Positions 1 through 64,000 of a DNA stretch of 64,000 nucleotides are shown one piece after another. The DNA comes from Botryllus schlosseri (taxonomy: Eukaryota). The notes below the pieces were generated by a model. That model had not been told where the DNA came from and did not search any database. It was given only the letters and a program-made list of their open reading frames with translations. A program made the translations under genes and the position numbers. Each line of letters begins with the position of its first letter. Positions within the stretch are counted from its first letter, which is position 1. The stretch is from positions 124,001 through 188,000 of the forward strand of contig CM119372.1 of assembly GCA_051294905.1 (NCBI GenBank), in the 5' to 3' direction.

Positions 1-1454
1 TTCCAGAAACAAATTTATTTCGTAATTAACAGCATAACATTTCAAATTGGTATTTCTTCGTGGGGCGCATCGTTTCCTTCTAGTGTTCGATTCTGCACTG
101 TGGGATTCAGATATCAAATGGAACTACCTGGGCCTATATCCAGGGCCGTAACAGCACTTCGTCAGCCCCCCCAAACTTTGGCCTTGGGCCCCCCATAGGG
201 TTATAGACCGAACTTCTGGGGGGCGAACCCATCCGCCAATACACTGTTTACCGCTATTCATCATATTCACTGGGAGTTTGTTTAGTCAATCAGCTTTTGT
301 CGCCTAAGCGCGCGAAGCGCGGGGAATTTCTAGAATTCATGATTTTATCGGTCACTATGATCGGGATTTGCATATTTGTTATCAATTTTTATCTTCTCTC
401 TTCTCACATAATCAGATTTGCCGGTAGAGCTGAGTGAGGTGTGCTTGAAAAGGTAGGGCCACTCAATAATAACTAAACATCTTCGGGCGTATACCCGTTG
501 GCAGGACCGAAACAGCACTTCGTCAGACCCCCATCACGTTGTTCGCGTTTGTCACGAAATTATCTGTACTGTATTGTGAGCCAGCGCGAAACGCGAAAAT
601 TTTCGATAATTTATGATAAAATCGGTCAATCAGATCGGCGATTGCATATATATTATGCTATCAATTTATTGTCCTCTCTACTTACGTAATTAGATTTACC
701 GGTAGAGCTGAGTGAAGTGTCTTGAAAACGGGAGGGCCCGTAATGATTAAACATCTTCGGGCGGGCGGACCCGTTGATATGACTTCGTTACATGATGTTA
801 TTTCGTGACTTCCAGTCTGCTATATCACAAAATATAGAATCGCCCAAACGTAGGCTTCTAAACTAAGAGGCGCACACGATTTCAAATTGGTATTTCTTCA
901 CTGGCATAAAATTTTTCCCAGCGGCATGTTATTTGTCTTGCGAGGTTCAGATTGCAAAGACAGGAACATTCGGCGCCAGTCATTTAGGCGCCTATGGACA
1001 ATTAAACCTACGTATTTTGTATAGCCTATATGACGAAGTCTTCGGTCTGCATAAGGGCATAGACCAATGCTCTTCAACCGGGGTTGTCGTACACCCTAGG
1101 GTGTACCAGAATTCGCAAAGGGTGTACCAACCGGATGGGGTGTACAGGGGTGTACCAGATCCGAATTACAATGAGCCGATGGCTAGCTATCACAAAGACA
1201 GGTTTATGGGTCAGTACAGGTTGACGCACAGGTTAATGGTACGATGTCATCTCGAGTGTAATACTGTACACCCGGGGCCTACGATAGGCCCCGGTACACC
1301 GCTTGATTGTGATGTCATAAGCAAATATTTCTCCTATTCATTTAGCCGTCGGCAATAGACCAATGGTTCCGTTTGGTGTTTGAAAGTATGCAGTTAACGA
1401 ACATGTGTTCAGCTAGTTATTTGTCTTTTAGTGATTTTTGAGGAAACCGCTGCG

Positions 1455-2863
1455 CACTGGCGTAGCAGCATGTGCTGCCGCCCCTGGCTCTCGTTGAAAA
1501 TGCCGCCCCCCTAATATGCCGCATCTCAGCCTCACCGTCTCAACGTTAATTAGGCCAAAAATAATAAAGACAAGAAATAGCGAACGAAAGTATTGTGCAA
1601 ATAGAAAATCAATAGCCGCCTCAAAGCAAAATCAGCGATATCGTCAAATTCAAGTTTTTGAACGTGGTCTCTTTCTATAGACAGAATTTGTAGAGCTGAT
1701 AGCCGATCATCATTCATGGTAGAACGTAAATAAGACTTAATCAGTTTGAGCTTTGAGAAGCTCCTCACCCAGCTCGCAATTGAAACACCAATGGCCTGAT
1801 AAAGTTTCAGACACGAGCATAAATATGGTGTCGAACCAAGTAGGCTAGCTTTGCGTTATCTAACCACTGTAACACATCAAACGCTGTCGCGCTACGATCA
1901 AACGTGGTTCACTGCTCCGCAGAAGCCTCTTGACCCTTTTAAAATCTCAAGTTGAACAACTTCATATGATCAAATCTTAATTTGTGTTCGTCGTAGAGGC
2001 CTCATATTGGTTTTACGAAAAGCTAGCAATCTTCTGATTTATATGATCCCTAATTCGAAGGTATATGGCATGACAATTTTCGCAGCTAACTCCAAAAAGT
2101 CCACATCGTCGTCATAAGTGCTTCTAAAAGCGCTGGTGAATAAATTGTGACTTTCGCTTTGCAGCAGCGTGCGGGAATTCAAAAATCCAAACATATCATT
2201 TAAGTGGTGTATGTCGGTAAAACTAGTTTCAGCTTCAAGTTTAAATCTGTCCAAAGCTTGAAACAAGAATCGTCTAACTTCTTCAACAACACTTAGGCCA
2301 GCTTCTTCTGATTGTTCGCCAGGCACTCTCCTTTTTCTGCGAACTGTCCGAAAAATCGGCCTTGACGGCTATTTCGGAGTGGTTCCACGGCCATGTTAAC
2401 ATATTAATTCATGTTTTCGGAATCAGCGTGACACTAGCTTTCGATTGAGACCTGTTTGATTAAATTTTAGCTCACGGGGTATAGGACTACGAATTACGCT
2501 TCTTTTAGCCGGCTGTGTACACTGTGCACTGTGCCGAGCGAGATAGTGTAATGTTGATGCGTCCGGCTTCTTGATCGGTAGGACGTGGGATCGATCCCAA
2601 GCCGGGTCAGACCAAAGACTCGAAAACTAGTATCCCCGGTTATCTCGGCAATCACGGAGGAGAAAAAATACGGGGGTGCAGACTAGATGACCTGACCTAA
2701 CTATGAAGACCGTATCGCATTTCCGTCGCCAAAGCATCTCGATGGTGCAGGCGAAAAAGAATACCATCTCTCTCTCTCACTGTGCAGCCTCATTTTGCCG
2801 CCCCCTTAGAGACTGCCGCCCCTGGCGCAGAGCCAGAACCGCCCAGTGGCCGCTACGCCACTG
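1455..2863 (-). mobile_element. Defective hAT DNA transposon with transposase C-terminal (dimerisation domain) remnants
   Basis: Termini CACTGGCGTAGC / GCTACGCCACTG; 8-bp TSD CCGCTGCG / CCGCCGCG (7/8). Minus-strand RSFSKLKLIKSYLRSTMNDDRLSALQILSIE (1550-1768) is the hAT C-terminal motif. Confidence 0.9.
2535..2777 (+). mobile_element. tRNA-derived SINE inserted in the hAT element
   Basis: A/B-box-like head (GATAGTGTAATG...GGGATCGATCCC), (TC)n tail, TSD CACTGTGC; related copies at 14503-14764 (-) and about 42743-42890 (+). Confidence 0.85.
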
Positions 2864-4613
2864 CCGCCGCGATAGCTCAGACTTCTTGAATCGGTACTTC
2901 CTAGTTCCTACCCGACGTTAATAAATACCGCAATACACATAAATAAAGTGACGTAGCCAGCCAGGGTCGAAACAGCTTCCATGTTGAAATCGAAACCCCT
3001 TTGTTTTAAAATGCCGATTTTATGTCCAATATTTCGCCATACATTTGCAATTTAGTATTTTGTTATTAGTGATGCAAAGTAGCGACAATAGACTGTGTAT
3101 AGCGGCATACGACCTGAGGTTACTGACATCTCTTGCAGCCTATGTGCTATACTATTGACTGTGTGTGGTGTGGGGCAGGCCTGATACGCAGTAGGCTGGT
3201 GCGCCAGCTATCATCGCTGATCTGAATTACCGCTTCTGCTTTACCTACTCTCTCCCCAATACTGTTACATTTAGGTTGATTATCGTTCGTAATGTCATGC
3301 TGTTTTGGGGCTGACACGAAATAAACTCCAATTTGCGTGGCGGGCGGCCTAACTGGCTGCGAGTAGACTCTGTAACCAAATACTATTTTATTCAAATCCA
3401 AATTTTTTGACGGCAATAACTACGCTTCTACTGGTTGGAATTGAACCAAATTTGAAGAACATCATTTTTATAGACAACCTAATACTTTCATGAAGTGAAC
3501 AGAAGAATTTCACATTTTACGTTATTTATTTTTATAATATAAATAGAAACTTTCTTCTTCCGTAGCCATGCGGCTACTGGTTGGAATTGAACAAAATTTG
3601 GTGTGTAGGCTTAAGTTGGGTAACCTATTAATTTTATCAAGTAGCCAGTACGATTTGAGGAAAAAAGTCATTTTTGAAGACCCCTAATGAACAGGGGTGT
3701 ACGAGTTTTGAGCAGGGCATGGTATGGTATGGAATGGAATGGGAATTTTCCATACTCCATACCCGCCAAATCGTTCCATACCATACTTGGCAATTTTCCA
3801 TACCATAGCAACATTCTTCCATACCCTATTTGATACTTTTTCCATACTTTCGCGACTTACCCGACCTCTCAAGTGATATTCTATTTTTGTTATGTGGAAA
3901 TGTTGCGGCGTTTTTATTCTAATTATTTTGGATGACATCATCCATTTAAACAGCCCTGATGCACCAATGATATGCACAGTTTCTTTATATCATATGTCGT
4001 CAGCAATGTATGTTGCCTAATCCTCGATGACGGAACGTATATATAGGCCTACACGCGGGATTATTTGCAAATCACAACAGAATCGCATGGCATGTAAATC
4101 CGGTGTGGTAACGGACTGCTAGCAGTAACATCATCTACAAAATTACATAAACCAAAGGTATAGTGACATTAGAAGATTGGTTCCCAACCCTCTTTTCTTT
4201 ACTCCCCACAACTTGAAATCCATATTCCCGCCCTTCAAAATTGCTCCCTCCAGTAAAATTTGGTCAGACTTTGGTCTGTAAAGACTTGCTATATGTGAAA
4301 GTCAAGATCCCAGAATTGAACAGCACGCAATGAAATGAATGAGCAGTGAACTGGTGACCGTACAACACGCATTGTTGCGCCCCCGTCAAATATAGATGCG
4401 TAAGCCGGCCGAAAAATAGGAACGGCTTGAAATATTTCCAAATGTAGCGAGGTAGCATCAATTTACACGTGTAAATGCCAAACAATGCATGGACCAGATA
4501 AATTTCCTGCTGTTAGATACGACCCGCCATAAGCTACACTTTCGCACGCTACATAACTCAAAAGAAATATCTCATTTCGTCTGTCACAAGTCCAGCTATG
4601 CTATCAATTAGAG

Positions 4614-6508
4614 CAGTGGTTCCCAACCTGTGGTACGCGTACCACTAGTGGTACGCGAAGGTCTTCCAGGTGGTACGCGAGTAGATTCTGTTTCCTTTTC
4701 GACCGAAGGGAGTTACTAGTTCAGGTGAGGTTGATTTTGAGTTTTTAGAAGACGTCGTCGCACGCGATTACCCATCAGCTGCTAATTTTTCCTTATACGT
4801 GGGAATGCGAGCAAGGATTTTCATCCCTGATAACTATCAAGTCGAAGAAGCGAAACCGACTTGTTGCGCCCATGCATGACTTTCGATGCGCTGTAAGCAA
4901 ACGCATCGACAAGCTAGTGGAAAATAAACAAATGCAGCCATCGCGTTAAATAGATTGGCTTTTGAATGTGTGTTGTTATTTCATCATGTTGTTCTTCTTG
5001 TGACTGGTGGTGAAGAAACAATTCCATATATCCCATCAACCCTGGGTGATATTGCCTAGTTCACGGGTGTCAAACTCAAATTGCATCGCGGGCCGGAACG
5101 AAGTCATGAAATCGCTCGCGGGCCGGACCAGTCAACGGAATCCAAAATGTTGCCTCGTGCCATTACTTCTCGCTGGAATACTTTATTATCGAGCATATAT
5201 AGATAATACACGGATCGTAGGGGTTTCATTCTAGCGAGTCGCAACACCAATATTTGCGAGCAATGAAATTGGCGAAAATACGATATTTGTCCGGTTGAAT
5301 ACAATTGCATTACCGGCGATACAAGTAGACATATTTCAGTGTTCCCTTTGCTTTAGTCCAGGGGTGGCCAACCTGCGGCCGTAAGAGGGAATTTGTGCGG
5401 CAGTTGACACGTAATTCAATTAGTATGTGTTGGCGGCCGTCGACATACAATTCGAATCTACGAATTGACTCCCGACTTCTTGAAAGATTTTAATTAATCT
5501 TGAAATTTTCTTCACGCTCCGCGCGATTCAATGCGACTACATTTTTCGATTTTAATATAGTAGCATCCTTTGCAATCAGAGCCCCACAATACAGATGCGA
5601 ACATCAATGGAAAGTGATGCGCCTCACATGGAAATATCAGCTCGGAATCGTGTGCTCCTCACTATACTAACAATCCTGATGGGAGGTCAATAAATACCAG
5701 CTTGCTACAAAGTGACTAATACCAATTGGCCCACCCGAAGATGCATCATAATTTATACCTTGCGTTAAATTTTCGAAAACACCCCTACATCAACTCCATA
5801 CCAGTGAATCTGATCACATGGGATGAGAAAGAATAAATGTTTGATGGTGATATGTAAAACTACTAATATCAATGACGAAATTCATTGGTGAATCTGACCT
5901 TTTTTTTCGCGCTTCGCGCGACTATGAGCACTTCCTTCCTTAACATTACCAGTGACCACTCGCGATTTTGGTGCGCATAGTAAGCCTACCATTAAATAGA
6001 TTGGTCCGGAGTTTACCAGAAATGGACATAGACACTTTAAGTTTGGTATTTGGCGTCCAGCTCGTTCATTACGACTATGCTCTGGAATGCGGCCGTAGGC
6101 TACACGAGTAGTCGAAATGTCAATGGCAAAAAGGTTGGCCACCCCTGCTTTAGTCATAATCTGGCGTTATTCCTGCGTATGCGTTGTGATGAATACAACT
6201 GTCAACGCGGACTTTGTAATTTGGTTTAATACTGTGGATGTGATGGATAATATAATCTTTTTTCAATGTACTCAGAATTGCTATGCGGGTCGGATAAAAT
6301 CGTCTGGCGGGCCGGATCCGGCCCACGGGCCGTATGTTTGACATCCCTGGCCTAGTTTAATAGAATTTGATAATACACCTCGCATAGGTCAAATACGTGA
6401 GTATGACGTCATAAATGGTGGAAACGCGCGTAACTTATATAGGTGGTACGCGAGCACTGCATAAAACCTCAAAATGGTACGTGGGTGGAAAAAGGTTGGG
6501 AATCACTG
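4614..6508. mobile_element. hAT-Buster/Charlie-type non-autonomous element holding two nested MITEs (5062-6349 and 5359-6147)
   Basis: Three TIR pairs with perfect 8-bp TSDs AATTAGAG, GCCTAGTT and CTTTAGTC, all nnnTAnnn. Confidence 0.9.
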
Positions 6509-6812
6509 AATTAGAGAGTCCGCGATCTACCTGAATATACATATGAACTATTATTATAACGAATCAGGTGATTTCTATCACACCATTTCGCATGCGACTG
6601 AAATAACAACATATATGCGGGAGATCGCATGCCGCTGTCAAGTCGATTCTCGCTAATTGGAGGCATTGATAATACGAATCGCTGAATTGCAAATGAGATA
6701 ATAGGCCTAAATATTAGAGATACGATCGGCCTTTCATACAGACGTTTAATAAACAAGGTTAATACCGTAAAGACCCTAAATCGAAACCACTGCATTAGAA
6801 TATATCTTAGAA

Positions 6813-8020
6813 CAGAGGTCTCAAACACGCGGCCCGCGGGCCACATGCAACCCGCCAGATCATTTTGTGCGGCCCGCGACGACATTTTAGATTTTTAATA
6901 ATTTGACAATATATAAGTGTCACATATATCTTTTCAGGTTATAAAGTCGAAATTCCCTCATAAATTGCTCCGAAAGCTTGAAATTATTCATCAGACTTCA
7001 CTATCACATCTATTGCAAACGTTATACCATGCTAGGGAAGATTCACTATTTCGCCACATTTCTAATTCATTATGACAAAACCTGACCCTTAGACGATTCG
7101 TGACTGAAATTGGTGAGTTGGAACTGGACGCGACATTTCTTAGAATTACTCAGACTCGGGCTAACTCGATGGCAAAATGAAAATGACTCGAGTTGACTCG
7201 GAGTGACTCGGAATGCAGTGAATTTGTTAGAACCGTGGACGCAACAAACTAATCGCGTATCAGTGGAGTAGTAATAGATCAGAAGGTCGCAGCATGGTAT
7301 TTCGCTAACTAAGCAAGTAGTTATGGCAATCATGGGTAATCTGTTAATAACATGGTTTAATGACCAAAGATGTAATTAAGGCCACTTCAAGGTACCGAAT
7401 ACCGTATAGTGGTACGCTCCAACGATGTAACAACAATGGGCCGTTCGGCGTTTCGACACTTCAATCTCTAAGACACATTCATTAATATATTTATATTTTT
7501 TCTGCTCCTGTATTTGAGGATATTTGGCCATGAGATTAATAGCCTACATATCAGAAGTACACCCGAATCCCGGATTGGAATTACAATTATTCTCAACCTG
7601 AAAATGTTTTGATATCAGATCAGTCTCTATTATCAATCTGTTAAATTCAAAATATTCATAGTAGCTGCAAAATTATAACCCGATAGCTTTTATGATGGCA
7701 TCATACATTTGTCCGCCCATATGGTGTCTATATCTTATAATTAATATATATCATAAGTACAACAACAATTCTATTCAAATAGTTATAAATGTGATGATTC
7801 TTTTCGTGCCAGGCCTAAATTGATACAAGAGTAAATCACATTTTGACGATGTGTGTTTACTGTCAGTCTTCTGGATCGGCTCACTTTCAACAGGACAATT
7901 CATTCCCGCCAAATAAGGCCTACTCGGAAAGACATAGAACACCCCTATAAGTGCTGCGGCCCGCGGCGTCGTCAAAACGGGAAAACTGGCCCGCGAGCAC
8001 ATTTGAGTTTGAGACCTCTG
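6813..8020. mobile_element. Buster/Charlie-type MITE with a nested GACTCGAGTC-family fragment
   Basis: TIR CAGAGGTCTCAAAC; perfect TSD TCTTAGAA. Confidence 0.88.
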
Positions 8021-8499
8021 TCTTAGAATATAAATTTACATCCCTACAATCATTTTGAAACAGCGGAATAAATATCTATTTTTCCCATCAATCTGTGGGC
8101 CACACATTAGATTCGTTAGGCAAGATCAGGATGTATGTTCTGTCATCATAGATAACCAAATTTCAGGAAGTTTAATGGGTGTTGGAGGCCGGCATATCGC
8201 AATGACTCTCCAAGACACGCTATATTTATGTTTGAATTACAATGACGGTTAAGTCAAATAGATATTGCGTGATGATCATCCTACCAAAGCGCTATTTTCA
8301 AGTTCAACAAATTGATAAAAACATTTATGTAACTTTTACATTCTCAGAATCTAGGATTTTAAAACTCTCTTGGTAGTTTACGGACTGGAGGTGCAAGTTG
8401 AAATGCAAGTTGTTACGCGACAGCGGTCGAATCTCATTCGTTTATATGATATTTAGATTTGATTTGATTTGAATATTACTTATTAATATTATCTTCCTT

Positions 8500-8827
8500 C
8501 ATATGCGCGTAGCGCTACTTTGTTGTCTTAAAATAGATGTCGACCGGGGGGAGTGAGTGATAAATCGCAATTTGAGATATGAACATAGACAGTCGGCGAT
8601 TTTCTGAGGTTTGCAATCAATTTGACAAATCGAAGGTAGGATCACTGCAATGATTCTGGCAAAACTGGCTAAGTATGGAAAAGTATGGAAGTATGGAAAT
8701 AACATTCCATACCATACTCGGGAAATTTCCATACCATACCATACTTGCACTCTTCCATATTCCATACCGAAATTTCGTTCCATACCATACCATACTTCCA
8801 TATCATACCATACCATACCATGCCCTG
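8500..8827. repeat. MITE end with (CCATA)n/(TATGG)n subterminal repeats
   Basis: Ends ...CCATACCATACCATGCCCTG; related copies near 3714-3870 and 61960-62222. It generates the spurious VWYGME ORFs. Confidence 0.75.
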
Positions 8828-11173
8828 GTTTTGAGCAAACGTTAAAAGGGTGTACCACGTCGAAAAAGGTTGAAGAGCACTGGCATAGACCTTTTCGGCC
8901 AAGCTTTTCTCGCTGCCGATCGTTCTGGCACACTTCTTGGAGTCGCATGTTATATGGCCTAAAACTTGATTGTGTGTCTTGGTGGGTCGTAGCGCGGTAA
9001 TGGCCCAATACCCAATAATATAGAAAAATGGCAACTTGAATTTTGAATTTTGAAAAAATTGCATAAATTTTCAAAACATACTCTATGATTTATGCTAATT
9101 CACGAAATAATTTTGGGCCCCCTTCGAGCTCGCCCCCCCCCCCCCAATTGGGGGGTTTGAGGTGCGGCAGTTACGGTGCTGCCTATATCAAAAAATCAAG
9201 TAGCTTTGAATCGCGCATAGCACGAAGAAATTTTTTAAAATGAATTCAGATCTCTCAAAAATTCGGCCGCCAACATATGCTAAACGAATCAAGTGTCGAC
9301 GTCGACGGCCGCACAATTTCCCTTGTACGGCTACAGGTTGACCAGTCCTGGTATTATTGAATCCGGATCCTGAAAAACTATGATCCGTCCGTACATCTCT
9401 ATTCTCTTCTTGCACTTAATTTGACCTTGACCTAAACTTGTTGCTGTCTATGTGCACATTTTGTGGATTTCTATCAGTTACCTAGACGGAAAGATCATTA
9501 TAAGTTGAATGACAATGCGCGAAAATTCGTAGGGCCCTAATGCAGCCTGTGGACCCAGTTCTACCCTTACAAGTCAAGGAAAAGCTGAAAATTAGTGTGC
9601 TCGCTTCTACCGAAGCGCCTTATAGAAAGTATTACCATCGCTTCGTTTCTCTGCGACGCGATTGTACTTCGAAACACAAGTTCAGCGCCCATTGCCGCGA
9701 CGTCAGCTGAGCACTCACACTCGCCGCCCAGCCACTCATTTGTTCTTGAGCTACGCTCTCGTTTCGCCAGACAGCATTGTTGCGTCACTATGCCAATCCC
9801 CATAACAATGAGAAATTCGAGACTGATTGTGGGGGTTCCAGGGCCATGAGCAAAATGAAATTTATATTTTCGTAATCAGTACAGCGGCAGCTTTTGATTG
9901 ATGCCCGTTTTATCAAATTTATATATATAAAATATATATTTATCGGCTTTCAATTAAATAAAAGGGCAAAAGAAAACAGGAAACAAAGGAACATCAAGAT
10001 AATCAGTTTTGGGCCCTTATTAAGCGCCTCCAGCGTGGGCGGTCGTGGGCGTCTTCGAGCGATAGCCCGCGTTGCGCTAGCTCGGTCTCTATTGTTGAGC
10101 GCCATATGGTTCTATTCCAGCCACCTCTGCGCCATGGCTCCGTCGGAATGTGGTTGATGATGGCGGCGGCTGGTTGATCGTCTTGATGCCGCACTAGATG
10201 ACCGATTAAGCGCAAGCGTCGTTCAGCAGCCAGCAAACGGCATGGGACCGTTTTCGTGAGTTTGCGCAGAGCATTGGTGGATATGTGCTCCGGGTGGTGG
10301 ATGCCGAGTGCGTAGCGGAGGAGTGCATCGTAGTTGCCGTTGAGTGTCTTAGCCAGCTTTTCTGTCAGCGTGAGTGCTTCTATTCCGTAAAGAAGAACCT
10401 GCTCGACAGTGGCACGGAAAATGCGGGTCTTGAGTTGGGGTGAGGCACTTGAGTGGAAGAGCCAATGTAGCCGCCTTGCCGCGCCCCAGGCCTTTGCTCG
10501 CCTCGCCTTCAGTGCTTTTCCAGAGTCTGCGACGTCAATACCGAGGTATATAAAACTCTTGACATTCATGAGCCTGACTTCTCCCAGTTGAATTGGTGTC
10601 GCGTTCTCCGGCAGAGTTAGCATGGCCAGAACCTCAGTCTTCTTGGCATTGATCTGGAGGTCAATAAGAGCGGCGGCGGCCTCTAGTTGGTTGATGAGGC
10701 GCTGTGCCGTCACGGTATTCGGGGCAAGCAAGGCGAGGTCGTCTGCGTAGGCAAGAATACCTACGTGGATAGCCTCGCGAGTCGTACGCGTTCCTTGCCG
10801 TGGCCGCCATTCAAAGAAGTCCGAGTTGTCCGGGAAGGCCGTTCGTAGCATGAAGTCAAGGATTATCACGAACAAGAATGGTGCCAAAGTGTCACCTTGA
10901 AGCACGCCAGCCGAAGTGGTAAAATCTCCGCTTGGACCGTCGTCTGTTCGGACTCGCGCTCGCGCTCGCCATAATGGCGTACCTCATCACCTCAGGAATT
11001 CCATAGAATCCGAGGATCTTCGCCATGGCTGGGCGCGAGACCGAGTCGAAGGCTTTCGCAAAGTCAACAAAGACAGCCACAACATTCTTTTTGTGTGAGC
11101 GGCAGGTGTCAATGATTGTGCGCAGTGCCAGGATATGCTCTGTTGTACCGCGGGATGGTCGAAATCCATTCTG

Positions 11174-11413
11174 TGTGGAAGACCTCCTAATATAGTCGAT
11201 GTAGAGGGATTCACAATAGTTTTTAGACAGCTTTATTTCTGCGTCCTCACGGCAGCAAGTTCAGACAAGAAGAGGGCATGCATTGTCATGGTTCCACCAA
11301 GTGTCCATTTTTACGTAGTCGGTGCTAGACACTTGGCGGCCCTAGAAATAACAGTACCATCACAATAGTAACTAACAATCATCACATACACCCATAATGG
11401 GTGGGCTGTCACA
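11174..11413 (-). mobile_element. Solo LTR inserted in the LINE RT region
   Basis: TGT...ACA termini, minus-strand AATAAA, 5-bp TSD TTCTG; removing it with one TSD restores LLNVQNGFRP in frame. Confidence 0.85.
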
Positions 11414-12898
11414 TTCTGGACATTCAGGAGCTTGGTAGATAGAAGGAGCAGTACTCGGTCGAACAGCTTGACCGCGGTCTGCAGGAGGGAGATGCCTCTG
11501 TAATTCGCTGGGTCACTCGCAGCGCCTTTCTTGTATATAGGCACGATTTCGCTCTCGAGCCACTCGGGCGGCACCGGGCCGCCTTCAAGGACACCGTTCA
11601 TGACGTCGAGGAGAAAAGATGCAACGCCCGGGGTGTACGCAGCCGTTGGGATGCCGTCCGTACCGGTGGCCTTGAATTGTGGTACATCACGCATGGCTAT
11701 CCTGAGCTCAGCTAGCGTGATTAGGTTTGTATTGATCGAGAGAGGAATTGCTGCTAATGAAGGCGGTGCAACGAGCACATCGATGTCCGGTGCAGGTGTA
11801 GATAAGAGGGTCTCGAAGTGTGATGCGAGGTCTTGCGTACAGGCCTTCACGCGGGTCCCCTTGGAGCCAACTAGTTCACCGATGGCTTTCCAGGCTGCTC
11901 TTGACCGGCCTGCTTCCAACTCGTTTTCCACGGAAAGAGCAATAGCTTCGACTCGTTCCTTGCGAGCAGCGTTGTAAACGTTAGTCAAGTGTAGAGCGGC
12001 CTCGTTAGCATCGCTATGTGCGTCAAGTGTTCCAGAGGTGTACGCGGCACGTCTGAGAGTCTTGCTTGAGGTTCTGGCGTGCAGTGAGCACCGCTGGGTC
12101 GGTATCCCAGGCTAATTTTGGCCGTGACTTGCTTTGTGCCTCACCGAGCGTTTCGCGGGCTGCGTTCTTGACTGCTGCCACAAGTGGCGCAAAGGCGGTC
12201 GGTATAGTATTTTGGATTTCGAGGGCGTCGACTGTGTGCATGGTAAAGTCTTTCATCTTATTTGTGTCCTTGAGATCAAGCCAATTTGGTAGGGGCTCGT
12301 TCGGTGTACGCTTCGGGACGAACGGGAGGCTTTCACGAAGCGTGGCCAACACCATGCGATGGTCACTCCTCGTCGTTAGCATGCGCACCGTTCGGCAGTT
12401 CGTGAAGTGGCGCCGTGCGGGAGCGTTGCAGCAGATATAATCCAGCTGTGTCTTGCGTTGGCGCATACCGTCAAATGTTGTCCTGCGTTTCGGCTTCATA
12501 GAGAAGTTGGCGTTGAGACGAATGAGGTCGCAGCGGTCGAGTAGATTGGTGAAATGTTCAGAGTTGCCATTTTCGTTGCCAACTGGGAAGCGAACTCGCT
12601 GTGAGCGCTCGGCCAACGTGGCATTCATGTCCCCAAGCAGCATGGTTATGTCGCGCTGCGGGTAGGTAGAGATAATACTTTCTAGTTGGTCGTAGAAGGC
12701 GAGCGTATCAGCTGGGAAGGCAGTGGTGTCCGGAGATGTAGGTCCATACGCGCACACGAGATGCAGTTTGCGGCGACGGAGTTGAATGCTAGCTGTGATA
12801 ATCCGGCTGTTTATAACGCAAATCTTTGCCTCACCGTGAAAACGCCGGGACATGATTAGACAGACGCCTCCAACTCCGCCTTGGTTGGCAGGTGACTG

Positions 12899-13139
12899 TG
12901 TGGAAGACCTCCTAATATAGTCGATGTAAAGAGATTCACGATAGTTTTTAGACAGCTTTATTTCCGCGTCCTCACGGCAGCAAGTTCAGATCAGAAGGGA
13001 GCATGCATTGTCGTGGGTCCACCAAGTGTCCATTTCACCTAGTCGGAGCTAGACACTTGGCGGCCCTAGAAATAACAGTACCATCACAATAGTAACTATA
13101 ACAATCATCACATACACCCCTAATGGGTGGGCTGTCACA
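12899..13139 (-). mobile_element. Second solo LTR of the same family, inserted in the LINE endonuclease
   Basis: Close direct copy of 11174-11413; 4-bp TSD ACTG; removal restores IMVQSPANQGGVGG in frame. Confidence 0.85.
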
Positions 13140-13304
13140 ACTGGACCATGATAATGCCTGCGCCTAGGTCTTTTTCGCGGAATGGTTCGGTGAAGTGCTG
13201 GCGATGTTCTTGGATTGCCAACACATCAAGCTTGAGGTCATGCACAAGTGCGGCAGCTTCTTCCTGGCGCCACGCAGAGTTCAGAGTTCTTGTGATCAAA
13301 TTTA

Positions 13305-13553
13305 ATGCTCGGCAAGCCGGTCAAAAATTTCAGTCAAATTGCCTTTAGCCAAATGGAAAGTGTGACGTAGATCAATTTCACTGAGCCGTGAGATTTGCTT
13401 GTGTCCACACCATACTGCATATTGGTATTACCATAGTGTCCTATATGGAGTCGACACAAGCAAATCTCACGGCTCAGTGAAATTGTATCACGTCACAATT
13501 GCCATTTGGCTACAGGCAATTTGACGGTCATTTTTGACCGGCTTGCCGAGCAT
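13305..13553. mobile_element. Fold-back MITE (about 100-bp inverted arms)
   Basis: ATGCTCGGCAAGCCGGTCAAAAAT... and ...ATTTTTGACCGGCTTGCCGAGCAT; arms pair along most of their length. Confidence 0.8.
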
Positions 13554-14502
13554 GGCTGCCATGGCTGCACTCCGGTCGGATCTTGAACGCATTGAGAAAC
13601 CAGGAATTTAAATATAATTGCAACGGAAGTTAGTAGTACCGGTACTGCTACGAATTACCCGTAGGCTACCGAAATCTTCTTCGCGATCTGCTCACATACA
13701 CTGCTGCCACAATTTGAGGGTTTGTGTTCTGCTGGTGCATGAATACAATACAAACTACCGTTTGACCACAAACTAGGTGAACTTATTCACATTCCCCTGG
13801 TAACCAAATCATAAACAGGACATTCGAATTTCATGTCTGAATCACGACGACGAAACAGTAGTACCGGTAGACTAATGGACAAGTAATTACTATTCTCCGC
13901 TCCACAAAATTTCGTAACATATACCTTGATGAGGGGATCTAACACTGTACCAAGTTTGAAGGCTGTAACTCGATAATTACAGTAGTAAGTACGTTATCAA
14001 AGTCGAGCATCCAGGGTCTGCGTGCGCTGATTTGGCATTGAGCCTACCGCATAAAGGAATTTTCGCAAAATTTGATATTGGTATATGTGAATTTTGAAAG
14101 TGTTCCATGCCGAGATGGATGACAAAATTCGGCTTGGTATATCTTGGTTGTGTTATCTAACTTCACAGTAAGTTTTAGGATTGTCACTCAATGATTAACA
14201 TGGTAAATCCGTTATCAAAGTCTGCAATATATCGGTGCTCGCTCATCTACCGAATACTCGACTTTGACAGCGAAATTACTACGCTAATCATTGAGTCACA
14301 GCCTTGAAACTTGGTACAGTGCTAGATGACAGCATCAAAATATACAATATTAAATCCTGTCACCCAGCTCGATATGGAACACAGTCAAAATCAATAAAGA
14401 CCAATAGCGACTCTGCCTTTAATTAGTGCTGCAGACGGATCGACAATAACAAAGTCAAAAACGGTATTGGGGCGTGACGGTCACGTGAATTTTCGAGTGT
14501 CC

Positions 14503-14764
14503 AGAGAGAGAGAGAGATATGATATTGTTTCTCGCCTGCACCATCGAGATGCTTTGGCGACGGAGTTGCGATACGGCCCCATGAGGTCATCTAGTCTGCG
14601 CCCCGTTTTTTTTTCTCCTCTATGCTATCCGTGATTGCTGAGCGCCTAGCAGGATAGCTGCGGATACCATTTTTCGAGTCTTTGGTATGACCCGGCCGGG
14701 GATCGAACCCACGACCTACCGCTCGAGAAGCCGGACGCATAACCATTACACTATCTCGCTCGGT
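14503..14764 (-). mobile_element. tRNA-derived SINE (best-preserved copy)
   Basis: Minus strand: GAGATAGTGTAATGG (A box), GGTTCGATCCC (B box), shared body, (TC)n tail. Confidence 0.85.
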
Positions 14765-16794
14765 CTCCACACCACCTTTGAGTACACGCTGGTGTCATCG
14801 TAACATTTATGGCGCCCAAATGAAGAAACATATATTTTATGAACATATCACGTCCAGCATCTAGCGAAGCGACGGCCTACATACGGACCGCAGGCCGGAT
14901 TGGGCCCGCAACAGCATTTTGATCGGTCCGCAGAGAGTTTCTATCGTCAAAGTGAAATCCTAATCTAAAGTATAGGCAAATTTTATGCGCCAAATAATGG
15001 ATCCAAGTTTTCCAACCTGAGAAAGACTGTCAGGAAACGACTTTTGTTCTGGTCGAGTTACGAGCAAACATTTTCGACCATGAACAATTGAACATTAACA
15101 AGGCAAGGCTGCATACCAATATAACTGGCGATATGAATTTCAGGGTTGGAGCGTAATGATTTGATAGTAACGAAAAACTCCTTTTTCAATAAAATACCAG
15201 CCTTGTCGATATAGCGCATCCGCAATAAGAATGCGCCAAATCTGATAGCCGAGCTCATCATTGTCCGACTTATGACGAGTGTCAGCCAAAAATATTCGGG
15301 CTCATTTCAATATGAATATACTATTCAATTGTATATTGAAGTTCTGTAGCTGTTCAAATAGTGGTAATGTATATCACAGGATGAAATGGATTTCGGGGCG
15401 AGGTTTCAATCCCTGCATTGGGACCATTTGAATAAAATAGTATTTACGGGGGGCACCACTATAATAAATAATCAAAGAATTGGTCTCCGTAAATACTATT
15501 TTATTCATAATCCAAATTTTCCGACAGCAATTACCCCGCTTCCACTGGTTGGAATTGAACCAAGTTTGGTGAGCATCGTTTCTATAGACAACCTAACACT
15601 TTCATGGGGTGAACAGAAAATTTTCAAATTTTTTGTTATTTATTTTTTATATAATCAATAGAAACTTTTTTCTCCTGTAGCAATGCGGCTACCGGTTGGA
15701 ATTGAACCAAATTTGGTGTGTAGGATTAAATTAGGTAACCTAACAATTTTATCAAGTAGCCAGTGCGATTTGAGAAAAAATGTCATTTTTGAAGAGCCCT
15801 AATGTACAACGCATGCGACTATAGATAAGAACACTATGGCGACATGGCCTTTCGGCTGTCCGTCGGCCGTGCATGGAAACGAAACGAAGTAAGTGGTCCG
15901 ATGCTCATCACTGATTTATATGGATGTAGTCACTAGTCAGCCATGCGTTACAACAAATCAGCCCACCGATCTGACGATCGTCAGTCGTCAGATAGGCTAC
16001 TTTTCGCAGACGGTAGGCTCATTTTTCAACCCACGTTGGATGTAGCGGTAGCGTGTGGTTTGGAGACAGAGACAGGTTTGGTGACTCTTGTTTTGATTTT
16101 TGACGATCAAATATCAGATTGATGACTGCGAGAAGCCGGATTCGAGCGTAACAATGTCATTCGATGGGCTAAGGCAAATGAGAAGACCTAAGCAGGTATA
16201 GGCCTATGGCATCGGGATTTCCTTCGAGCCACTTAGTCGACCAGATGGTACTGAGCGGCTATTGCAAATCGTATGAAATCGTGATTGGACAGAAAGCATT
16301 TCAAAGAATGAAAATCAACTCATTCAGTGCGACAATCAGGCTATCAAAACCAAAAAACTGGAAAATGCAGAGGGAGAACTTTTCCTGAAAATTTCAGTCT
16401 GAAAAAACGGCGAGAAATTGAATGTTTCCAATTCATACTGTGTCTTTTACATGTTGCGAAATAAGTGGCAACTTTCTCAAGGTTGCCAGTAAATTCGACC
16501 ACCGGTAAATTCGGCCGTAGATCACTTCAGCCCTCGGTAAATTCGGCCCTCCGAGGAGAATATTGTATTAAAATGTATTATCAACCGTTAACATGAATTA
16601 ATTACATAATTATACTATTATCGAGGGATTTGGAGGTCAGGGTATGCGTAGATCGCGTATATTCACGGGGCCGAATTGACCGATGGTCGAATTTACCTGG
16701 TAAATTCGGCCCTCGGAGAATTTTGGGGTCAAGTGTAGAATACGACCAGTGATCCCGATGACCATCACCGATCATTGTTTCACATTACACCAAC

Positions 16795-17525
16795 AAATGC
16801 TTCCTATGAACACGTCAAAATAAATTGTTTTTTTTTGCCTGTGGCGTGACGGATATTAGGGTTGTCGGAGAAGGTATTAGGGTTGGGGGAGCAGGGATGC
16901 TGGGAATATTAGGGTTGCCGGAGGTGGGATATTAGGGTTACCGGAGGTGGGATATTAGGGTTGCCGGAGGTGGGATATTAGAGTTGCCGGAGGTGGCATA
17001 TTACGGTTGCCAGAGGTGAGATATTAGGGTTGCCGGAGGTGAGATATTAGGGTTGCCGGAGGAGGGATATTAGGGTTGCCGAAGGTGGTATATTAGGGTT
17101 GCCGGAGGTGGCATATTAGGGTTGCCGGAGGTGAGATATTTGGGTTGCCTGCCGGAGGTGGGATATTAGGGTTGCTGGCGGTGGGATATTAGGTTAGGGG
17201 GAGGTGGGATGTTAGGGTTGCCGTAGGTGGGATATTAGGGTTGGTGGAGGTGGGATATCAGGGTTGCCGGAGGTGGGATGTTGGGGGAGGGGACATTAGG
17301 GTTGGGAGATATATATCCATCACCCCAACCTTAATCTTGGGATGGCCTAACCCCAACTCTAATATCCCGCCTCCCCCAACCCTAATATCCGCCAACCCTG
17401 ATATCCCTCCCTCCACTAACCCTAATATACCCCTAACCCTAATGTCCCCCATCCACCAACCCTAATAACCGTCCCTCCACAGGCAAAATAAAAAACAATT
17501 TATTTTGACGTGTTCATGTGAAGCA
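16795..17525. repeat. Fold-back structure built from a 23-bp G-rich minisatellite (GGAGGTGGGATATTAGGGTTGCC)n
   Basis: Tandem units 16850-17305 switch to the reverse complement at about 17320-17470, inside inverted flanks (GAACACGTCAAAATAAATTG / CAATTTATTTTGACGTGTTC). Confidence 0.9.
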
Positions 17526-18130
17526 CTATGAGTTTTGACATGTTCATGTGGAACATTGGCAGGGCAGGGGCGTAGCCAGCCGAAAAAAAACGGGGGATAT
17601 TTATTAAAACGGGTGATATTTCTCTAAAAGATGATGTTCTTTATACTAACCGCTACATTGCGTTAAAAATACACACAAATGCCGATAAAAAAAGGGTAAG
17701 ATAATCTCGTTTGTGTTATTTTCTTTATACAGATGAACATTTGCCACTTATCCTAAAATGAAGCACTATTATGCGCAGTCGCATGCTACAGTAACAAACG
17801 GAAAGCGCTTTTGCCTTGCGCGCCACTATTTGCCGACAGCGAGTTTCATGCGCGGATCTTGATACAAAGCGCGCTCGAATCATGACTCAACGCAGCAGGA
17901 GATCGACGACCACCTCGCAAATCACAATGTATCAGATCAGATGGAAGTAGCAAACAAATTTCGATGACAGCGAGCTATCTTGACCCTAATTACCAAAGCG
18001 AGGATGTAATGACGAAAGTGCGCGCAGATCATATTACAGCACAGCGGAAGATCTCTCCATTTTGCGCTCAAACACGAACACTCGAACAGTGAAGACACGC
18101 AGATGAATTATAGTCTGTTGCTGTTTGATA

Positions 18131-19660
18131 CACCACAAAAAATAATAAGACAAATTTGGTCTTATGGTCTTAAAGTGACTTTTTAGAAAAAAAAATGCCT
18201 TAAAGACCAATCGGTCTTAAAGACTGATCGGTCTTAACAACGATTTTTCGCCTCAAAAGTAAGACTGAAATTGCTCGAAAATAGGACCATTGTCGCCCAC
18301 GCGACCTGTGTGGGTATCCATGTTAGTGTTAGGTTCTGCATGAAGGGAAGCATAATATACCTGGATTTGCAGTTCATTATATAGCCTACCCATTACATAA
18401 CATCATCATTCTATATATCATTTACCAATTTGTATACAATCCTCCAAACAATATATAGTGTAGTTTGAGTATATAATAGTATTTGTGGTGGGTGCGACGT
18501 GCCAACACCATTGTGTCAGTGAAAAGTGACAAGGTACGGTACTTTGAATTTTTGTTCTGGCGCAAATGCATCCTGTATTGACTTATTTGAAGTGTGACAT
18601 GTGACCAAAGAGAAATGGACAAACATGGCACCACCAAATACGTTTTGGCTCTCAGCTCTCAAGTCTCCGCTAGATTGTATTTGCAATGACCTTTGATGGA
18701 TCAAAATTTGTCAAAGAAAGCTAATTACGTCTTGTGCTCCGGGCTCATGACAATTTACCATTCTGATTTATAAGACTATGGACCATGATGTTTCTTGATT
18801 AGCAAAATTTGTCTTAAAAACAAGACCAAAAAAACTGAGGCATCATAAACCGTCTCAATAAGTTAGTTATGTCTTAGAGATCCTGGCCCATGTCAACTTT
18901 CCGGTCTCATTATTAAGACCACAAATCATGTCGTCTCTTGATTAGCGAAATTTGTTTTAAAAAACAAGACCAAAAATACAGGTACACATTAAAAACTGTC
19001 TCAACAAGCTAGTTATATCTTAGAGCTCCTGGCCCATGTCAACTTTCCGGTCTCATTTTTAAGACCACAAATCATGTCGTTTCTTGATTAGCGAAATTTG
19101 TCTTAAAAACAAGACAAAAAATACTGACATCAAAAACTGTCTTAATAAGTTAGTTATGTCTTGAAGCTCCTGGCCCATGTCAACTTTTCGGTCTCATTTT
19201 TAAGACCACAAATCATGTCGTTTCTTGATTAGCGAAATTTGTCTTAAAAACAAGACCAAAAATACTGACACGGCAAAAACTGTCGTAACAAGCACAATAT
19301 GTCTTATAAGATGCGTTTTATTGGTCTTATTTTTATGACCAAAATAGTTGTGACAATTATAGATGGTCTTAAATAGCTGAATCGGTCTCAATTTTAAGAC
19401 CAAAAATACTGACACAGCAAAAACTGTCGTAATAAGCACAATGTGTCTTATAAGATGCGTTTTATTGGTCTTGATGCGTTTTATTGGTCTTATTTTCAAG
19501 ACCAAATAATTGTGACAATTATATATGGTCTTAAAAAGCTGAATCGGTCTCAATTTTAAGACCTCAATTCATCAGTGAGACCAAAATTGCTGAAAATGAG
19601 ACCAAATCATCCTCATTTCTTAAATTTGAGACCAAATTTGTCTAATTTTTTTTTGTAGCG
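18131..19660. mobile_element. CACTA/EnSpm-like non-autonomous element with internal tandem repeats of about 145 bp
   Basis: Ends CACCACAAAAAA...AGACAAATTTGGTC / GACCAAATTTGTCT...TTTGTAGCG, TA-flanked; CTGGCCCATGTCAACTTT recurs near 18884, 19029 and 19170; many AAGAC/GTCTT motifs. Confidence 0.7.
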
Positions 19661-22044
19661 TACAAACAATCTGGATTAATTTTGTTTTAAATCAATATGA
19701 TTTTTACTGTCTGCCAAGATGGTGTAGTATTTTTGGTGTGTGGAGATGGTAAAGACTAATTACCGCTCGAGCTTGTGCGATTGCATCACGTGAATAACAG
19801 TGGCCCGGCGCAGGCTTAGGCTCGCGATCAAAATGCATTCCCAAAGGCGTTTGCGGTGCAGAAGTGACAATTGCGAATTGTCGAGGCCATGACTATGACT
19901 TCTGGTCATTACAATAGTACATCGAACATTGATGTAGCACTATCACGCGCCGCGAGTCACGGAGCGGCCTAATTTTCCTAGCCTCCAATGTTTTTACTAC
20001 TGGCCAAGCGCGTTATAACAGGACAATTCGATGCGTCAGAGGCCTGAGACACAAAACGACTGGAGATCTGGAAACCCACACACAACAACCGAACTAAATG
20101 ATCGCAAATTGGATCAATACATGATAGATTCCATACAGAACATTTGACTAGTACAATCTGTTTTGGTACTGTAGGGATCTGCTATCTCTAATGATACAAG
20201 CCTAGCGCGCATGTTCTAAATGTTAGTTGACAATAGACTGTCTGTCAAACACGAAAACCAACTTGCGCGGTATCGAAATTTCAATGCGAGTGTTTTTTTT
20301 TCTGACTTCTGGTTCTGTCACTGGATAATATCGTTCAGATGAGACGGTAGAGCCATGTGAGATGCGTTTTTCGGGCTTCCGTAGACGAGAGAACAATATG
20401 AGAAAACGGCATCACCGCACTCCATTGTTCGATCGATCGATGGCGCGATGATGCCGCACGGCAATTAGGGGATTATCGAATTAGAACAAGAAATATTAGA
20501 TCAATGGGAATATATTTAAAAGGGGGGATATTTTGAGCTTGGAAACGGGGGGGGGTATCGGACACCGATTACCCCCCCCTGTCTACGCCACTGGTCATAG
20601 GGATAACTTTCTCGAAATGGCCGTATTCTACACTTGACCCGAATTTTGTATAAAAACGACCCGAATTTTGTCTAAAAACGTATTACCAACTATTAATGTG
20701 AATTAATTGCATAATAATATCATTATCAAGTCATTTGGAGGACAGGGTGTGCCGGTGTGCGTATATCACGCAGTCACCGCAGATAACGCGGATATTTACG
20801 GGGCCGAATTTACAGAGGGCCGAATTCAATCGGTAAATTCGGCTCTCGAAGAATTTTGTGTAAAAATTTATTACCAACTATTAATGTGAATTAATTACAT
20901 AATTATATTATTATCAAGGGATTTGGAGGTTAGGGGTTAGGATTAGGATTGGGATTGGGGTTAGGGTTAAGGTTAGGTAATGTTGGGTTAGGGTTAGGAT
21001 TAGTGTTAAGGTTAGGTAATGTTATTGTGACTGTTATTATTACCCCGGCCCTGGCCGAACCGAATTTACTGAGGGCCGAAGTGACCGATGGCCGAATTTA
21101 CTGGAAATCCTTTCTTAAAATTTCGGTTTTCAATATCTTAATCATTTTTGAGGCAGAAACAGTCATTGTATGGAATCGGTGTCCTGTGCTCACACTATGT
21201 TTCTTTTTTTTTCTTTTTTATTAAATTACTTTAACTTGGAGAATCATCGCTGCTCACCTGATATATCAGGCAAAACGTACCGAGATTCCAGTAGGGAGAT
21301 CTGATCAACTTGAAAATTTGAAGGTTGACATACCTCGGGATTATGAACAAGATGAAATTTTTTCCTGTGCATAAGTTAGGGTTCAAAGCCTCACCATGAA
21401 GTCAAAAACAAACTATTTTTCCAATTTCATGAAAAAATTGAATATATTTCACATAATACCTATGCTGTTGGGACGTGGGATAAAAAAAATTCATCTCATT
21501 CTCAAGGATGAGCTGAATCCATGAAGAACATTAATGAAAGGCTTCACAGAAACATTTCGCTGTAAGATTCTAGATTTAAAAAAGATCACATTATTAGAAA
21601 AGACCTAAAGATTGGTTTCAAAAAGGGTCAATGAACGTAGACGATTTCCCACCAAATTTTCACCGCTGTTAGGATGCCGACCAAAGCAACCTCATTCCAG
21701 ATTTCAAAAAGATTGCTTCATTAGTTTTCAAGTTCTGGGTTGCCACTGATTTTCCAATTGGGTGGGTTGTCTACCCCCTTGAGTAAGTAGCCTAGTGCGA
21801 GTAGCAGACTTGTACAAACTACTGGATTTTCAAAATACGAAAATAGAATTGGAACTACTCACTTTACAAAATATGCAACTACAACTGAAACCAGAACTAT
21901 CAAATTTTAAAAATGCGCAATTAGAACTCGAACGAGAATAACTCGCGTAACTAGAACTACGGTACTCTAAACATTCCAGCAGTTAGTTGACCCTGAACTA
22001 AATAGAATGGTAGTTTGTACAATTCAGTTCATGCCATATTTCAG

Positions 22045-22236
22045 ATCTTGTGCATCGCCTACCTGGCCGTTCGAGCCAAAGAGTTCCAGATCCGGACCGT
22101 GTCCGGAGTATGGAATGGAGATCATCGTCTGTCCGACATTTGGAGAGTTCTTCTCATATTTGGATTCATCACTGCCTCGTTATGCCTGGCCGCCTCTCTC
22201 CTTTTAGTCGTAGCCTCATGTTTGTGCGGAAGCAAG
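22045..22236 (+). CDS. Exon A of four-pass membrane adaptor-like gene (end of TM1 and TM2)
   Basis: tttcag|ATC...AAG|gtcagt, phase 0-0; ILCIAYLAVRAKEF...VLLIFGFITASLCLAASLLLVVASCLCGSK. Confidence 0.85.
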
Positions 22237-22815
22237 GTCAGTGAGTCATTCGCATCGCTATATGTGAAAATTTGTGAAATGTTTCTTCATTCTCATTCTA
22301 ATTCTAATCCAATTTCCCGAAAATGCTACAGGAGAACTGTATTGTGTGAAACGAGCCAAGTTTGCTGTACAGTACATTTGCGATTCCCGTGCTTCTGAGA
22401 AGAACTCTGATTTGATGTGAACTTGATTCAATGTCCAAGTTTTTGTGAATTCAGTGATTCTTACTAAAATCGAATTCGGAAAGACTTGTGTAGCAATCAT
22501 TCTAATTCTAATCAAATTTGGAAATAACTTTGTAGCTGTAATTCTAATCTAATTTGCACAAGCTGAAAATTTTCTAGCTTTCCAAGTCTGATTTTGCCTA
22601 CTTGGCACGACTTCCTCAAGTGGCGGTAGTTTTACACTACTTCTACTTGACAGTTTGCGGTTACTTAGGCGAAACTAGGCCTTACTTTTTACTTGCTTGT
22701 AAATCACAACTTGTTCTTGTACTTGAGTAGAAATTTATGATGCTACTTGAGTAGCAAGTACTTTGACTAGCTCTGGTCTTTCGTTGCTGACCACGACCGT
22801 TGATACCGTTCTCAG

Positions 22816-23022
22816 GAGAAGTACTCCAAGATTCGCCTGGTCATCTCGTTTTGGTTTGTGGTATCCGTGACATCACTGATCAATAACGTGGGTGAAGCCA
22901 TCTTCATTGAAGCCATGCCAGAACTCAACTTTAAAAAGCATTCTCCCAGCGACAGCTTCAAGGACATCAAGTCAAACAACTTGCAGCTTTGGGTGCTCAC
23001 AGGACTTTTCGCTGTGTTTTTT
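22816..23022 (+). CDS. Exon B (TM3, loop, start of TM4)
   Basis: tctcag|GAG...TTT|gtaaga, phase 0-0; EKYSKIRLVISFWFVVSVTSLINNVG...LWVLTGLFAVFF. Confidence 0.87.
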
Positions 23023-23860
23023 GTAAGATCACTTCTTTTTTTGGACTTGTGCAAACTACTGGATTTTCAAAACTCGTAACTACAACTAGAACAACTTGCT
23101 TTTCAAAACATGCAACTACAACTGGAACTAGGCCTACTCATTTTTTAAAATAGGCTACAACATTTAGAACCGCTCAGTTTTCAAAACTCGCAACTAAACT
23201 AAAACTACTCACTTTTTACCACTCGCAACTACAACTACTCACTTTATAAATGCGCGACTACATCTAGAACTACTCAGTTTTCAAAACTCGCAACTAAACT
23301 AAAACTACACACTTTTTAACACTCGCAACTACAACTACTCAATTTTTAAATGCGCGGCTACATTTAGAACTACTGTTTTCAAAACTCTCTACTAAACTAA
23401 AACTATTCACTCTTTAACACAAGAACGACCAAGTGGCTTTTTTGACGCATTTTCATTTTTGAAGAGCTGGCATTCGGTCAAATCTTGCGCTGTTCGGCTG
23501 AAACTTCTTGACAATTTTTTATTTTATGTCTGCCACCTTACCACCATGATTTTCATCGCTCGTCTAGTACAACTAAAAAAGTTATACACAGAACTACCTA
23601 GAACTACCAAGTGACTTTTTTGACGCATTACAGTTTTTCTACCGCACGGCATCGTAGTTTCATATTCTTGTCACTGGTCATGTATCTGCCAAATGCAGAA
23701 AAGTTGTTAATATCGGCTCGGTCTAACTGTGTTACAACAACAACAACCCGTGTAATAGAAGGCAGTGCTTTTTCCTCTTTTTGAGTCATCAAGTCTCTCT
23801 AATATTATTTCTGAAGCTCACCGTGTTACAGGACATGACAACTGGAACGTGACACTAGAC

Positions 23861-26800
23861 CAGGGGTGGGCAAACTTTTTAGCTCGCGGGCCGCATTCAA
23901 CATTTGAATCCATTCCGGGCCGCACTACATAAAATTGGGCTACTAAGCCAAAATTAAATGTTATTTGATCATATAGTGACTGATAACATGGAAATAATAT
24001 ATATGTATTTGTATATTTTAAACAAACATTCATTTGATGAACACGTACAGTGTACACGCTTCTAAAACATTGGCGAGACTTTATATGTTGGTCGTCCTCA
24101 TTGTCAAAGTTAGAGATGAAAGTCTGTTGTACCGATTCAGGGATATTTAGATCTCTAGATATTCTTGTTCCAATTCTTAGAACTGGTTGTAAATTTGAGT
24201 ATTTAAGCAGCGATCTGTTCATATATTTCCTGCTTATACTTTTGGTTTGGCTTCAGGCAGGACCGAAACAGCATTTCGTGAGCCCCCCTCGCCCATAGGG
24301 TGATAAATGAAACTTCTGGGGGGCTCACGAAATGCTGTTTCGGTCGTGCCGAATTTTTATAATTCATGATTGAATCGGTCAATAATATCGGGAAGTGCAT
24401 ATATATTGCTATCAACTTTTTTATCCTCTCTGCCCTCGTAATCAGATTTACCGTTAGAGCTGAGTGAGGTGTTGTCTTTGAAAACGTAGGGCCCGTAAAT
24501 AATAATTAAACATATTCTGGTGGGCCCGTTGGTATAATGACTCTGTTACATCATGTTATTTTGTGACCTCCTGTCTGCTATGTCAAACAATATTGAAATC
24601 GCCCAAACGTAGCCTACTAAACTATAAAAGTCGCACACGATTTCATATTGGTCTTTCTTCACTGGAGAATAGTTTTCTCTGTGGGATAACATTTGTCTTG
24701 TAGGGTTCCAATTGCCATGACACGAACATTCGGTGCCAACCATTTAGGCGCCTATGGTCAATTATACATATGGCAGTCCTCTTCAGCCTAGGTTTTCATG
24801 CTGCCGATCGTTCTAGCACAATCCTCAGAGTCGCATGTTACAGGGCCTAAAACTTCATATCTTTGTGCGTTACCGCCAAGTAGTGGCCCATGACCAGGCC
24901 TGTTTATTTTTGGATTTCTCCAAAAATAACAAAAATAGCTTATTTTTGGATGTTTTCAAATTTTATTTTTGGAGGATCTCCAAAAATAAGAATAGAATGT
25001 GTTTTAAGCCCTATTACTACTGAAAAAAATCCACCAAAAGTATGTTATTATCATGTATTCAAGTCCTCCAACACATAGATATCATCAGTGATCTTGATCT
25101 AACTTTCCAATACATTCTTCACAAATTTAGTCTTTGGCCTGGAGGATGCCTTCTAGAGAATATTAATCACTGCGAGACGCCCCCCCCCCTTGATTTTCGA
25201 GATATCGGCCTCGAACGTCGCAATTGTGGGAAACATCGAGGTTAGGGGTCCAAAAATCGAGGAATGTCTAACTCTTCAAACTTCCCAATCTTCCAAGCCT
25301 TTGCTCCTGAAAAGCGCTCGTCAGTAATGCGCTTGAAACCTCTGATCCTCCCCGAAGTTGCGTGCCTCATTGAACTTGACATCCCAACACCCTCTGACCA
25401 GAAAACCTTCCTTGTGGCGGTCCTCGTCCCAGTCCTCACCCGGACACAGGCGTTCGACCAGGCGCATGAGCTCCTGCTGCTCCATGATCAGAACATCAAG
25501 ACCATGAAGCTTCGTGACGGTGGTGCTCGGCTATGTGCGAGCGTGACCATGCGATCGAGAACGATTAGATGGATCCACCACAGCAGCGAAGTTGCACACG
25601 TCGGACTGTTTTCGTCCATAACATCAAGGAGTTTGGTACGGTTTCCAGTCAACCAAGAGGCCACCCTCTTCATTGACAATAAACGAGCGTCAACAAACTT
25701 GGGGCGGACGCTTTCCATCTACTCTGGATCAAGTTGTGTTGCCGTCTGAAGCATCAGCAGATGAGTCCCGTCATCGTGTGGACGAAGTGATTGTGACAGA
25801 GGTGGCTGTATATGATTTCGCCGTTCCCTTTGCCTCACTCAAGCTGCCTTCCCGTCTTCTCTACATGTCGCACTGTGAAACTTATAGGAGTACAAAGGCG
25901 GAGGGGCGGACAGGCAGGCAAGGTCAGCAGAAACGTGAAGTGGATTGAGTGGAAGTAGTTTTAGCGTTTCGGTGACCCCTTCCCTCACATAGATGCTATT
26001 TTGTGTGTTTTTATGAGTTTTCTGGTCGTTTACATTGCTCTGACTTGTTTATTTCACTGAAAAACATCATCCAAAAAAATCTTATTTTTGGATGTTTTCA
26101 AATCTTATTTTTGGAGAATCTCCAAAAATAAAATCCAATATCCAAAAATAAACAGGCCTGCCCATGACAAAAGGCCCATTTCTATAAATCATGCGTATTT
26201 TTTCTTACGGAAAAGGTACCCAATAATCAATTCTATTTGGCAACAATAAATCGTGCGCAGCGCGAAAAAAAATTGAATAAAGTTTGATAAATTTTCAAAA
26301 AAATACTCAAACATTAATGTTCATTCACGAAATAAATTTGGGCCCGCTTCGATCTACCCCCCAGCTAGGGAGTTTGGGGTGCACCAGTTACAGTCCTGAC
26401 TCCAAGACACAAAATGCTGACAGCATCATAACCATGTTACCTTTAAATACGCTTCTACAATATATAAATATTATATATAGGCCTATAAATACTTCCACAC
26501 ATGAAAAGAACGAATCTATCTAACACACTCGTGAATCGGTTTATCCAAGTACAGCACAAAATGTATTAAACTTGCTCGTGTTTCCAATCTTAAATCACAC
26601 TTGTGGTCCGTTTTAAGTCATTTACAATTCACGTTCTGTGATGTTTAGCAGTGGAAAGCTTTCAAAATATATGGGCCGTGAAGTCGGGCCATCGCGCAAT
26701 CGATAAAATTTAAAAAATACTGTGGTAAGAATATAACTCATCATTATCATGTTGAAATATATTAAGAAAAAGTTTAATCAAGTACCCACAGTAAATTGAT

Positions 26801-26916
26801 TTGTTACTCATTTTTTACTCACTATTTCTACAACATTTATTGACGCTTTCGCGGGCCGCACGAAACGGGAGTTGCTGGCCGCATGAGGCCCGCGGGCCGT
26901 AGTTTGCCCACCCCTG
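23861..26916. mobile_element. Buster/SPIN-like hAT derivative with nested elements
   Basis: TIR CAGGGGTGGGCAAACT; TSD CACTAGAC / CACTTTAC (6/8). Confidence 0.75.
24895..26160 (-). mobile_element. hAT-like element with a GC-richer transposase fragment
   Basis: TIR CAGGCCTGTTTATTTTTGGA; perfect TSD CCCATGAC; minus-strand frameshifted peptide MTGLIC..RRQHNLI..MESVRPKFVDARLLSMKRVASWL. Confidence 0.8.
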
Positions 26917-28408
26917 CACTTTACCAAGCGTACATCTGTATTGGCCATATTATTATTTCAGGGTTGTACTGGGGCAAAGGGCCTTTGCTCTAGTCGACGA
27001 GATGGATCTTTGGGATGGGGAGGAGGGAGGGAGGAATCTAGTAAATTGCATGCATGTGAGGCCTGAGTGCATGATTGCGTTATGTTTATTCGGACCCTCA
27101 CGAGGATCAGGTTTATGGAATTCATGAACTTTCTATTGACATAAACAGTGAAAAAAGGTGAAGACTCGATAGAGATGATTTTGTTTTCATATATTACATG
27201 GTCAACAAGCCAGAAAAATAATTGGGTAAATGTCAGATGTGGATGCTGCTGCCACGAAATATTTGCACAAGGATGTCTCATATTTAGGCAAGGATAAGAC
27301 GGGACACCTCTTCTATAATATATATATTTGCCAAGCATAGTAATGTAAGGAATCTGATATAACCCATCTTGAAACAATGTTACGGGAATGTGGCTGTACG
27401 CTAGGGTTATGACTTGAAAGAAATTCAAAATTTTGTGTGTCCTATAGTCACAAGAGATGAACTTTTGTGTCCTGATTTCAAAATTAACAAAAACCTCCCG
27501 CACAAAAATTTTCCAGTTTTCACTGTATGAAGGATAGGCTTTTTTTGTAGATACAGACTATATAATATGCATACCGACTTATTTGAATTTAACTGACATA
27601 ATTCCAATTGCGAAGATTTAAAATGGTGTTTTGGTAAATTATGATTGCCCAGATTGAATTATTCCGATCGTTTTCTTGCTTACAGTCAAAATTAAATAAA
27701 TAATAAATAATTATTAATCTCGATTTCAGATGTAGATGTAGATATCGTATAATTTCTATTTGTCTGACACGAATCCAAGGGTTCGAAAAGGCGTAATTAG
27801 AACAACTCAACATATTTTCAGCGGTCTAAAAAACCGATTCGAGGAATTGGATGAAAATTCGAAAGTGCCATATCATATGTGGCTGGTGATACTGGGCGGC
27901 GGAATGTCGTTGTGAAAATGCAAATTGCAATGGTGAGCAAGGGTTTTCATAAATCACAATGCATTGGTTGCCAAGATAATATTACCGATTCTTAAAGCAT
28001 ATGTCAGAGTTCCTCAATCCAACATCCTCAACAAATCCAACTCTCAGCTACAAATTTGGAGATGATATGGTAAAACACTACGAAAACTTGGTACAATCCA
28101 CCAAGCCATAATTTCAAATGAAAATATTAGAAAACCGAGAATGGAGTGATGATTTTAAGTTATCTATGTGCTGTCCAGAGCGTGCCGCTCTTTCAGAAAA
28201 AATAGTAGATTACCACTAATCAACTAGCATAAACTTCCATCTCTACGCAATGCGAGATGGAGCTCAAGGGTATGATTCCGTACTTCCAAATCCCCAGATG
28301 GAGAGTAACTCTTGAGATATCATGCTTATTCATCGCAAATGGTTGTCAGGAAGCCTGGTATTCTAACCAGTTGTCTAGAGATGAAATATACTATAGCCCG
28401 ACCTATTA

Positions 28409-30969
28409 CACTGGTCAACAAAATGAACAAAAATTTTTAAGGCAGAACATCTGAGAGCCGTTTCTGAGGTTTTTGAGGTTGCTGATTACGAAAATCACAT
28501 TAGTTTTGTCAGATTGGCTCTCTGTCAGAAGATATTTATACCCCTAAAAATGCCCAAAATTACTGTATTTAGCCCTAAATATTTCACTTGGTGGGAAGAA
28601 AATCGTAGTTTTTTTCTAATTTTACACTGCGCATAAATGGCTAATTGACTATGAATAACCATCATGTCATTCTCAGTCATTCTATCAATATTAACATGGC
28701 ATGATGCGAAATATTTGTTTGTCAAAAAAGCAGCTTGTCAAGCCTAAAAATTGTACTTTTCCAAAACGGAAATTAATCTTCTCCTGTATCAATTGGTCAT
28801 TCTACCAAGATTAAAGAGGAGTATAAAACTATAAAATTTGTCTGTGAGAGACTTAACTACAATACTTATGTGTCTCATTTCTTTTGACTGGTAAATGGAT
28901 AATTTATACCTAGTAACCCTATCAAACGAGAAGCTTAAATCTGGTATCTGGTATATTCGAATACCGATGAAAGATTCCAATTTCACATTAGGAGGAGTTC
29001 ACAGCATGTAATTTCTCCTAAGATGTAGTAAATAAAACTTTTTAGCTGATCACAAAGCACCCAACTACAAACAGTTGGTCCGAAAATTCGTATGTGCATA
29101 TCGAAAACTTGGAACAAACATGAGCATAAAAGTTCACTTTCTGTTCAGTCATCTTGATATATTTCCCGATCATCATGTTGATTAGCAAGGGGAGAGGTTC
29201 TAACACAGGGGTCGCCAACTCAAAATAGGTCGCGGGCCACTTTTCCAAATTCCTGGAGGCCGCGGGCCGCATGACATCAATATCGATATAAAAGTAGGCA
29301 ACGCAGTTCAACAACCACGTCTGATAACTCTACGTTATTACAACGCTGTGCTTTCTAACATAGGCGACGGTTATAGTCACCACAAAAGAACTAATATTTT
29401 ATTGAACGAACACAAATACAACAAAAAGTATCATGATCATCAATGTCATTATATTTTGGACTATGAGCTGTACACGATACCTGACAATGACAACACTCTT
29501 TAGCCGCTAAAACAGGGGTGGCCAACATTTTTGTAATTCACGGCCGCATTTCGCTTACTCATGTAGCCTGCGGCCGCATACCAGTGGTTAGTCGTGATAA
29601 ACTAGCTGGGGCCAAATACCCACGTTATCATGTCCATGTCCATGTCCATTGCCGGTACACTCCGAACTAATCTATATGCACATATCGGCTTACTATGCGC
29701 ACCAAATCGTTAGTAGTTATGTTATAAAGAGCCACAGAGAACCAATCTGTAGTCACGCGAAGCGCGAAAAATTTTTCATGTTCATGAGTTAATTTCGTCC
29801 ATAAATATTAGTATAGTTTCACATATTACTATAAAATATTTATCCTTTCTCGGCCAATCTGATCAGATTCCCAGATACAGCTGATACAGGGGGTATCTGT
29901 AAAAACTTAGGGTTGTTATTACAAGTGTCGACAGCCGCATAATTTTCCTTCTACTGCTGCAGATTGGCCACCCATGGATTGAAGAATCAATATTGGGGTT
30001 AGCTATACACGGTAGGCCTACTTGCTAGACAACTATCTCCTCGTAAAGCATGGTCTTTTGAAGCGCCCGAAGTCGTTTTGCAGGCGTCTCGGTCTTGGCA
30101 GTGGTGGGCCATTGCACGTCAAGGCAATATTCCCATTCGTACTAGCAAATTCTTCATCCGTGGAATGATATTACCATGCCGAAGCCGTATCAACTAGTGA
30201 GTAATAGTGATAGTGGGCACATAGAATGGCTCACTTTGAAAAACAACAACATTATGTTTCAACTGAAATCAATTTTAGCGTTTCAACATGATTTACTAAG
30301 CGTTTTTCTGAATTTTTTTCAAATCAGGTCGCGGGCCGCAAAATAGGACCTCCGCATGCGGCCCGCGGGCTGCGTGTTGGAGACCCCTGTTCTAACAAGA
30401 CATCAGAACAACAATAGAAAGATACCAGGGCAGATGAGATGAACCATTGATCATATTATGTCAGACCGTTGCCGGAACGTTTTGAGAAACTGCACTTAAT
30501 AGCTTACAGGCGAAAATCGTACAAAAAATCAATTTCAATTTAAAATATATCAATAATATTGTGTTCCAACTGATTATTTCAAATTTACAATAGGTGGTTG
30601 ACGTAAAACTGATTGAATTAATGCCACGTTATTTGAGTATCTAGGTAAAAATACTTCCGTGAAAGTCTGTAACTATGATAAATCTAATACCCCAAAGTAT
30701 AGTGCTGTTGCTGTATTTTGATTTAATGTAGTCTTCTGTGTGTAAAAATAACAAGTAGATTGAATTTCTAAACTTTATAGTACCACTAAGTCGATTTTAC
30801 ATCCAGTCATTACCGCGAAAATGGGAGATTTTGGTCAAAACAGCCCCATGGGTTATCTCCACAACAAGAGCCAATTTGAAAAAACTAAGATCATATTCGA
30901 AATCAGTGCCCTTCAGAACCCCCAAAACCACTCTTACTTTGTCTGCCTAAAAATATGTGTTGACCAGTG
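28409..30969 (+). mobile_element. Chapaev3-like (CMC superfamily) transposon remnant
   Basis: TIR CACTGGTCAACA; 3-bp TTA TSD; decayed transposase YRKLGTNMSIKVHFLFSHLDIFP...QGERF-QDI...ERYQGR, split by the 29206-30389 insertion. Confidence 0.8.
29206..30389. mobile_element. Buster-type MITE containing a further MITE (about 29512-29976)
   Basis: Ends CAGGGGTCGCCAAC / GTTGGAGACCCCTG; perfect TSD TTCTAACA. Confidence 0.88.
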
Positions 30970-33900
30970 TTATCAGTTCGCCGATAATATCGGGACGATA
31001 TCACATTTTGAAAGAATTATTGGTATCGACCATTGAAGCTGAAAAATTATCGGCAATTTTCGTGACGTCACAACATTGCGGTAGGAAGTCACAAAACCAT
31101 CATCTTTGACCGCTAGACTGAGAATATTGATATATGTCACATAGCTTACACTTAACAGGTGTCCAGATGTATCCTTTCTAGCTTTCTAGTATTTCATATT
31201 TAAGTAAAACAATGGCTGCAAAGATATTCAAAAAATTGTCTGAAGCTTTGAAAATGTGCTTATGTATATCCAACTTCTTTTAAATATCGGCTGAATGTAT
31301 CGGGGTTCTCGGTCAAGGTGTGAGATATCGGTATCGACCTAGAAATTCAATATCGGTCGGGCTCTAAAGTATACCAAAGTTTATTTGCTACTATCTTTGC
31401 GCTCGAATGTCCTGCAGCGATAAAGTGCCTAAAAATCCCATTGCAAGTCGGATATGTCTGTTGTAGATGTCCCTGACACTAACATAATAGCAGAAAGGGA
31501 AGTCAAATTGATGGATGAACTTTACCAGAAGTGCAAAAGGACATATATAAAGATTAAATTTGTAGCAAAGAATACCTTTGAATTGTAAATTTTTTCTATA
31601 TTTGGACCAGTGTCGCAAATTGAAGTTAATTTGTGTGGGACATTTTTTTCGATTTGGACAAAATGATTATAATTTTATTAATTTATACCAAAATGTTCAT
31701 TAACTTCTGCTACAGGCAATTTTTTTTTAGTCATAACCCTACTGTACACGCTTGATGAAGAAAAATAAGTCCCTTGCAGTTGACACTATTGTCAAAAGTT
31801 GCTGGAAGCTTCCCAGGGCCAGAAGAAAAAAAGCAACTTCATACAGCTACACTTTTCAAAGCTATCACCTCGTCGATAAGCGTAACGGTGAGATGCCAGT
31901 GTAGAGATCAAAGTCCGTACACACATATATATATATATATATATTTACCTATTAGACTACTTTGGTGGACAGTCGTGTTTTCGAAGCAGTTGGGCGACAA
32001 TACGCACCAACAGACGGAGACAAGCTAGACCACTAAAGATCTCTGAATTAGTTTTGACATGTGGATTCCGCCCGTGGTCACTGGAAATTAGCAGTTTATA
32101 TCGCAGCGTTTAGAATATTCATGAAATGTCCGCCAACTGCGGTCGCCCTAATTTTTTGACAATTTTTGCAATACCTAATAGACCACTTCAGTGGACATTG
32201 GACACTTAGGGAGACATTCCGCCATTTTGAGTAATCATGACCATATTCGTTACCGAGCCAAGATGGGCATTATCGTCGTATTATATGTTAAGAGTTGGGA
32301 ATCAGTTTCGTCAAAGGAGTCATACCAGCCCCTACATATTCAATTGTACCTCCCAAGAAGTCATACACCAATGGCAATCAATTTTGACGTCACTCTTTGA
32401 AATTCACGACGTCATCGTTGAACGATATCGATGATCACTATATAGCGCTATATGCGCTATATCTTTTCGTTTAAAAGCTGTTGTTAAAATACCCAACATT
32501 TGTCCTTATAGGAAGCAACAGTTGTCAACCCTGCAGATTAGATCACCAGTTCTCTACGGCTAGTATGCAAATAACTACGACATTCAATGACTACCTTGCT
32601 GCGATAGCAGATCTCAGTTACAATAAAATAATAAATATATTCGTTTATTATAATCGGCCCTAATATCCATCGGAAGCTTCTTGTTTCATGGACTTGGAGT
32701 GTATTAGCAGGTGTAAGGCAATTGTCGGCTTAACGTAAGGCACACTTTTTGATCCATTATTACTAGTGCTGCGAGGCAGAAACCTTCGAATAAAGACTAC
32801 TTTAACATGTCTCTACCTTCGATCTCAGACTCTCGTCATGTTAAAGCCGCTTCAAATTGTAAGGAGTTAGTTGTTTACCGTACAAACTTCGCCACGCATT
32901 CATGTTTTCTCTTTAAAAACCCCACAACAGATTACAGAGAGTCTTGATTAGTGATAATCGTGGTACTTGATAATTGCTAACTTCCATTTGTTTAATAGCA
33001 ATACGCCAACTTGTTTACTGTTTCGACGCGGCACTGATGCCAATGAGTGCCGATTTAGCAGGCGTCGAATCCTGTCTGCTAAGCTGAATCTGCTCTTGGA
33101 CTCGCTAACCTTGCGTATCAGTCTTGTATTTCAACAGAATCAAGCAACCCACATCGAAGATTAAACAATGGGAACTTCGGAATTGCTTTAAGAATACTAA
33201 GATACTAATACAAGATAGTGAGTCGCAATAGTGCTGGCTCGTCCGTTGCTCGATGGTATGGAGGACGAGACAACGGTAGCGAGGGCAATGTATGCAAGCG
33301 CAAAAGGGCAATCTAAAACAGTAATCAAACAATCAAATCACTAAAATCGTACAAATACAATTAGTACAAACACAAAATACAAATGTCGAAAGTCGAACTG
33401 ATTCCTTTGAAAAGGTTATCAAATAAAGGAGAGCAAAAAGATGCGCAATCGCAAACGAGTGGTGTTCAAAAAAACTTCTTTCTCAAATTTCATCGACTTA
33501 ATTGTCAAATCGTCAGGTTACCTAAAAACGTTGTACACCAAATTTGACTCAATTTTAGCCAGTAGTAGCCGAGGTCAGTCAAATTGAAATTTCGGTAATT
33601 TTTGAAATAATAGTATTTACGGTGACCAATTTCGTCACACGATGGCGACTAAAAATTGGGTTTCAGGTATGCCTAAAGAGGCGGGGATGTTTTTCCATTT
33701 TTTTCTGATCTGTGGAGTTTGGATGAAGACATCGCCAAAATACGAAAAAAAGATATGTCACGGATTAGCTGGAATTTAGTCCAAATCATTGAAATAACTC
33801 CGTTAAAAGGGTGGTGAGATAATTTTTTGAAATTAAGGACCACGAAAATGAAATGAACTGACAAGCAGGTAAAATACGGGTAAATATATTTCTCAAGTGA

Positions 33901-36900
33901 TAGTAACATAGTATTTTTTGTCGGACCAATTTAGATTTCATGAAATCAATCCCAGTTATGCAGGGCATACCGATGTCTCTCTGCCTTGATTCGAAGTTTT
34001 TACTGATTGCAAGGTCGCCATTCCCAAAATCTCATCCACAGAGACATCAATTGCATTCCTCAGCAACTCAGCGTTTGAATATTTCTCTGCTACTTGACAT
34101 TTACTGATCCAGGGCGTAAAAATGATGGTGATTGCAATTGAGAATGGGCTATGCCAATAAATGGTATTTATGAGTTGAAAAGGCATTTACGGTACTTCAC
34201 ATAAGCGTTGATAATAGAGCTTTGTATGTGCTGGAAACTTTGCGAGCTTCAAGGAAACTAGATGGTAACCCACTGATCTTATGAAGCACATTAGATATTT
34301 TCTGGTCTTTCAACATCACCAGAACCCCCTTCTTGTCATAAAGTAATAAAAAGCATTAGTGTTTTAACATGATATATGTATACAATTAGATTGAATGGTA
34401 TTCACCGAATGTGGAGGATGACATGAAGAGAGGACGATGATTTTTGATAGGAATAAGATCTGTCACGATGCCCATTAGTCTTATAATCCGCCTGTAAGAG
34501 TACTATATAGGAGTGCTGCAGAGTAAATGATAGAATATCATAAATATCAAATTGCATCGTGAAGGAATCTACCTTGGACCGATAAAGAATATAGATATTG
34601 ACTATCACTTGAAAAATATATTTACCCGTATTTTGCGTGCTTATTATCAGTTCATTTCCTTTTTGTGGTCGTGAATTTCAGTGTGTAAAGTACTCTATTT
34701 GAAAATTATCTCACCATGGTTTCAACGTGTCTATTTCAATGCAGTGGACTAATTTACAGCTCTTATGTGTCATCAATTTCTTTCATTTACTGGCGATGTA
34801 GGCCCTTGTCAAGATCAAAACATGTGTAAAAGACATCCCTGCCTCTTCAGGCATAAAAGGAACACGATTTTTGGTCCTGTCGGTGTGACGAAATTGGTCA
34901 CCGTAAATACTATTATTCTAGCAGCGGAGCGCAAAATCCAGCACACCTAACCGAACATTCGCCGCTTTCACAGACACGCCTAGATCTCCAATTCAATCAT
35001 GCTCGTTAGTGAGAGCGTAGCGAGATAGCGTATAGTGGAATAATCCACAACCGCAAAACCAGCTGATTGCGGTTTCGGGTCCGACCGAGGTCGACTCCAA
35101 ATTTGTACTAAGGTGTTAAAGGTTTATCTCGGCTTCTACGTACCATCTCATTTGCGTATTCGTTGTCTTATGAAGGTAAATATGGCATACAAAGATATCG
35201 GCATGGTGTAAAATGTGAACAATGTAGTCGAGCACCGTGAATATCAAACAATAACGACCAAAATTGTTGCGTGGCGCTATATTGCGGCGTGAAAATTGCT
35301 TTCATGAATGGCATCGATCTGATGTCGTCTATGTTCAGATACGCGCCTTTCGCAGATGAAACACATTAACCTAGCTTTACCGGCTCGGAGTCGAATGAAT
35401 CTTCACTAACCTATACTAAAACAGTCAGAGTGGGTTTGTTGATGCAGCCATCCATCCAATCTTAGCGAGTACACCAGTCAAACCAGATTCGAAATAGTGA
35501 AGTCATGTAATATTGACCTTGATACCGATAGCTTTCCTTCATGTGTAATTTCGTCACTAAATGCTATATTTGTCGCCAATGCTACGTTGACTACGCGTTT
35601 TTGTCAGGTATCATAACTTTTACGGGTAATTACCCTGCCTGATAAATTATAATTACAATTATCAACATGCCCAAAGCGCTGAATCATATATAAAATTATC
35701 CCAACCTATCTTCATTGCCAATTGCGAGCCTTCTTGATTACCCTGGCGCTTGATGGGGTCATCATCATTGTAAACGAGGTATTGCATGCGACCTAGTGTT
35801 ATTTAATAGGCTCCAGGCTCTGCCTATGTCTTCAGGCCTCTGCTTCAAATCCCGGACTCATCATAAATGTACGTACGTACACTCGCACAGTACATTTACC
35901 AGTAGAAATGTACGTGGGACAGTAGCATTTCATTATGATATCTAGTTATTACCATCCCGGTCACTTATGAAGTATTTGTCTCCGCCAAAGCAACTAATGG
36001 TTTCCATTCGCGCAAATGACTTTCTTTGGTCAATGTCCAGCATTGGTCTAATAAGTGGTTGTATTGGAATGTTATCGATTTCCAGCAAACCATTCATTAG
36101 TTATATACAATACATGCTCATTGCTAAACCTCAAACCTGTCACAAATTGGATACGATAGCTCACACAACCAAGGCCCGTAGCAAAATAGCATATTTGGCA
36201 TGGCATAAGCAGAATTTCACTTTTTTCACAGGCGGGCTATCCGAGGTTCCGCCTCGGTCGTTCACGCCACTGGGCCGTACGAGGTACCGTTGCGTTTGTC
36301 TCCGGGCCCCGCGTATACCGATATCCGATAGGATCGTATCGACTTTCAGACGACTCAGAATCGGCCTTCAAAAAACTGTGTATAGCGTATTTTTCACAGT
36401 TTTTGAATCGCCGATTTCTCGCCAACCGAATATCGTAGCCGGATAAATCTGGTACCGGCGGACGCGTAATTCGATTACGATTCCAACGATGCTCGAAACA
36501 TGGGGCTGAGACGCGTAGAAAAAAATTTGCCACCAAAACTCCGTGATGGTACGCCAATAAGGGTTAGGTGTATGGTTTTTCGAGCGATCAGTATCACAAC
36601 ACAGATCGAAATACCGATCGACAACCGCTGGTATTAGGGGTTCAGCAGATGTATCCCAGTTTTCGTCTCCTCGAACTGAACGCGACGATACCCGATTCGA
36701 CGGCGTGGGACCTGGGGTTGACCCGGTATCGGTGTTCGAAAAGTCGATTTTTGCGTCCTAGGGGCTACCTAATTCGCAGAATCTAAAGACCGATCAGTAG
36801 CTTAGGAATAGCCTACTTTTATCACAAACAATATAACATGCCGCCTTTCTTACAGAGATAGGCGCAATTCACAAAGTTGAATTAGGTCGATGACTTTAGT

Positions 36901-36911
36901 ATTGTATACGT

Positions 36912-38458
36912 CAGGGGTCGGCAACCTTTTGCTAGTCGCGGGCCAAATTTCGGGTTTACAACTTTTTGGCGGGCCGGAATTTTTCTTAGTAGTATATTTT
37001 ACGCTCACTTCGGTATGTTATCCTACACTGCTGCAATCTCAATCATACCAATCGGAAGACCCATGTATTTACACTTCAACAACACAGAATAAATGTGACA
37101 AGACAATTAACGCAGCTTGTTTTGTGAAAGGTTTTCAACTTCTGGTAACAAGTCAGATGAAACAAGAATCACACCCTATTCAAAATGGACGTCCGAAATA
37201 CGTGATCTTAGCTTGCTCTTCGTGAATTTCATTATTCAGAACTATTGTTCACATGCGTACGTGCTTACAAAAATCAATGCAATTTCTTTTGCATTTGGTC
37301 AAGCTGGGATAAAGGCTAATTTCAAGAATGTAATCTTTGTCGAAGTCATGCAGCAATATGCTCTTTGTATGAAATTTGTCATTCAATTCAACTGCATCGC
37401 ATTTCAGAAAGGCCCATTTGAAATTTTCAGGCAATGTTATGGGCGTCCACATTTAACGGAGTACTGAATAGTCAGAATTCATTTTGTAGAGAAGGAATGT
37501 TGGAAAAGCGGGTGAATATTCAGTAGTTAAATTTCGTATCACAGTTACAAATGTAGTGTTGGTACTAGGTTTTCTCTCCTCCAGTATGGGAAAGTGAGCA
37601 TAATTTTCTTAGTACTGTTGACATTCACAGATTTGTTTTGAATGCGCCTTAACATCTCATGTATTTAGTAGTTTTCCCACTGAAGTTGCAAATTCAATTT
37701 GTTCAGATGTGATATTAAATGTACCAGGAAAGCAAGATGAGATACCCATTTTCGATTACAAGATTATGAGTCGGTGATATTTGTGTTTTCGAGGAAAGTT
37801 GCTATTTCATTTCTCAGTTCATACCCTCGTGTAAGCATAGCTGCTCGACTTAATGCGCGAACATGACTAACTGACTCACTAAATGACTGACGTAACTGAT
37901 TCAGTTAAAGAGATGAAAATCATATTAACAGTTTTTACCATTGTGGCCAAAACACTATTCAGGTTTGTTGTCTTGGCACACAATGCCTTCTGGAAAACTA
38001 AACTATAGATATGCTAACTAACATACGGAGGCTAGTTATCTATAATTGAACAGTTTGAGATTCCGTCATTGCGTCTGAGACGTTCCAAGCGTTTTTGAAG
38101 CAAAGGAAGGACACCTTTATTGTCACACCCCATTCGAGTGGTAAACCCTTTAAAAAAAGTATGGAACACCTTCGCTTGCGGGATACACTCGATTGATAAG
38201 CACTGATCAAGTCTAGTCTATCTCCATCTCCTACTTCGACCACCTTCGTTTTATGGCGTAACAATAGAACAATACGATGTAGGCTACTATTATATCGTAG
38301 CAATGCCGCATTTTTTCATGCAGTGCTACACTGCAGATTGAAACTCATTATGAAACGGCGGGCCGTATTCTTGTGATAACTAATTATTATGTCGCGGGCC
38401 GGACGATTTCGCTTGGCGGGCCGGATCCGGCCCGCGGGCCGTAGGTTGCCGACCCTTG
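36912..38458 (-). mobile_element. Defective Buster/SPIN (GTF2IRD2-like) hAT transposon
   Basis: TIR CAGGGGTCGGCAACC; perfect TSD GTATACGT; minus-strand remnants WVSHLAFLVHLISHLNKLNLQLQ and STYACEQ. Confidence 0.9.
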
Positions 38459-39378
38459 GTATACGTATACGCGCGAGTAATTGCGCCTTGGTATACGTAT
38501 ACGCGCGAGTAATTGCGCGTTATCAACTGGTAAGGTCTTATGTCCGCTGTCGCCAAGTGATTGAAAGATTCGTTTCAGCGTATTAGCAGGTTATTGTAAA
38601 TGGACGTTACTTTGAAAGCTGTACTATGAATCAACAGCTCATGGCCCTCCAGTTTCATGACAAGTATATTAGCATGAATCCTAAACACGAATCTTATATG
38701 AAAAGTTAGACGCAAACATGCGTGATGGAGTTACTTCCCAATCAGTGTTTTCACCGAACGATTCGTTCTGCGTATTGAAGAGTATTCTACATAGCTGCTG
38801 AATTCTGCGTACATTAGCATACAAATTTGGATGGCCACGCTGACTTCTTTCCATGACAAAAAGTGAATATAAAGTATAGAATGCATTTCCCTTCTGTTGT
38901 AAGTGTTATATTTCGTTAACTACTTCACGCGGAAGGGTAAATACTGGGCAGGACAGTTGCCAAACGGAGGCTGCGTCCTGTGATCTTTCCCCCACTAATT
39001 CAATTCATGTCGTGGTAGATTTTGACTGCGTTACGCGCTTTCTGACAGATTATTAAACGTCTATGTGAGTAGCAACGGATTCAGAATCTTCCTTGAAAAC
39101 GTGTTCACAGAACTCAATTAGTAAAATGTTGACTTCACGCTCAATATATCTGGGAATAGGCCTACTTTGACGCGTAACGTCAACTTTATATTGTTTCCCG
39201 ATTAATTTCAAATAATTCAACTAGCTAGATATTTTCTAAATATTGATAAATCGTATATATACGCTGTGTGAGAGAGCACATAGTTACGATAACATCTGCC
39301 CTTTCGTTTTATTGATTCTTTTCAAAATCAAGTGTCTGGCCTATGATAAAGCTCCATCTTGATGAAGCAGCCTATGAT

Positions 39379-41192
39379 TAGAGCCCGACCGATTATCGGC
39401 TCGCCGATAATATCGAGTCGATATCACGCTTGGAGAGAAATATCGGTATCGGCCATTGAAAGTAAAAAAATATCGGCCATTTTCGTGACGTGACGTAAAA
39501 AATATTATAGATAACTAACCACCGTTATGCCCCACTGACTTCGTGGGAATCCCCCTGCAGTAATCGATCACCAAAGACAGAGAGCAGCTGGGTGGATAGT
39601 TGTCTGCAGAAGATTTCAATCAGTAAGAGAAATGAGAACTTCAATCATACTGTACTGACCCTCGTAATGATAGAGAAAAGCGTCGCGTCGAAACATTTCT
39701 CGGTTCGGTACCAACAGAGCTAATTATTCCAGTAATGTATGAAGTCGTCTGACTGAGGCCTGTTGGACCACCATGATAGGAAATATACAATAGGGCTCTT
39801 CAAAAATGACTTTTTTTCTCAAATCGTACTGGCTACTTGATAAAATTGTTAGGTTACCTAATTTAAGCCTACGCACAAAATTCGGTTCAATTCCAGCCAG
39901 TAATCGCTTTGCTACAGGAGAAGAAAGTTTCTAATTGTTATATAAAAATAAATAATGAAAAATTTGAAAATTTTCTGTTCACCCCATGAAAGTGTTAGGC
40001 TGTCTATAGAAACGATCCTCACCAAATTTGGTTCAATTCCGACCAGTGGATGCGGCGTTATTGCCGTCGAAAAATTTTGATTCGAATAAAATAGTATTTA
40101 CGGTGAGCACAACTACAATAAATAAACAAAGAATCGGTCACCGTAAATACTATTTTATTCAAATCCAAATTTTTCGACGGCAATATCTCCGCTTCCACTG
40201 GTTGGAATTGAACCAAATTTGGTAAGCATCGTTTCTATAGACAGCCTAACACTTTCATGGGGTTAACAGAAAATTTTCAAATTTTTTATTGTTTATTTTT
40301 ATATAATAAATATAAACTTTCTTTACCTGTAGCAAAGCGGGTACTGGCTGGAATTGAACCAAATTTTGTGTGTAGGCTTAAAATAGGTAACCTAACAATT
40401 TTATCAAGTAGCCAGTACGATTTGAGAAAAAAAGTCATTTTTGAAGAGCCCTAATATACAAGCATAGAGGGCAAGAAAATCAAGCAAACGTGGAGTTAAG
40501 CCAATAATTGATACAAAAATTCTTGATTTCATGATGACATTGGCCAATTCTGACAAAAGAGTGTAAAATGTTGATCAATTGATTGTTGAAATGCTGGTCA
40601 TGGACCATGATGGTCAAAGGCCGAAGGGGGATGGCTGGAGCGGTTGCAGACATGGACAATTTGAGTTGTTTTGCACATTCTCTTCAGCTATTTGTTAATG
40701 ATGTGCGGAAGGCTCCAGGTGCATTGCCAGAAGAATATCAATATTAATATCAATATATGGTGAAACCATTGAAGGAATGATTCCCTGCAAGGGAGCGGTG
40801 GAACCGAAATGAAGAAAGATTTCCAATTCTTGCTGTGCCACTAACTATGGTACCAAGTGAAAGACTGCTCAATGTGTTTAGTACTATATACATCATCTAT
40901 GGAAGACCACAGAAGATCACTCCGAGAAATTGTGCTTCGTGGACTGTAATCTGCAATTACTGGATTGGTGCTTTTTATATATTTTTATAGTTTCTGGATC
41001 ATTTGTTTCATGTTCAAGCATATCAATGGCTGTAAAGTTGTTGAAAGAAATACTCTGATGCGTTAAATATGGGCCTTGAGATAGATTCCATATTGTTTGA
41101 ATATCGGCTTAATATATCGGGGTTATCGGTGGAGGTACTGGATATCGGTCTTATCGGTATCGGCTCAGAAATCCAATATCGGTCTGGCTCTA
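39379..41192 (+). mobile_element. hAT (Ac-like) deletion derivative
   Basis: TIR TAGAGCC(C/A)GACCGAT; perfect TSD CCTATGAT; remnant WNRNEERFPILA...VPSERL near 40800-40870. Confidence 0.85.
39791..40453. mobile_element. Long fold-back MITE (TAGGGCTCTTCAAAAATG family)
   Basis: Near-perfect inverted arms of about 320 bp; TSD ATATACAA; other copies at about 3375-3686, 15430-15802, 33460-34920, 53440-55820 and from 61147. Confidence 0.9.
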
Positions 41193-44100
41193 CCTATGAT
41201 GATGCATTTTTGTTTTGAAATTTACTGGGGTTGTGTATAATCTTCTAACGTGTGTACTGTGCATGGAGTTAACAATTTGGCATTAGATCGCTGCCTTGTT
41301 TTTCAGCCACTGCAAACAATCGATACGTCAAGATAGCTGGGAAGACACTCTAATGAATTTGCTGTCAAGCAATAATGTGTGACCGATAAGTGCCTGCGTA
41401 GGCTCCATTATAACCAGACGCAAATGTGAATATCACTCCCTAGTCTGCCATCATGATCAACGATGATGACGTTACGCTCTGATCACTTAAACATCAGACT
41501 GTCAATGTCAATATATGTAATGTTGCCTTGGCTTGAACGGATGGGGCCGTAATTGATAGCCGAATCTGACTGCTTCTTACCGTGTGTTAATATAAGGAAA
41601 CTAGAATATCTGTACCCATGGAAAGTGTTAGTTAGTGCAACACATATAATGTAAGATTATCGGTTGTAAGCCTAGCCTATACTGAGCTTTGTAACCGGCG
41701 CATTGTGCGCAACCGACACTCTGGGTATTTACAGCTGATACCACAATATGTCTGATAGGTGTTTGAATGGACACTCTCCTGCCGCAGCATTGTGACGTTA
41801 TGAAATGACAAAACAAGTCAACTTTGCAGTTGGCTGCTTTCCAATCCTATATCGCCACATTTCAGCCTGATCTTCATTATTTGTTTATGTTAGCTTTGCA
41901 GAGTCATTTTATCCTTGTATGTGATGACGAATAAACGAGTTTGATTTTTCAGTCAACACTTGCTGCATGGTATAAGCGGATGACATGAGCTGCGTCAGTT
42001 GAATTTAATGTTAAAAGTACGCTTGATTGATATCACGCGTTTTCAACCTAGATATGCGTTTCTGGTGAAGATGATAGGGTGATCACAATCATTTAAGGAA
42101 TTGCTACAAACTTACGAAGGTATGGAAAGCTGATTGAGGTCACATGGTCCGTTGAACCTTGCACATAATTCGAAAATTACGACGAGATATATTGCTATTA
42201 TGCAAGTCGGTCCTGTTCTCTCTCTAGCAACGAAATTATTGTGGATGCCGAGAGGGATGATTACACCCGCGGCCCTACTAGGTCACATTTTATATTCATC
42301 TGATCCAGATTGACGCGACATGAATATTCGGCGCCAGCAATTTAGGTACCGGACAAAGACATTCTTATATCTAAGTTTACGGTCAACATAAGGGCAATCC
42401 TTTTCGGCTAATGTTTTCTTGCTGACGATCTTTTTGGCTCACTTCTCTGAGACCCATGTTGGCCCAAACTTTATGTCTTCTTACATCGTGGCGTGGTAAT
42501 GGTCAACGCTTAGATGCCTACGTCCATAAATGATGCGTGTTTTTTGTGGAGGAAGGGTGCCTAATAATCAAAACATTTATCTACATGAAATCGCGTACAG
42601 CGCGAGAAAAATTAAAAAGTTACAAAAATTTTCAAATAAATAGCGAATAATTAATGTTCATTCACGAAATAATTTTTGGCACCATTCGAGCTCGCCCTCC
42701 CCCAAGCGTGGTAGGAATATCTGGGTGTGGCAGGAAGGGGGGAGATAGCGTAGCAGTGATGCGTGCGGCTTTTTGATCTGTAAATCGTTGGTTCAATCCC
42801 CGGGCGGGTCAGACCTAAGATTCGAAAACTGGTATCCACAGTATCCGATGGTTAAGATAAAAATAAGTTTGTTCGCTTTCTCTCTCTTGAGCATTTGCAA
42901 GGTGAATCCTTTCTTATTTGCACGGTTAGAGCAACAACCCTCCTTGGTTTATCTGGGCTACTCCTCCGACAAAGACATGGATTTTCGAATGCCAGGAAAG
43001 CAAACACTGAATTGCAAGGACAAACAACTGAAACACAGCTGAAGAGATCAAAATAGAAGCCTATCACCTTGGCGATTAGGCCGAGATGGATGCTATAACC
43101 ATGCTTGGTAGTTTAGCATTCTCCTCTCTGTTCAATATGTCACAATGCATCTTTTGTACCGCATTGCACATTGTCTGGCTTGAGCGGAAACAATAATTTG
43201 AGCTAAATTAGAAATAAAAGTCGGGGGTATAGTGTCATTATTAAGCATTATGTATTTGTATTCACTGATGGTGGATCTGTACTGAAACGGTGAATTCGCT
43301 CAACACTTGCATAAGCGCCTTTGCTTTCTCTCAATGAAACCACGACATGTAGGCTTCAGCCGTTTCCTTCACAATGAAGCAGTCATGCTGTAAAAGCTTC
43401 TGTGAAGCAGGTGTTGTTTGTTCATCATGTATTTCGTACCTCAACATGTAATAAATTAATCTTAAATCATCACCTGCCAAACTACTAACAATGCGCACTC
43501 AGAATCCCCGCCGGTAGCAGACTTCTTGAACACCTGATCAGCAAGCTGCTGCTGTGGTCATTGAAGCATAGCCGATTAGCCAATCAAGAGCCGTGGTTAT
43601 TTGATTACTAGACTTCTCGCCGTTCTATGGTCAGTGGCACGCCCATTCTTGAGCAGCTAATTTCAAACGCTTTGACCGAAATCTGAACGGCTTTCTAGTA
43701 AGCTTCTTTCAGGCTAATTGTTGTTTTTTATCAATAATCTATAGAATGAGACACAATCACGGAGACTTTTTGAGAGTTTCCAAATTTTGGAAAACCCTAA
43801 TATATATATTGAGCCCACTTCAACCGGAGGTAACTGTTTCCTTCTGAAACAACACAAACAAGAAACCACCGACAGTTAAATTTTATGACAAAACAAAACC
43901 AAGGGTCTATATTATTGACCTGGTTATCAGGTAGTATTTTATAAGGGACTAAGGGTAACAGCAATTTTGATGATGGTTTGTGCATGTTTTCTTGGAATGC
44001 GATTGATCTTCCACTTGCCACAAGGACGATACTAATAAAATATGCAAATCGAGGATTAGTCGCGAGATTGCATTTTGCAACTCTTAGCTGATGAGCTTTG

Positions 44101-44281
44101 CGATATGTCAGTAAGAACCAAGAATGGTGATGTGGATAAAGCGGATCTAGAGCCTACCCCAAATTTTCACAGAACGTGCTCAAATACCAAATGCGCGTCA
44201 GAACGACACTGATATGTTGCACCAAAAAACGGCGATCTTTGATAAGTGTTGGACAAAAGTATGTCTAAAATATTAAAAGTA

Positions 44282-46581
44282 CCGTAATTTTCCAACTGTA
44301 GTACGCCCCCATGTATAATACGCACCCTTAAAATGGCATGCAAGTTCTGGGAAAAAGCCTGTACCCATGTATAGTACACACCCTACATTCACAGTACATG
44401 AATAGCTGTGTTTTAGTACACGATGTTTTTCTGTTTTGCGATGTCACTGTCAAACAATCATGACATAAGCATCGCTAATCATTATGCAATTAACGGCATT
44501 GTCTCTAAACGATAGTACAGAGCAGCCAAAGCCTGCGAGGCTGGCGGCGCGATAGTGCGGGCCAGCGACACGACGTCTTGCGCACGGGGCCTATTACAGA
44601 TGCGATTGCTAATCATTATACAAGTAACGGTATTGCCTCTATACCAGGGGCGGGCAACTTCTCCAGTCGGCGGGCCGGATTAGGAAAATTAGGTACTTGG
44701 CGGGCCAGATTGCTGAATCGATAAATTATCCACATCTACAAGAAATAAATCGTATTTAATAAACGTATTTAAATGACAGCAATGTCACTTCAAAGCCATT
44801 TCTCGCCAATAATGACGAAGACAATGTGGATTTGAGAACAGCATTGTCATACAGGCGCCTTTATGTCTGCTTCTCTCTGATCAATTAACACACGTTGCAA
44901 TACTTGATTAAGATTTCAAGGCGTTCGATAAGCCCGGTACCCCAAATTTACCAACATATCAATTCATTAGGGTTGAGTACAGCGCAAATGCCGATAATGC
45001 AAGTCTTCTCGCTTCGGCGAACTTGCGCGTAAGCCCCATTCTCGTACGCTGTGCAGTACGCACACACGTATATAATAACATACAATCTGGAACGTAACAG
45101 CACTTCGTCAGCCCTTCTTCCCAAAACGTTGATATTGGGCCCCCCTAAACGCTAAACGAGCGAAGCGCGCAAAAATTTCTATAATTCATGATTGAATCGG
45201 TCAATATGATCGGGGATTGCATATATATTGTGATCATTTTTTATCATCTCTCTGTTCACGTAATCATATTTACCGGTAATAGAGCTGAGTGAGGTGTTTT
45301 GAAAAATGTAGGGCCCCTAAATATTAATTAAACATCTTCGGCGGACCGTTGGTATGACTTCGTTGCATCATGCTACGTCAAAAGATATTGAAATCCCCTA
45401 AACTTACAAAACTAAATGACGCACACGATTTCAAATTGATATATCTTTACTGGCTAATAATTTTTCCCTGATGTATGGCATTTGTCTTGTGGGGTTCAGA
45501 ACGCCAGGACAGGATCATTCGGCGCCAGCCATTTAGGCGCCAATGGACATTTAAACATATATGTATAATTGTATATAGAAGTTTTCGGTCAACACAAAGG
45601 CAGTCTTTTTCGGCCAAGGTCTTCTCGCTGATGCTCGTACTGCTGGCACACTTCTCGGAGTCACATGTGACAGCATGGCCTATAACTTCATTTGTCGTGC
45701 CGCGGTAATGGCTGACGCCAAAGTGTCCATTTCTATTAATAATGAAGGTAATTGTCAACATTAAATTGCTCCCAGCGCAAAACAAAATTGCAAAAGTTGC
45801 ATAAATTTATAAAGAAATACTTCATAATTCATTTAAATTCGCGAAATAATTTTGGCCCCCTTCGAGCTCGGCTCCCCCCAATTCGGGGGTTTGGGGTGCG
45901 GCAGTTACGGTCTTGCAAACAGTCACTAAAATTTGACTTTTAAGCAAGAAGTGGGGAATCTCAGCAGACCGGGGCCGTGGGCCACATCATGTAAGAGGGG
46001 AAACTGTCCGCGGGCCGGACAAAATCCCGTCGCGGGCCGGATCCGGGCCGTATGTTGCCCGCCTCTGCTCTATACGATAGTAGATAGCAGCCAAGGCCGG
46101 CGACGCGACATCTTGCGCACAAGGTCAGATGCGAATGCTCAGGCCAACGGTTATGTCGTGCACACTACGCCTGTTGGAGGTCTGACTGATAACGCAAGCG
46201 ATTATATTTTGCGCACATGGCCTGTCGATGAATCAGCGAGGATTGCCGCGCGCGCATTCAGGAGTCAATGAATGACCTAATTTCGCTCGCGTGCAAACGG
46301 CTAACCGAGTCAGCAGGAGATTGCGCTGTGCAGACGACTCTCGTAAATTGGCAATACGCTTTTTGCTAATTGGTGGCGCGTTACACTGATAATACGAATT
46401 ACTGGGCACGATGGCTGAAAGTGATGCGCGATTGGAAACAAACATGAAGAAAGGTGTGATTTCAGGTTTTTTATCGAGGGAGATTTTTTTCAAGCGTGTT
46501 GTTTCCATGTATAATACGCAACCCCCGATTTTAGGGCAAAAAATCGTGAAAATTTTGCGGATTATACATGGAAAATTGCAG
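44282..46581. mobile_element. TA-flanked Tc1/pogo-type MITE (CCGTAATTTTCC ends) with a nested Buster MITE at 44645-46067
   Basis: TA TSD and GTATAATACGCACCC subrepeats; nested element has perfect TSD CTCTATAC; sister copy at 54286-54966. Confidence 0.75.
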
Positions 46582-47021
46582 TAACTGTCAGCGCAATAGA
46601 CAATGATTTCCCATGCCGTTTGTAGATCTTTGTGTTGATTTTTAGCCTCCTTGAATGCATTTAATCAGAAAAAATTCAACATGCGTCATAAAAGCCACTT
46701 GGTACTTCTAGGTAGTTCGAAGTTCCGGTAATTCTAGTGTTAACACTCGCAACTACAACTAGTCACTTTTTTAAATGTGCAACTACATTTAGAACTACCG
46801 GTACTCAGTTTTCAAAACTCGCAACTAAACTAAAACTACTCACTTTTTAACACTTGCAAATGACTCACTTTTTGAAATGCACAAATATATTTAGAACTAC
46901 CCAGTTTTCAAAACTCACAACTAGAACTAGAACTGGCGACCTTCAAAAATCTGTAACCAGCTACAACATAACTAACTTGATTCAAGTCCGAAGCAACTCA
47001 TCAATTTGCATTAATCTAATC

Positions 47022-47442
47022 CAGTGGTTCCCAACCTTTTTCCACCCATGTACCATTTCATGGTTGTAAGTAGTGCTCGCGTACAACCTACATAAGTTAC
47101 GCATGCCGAAGGCGGCCAAATAATGATTCCACCGTGTTAAGCGACCGAAGATGGCGAAACAAAAAATAAACTGCCCATTTTAAAGCGCAGTACCGTATAT
47201 GATTTCTGTTGTGGATCCATTTGGAATTCTTGTGGTCAAATATATTGAAACTCTTTCCCGTAGGCCTTCATTGTTGGGATTGCCCCTACCCACAACGACT
47301 ATCTTACAGCGACGACCGCGGCTTCAAAAAACTCAAAATCAACCCCACCAGAACTAATTACTCCCTTCGGTCGAAAAAAAAAACAGAATCTACTCGCTTA
47401 CCACCTGGAAGACCTTCACATACCACAGTTTGGGAACCACTG
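47022..47442. mobile_element. Charlie-type MITE (same family as 4614-6508, inverted)
   Basis: TIR CAGTGGTTCCCAA; perfect TSD ATCTAATC. Confidence 0.88.
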
Positions 47443-47873
47443 ATCTAATCCAATTGGAGATAGAATCAGGATTTCAAAAACATGGGGTTTCCAGTTTGAA
47501 ACTCACCCCGTGCTGTTAGTAGTGATGACTCTAAACTAGAAATAGCTGCAAGAACATGACACAAGAGAACACAGGTATCACGATTCATGACAAATGACGA
47601 CATGTTTTCTAGTTAATCGGCAACAAAATTTTTGTTTAAATGAACAGCTAGTCTAGAAGTAGTCACTTTTTACAATCCGGAATTAGAACTGCCATTGGAA
47701 TTTACTCTCTTTTGAGAGCTAAAAACTAAAGTTATAACTAGAACAACTCAAAAAAGCATTAGTTAGCATTAGCAGACCGTCAACTAACTCGATTGGTAGT
47801 TTGTGCAAGTTGATTCTTAACGTAAAATTTACTTACGTTTTTGTGCATCCTTGACAAGCAAATTCATCTGCAG

Positions 47874-47967
47874 AAGTACATCTCTCTGGTTCTGGTGTCA
47901 TACTTGCGATTGTTGAAATACATGGATTCACCGAAGATCGGCATCACATTGCTCAACCAGGAGGACG
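47874..47967 (+). CDS. Exon C (end of TM4, start of cytoplasmic tail)
   Basis: ctgcag|AAG...G|gtaaga, phase 0-1; KYISLVLVSYLRLLKYMDSPKIGITLLNQED. Confidence 0.85.
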
Positions 47968-49699
47968 GTAAGATCGGAGGAGCAAAGTCTGTCGGAAGAG
48001 CAGACTCTGCCAAACTCGGTTTGTGAAATTTCTTGGCTTCTAGTCTACTTTCTTGTCCGCAAAGATATGGCCGGCTCCAATCAGGGCTCCCGGTAAACAT
48101 GTAAAAGTTCCCGCTTAAAATTGGTCTAGAGTTGGGACATCATCGAATTAGGGTAGAGCAGTGGTTCTCATCCTTTTTGTCTTTGCCTACCCCCTCTGGA
48201 CCGCCACGGACCCCCCTGACCCCCCAGTTTTAGTTCAAATTTAGCTCAATTATCGTGCAATCGGCATCTGTATTGTGCTAATATTAGCTGTAGGGTAGTG
48301 ATACAGAGTAACAAAATGACATTTCTTGAGAACAACATCATACTATTTCTGTAGAAATTGGGAAGACTTTCTGTAGCTTGACTACCTGAAATCCGCGGTC
48401 GTGTCTTGAAAATCCATGCCGTCAATCAGTTTCTGAAGTAGTGCCAAAACTCCATTTTCAAATAGATGGGTGGTGGCGAATGTAATAATCGCACGTAACG
48501 CTTCAGACGACACCTTTGCGTATGATGTGATTGAGAAACAGAACAGTTTCTAGTCAGCCTGGTCATTTCTATCTAGCAATTAAAGTGAGTTTGTTCAGTG
48601 GAATATTCCATCTCAGGCGGTCATTCTGTTTATTTGAGTTGTGAAATTTGAGCAGTTAATAACGACACTGCCTCGTGATTTCTTTAATTAAAAAATAGAA
48701 AATAGATTTTCAACCATTTTACAAATCTGGAGGTTTTGCTAACCCCTAGAAAATGCTTCACATAACCCCGGTTGAGAACCACTACGGTAGAGGGTTAGCG
48801 TTTCGTAAGACTGGGGTTGGGTTATTGCAGTGGCGGCTCGTGACAATATCGGGTGGTGGGGCAAGGGCTGCAAGCGACTTTTTATCAAGATGGCGTCACA
48901 ATGGCGTTTTCCAACGTAAACAAGTAACTTAATGATGGTACGGTAACATGAATTTCCCGGCAACAGTGATTTTAACGTATGTGCCATGAGAGGTCTGCCG
49001 GTGTGCTGTGACTTGAAGTGTGGTAACTGCGTAAACGGCGTAGGCCTACGGAACAAAGATTCAACACGGTTCATGTTCGCACTAGACCTGACTAATTATC
49101 TGCAGAAATGGAAATGACTATAACTCGAGAGATTGCGTGAGCCTAATTGGAAAGGTCAACGAGTTCGGACACATACGCAATTGCTATCTCATACATTGGG
49201 CCTGTCATATTGAATCCAAAACATTCTGAAGAACTAAGAATAGCAGCCTCGTAAATTCGGTCTCGGTACAGCATAGGAGATTTTGGCCTTGAAACTGGAG
49301 ACTGTAACACGACACATACGGCTTTATTACTGTCTATAGGTCTGCTGCGAATTCGCCTTTGGAAAATACATTACCGAATAAATACGTGGATGAAAGCCGT
49401 AAACTTAGTACACTGTTACATGACATCATCGAGAAGTAGCCTCATGGCCCTTTTCGGTATGGTACACTGTCAAAATTAATGCGAACAGACCGAATTTTGC
49501 GTAAAATTTACTGAGGAATAGGCTGATCAAGTGTTCAGCTGTTAGCCGCCATCGAAAACGAAATAGCTATCGCGCTTGACAGTGGGTTGTAAGTAAGCAA
49601 ATGGCTTGAAGGCCACAATTTCATGGGGAAATTGACATTGGAGAATATAATATCGAAGTAAATATTTGAATGCACACTGAGAATGATATCACCATCTCA

Positions 49700-50350
49700 T
49701 CACCTATCTCAGTATGGAACACAGTTAACGTTACCACACATACACCGGCTTTTGCGTGAAATCCGCAATGCGTTGTAGGCTAAAGTGTCAGATCAGAGCA
49801 CATCTCTACCATACTCGGCCCTGATAACAAAATTACTGCCCTAATCATTGAGTGTCAACCTTGAGACTTGGCACAGCGTTCGATACTAAAATCAAGACAT
49901 ACCGTGCAAAAGCTTATGACGGATCTAGGTAAGGAGCATCGTTAAAATCGATAGAGACCAATACCGGCTTTGCGTAAAATCTGTTAGCGATAAATGACGA
50001 GTCAGCTCTCTCTCGACTTAGGAAACGAAATTACCACTAACATAGTTCAGTGACAAACTTAAAACTTGGTACAGCGTCCGATAGCCTACTAACATTAAGA
50101 CTTACCATGCCAAATGTCATAACCAATCTCAGTATTGAACATCGTCAAAATCAATGGATACCAATACCGGCTTTTGAGTAAAATCTGTTTGCGATACATG
50201 ACGGATCAGCACACACTCAACTTCGGAAACGGAATTACTACCCTAAACTTTGAGTAGAAACCCTGAAACTTGGGGCAGTGTTAAATACCACCATCACGAC
50301 ATGATATACCAAGTTTCAAGAGTTTTCATGGTGTGAAACACCATCAAAAT
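49700..50350. repeat. Degenerate tandem units of about 200 bp (AAACTTGG-ACAG core)
   Basis: Core recurs near 49863, 50062 and 50266; the same family occurs as an inverted arrangement at about 13900-14420. Confidence 0.65.
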
Positions 50351-51342
50351 CGACTGATACCAGCAAAGGTCGACTAAACGCATATGACGGTAACCGAGTT
50401 CAGATATAGATACGATTGTTACATCACACCTTTGGGGCACAGAGCTATTGTGCCCCGGTTGCTCGGTAATTTTATGAATAGGAGAGAGTAAATCACCGTT
50501 TCTTTATTGTGCGCGGCTTTGAGAGAATAGACAGTGAAAGCTTGTTACGAGCGCTACCGGGGCAAGCCCCGGCTAGGCATTCGCAAAGCGAAAACACAGA
50601 AGAGAATTCGATTTTCGCAGAGACTTCGCTATATATGGGCATTTACAAGCGAAAGGATAAGAAGAATACGATTTTCGCTGTGATTTCTGTATATATAGAT
50701 TGCTGTGCGTCTATAAATGGTAAAGAATTGTTATTGAACAGAATTTTAGGTGGGGCAATGCCCCAGTTGCCCTATAGGACGAGCCGCCACTGGGTTATTG
50801 TAAAATTAGGGTACTGTAAGATTGGGCTAAGGTTATCGTAAAATTAGGTTTGATGATGTGGGTTCCATGAAATTTATGTTGGGTTAACGTAAGCAGAGTG
50901 GGACAATTAGATGATTCTAGTTGTCTAATTAGAGCGAAATCTAATTGACAAAAAATGTGTAACCGTGTACCTAGATCTAGACTAATTTGGAAAAAAATGT
51001 GTGGCTATCATTCTAATTGTAATCTAATTTGGAAAAAATGTTTGATTATCATTCTAATTCCGAATGTGAGAATTTTCTAGTTGTCCAAGTCTGCTAGTAA
51101 GATTAGGGTTGGCCTTGTGAAAATTGCGATTTACGGCAACGTTGGGTTGTCGCAGGATCAGCACCAGAGTGATTACAGCTCCTGTGATACCATAACTCGA
51201 AGGCAATTATAAACTCCATAAATGTTATCATGTTCACTGGAAACCCTGAGTGGTGACAGTCATGTTGTTGTGGATGAGAAGGTAGACTTGACTCTTGATG
51301 TGTGCCATTTCTTTTTGTTCGAAAACCGCTTCCAACATGCAG

Positions 51343-51433
51343 AGTCCGAAAAAAAGAAGACCAAACCCAAAACAGGAGATTCGTCCGTTCCGGAACTACC
51401 GCGTCGCGAAGTTGTCACTTCTCCCAGGCGCAG
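51343..51433 (+). CDS. Exon D
   Basis: atgcag|AG...AG|gtgcga, phase 1-2; ESEKKKTKPKTGDSSVPELPRREVVTSPRR. Confidence 0.82.
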
Positions 51434-52217
51434 GTGCGAATATCAGATTTTTCATCTTCACTGATAACCAGGGTTCGAACCAAATCACAAGATTTCGGGT
51501 CACAAGTCGATTTGACTTTTTTAGTTTTGACTCGAGTCAAGTCGAGTCATTTTCAATTCACCACCGAGTCAAGTCTGACTCCAATTCAGGGAGTAACGGG
51601 TTCAGTCCGAGTCATAGTGTTACGACTCAATTCCGAGTCCAAGTCATAGAGCTCATTATCGAGTTGAAGTCGGGTTCAACTGACTGTTGTGTAACCCTAG
51701 GGCGATATCGAAGGACTCAGATCCATAATACTCATTCTAAACATGTTTTTGCAAATAGATGAAAGACAATTTCTGGGCCTATTTGTCAATTGTCGGTCCT
51801 GATACACGAGACTTTATTAAGTCACAGAGAATGTGTCGAGTCATGCGCAAAGACTCAAGTACAAGTCAAGTGAATACACAGATTGATTCGAGTCGAGTCA
51901 TTTTCCATTTTTGAGAAGATGACTCGAGTTAAGTAGAGTCTACGAAAAATTGTGACTCAACTCATTACATCCATGACGTTAACCCCGATCTGTTCAGCCA
52001 ATATTTAAAAAATATCTAGCTTAAGAGAATTTTGTATTTATTTTTCCATATAAATTTAGAATTTTCTACTAGTAAATAGCTATGCCACTGCAGGTAGGAA
52101 TTGAGCCAAATTCGATGTGCAGCGTTTTTTTAGATAACAGAACAATTTTGTCAACTAGCCAGTAAACATAAAAAGAAGTTATTTCTGAATAACCCTATCG
52201 TTAATTCCCTTTTGCAG

Positions 52218-52376
52218 GAGTGTTGCACACGATCCGATTTACGAGAATACCAATCCAGGATCTTCGGGGCCAGAGAAAAAGGAATCTTTCATCGACGTCG
52301 TCAACGAATTGACAGACGACCCGACTATTTTCGACAATATCGGGAAGCCGAAACCTCTTCGCCGGATCCCAATGAG
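52218..52376 (+). CDS. Exon E (DPIYEN); frame absent from the ORF track
   Basis: ttgcag|G...AG|gtggga, phase 2-2; SVAHDPIYENTNPGSSGPEKKESFIDVVNELTDDPTIFDNIGKPKPLRRIPM. Confidence 0.85.
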
Positions 52377-52806
52377 GTGGGATTGCTTCTGCCTGTGCTT
52401 GGGCCAGAGTTGGACGACTAGAAAATTTCCAGCTTTTCGAATTAGACTGCGGTTACTATGATACCATCCCTTACACATAAGATCGGAATAACTCAATTCA
52501 CAAAGGAAATAAAACAAAAGTCAAGCACCGTTGATATGAAGTCGGAATTGGTTCTCATAATCACGAGAACGGCAAATGACTGTATAGCAAGGTTGGCTCT
52601 TTTCTTACGATGCAGTTCTTACGTAGCATTTCACAAAAACCAGACATTAGATTAGAATGGTAGTGGGAGCATAGGAACATTTCATAAATTGGAATAGAAG
52701 TAGAATACCTGTACTGGCATTTCGCCATGGTCGATACCAACTTATTTGATGTCCAAGTTTTCGTGAGTGGAGTCATTCTAATTCTAGTTGGGCTGATGTA
52801 TTGCAG

Positions 52807-52994
52807 ACGAAATCCTCTTCCCCCACCTCGCGGGGAAGCCATCTACATGAACCAGACCAATGTGAGCGACACGCCCGGTGCGCCTTACGCCAAAGTCTCC
52901 AAACCGTTGAAGCGATCTTCCTCGTTTTCTGGGCCGGCTGTTTACGATCTGCCTCCAGACGAGCCAAAGACTGATAACGGGAAGGATCAGAAAA
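52807..52994 (+). CDS. Exon F (PLPPPR, IYMN, YAKV, VYDLP)
   Basis: ttgcag|A...A|gtgatt, phase 2-1; RNPLPPPRGEAIYMNQTNVSDTPGAPYAKVSKPLKRSSSFSGPAVYDLPPDEPK. Confidence 0.85.
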
Positions 52995-53052
52995 GTGATT
53001 TACTGTGCCGTGACGCAACGACTGCTGGTTTATGTTTGGCGTTTCTTTTCAG

Positions 53053-53121
53053 ATGCCTATCCAAAGGAGAGTGACGGTTCACACGACACGGGATTCAACT
53101 CAAAGTCGTCTGTAACCTCGA
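53053..53121 (+). CDS. Exon G (after a 58-bp intron)
   Basis: tttcag|AT...A|gtgagt, phase 1-1; AYPKESDGSHDTGFNSKSSVTS. Confidence 0.83.
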
Positions 53122-53439
53122 GTGAGTTGAAAAGCAGTTGTCACAGCTCGAGATGACCGGCCCCAGCCTTGTACAAACTAGCAGGCTGGTTCGTTGACGG
53201 TCGTCGAAATTAGATTTTTCTGAGTTGTTGTGCTCCTAGTTCTGGTTTGTGGATTTTCAAAAGTGAATAGCTAGTTGTAGTTGTAGGTGCAGATTCTGAA
53301 AAAGGAGTGCTTCTAGTTCAATTTCTAGTTACGCATTTTGTAAAGAGATGAGTTCTAGCTCCAGATTTTAAAAATCTAGTTGTGTGTTTTGAAAAGTGAA
53401 TATTTCTAGTTGTCATTTAAAATCCAGTAATATGTACAA

Positions 53440-55820
53440 TAGGGCTCTTCAAAAATGACTTTTTTTCTCAAATCGCACTGGCTACTTGATAAAATTGTTA
53501 GGTTACCTAACTTAAGCCTACACACCAAATTTGGTTCAATTCCAACCAGTAGCCGCATTGCTACAGGAGATGAAATTTCTATTTATTATATAAAAAGAAA
53601 TAACATAAAATTATAAAATTTTCTGTTCACCCCATGAAAGTGTAAGGTTGTCTATAGAAACGATGAGAATAGGTCACAGTAAATACTATTTTATTCATAA
53701 TCCAAATTTTTCGACGGTGATAACTCCGCTTCCACTGATTGGAATTGAACCAAATTTGGTGAGCATCGTTTCTATAGACAACCTAACACTTTCGTGGGGT
53801 GAACAGAAAATTTTCTAAATTTTTGTTATTAATTTTTATATAATAAATAGAAACTTTCACACTTTACGCACTGAAATTAACAACCACGAAAAGAAAATGA
53901 ACTGATGATAATCACGTAAAATACGGGTAAATACATTACTCAAGTGATAGTCGATATCCAGCATCCATATTCTTTGTCGGTCCAATGTAGATTTCTGAAC
54001 GATACCATTTGATATTATATGATATTCTATCATTGGCTATGCGGCACTCCTATAGTACTCTCACAGGCGAATTATAAGACTAATGGGTATCATGACAGAT
54101 CTTATTCCTGTCAAAAGTTATCGTCCTCTCTTCATGTCACCCTCCACATTCGATGAATACCATCTAATTGTATCCATATATCGTGGTAAACCACCAATGC
54201 TGTGACAAAAAAGGGGTTCAGGTGATATTGAAAGACCAGAAATTGACTAATAATGTGCTTTAGAAGCTCAGTGGGTTACCATTTACCGTAATTTTCCGAG
54301 TATAGTCCGCCCCCATGTATAATATGCACCCTTAAAATGGCGTGTGAATTCTGGGGAAAAGCCTGTACCCGTGTATAGTACGCACCCTGTATTCTCAGTA
54401 CATGAATAGCGAATAGTTATGTTCTAGTATTCGATGTCATTCTGTTTTGCGATGTCACTGTTGAACAATCATGACATAACGATCGCTAATCATTATACAC
54501 TAAACTGCATTGTCTCTAAACGATAGTAGATAGCAGCCAAAGCATGCGAGGCCCGCGACGTGATAGTTCAGGCCTGCGACATCTTGCGCACGAGGCCTAT
54601 TACAGATGCGATTGCTCAGGCCAACAATTATGTCATGTGCACCAGGCCTCTTGGAGATGCGACTGTAGTGTGTAGGCCAGCGATTACATCTTGCACACGA
54701 GGCATGTTGTATATGCAATTGTTCATGGCTGTCGTTGGACGTGATGAATTAGCGAGGACTGACGCGCGCACGTGCAGCAATCAATGACCTAATTTCGCTC
54801 GTGTACAAACGAAAAATCAACTCAGCAGGAGATCGCTTGCTGTTGTGCAGTGCAGACGCTAATTGGCAGCATGCTTCTCGCTAATTTAAAGATGTATTTC
54901 GAGAGAGATTTTGTTCAAGGCTTGTTGTACCCATGCATAATACGCATTATACATGGAAAATTACGGTAGTTTCCCTGAAGCCCGCAAGTTTCATAAAAAG
55001 CTCTAGTATCAACGCTTATGTGAAGTACCAGAAATGCTTTTTCAACTCATAAATACTATTCATTGGCATAGCCCATTCTCAATTGCAATCAGCACCATTT
55101 AAACGCCCTGGATCAGTCACTGTCAAGTAGCAGAGAAATATTCGAACACTGAGCTGCTGAAGAATGCAATTGATGTGTGATGTCTCTGCGGATGAGATTT
55201 TAGGAATGGCGACTTTGCAATCAGTAAAATCTTCGAATCAAGGCGGAGAGACATCGGTCTGCCCTGCATAACTGGGATAGATTTCGTGAAATCTAAATTG
55301 GTCCGACAAAAAATACTTCTAGGTATGATTATCACTTGAGAAATATATTCACCCGTATTTTACCTGCTTGTCAGTTCATTTCCTTTTCGTGGTCTTAAAT
55401 ATCAGTGCGTAAAGTACTCTATTCGAAAATTATCTCACCATCCTTTTAACGTGGCTGTTTCAATGAAGTGGACTAATTTCCAGCTAATCTGTGTCATATC
55501 TTTTTTTCGTTTATCGGCAATGTCTTCATCCAAACTTCAGTATAGGCCCTTGTCAAGAGCAAAACAAATGGAAAAGGCATCCCTGCCTCTTCAGCCATAC
55601 CCGGAACACGATTTTTGGTCATGTCAATGCGACAAAATTGGTCGCCGTGAATACTATTATTTCAAAAATGACCGAAATTTCAATTTGACTGACCTCGGCA
55701 TCTACTGGTTGGAATTGAGTCAAATTTGGTGTGCAACGTTTTTTTTAGGTACGGTAACCTGACGATTTGGCAACTAAGTCGATGAAATTTGAACAAAATA
55801 GTTTTTCTTGAACACCCCTA
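53440..55820. mobile_element. Composite member of the TAGGG fold-back family, with unique core and nested pogo-type MITE
   Basis: TSD ATGTACAA / TTGTACAA; the core is shared in inverted orientation with about 33460-34920. Confidence 0.78.
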
Positions 55821-55872
55821 TTGTACAAGTATGTCTCTTTGTTGATACAAATTGTCACTTACACCTTCGCAG

Positions 55873-55970
55873 GTGTCAACGAGCAAGAGGCCGACATCGA
55901 GCAAATGGAAAGACTCGCAGACGAGCTGCGCAGGAAACAAGAGGAGCTCGACAAGTCTGGCAACTGTGAT
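55873..55970 (+). CDS. Exon H (short predicted coiled coil)
   Basis: tcgcag|GT...GAT|gtgagt, phase 1-0; VNEQEADIEQMERLADELRRKQEELDKSGNCD. Confidence 0.87.
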
Positions 55971-56934
55971 GTGAGTTTTGGAATGCTTTCCGACTGAAGG
56001 AATGGCGTTTGTGACCAAACTTGGACAACTAGATCATTCTGCTCTTGTAATTAGACTATTTAGAGCGAAATGCTTATTATGTTATTCTAATGTAATTTGT
56101 AAAGCGTTTTTTTGCTCTCATTTTGATTCAAATCTCATTTCTGGTATTCCTGAATCTGCTGCAGTATAGCTGTATCATACGAAACGAACTATGCTCGCTG
56201 TACAGACATTTGATATTCTCATGCTTGTTTATGTATTCCTAATTCTAGTTCAATTTGAAGAAACTCTGTAGCCATCATTCTATTTAAGTAACCGGTTCGT
56301 GGTAAGGAATTTGAAGATTGCTTGTAATACAACTTCCTTTTTGTTTAAAATTTAATAAACTCAAAAGACTTTTCTTGTATTGAAAGCGTAATTGTAATTC
56401 TAATCTAATTCGGATCAGATGAAAATTTTGTAGTTGTACAACGCTACTTGTAACGCACAAAGGCAGAGGTGGTCAAAGTAACCGGCATTCATACTGAAGT
56501 AAAAGTAACCTACATTTTTGCTCAATTTCAAGTACAAGTAGCGATTTGCAAGATAATATAAAACTGCATCTACAACGAAAGCTCTGAGAAGTCGTCAAGT
56601 AGTTTGAAAAATCGATTCGGTCGGGAGTTGCTGCATTTGCTTCTAGCAGTTCATCGCTACTTGTTGCGACAACACAAAATTACGTTGACACTACAAATAG
56701 AGCACTTTTTTATACAATTAATAATCAAAAAATTTCCCACTGTAAGCACTATTTTTTTAAAGTATTAATTTTCCACTCTGATAACTTTGCTTCTATGGGT
56801 TGGAATGGAGCCAAATTTTTTTATGCATTGTTTTTCGGCAATGTTGCAATTTTACTAAGTAGCCGGTAAAATTTTTAAAAAGGTAGTTTTGAACGGTCCT
56901 GCGTGTTAGCTTATTGGATTCGCATGTTTCTCAG

Positions 56935-57031
56935 TCAGCTACCGCGGAAAACTTGACACAGATGGCTCTGAATGCATTGAAGCTATCAGAAAAAATCCTG
57001 CATGACGTCAAAACAAATGGGGGCCCATCAG
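56935..57031 (+). CDS. Exon I
   Basis: tctcag|TCA...G|gttgga, phase 0-1; SATAENLTQMALNALKLSEKILHDVKTNGGPS. Confidence 0.82.
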
Positions 57032-57403
57032 GTTGGACATTTCTTTCTTGGTCATGTGTAACAAAATTGGGTAATTACCTAATTCTAATCTAATTTGTGA
57101 AATGTTTCTTTGCTCTCTTTTTAATACCAGTCTAATTGTGGTTTTCCTGAAAATGCAACAGGAACGAGCGGAACGAGCAAAGCTTGTACAGATATTTGCC
57201 ATTAACGATTTGATATGAACTGAACTTGATTTTTGTTGTCTTTCTTTCCGACTTGGAATTTATTTCAATTTGCAAGTTTTTGCGAATTCACTATTTTTAA
57301 TTCTTATCTTATTTGGAAAAAACTGTAGCTATCATATTAATTGTAATCTGTTTTGGAAAAGCTATTACAAGTTTGGCGTCTGACGTTGATTATTGCGCCA
57401 CAG

Positions 57404-57545
57404 TGACTGCGGAAAAGCGTCCCATGACAGAAGAGAACGTCAAGTTGGCAGAAGAGTTTTTCGAAGAGCTTGAGAACGATCCGACCTCTCTCAGTTCGAA
57501 CCCCGTTGAGGAAATGTTTCGCATGTACGGCAAAGATTTATGCAA
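57404..57545 (+). CDS. Exon J
   Basis: ccacag|TG...AA|gtgaga, phase 1-2; TAEKRPMTEENVKLAEEFFEELENDPTSLSSNPVEEMFRMYGKDLC. Confidence 0.85.
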
Positions 57546-58193
57546 GTGAGATTTTCCATCATTTTTCAAGCCGACTTGTACAAACTACCAATACAGTTAG
57601 TTGGTGGTCAACTATCTACTGGTTTATTGAGTGACTCTATTTCTAGTTTAGTTTGCATGTTTTGAAAAGTGAGTAGTTCGAATTCTAGTTGTAGTTGGGT
57701 TTTCAAAAAATGATTAGTTCTAGTTCTAGTTGCGGATATTGAAAAGTATGTGGTGCTAGTTCTAGTTCTAGTAGCGAGTTTTGAAAAGTGAGTAGCTCTA
57801 GTTCTAGTTCTGAATATTCAAAAGTGAGTAGTTGTAGTTCTAGTTGCAAGTTTTGAAAAGTGACTAACTCTAATCGTGCATCTTGAAAAGTGAGCAGTTC
57901 TAGCTGCACATTGAAAAATTTGCTGCCGAACAACTAAACTTGTGTCGTCGTTTGCCGTGAATCGTGATACTGATGCTCAGTTGTATGCAGTTCTTACTAG
58001 ATCAGCGTGATCACTACCAACATTGGCCATGGAGCTGGTTTGGGGGGGGGGGCTTAGGTCAGAACCATTTCAGATTTGCTCTGATGTTCGTGTGGAAGAC
58101 CGATCCGATGCCTTGTGGTTATAGTTTGTACAAATCTGATCCAAGGCGCCAATCTTACTTGGTCTGTTGCATATAACTATTTATTTTGTTCAG

Positions 58194-58345
58194 TCGTAAC
58201 CCAGAAATGGTGAATCGCTACCTCATGTCATACAAAGCCCTTCAGGAACACAAAAGTGCCAGGCAAATGTCGATGCCTCCGGAAACAGGAATCGAAACCA
58301 TCGCGACCCACGAGCAGCTGCCCTGGCATTCGATCATGAATCCCA
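58194..58345 (+). CDS. Exon K
   Basis: gttcag|T...A|gtgagt, phase 2-1; RNPEMVNRYLMSYKALQEHKSARQMSMPPETGIETIATHEQLPWHSIMNP. Confidence 0.86.
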
Positions 58346-58417
58346 GTGAGTTGATACTAGGAGGAGGATAGGTGGATACTACTCTGCTCTGATCTCAATT
58401 GAGTATTCATTCTAATG

Positions 58418-59605
58418 CAGTGGTTCCCAACTGGGGGGGAATTCCCCCTTGGGGGAATTTTGAATTTTTTAGGGGGGGATCCGGCTTTGTATCGGAAGAT
58501 ACACGGGGTTCGCAAGGTTTTTACATTTTTATGGTATAGAACTTTCAAGTTGAAATTAGTTCTTCACAATTGTAGGCTACGTTTTTAGATAGTTGGATGT
58601 TACATTGATACCTATTACACCCCCTGATAAAGTGAGGCTCGCGAGACGATTTCGTTGTGCCCTACTAAGCAGGGTTTAACCAAGTCACAAAGCTCTGAAT
58701 CACAAGTCAACATCACTTCATGGTTGTGACTCATCAAGTCAAGTCGAATCGTTTTCAATTCACCACCAAGTCAAGTCCAAGTCATCGAGCAGAGGATCAA
58801 GTCCGAGTCATGATATTATGACTCGAGTCCAGCAGTCCACGTCATTGTGTTGACTGCTCAGTTTCAAGTTAAAGTCTTGTTAAACCCACTTTTATAACTC
58901 TGTTTGATGATATCGAATGGTTCGCATTTATAATATACTAATCTTTCTCACTTTGAACAGTTTCTGGTGGCATTTTAAAGTACCAGTACCAATAGACGCC
59001 ATCTAAAAAGGGTGGTTACTTTACTGTTTTTCGAAATTACAATGAAATGACTCGGTTTGAGTCATGCACAATGACTCGAGTCCGAGTCGAGTCGAGTCAT
59101 TTCCGTATTTTAAGAAAATGACCTGAGTCAAGTCGAGTCATCAGAAAATCGTGACACGAGTCTGACTCAAGTCGAGTCATGACTCGAGTCATTACAACCC
59201 TGCTACTAAGCAGGAAAAAGTGAAGCCGAATTCAGCACAAGGTCGCTGGTGAAATTGTTTAACTTTTTAAGCCAACATATGAGCTAACGTGAAAAACATA
59301 CCAAATTCATTGATTCAACTCAAGGCCATAGCAAGCGGACTTGGTGATTTATATTTCTTCGGCGGTTACCTGACCAGTAAAAAACAGGTCACATTTGACT
59401 GTACTTTACCACGGTGAAGTGCGGTTCGCATTCGCCATAGTTCAGACATATCTGAATATGTTTCGTTATTAATTGCTCAGTCAACAAATGGTTTTGCGTT
59501 AAAAAGTACCTTTTTTAGTCACACGCAACTTTTTCGTGGGGGGGGGGATTTTAGCTCAAATATCGGCCAAGGGGGCCACGAGACGAAAAAGGTTGGGAAC
59601 CACTG
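58418..59605. mobile_element. Charlie-type MITE with nested GACTCGAGTC-rich hAT MITE (58670-59202)
   Basis: Perfect TSDs TTCTAATG (outer) and CTACTAAG (inner). Confidence 0.87.
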
Positions 59606-60601
59606 TTCTAATGAATCGATTCCAGCCTGCCTGAGTGATTCCCGAGTTTTTCGACCATGCCTCTATCATTACACTTTGTGACAATGCTCTGTGTTGATGA
59701 TGACTTCACAGATACGCAGGGTCTTAATGAATCGAGTCCGACTGAAGTCGCGATTTTTTGGTGACTCGACTCGAATCAATAATTGTATTAACTCGGCTTG
59801 TACTCGAGTCATTGTGCGTGACTCGAACCAAATCAAATGACTCGAGACTAAGACGGCTAAGATAGACATTTCATCGTAACTTAGTAGAATAGTATAGTTA
59901 CCACAATATGATTGGTATTTCGTCTAGCAGTCCTGATACTTGAAAATAGACCTAGAAACTGTTAAGACAGAGGAAAATTACGATATTATGAATGTGAGTC
60001 ATTCTATATCACGCGAGCGGAGATGAAAAGAGTGGGTTGAACTGGATTGAACTGAAACTGAACAGTGACGATAATGACTTGTACTCAAACTTGAGTCAAA
60101 ACACGTTGAGTCGGCCCTCTATTACCTAACTTGGACTCGGTCTTGATTCGGTGGTCAATTGAAAATGACTCGACTTGACTTGAGTCAAAACTATAAAAGT
60201 GAGATTGACTTGTGACTTGATTGCAACCCTGCAGCTATGTCATTCCAGTAACGTGCGTCGCTCTGTACTAAGTTTGCATGTTGCGATAGGACTAGTCGTG
60301 GTTTCAAGGCTCCCACAGTGGAAAATTTAATCTAAACTATATTTTTCGTTGACATATTACCTCTTTGTAGCAAGGAGCGTATCGTTTGAGTACTCAAAAA
60401 TATAATCTCTCATAACTCAACTCGAATCATAAGAATTAATATTAGGGCTATGAAGCGCAATAAAGTAAGCATTTTTGAAAAAATACCACACTATCTTTAT
60501 TGTGATGTACAACTGGGACGCAAATCCGCGATATTCAGATTGGAGTTGTTGAATGATTGTGCTCATCCTTAGTGACTATATTCGACCCGCTGTCATTTCA
60601 G

Positions 60602-61057
60602 GCGAAGCCGTCCCATCGCGACCACATCCAGCCTCTTTTTCGGACCAGCCTCACCTAGGTTTCAACCACGCGACGCCCGCCATGAGCCAGCCCTTCCATT
60701 CGTTGAGTCACGCTCAGTCCGGGCCGCCGCCAGCCAACAGATTCTTTCCAATCGACTATCCAATGCAGAACTCTGCTTCTTATAACGCAGAACCTCCCAA
60801 TACGTCTGTGGATAACAGGAAACACTTTCACAATAACGACGCACATTCCAACTTGATGAACGGACATGATTTTCACTCCGCCCACAACTTGACGTACCCA
60901 TACAGCGGCAAGACGTTTGACGAATACTCTTTTGAAAGCGAATGTCCATACAGCTGTTGTTACTCTTATGATGATTACGGGCCGATGTTTGATGACTATG
61001 GTTCTTATCCGCCCAATTATTTCTCCGACCCAAGAAACGGGGATTTCATGTACTCAG
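60602..61057 (+). CDS. Exon L (His/Asn/Pro-rich, then Tyr/Asp-rich low-complexity region with PPNY)
   Basis: tttcag|GC...G|gtgtgt, phase 1-1; 152 open codons within ORF 60553-61116. Confidence 0.88.
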
Positions 61058-62721
61058 GTGTGTACGTTTGTATCTCTGAAATGGATTTAAAATGTATGCA
61101 AATTCCGGATATGTAATGTACGAGTTCACACATCAAGCATGTACATTAGGAGTGTTCAAAATTGACTTTTTTTCTCAAATCGTACTGCCTGCTTGATAAA
61201 ATTGTTAGAAGTGGAGTTATTTTAGTTGAAAAATTTGGATTTGAATAAAGTAGTATTTACAGTGCCAAATTCTTTAAATATTTATTGTAGTTTTGCCCAC
61301 CGTCAATGCTATGATTTGAAATCTCACATTTTGAACATCAATAACTGGTTTCTACTGGTTCGAATTGAGTCAAATTTGATGGGCATCGTTTCTATAGGGA
61401 ACCTATCATTATCGTGGGACTAGCAGCACTGTGAAGATATCATCTATAGAATTACCTGAAACAAATGTATTGCCCAGTTATAATAGATCTTGAATACAAT
61501 TTTACTTGACTACAATAATTAGGGTTTTGTGACGGCAAATTTAATATCCGATTTCCCCGCCAAGTACTGGGTCACGCTCATTGGCTTCATCAGCCAACAT
61601 CCGAGTGTGAACTCTTTTATCAGAGATATCCAGATTTGATGAAGTCACAACGCTCGTTGGAGGCCGTCATAGCGTCACACTGCTCCGACATGAGTTGGAT
61701 ATTTTTGGATCATAATAATGCTTGTGTCAAATAGATATTGCTGATAATTATCCGAGCAAAGCGCATTAGTTGAGTTCCAAGTTCAACATTGATATAAATA
61801 TTCATGTAACTGCTACATTCTCAAAGTCTCCGATTTACAAATCCTGTCTTGATAGGGTACGGAGTGGAAGTTACAATAAGCGAAACGTAAGCTGTAACGC
61901 GACAGCTGTCAAATAATATTCGTTTTTATGATATGAAAATTGGAATAATGATCATTATTATTATTTTCCTCCATATGCGTGTTGCACAACTTTTTTGTCT
62001 TCAAATAGATGTCGACTAGGGTAGGCGAGTCACCGTCCCAATTTGAGATATGAACATAGACCTTCAGTGAACGATTATCTGAGGTGTGCAATCGATTGAA
62101 AATCGAATGTAGGATCATTGTCATGGTTCTGGCAGTTTGCCAAAGTATGGAAAATAATTTTCTTACTAGACCATACTTACACATTTCCATATTCCATACC
62201 GAAATTTCGTTCTATGCCCTGCCGAAAAGACTATTTTGTTTTTTCAAATCAAAAATTTTGAACCCCCAATAACTCCACTCTACCGGTCGGAATCGAGTCA
62301 AATTTTCTATGCCTCATTTTTTAGGCAGCGTAACAATGTCATCGTGTTTAGAGTAAAATTGAAAAAATGTTGTTGTTTTTTAATCTATTTAAGATTTTCC
62401 AACCTGAATAACTTCGCTTCTACACGCTGTAACTGAGCCAATCTCTATGTGCATCGATTTCTAGCCAACCTTACAATAATTTTGAATAGCTAGTATAATT
62501 TGAAAAGAAAAGTTATTTTTGATCGTAACTTCTTTCCAATTTTTACAGGATAGTTGATAATATCATTGAATTGGCTGAAAAATACAGTACGTTGAAGTCG
62601 ATATGTCTGATACTGAAATTTTAAAAGCTTACTTTGATCTCAACATTAGACGGGTCTTTCCCTGGACTGTGTGTGCATTGACCCATATTACTGTGAATAA
62701 ACAATATGATGATATGCCCAG

Positions 62722-63004
62722 GTCCCAACTGGTTCCCGATGGGCGACCCCACCTATTCCATGGACCCGCATCACAACCCGTACCAAGCGTGGAACGAGCC
62801 GGCCCCTCCTTACACGGAGCAGTCGTCGAACAGATCGAGGCAAAGTAGCCGCGAAACCAAGTCGAGAACAACGAGCCGCGCCAAATCTGGGGATTCCGGC
62901 CGATCGAGCGAGCGTGCCAGCCGGAGAGACAGTTTCCGAAGCCGTAGCTTGCCGAGTCTGCTCAACGAAGATCTGTACTCTGAGGCTTCTACTTTTCAGC
63001 GCAA
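62722..63004 (+). CDS. Exon M (Arg/Ser-rich, RSRSLP); gene probably continues beyond the window
   Basis: gcccag|GT...AA|gtcagt, phase 1-2; PNWFPMGDPTYSMDPHHNPYQAWNEPAPPY...RRDSFRSRSLPSLLNEDLYSEASTFQR. Confidence 0.8.
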
Positions 63005-64000
63005 GTCAGTTCTAATTCGAGGACAGACTAGAACTTCGACTAGAACTATTCACTTTTCAAAATGCACTACAACTACTCACTATACAAAACGGCAACTATA
63101 ATTGGAACCGCTCACTTTCATGACTTGCAACTAGCATTAGAACTACTCACTTTTCAATATTCAGAACTAGAAGAACTAGAACTGCTCACTTTCAAAACTT
63201 CCAACTAGCATTAGAACCATAGGCGCCGACTTACGAGGTGGCGGCCACCTCGTACAAAATGCTCAGACGTCCAAGTGATTTGTGACCAATAATTAGTAAT
63301 CACGCGAATCGATGCGACCTCGTTAGACACGTTTTCGATTTCGATAAGCGTGTGTGCCAGGCGCGTAGCCACGGTGGTTTCGGGGGTCGAACTTCCCTAT
63401 TTGAAACGCGAAACCCCGTCATTTTGAAATGATCATTCTAACTCTAATATTCAGTTGCAATTCAATAATTGTGTTATCAGTGTTCCGCGCGGCTGATTTG
63501 CGAGAAACGTATTATCAACTAGCGAGAAGAGTCTGTGAAACTAGGTCATTCATTCCCGTGCGCGTGGCAATTGTCGCTAGCCTGGTTTTTCGCGTCTCGA
63601 ACAAGCCTAGTTCCGCAGGCTTGAGCAATCACATCTGCAATAGGCCCAGTTCACACTATATCATCGCTTGCCTGCGCAATCGCATCTGCATTGGCGGCTT
63701 CGGCCTGGTGTGCACGATATCATCGCTGGCCTACACAATGGCATCTGCAATAGGCCTGGTGTGAACGATCTCATTGCTGGCCTAACTATCACGTTTCGGG
63801 CATAGCATGCTTTGACTGCTATCTCTCGCTGGTTTCAAGACAATGCGGTCGAGTTTACGCTAATTAGTGATTGTTTTATGTCATATTGATTAAAAAGCGA
63901 CATCGCGAAACTGAACAACATCAAATCGCTGCAAACAGACTTTAACGTGCGTAATTGATTCCCGCTAATACTTGAACGTAATGATCAGAAGAGGTGTATC

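Follow-up and report, generated by a model that had tools for sequence, protein, structure and literature searches.

We identified a spliced gene at positions 22045..63004 of the window, a 64,000-nt stretch of Botryllus schlosseri DNA, and its product is predicted to be a four-pass membrane protein with a tail of ~720 aa. We read this product as a divergent LAPTM-like tetraspan whose tail is a putative phosphorylation-switched docking scaffold, an interpretation that we favor while rating it somewhat short of an even chance. The RNA-supported gene belongs to a small family for which our searches returned neither a Pfam label nor a named database relative, and its host group is the sister group of vertebrates. 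All features described below lie on the + strand.

Transcript support and extent of the gene

The contigs that we checked come from runs none of which is catalogued as RNA; they are nevertheless RNA-derived, since they are spliced, and the model of 13 GT-AG exons agreed with 12/12 contig offsets relative to the window; the compatible phases and stop-free frame proposed in the initial annotation were likewise borne out. Exon 1 of the window, which is the second coding exon (22045..22236), was placed by contig pieces and frame, and exon 2 (22816..23022) by contig joints and frame, with the junction 22236->22816 appearing as a GT..AG joint in three of four runs. Across the phase-0 intron of 24,851 nt that follows (23023..47873), loose contig ends joined 23022 to 47874 in 4/4 runs from three studies, and the loose-end letters corresponded to window positions 47874-47903 and not to the paralog. 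This joint had been set beforehand as the test of a single gene and rules out two separate genes. As a nested-gene check, we scanned six of the 21 intron ORFs of at least 90 aa and found no Pfam match. Exon 3 was placed by contig offsets and conservation, and only a 145-nt form (47874..48018) fit the contigs, yielding 759 codons instead of the roughly 742 first reported. The strong donor at 47968, which would give 742 codons, was unused in the contigs checked, and their offsets ruled out a 94-nt exon 3; this shorter form may occur as a minor isoform.

One contig of 2220 nt (X1) and another of 1750 nt (X3) each bridge tail exons. Pieces from X3 placed exons 5 (52218..52376) and 11 (58194..58345), and pieces from both X1 and X3 placed exons 6 (52807..52994), 12 (60602..61057) and 13 (62722..63004). 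The edges of exons 4 (51343..51433), 7 (53053..53121, 69 nt), 8 (55873..55970), 9 (56935..57031) and 10 (57404..57545) were set by summed offsets (395 nt for exons 3-5 and 406 nt for exons 7-10), splice signals and frame. Exons 6 and 12 are each single copy in the genome. In the raw-read runs X23 and X21, depth over the bin covering exons 6-7 was 0 and about 0.2, respectively, and we left these values out of the evidence.

The interval had been taken for the whole gene; instead, transcripts run past both of its ends, reaching upstream of 22045 in three of four runs and 149-1101 nt beyond 63004, so that exon 13 is not the last. Positions 1..22044 make up most of a first intron of ~22.8 kb, and the coding exon just before the window (G000:C2:122628-123230, equivalent to L001:916-1518) likely supplies the start codon, the charged N-terminal tail and one half of TM1. 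Downstream, some three further exons are predicted, for a whole protein of ~1073 aa.

The four-pass core and its relatives

Hydropathy peaks at residues 192-210, 239-257, 273-291 and 325-343 predict a four-pass topology. Four hydrophobic segments had originally been assigned to the first ~155 aa; the four TM segments stand, whereas the first of those described covers no more than the second half of TM1, with a Kyte-Doolittle value of 0.96 over the first 19 window residues versus 2.25 with the upstream exon included. Counting from the probable start codon, ~190 hydrophilic residues precede TM1 with no signal peptide. Both outer loops are short (23 and 30 aa), and Cys clusters adjoin TM1 and TM2, one of them preceding TM1. 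Exon 1 encodes the second half of TM1, the first outer loop, TM2 and a Cys pair; exon 2 a short basic inner loop, TM3 with an invariant Trp, the second outer loop and the first half of TM4; and exon 3 the end of TM4, a conserved SYLRLLKY boundary motif and the start of the tail. The TM4-splitting intron measures 902 nt in the paralog and 613 nt in the relative L032. The window-encoded tail, with a maximum Kyte-Doolittle value of 0.35, is likely cytosolic and disordered. A first AlphaFold model had a low pLDDT of 45.5, and a model of the natural homolog P0121 showed four long helices, most of whose extent has a 10-residue-block pLDDT of about 65-78.

The four-TM core recurs in two relatives (39-43% identity), and one of them also shares its intron phases. 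The homolog P0123 aligned at 32.6% over 310 columns (pairwise E 1.6e-46), and six exon phases were identical in L032, a predicted gene model from a third lineage. The Trp at the TM3 start is invariant across the three lineages and is preceded by Phe or Ile; the TM4/tail boundary comes close to VxS, reading L-V-S in the window gene and, in each of the two relatives, L-I-S. Judging from the protein ends, P0121 is in all likelihood a copy of P0123 with a frameshift, and we did not count it as a short-tailed ortholog. Within the genome, a partial duplicate without the tail lies about 846 kb away, at C2:968-976 kb, and retains an open frame; with a dN/dS of 0.6 and polar changes in TM4, it looks to be under relaxed constraint. 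Exon 1 had a further, third match on contig C1 that was not credible (E 1.45). Word-index searches gave weak negatives, with 0/24 candidates among longer proteins at E<=0.01 for exon 2 and only a self-match for P0121 among 430 candidates of 132-422 aa, and a PDB sequence search with P0123 gave 0 matches.

In agreement with the initial annotation, no characterised family matched the protein over its full length. The gene may be lineage-specific, as also proposed there, although the deep homology search used one 64-aa exon as its query, a choice that would miss distant orthologs. The LAPTM-type assignment proposed there survived as a lead, supported by Atlas, and not as membership. Language-model neighbours with a family in Atlas were DUF4728/DUF7027, DUF7807 and Mtp/LAPTM4A (scores 0.87-0.89, where values below 0.9 are leads only), and nine of the ten best family matches fell in one family or clan; exon 1 alone gave no usable match. 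The nearest named clusters were those of LAPTM4A/4B/5 (0.87, with 172/256 features common for Mtp/LAPTM4A), and the DUF4728/DUF7027 clusters scored 0.87-0.89 with the family label on 12-28% of members. Pfam searches with the full-length homologs P0121 and P0123 found no Mtp match at E<=10, under HMMER filters that drop weak hits, and neither did nine window exons and three other exon pieces, taken singly, at E<=1. An Mtp profile search of the genome retained 0/6 candidates, its control giving no match either. DUF4728 and DUF7027 profiles did not match the homologs, and their four sub-threshold places elsewhere in the genome, none gene-like, look like noise. MS4A, tetraspanin, MARVEL and claudin profiles matched neither the homologs nor the window exons scanned; matches to SR-25, PFF1_TM, MASE1, Keratin_2_head and CCSAP were below cut-off and compositional.

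Structural comparison by Foldseek returned no match at E<=0.001, and VIA gave Z 9.0-11.1 to several tetraspan chains, level with soluble and designed bundles and under the value of about 13 below which matches are in the generic helical-bundle range. MS4A proteins (CD20, Fc-epsilon-RI beta), tetraspanins, MARVEL proteins and connexins resemble the product in having a four-helix membrane bundle (Z 8.4-9.9, likewise generic), whereas the window gene lacks a Pfam match, an ITAM and a large Cys-rich outer loop. The gene product is likely a distant LAPTM/Pasiflora-type tetraspan, one that falls outside both groups when each is strictly tested.

Tail motifs and the docking-scaffold reading

The long low-complexity tail described initially was supported, and all of the listed motifs were found on the + strand. 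Exon 4 carries a basic stretch and PELPRR (PxxPxR, 51390-51407), exon 5 carries DPIYEN (52231-52248), and exon 6 holds a cluster of PLPPPR, AIYMN, PYAKV and VYDLP. Exon 7 is Ser/Gly-rich, exon 8 encodes a charged and exon 10 an acidic helix-like stretch, exon 12 passes from a Pro/His/Asn-rich segment into a Tyr/Asp-rich block with PPNY (61009-61020), and exon 13 contains an Arg/Ser-rich block with RSRSLP (62937-62954). Pfam detected no domain in the six tail exons scanned. When compared with 5000 composition-matched shuffles, most listed motifs, taken singly, are no commoner than chance: YxN was seen twice (1.5-1.9 expected), YxxP twice (2.5-3.1 expected) and PPxY once (0.2-0.35 expected, not above shuffles), with three Yxx-phi at chance frequency. 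The two PxxPxR sites were borderline (p 0.07-0.08), and RSxSxP, seen twice, was above chance (p 0.002-0.005). The second RSxSxP sits in a predicted exon.

The proposal of an adaptor-like tail draws its main support from one tyrosine. DPEYVN of the distant homolog P0123 was aligned to DPIYEN by both BLAST and MAFFT, and shuffling the P0123 tail 100,000 times produced DPxYxN in 26 cases; the DP part was picked post hoc, and YxN alone has p 0.12. The other tyrosine motifs were at chance level and the remaining tail was unalignable, tail-to-tail similarity being at shuffle level (180/1000 shuffles). The matching tail exon of L032 holds one YxN and one YDxP, with p 0.44 for YxN alone, and its YxN did not align with that of the window gene. 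We favor the adaptor reading mainly because this one DPxYxN site is conserved.

Fc-epsilon-RI beta and connexin 43 are precedents for tetraspans with phosphotyrosine tails. In the proposed mechanism, both ends of the protein would face the cytosol, and palmitoylation of the Cys clusters would place it in membrane microdomains. Having no ectodomain, it would depend for switching on a partner receptor or a junction complex instead of binding its own ligand. A Src/Syk-type kinase would then phosphorylate the membrane-proximal tyrosines, above all that of DPIYEN, which could bind a Grb2-type SH2 domain once phosphorylated, while the flanking PxxPxR sites might hold SH3 proteins. Further along the tail, PPxY may tune turnover through a Nedd4-type ligase and the RSxSxP sites may tune 14-3-3 binding. 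In the available part of PMC3342071, YXN is the Grb2-binding motif of LAT-type adaptors, and LAT, NTAL, LAX and PAG have a single TM as opposed to the four predicted here. These adaptors and the window gene have in common a lack of ectodomain, a non-enzymatic tail with YxN and proline-rich sites, and juxtamembrane cysteines including CxxC; they differ in that the cysteines of the window gene precede TM1, and no sequence homology was shown. Tentatively, and at lower confidence, the gene could encode an ascidian four-pass equivalent of LAT/PAG, in which a LAPTM-like tetraspan, having gained a modular exon-encoded tail (a conserved Grb2-type phosphotyrosine site with further SH2, SH3, WW and 14-3-3 sites), would provide the platform for receptor signalling in a restricted cell type, with the tailless duplicate as a possible decoy. 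Should the tail prove to be a phosphotyrosine hub, a LAT-like membrane adaptor would have been reached by an independent route, and the protein would be a concrete candidate for the missing adaptors in tunicate tyrosine-kinase signalling; otherwise, the gene model still usefully annotates an orphan tetraspan family.

Alternative roles for the core and tail

The tail could instead govern cargo turnover and not signal relay, as in a LAPTM-like endo-lysosomal sorting protein whose tyrosines and PPxY act as trafficking and ubiquitination signals for AP adaptors and Nedd4-type ligases. The LAPTM4A/Mtp clusters among the Atlas neighbours are consistent with this, and LAPTM4A/4B/5 (Mtp, PF03821) likewise have four TM segments, cytosolic ends (as we propose here) and a C-tail with PY and Yxx-phi; according to an excerpt of PMC3214061, LAPTM C-tails bear YXX-phi, PY and dileucine sorting motifs. 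We nevertheless consider a sorting role unlikely, as the single PPxY, at chance frequency, lies about 500 aa from TM4, the three Yxx-phi are accompanied by no dileucine in the tail, PY is absent from the stretches of tail available for the two relatives (133 and 132 residues), and the conserved tail motif is YxN and not Yxx-phi. Size also differs: LAPTM/Pasiflora-type proteins span 169-317 aa in the cited literature and LAPTM4B 226-317 aa, with LAPTM4B-35 carrying an SH3-binding PPRP extension (excerpt of PMC5161753), versus about 1073 aa here.

A structural junction or cortex tetraspan, either Pasiflora-like or a dystrophin-complex tetraspan subunit, would set the bundle in a junctional array and tie the charged Ser/Arg-rich tails to the cytoskeleton. 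Pasiflora proteins are septate-junction components with motifs conserved where TM3 begins and where TM4 ends, as given in part of PMC4582180, and the window gene's family is invariant at both places. Like Pasiflora, Fire exit and Ikebana (DUF4728, DUF7027), the product is a tetraspan with no signal peptide, in which the Trp opening TM3 and the Ser-Tyr block closing TM4 are both invariant, and the top natural membrane fold match was a dystrophin-glycoprotein complex chain (VIA Z 11.1, rmsd 3.3, 152 aligned). However, this Z is generic and a designed bundle ranks first overall; F/I-W and LxS replace the PW and VxS of the Pasiflora group, the second outer loop exceeds the first, and long tails extend from both ends whereas Pasiflora proteins reach only 169-258 aa. 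We therefore regard a junctional role as quite unlikely.

It is improbable that the four-TM core is the functional part and most of the tail a fast-evolving disordered extension with incidental motifs. Tails that are unalignable between lineages, motif counts mostly at chance and the open frame of the tailless duplicate would all suit such a core; the DPxYxN match in P0123, at least 10 tail exons kept in frame over more than 15 kb and spliced in several studies, and the relaxed appearance of the duplicate argue against it. Finally, the immune or recognition role suggested at first gained no positive evidence, and an allorecognition determinant or fester-family-type co-receptor is highly improbable: although the host is an ascidian and Botryllus co-receptors such as FF/FcoR are membrane proteins that use tyrosine motifs in their tails, FcoR, in the excerpt of PMC12582321, are type I Ig-family proteins in paired multigene clusters with ITIM, hemITAM or core-2 motifs, whereas the window gene has no ectodomain, no ITIM, ITAM or core-2 pattern in the encoded protein and one full copy, and the contig pieces shown differ by 0-2 letters per exon.

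Transcript support and extent of the gene

We matched contigs from four sequencing runs, representing three studies, to positions 21960-23090 and observed that in all four a contig stops matching at 23022, its next 30 letters being identical to 47874-47903. Because the contigs pass directly from the one position into the other, the 24,851-nt intron is spliced, as the initial annotation had proposed for its plus-strand gene (22045..63004). The joint from 22236 to 22816 is GT..AG in three of the four runs, and the tail exons are bridged by one 2220-nt contig from run X1 and one 1750-nt contig from run X3 (44101-64000, among the matches listed). The 13-exon model reproduces 12 of 12 checked offsets, is stop-free and has GT-AG at all ends, whereas exons 4 and 7-10 are placed only through their combined lengths, their phase and the splice signals. 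The contigs demand an exon 3 end at 48018 and hence 759 codons, not the annotated 742; the lower count matches use of a stronger-looking donor at 47968. This consensus GTAAGA donor lies 51 nt upstream of the contig-used one, and its use would remove 17 residues in frame. Depth in the single-cell run X21 is ~22 near 47946 (exon 3, 47874-48018) and almost nil over exons 6-7, possibly reflecting oligo-dT priming on the A-rich exon 4 start, reads from the paralog, or a short isoform that uses the stop codon directly behind the donor.

The gene extends both upstream and downstream of the window; the annotated observation was largely right and its gene model incomplete. Contigs of three of the four runs reach 17 letters upstream of exon 1, a string with two occurrences in the 495.5-Mb genome, one of them ~770 nt before the window. 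The exon found there has an ATG after in-frame stops, followed by 201 Lys/Glu/Asp/Asn-rich codons, a Cys cluster, the first half of TM1 and a phase-0 GTGAGT donor, with RNA support confined to its last 18 nt. Beyond exon 13 the contigs continue for 149, 290 and 1101 nt, and exons predicted at 1783-1903, 2463-2569 and 3102-3213 of the host genome piece L006 would close the frame at 1073 aa; the longest contig would then stop 761 nt past the predicted stop codon, ~120 nt ahead of an AATAAA. The first intron also carries a LINE-like retroelement in several frames (10006-12985, minus strand; RVT_1 E 3.6e-11), and a hAT transposase C-terminal fragment lies at 1553-1855 (minus strand, E 5.1e-6).

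Host copies and distant relatives

The tail is single copy in the host genome. A partial duplicate of the gene at G000:C2:968538-976091 (L010, L011) comprises exons 0-3 and flanking intron, and tail exons sought in the 74 kb beyond were not found. The duplicate has an open frame with a stop codon just past the exon-3 donor position, polar residues in TM4, a partly lost Cys cluster and a dN/dS of 0.6. Since the TM4-splitting intron measures 902 nt in the duplicate and 613 nt in the metagenome relative L032, its 24.9 kb in the window gene is likely a recent expansion.

An exhaustive search of exon 1 against 1.84 billion representatives returned two matches at E<=0.001. Judging from their sequences, the database homologs P0121 and P0123, which are cluster mates, look like one protein, with the short end of P0121 apparently frameshifted; P0123 aligns to the window gene model at 32.6% identity over 310 columns (pairwise E 1.6e-46). 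A metagenome scan confirmed four of 155 candidates, 99.4-100% identical and counted as one species. The L032 gene model, predicted from DNA sequence, shares six exon phases with the window gene (0,0,0,0,1,2) and has a basic N-tail of 230 aa. Across the three lineages, four-TM core identities are 43, 39 and 43%.

The predicted four-pass core and its affinities

The hydropathy profile has four peaks and no more, at residues 192-210, 239-257, 273-291 and 325-343, separated by loops of 23, 11 and 30 aa, the middle one basic with two cysteines; a sequon was sought in both outer loops and not found. The absent signal peptide and short middle loop suggest an N-in/C-in topology, which positive-inside counts alone do not decide.

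Pfam gave no curated match for the exons scanned or for full-length P0121/P0123. In the ESM Atlas, the P0121 core lay nearest three animal clusters lacking a family name (0.90), followed by DUF4728/DUF7027 (0.89), DUF4728, DUF7807 'putative LAPTM' and Mtp/LAPTM4A (each 0.87), with nine of the ten best family matches in a common family or clan, a lead towards LAPTM/DUF4728-type kinship rather than proof. Modelled with AlphaFold on an alignment of 10 rows, P0121 showed four long helices (mean pLDDT 60, pTM 0.38), and the model yielded no Foldseek match at E<=0.001. VIA placed a designed bundle first (Z 11.7), followed by a dystrophin-complex chain, probably sarcospan (Z 11.1, rmsd 3.3, 152 aligned), with a synaptophysin-complex chain (9.9), PRPH2-ROM1 (9.5), CD20 (9.2) and an Fc-epsilon-RI chain (9.0) further down amid soluble bundles; these matches are compatible with a tetraspan bundle without being diagnostic of one.

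Mtp and DUF4728 proteins have been grouped with LAPTM4A/B in a tetraspanin-pasiflora family (preprint 10.1101/2024.04.13.589362), and Pasiflora proteins are defined by PW at the TM3 start and VxS at the TM4 end (PMC4582180). The window gene and its relatives are invariant at both places (Trp; SYLRLLKY) but carry F/I-W and LxS instead, ruling out strict Pasiflora membership. Our search of the Botryllus and ascidian LAPTM-type literature found no description of such a protein among the mostly open-access papers listed. With LAPTM-type neighbours on one side and a null search of the protein for dileucine motifs on the other, a lysosomal sorting role is unlikely, though the foremost alternative; a structural role at a junction or cortex, to be weighed with both the Pasiflora-like positions and the departures from them, is slightly less probable still.

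Tail motifs and a candidate docking function

The 723-aa tail (model including predicted exons) is rich in Ser, Pro and charge. Two PxxPxR sites flank a group of four tyrosines at residues 399-515; a Tyr/Asp-rich block lies at ~810-900 and an Arg/Ser-rich block past 900. All motifs listed by the initial annotation were found on the plus strand at the expected positions. A search for ITIM and ITAM patterns found neither. YxxP, PxxPxR and RSxSxP fit the consensus motifs for Crk/Nck-type SH2 domains, for SH3 domains (class II) and for 14-3-3 proteins (mode I), respectively. YXN is described as a Grb2-binding motif (PMC3342071) and the PY motif as binding Nedd4 (PMC3214061). Against 5000 global and 5000 local shuffles, we counted two YxN (1.5/1.9 expected), two YxxP (2.5/3.1), one PPxY (0.23/0.35), two PxxPxR (0.42/0.47; p 0.07-0.08) and two RSxSxP (0.08/0.10; p 0.002-0.005), one of the latter in a predicted exon. 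Joint occurrence of all five classes had p 0.0002-0.0006 for a class set picked after sight of the sequence.

Both BLAST and MAFFT pair DPIYEN of exon 5 with DPEYVN of P0123; shuffles of the P0123 tail produced DPxYxN in 26 of 100,000 cases and YxN alone in 12%. The remaining tail similarity between the two proteins does not exceed chance (matched by 180 of 1000 shuffles). The sixth L032 exon contains a YxN (p 0.44) and a YDxP (p 0.045), the former not aligned by MAFFT with that of the window gene. An incidental tail, favored by the mostly chance-level counts and opposed by the conserved DPxYxN, is improbable.

We tentatively favor, at somewhat less than an even chance, a docking scaffold regulated by phosphorylation and built on a core that resembles LAPTM/Pasiflora proteins; this reading retains the scaffold part of the original interpretation, which is supported in part. 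Observed are the structure of the gene, the pattern of hydrophobic segments, the text of the motifs and the conservation of one of them; a defined orientation, palmitoylation, a kinase, binding partners and a partner receptor would be putative further components of the scaffold. An allorecognition role is very improbable, as the FF/FcoR receptors (PMC12582321) are unlike the window gene in every feature tested.

Elsewhere in the host genome, two inverted Bcl-2-family ORFs (L013:3972-4445, plus strand; L013:8047-8520, minus strand) are identical at 474/474 nt (Pfam Bcl-2 E 3.5e-15), pointing either to a very recent copying event or to a duplication introduced by the assembly. The host is likely a stolidobranch ascidian, conceivably a colonial botryllid, since a single-exon LIPT2 gene (L016:4973-5824, minus strand), located on the contig of the window gene at a distance of ~900 kb, has Styela clava (58%) and Ciona (56%) as its best named matches, with one further match at 88%.
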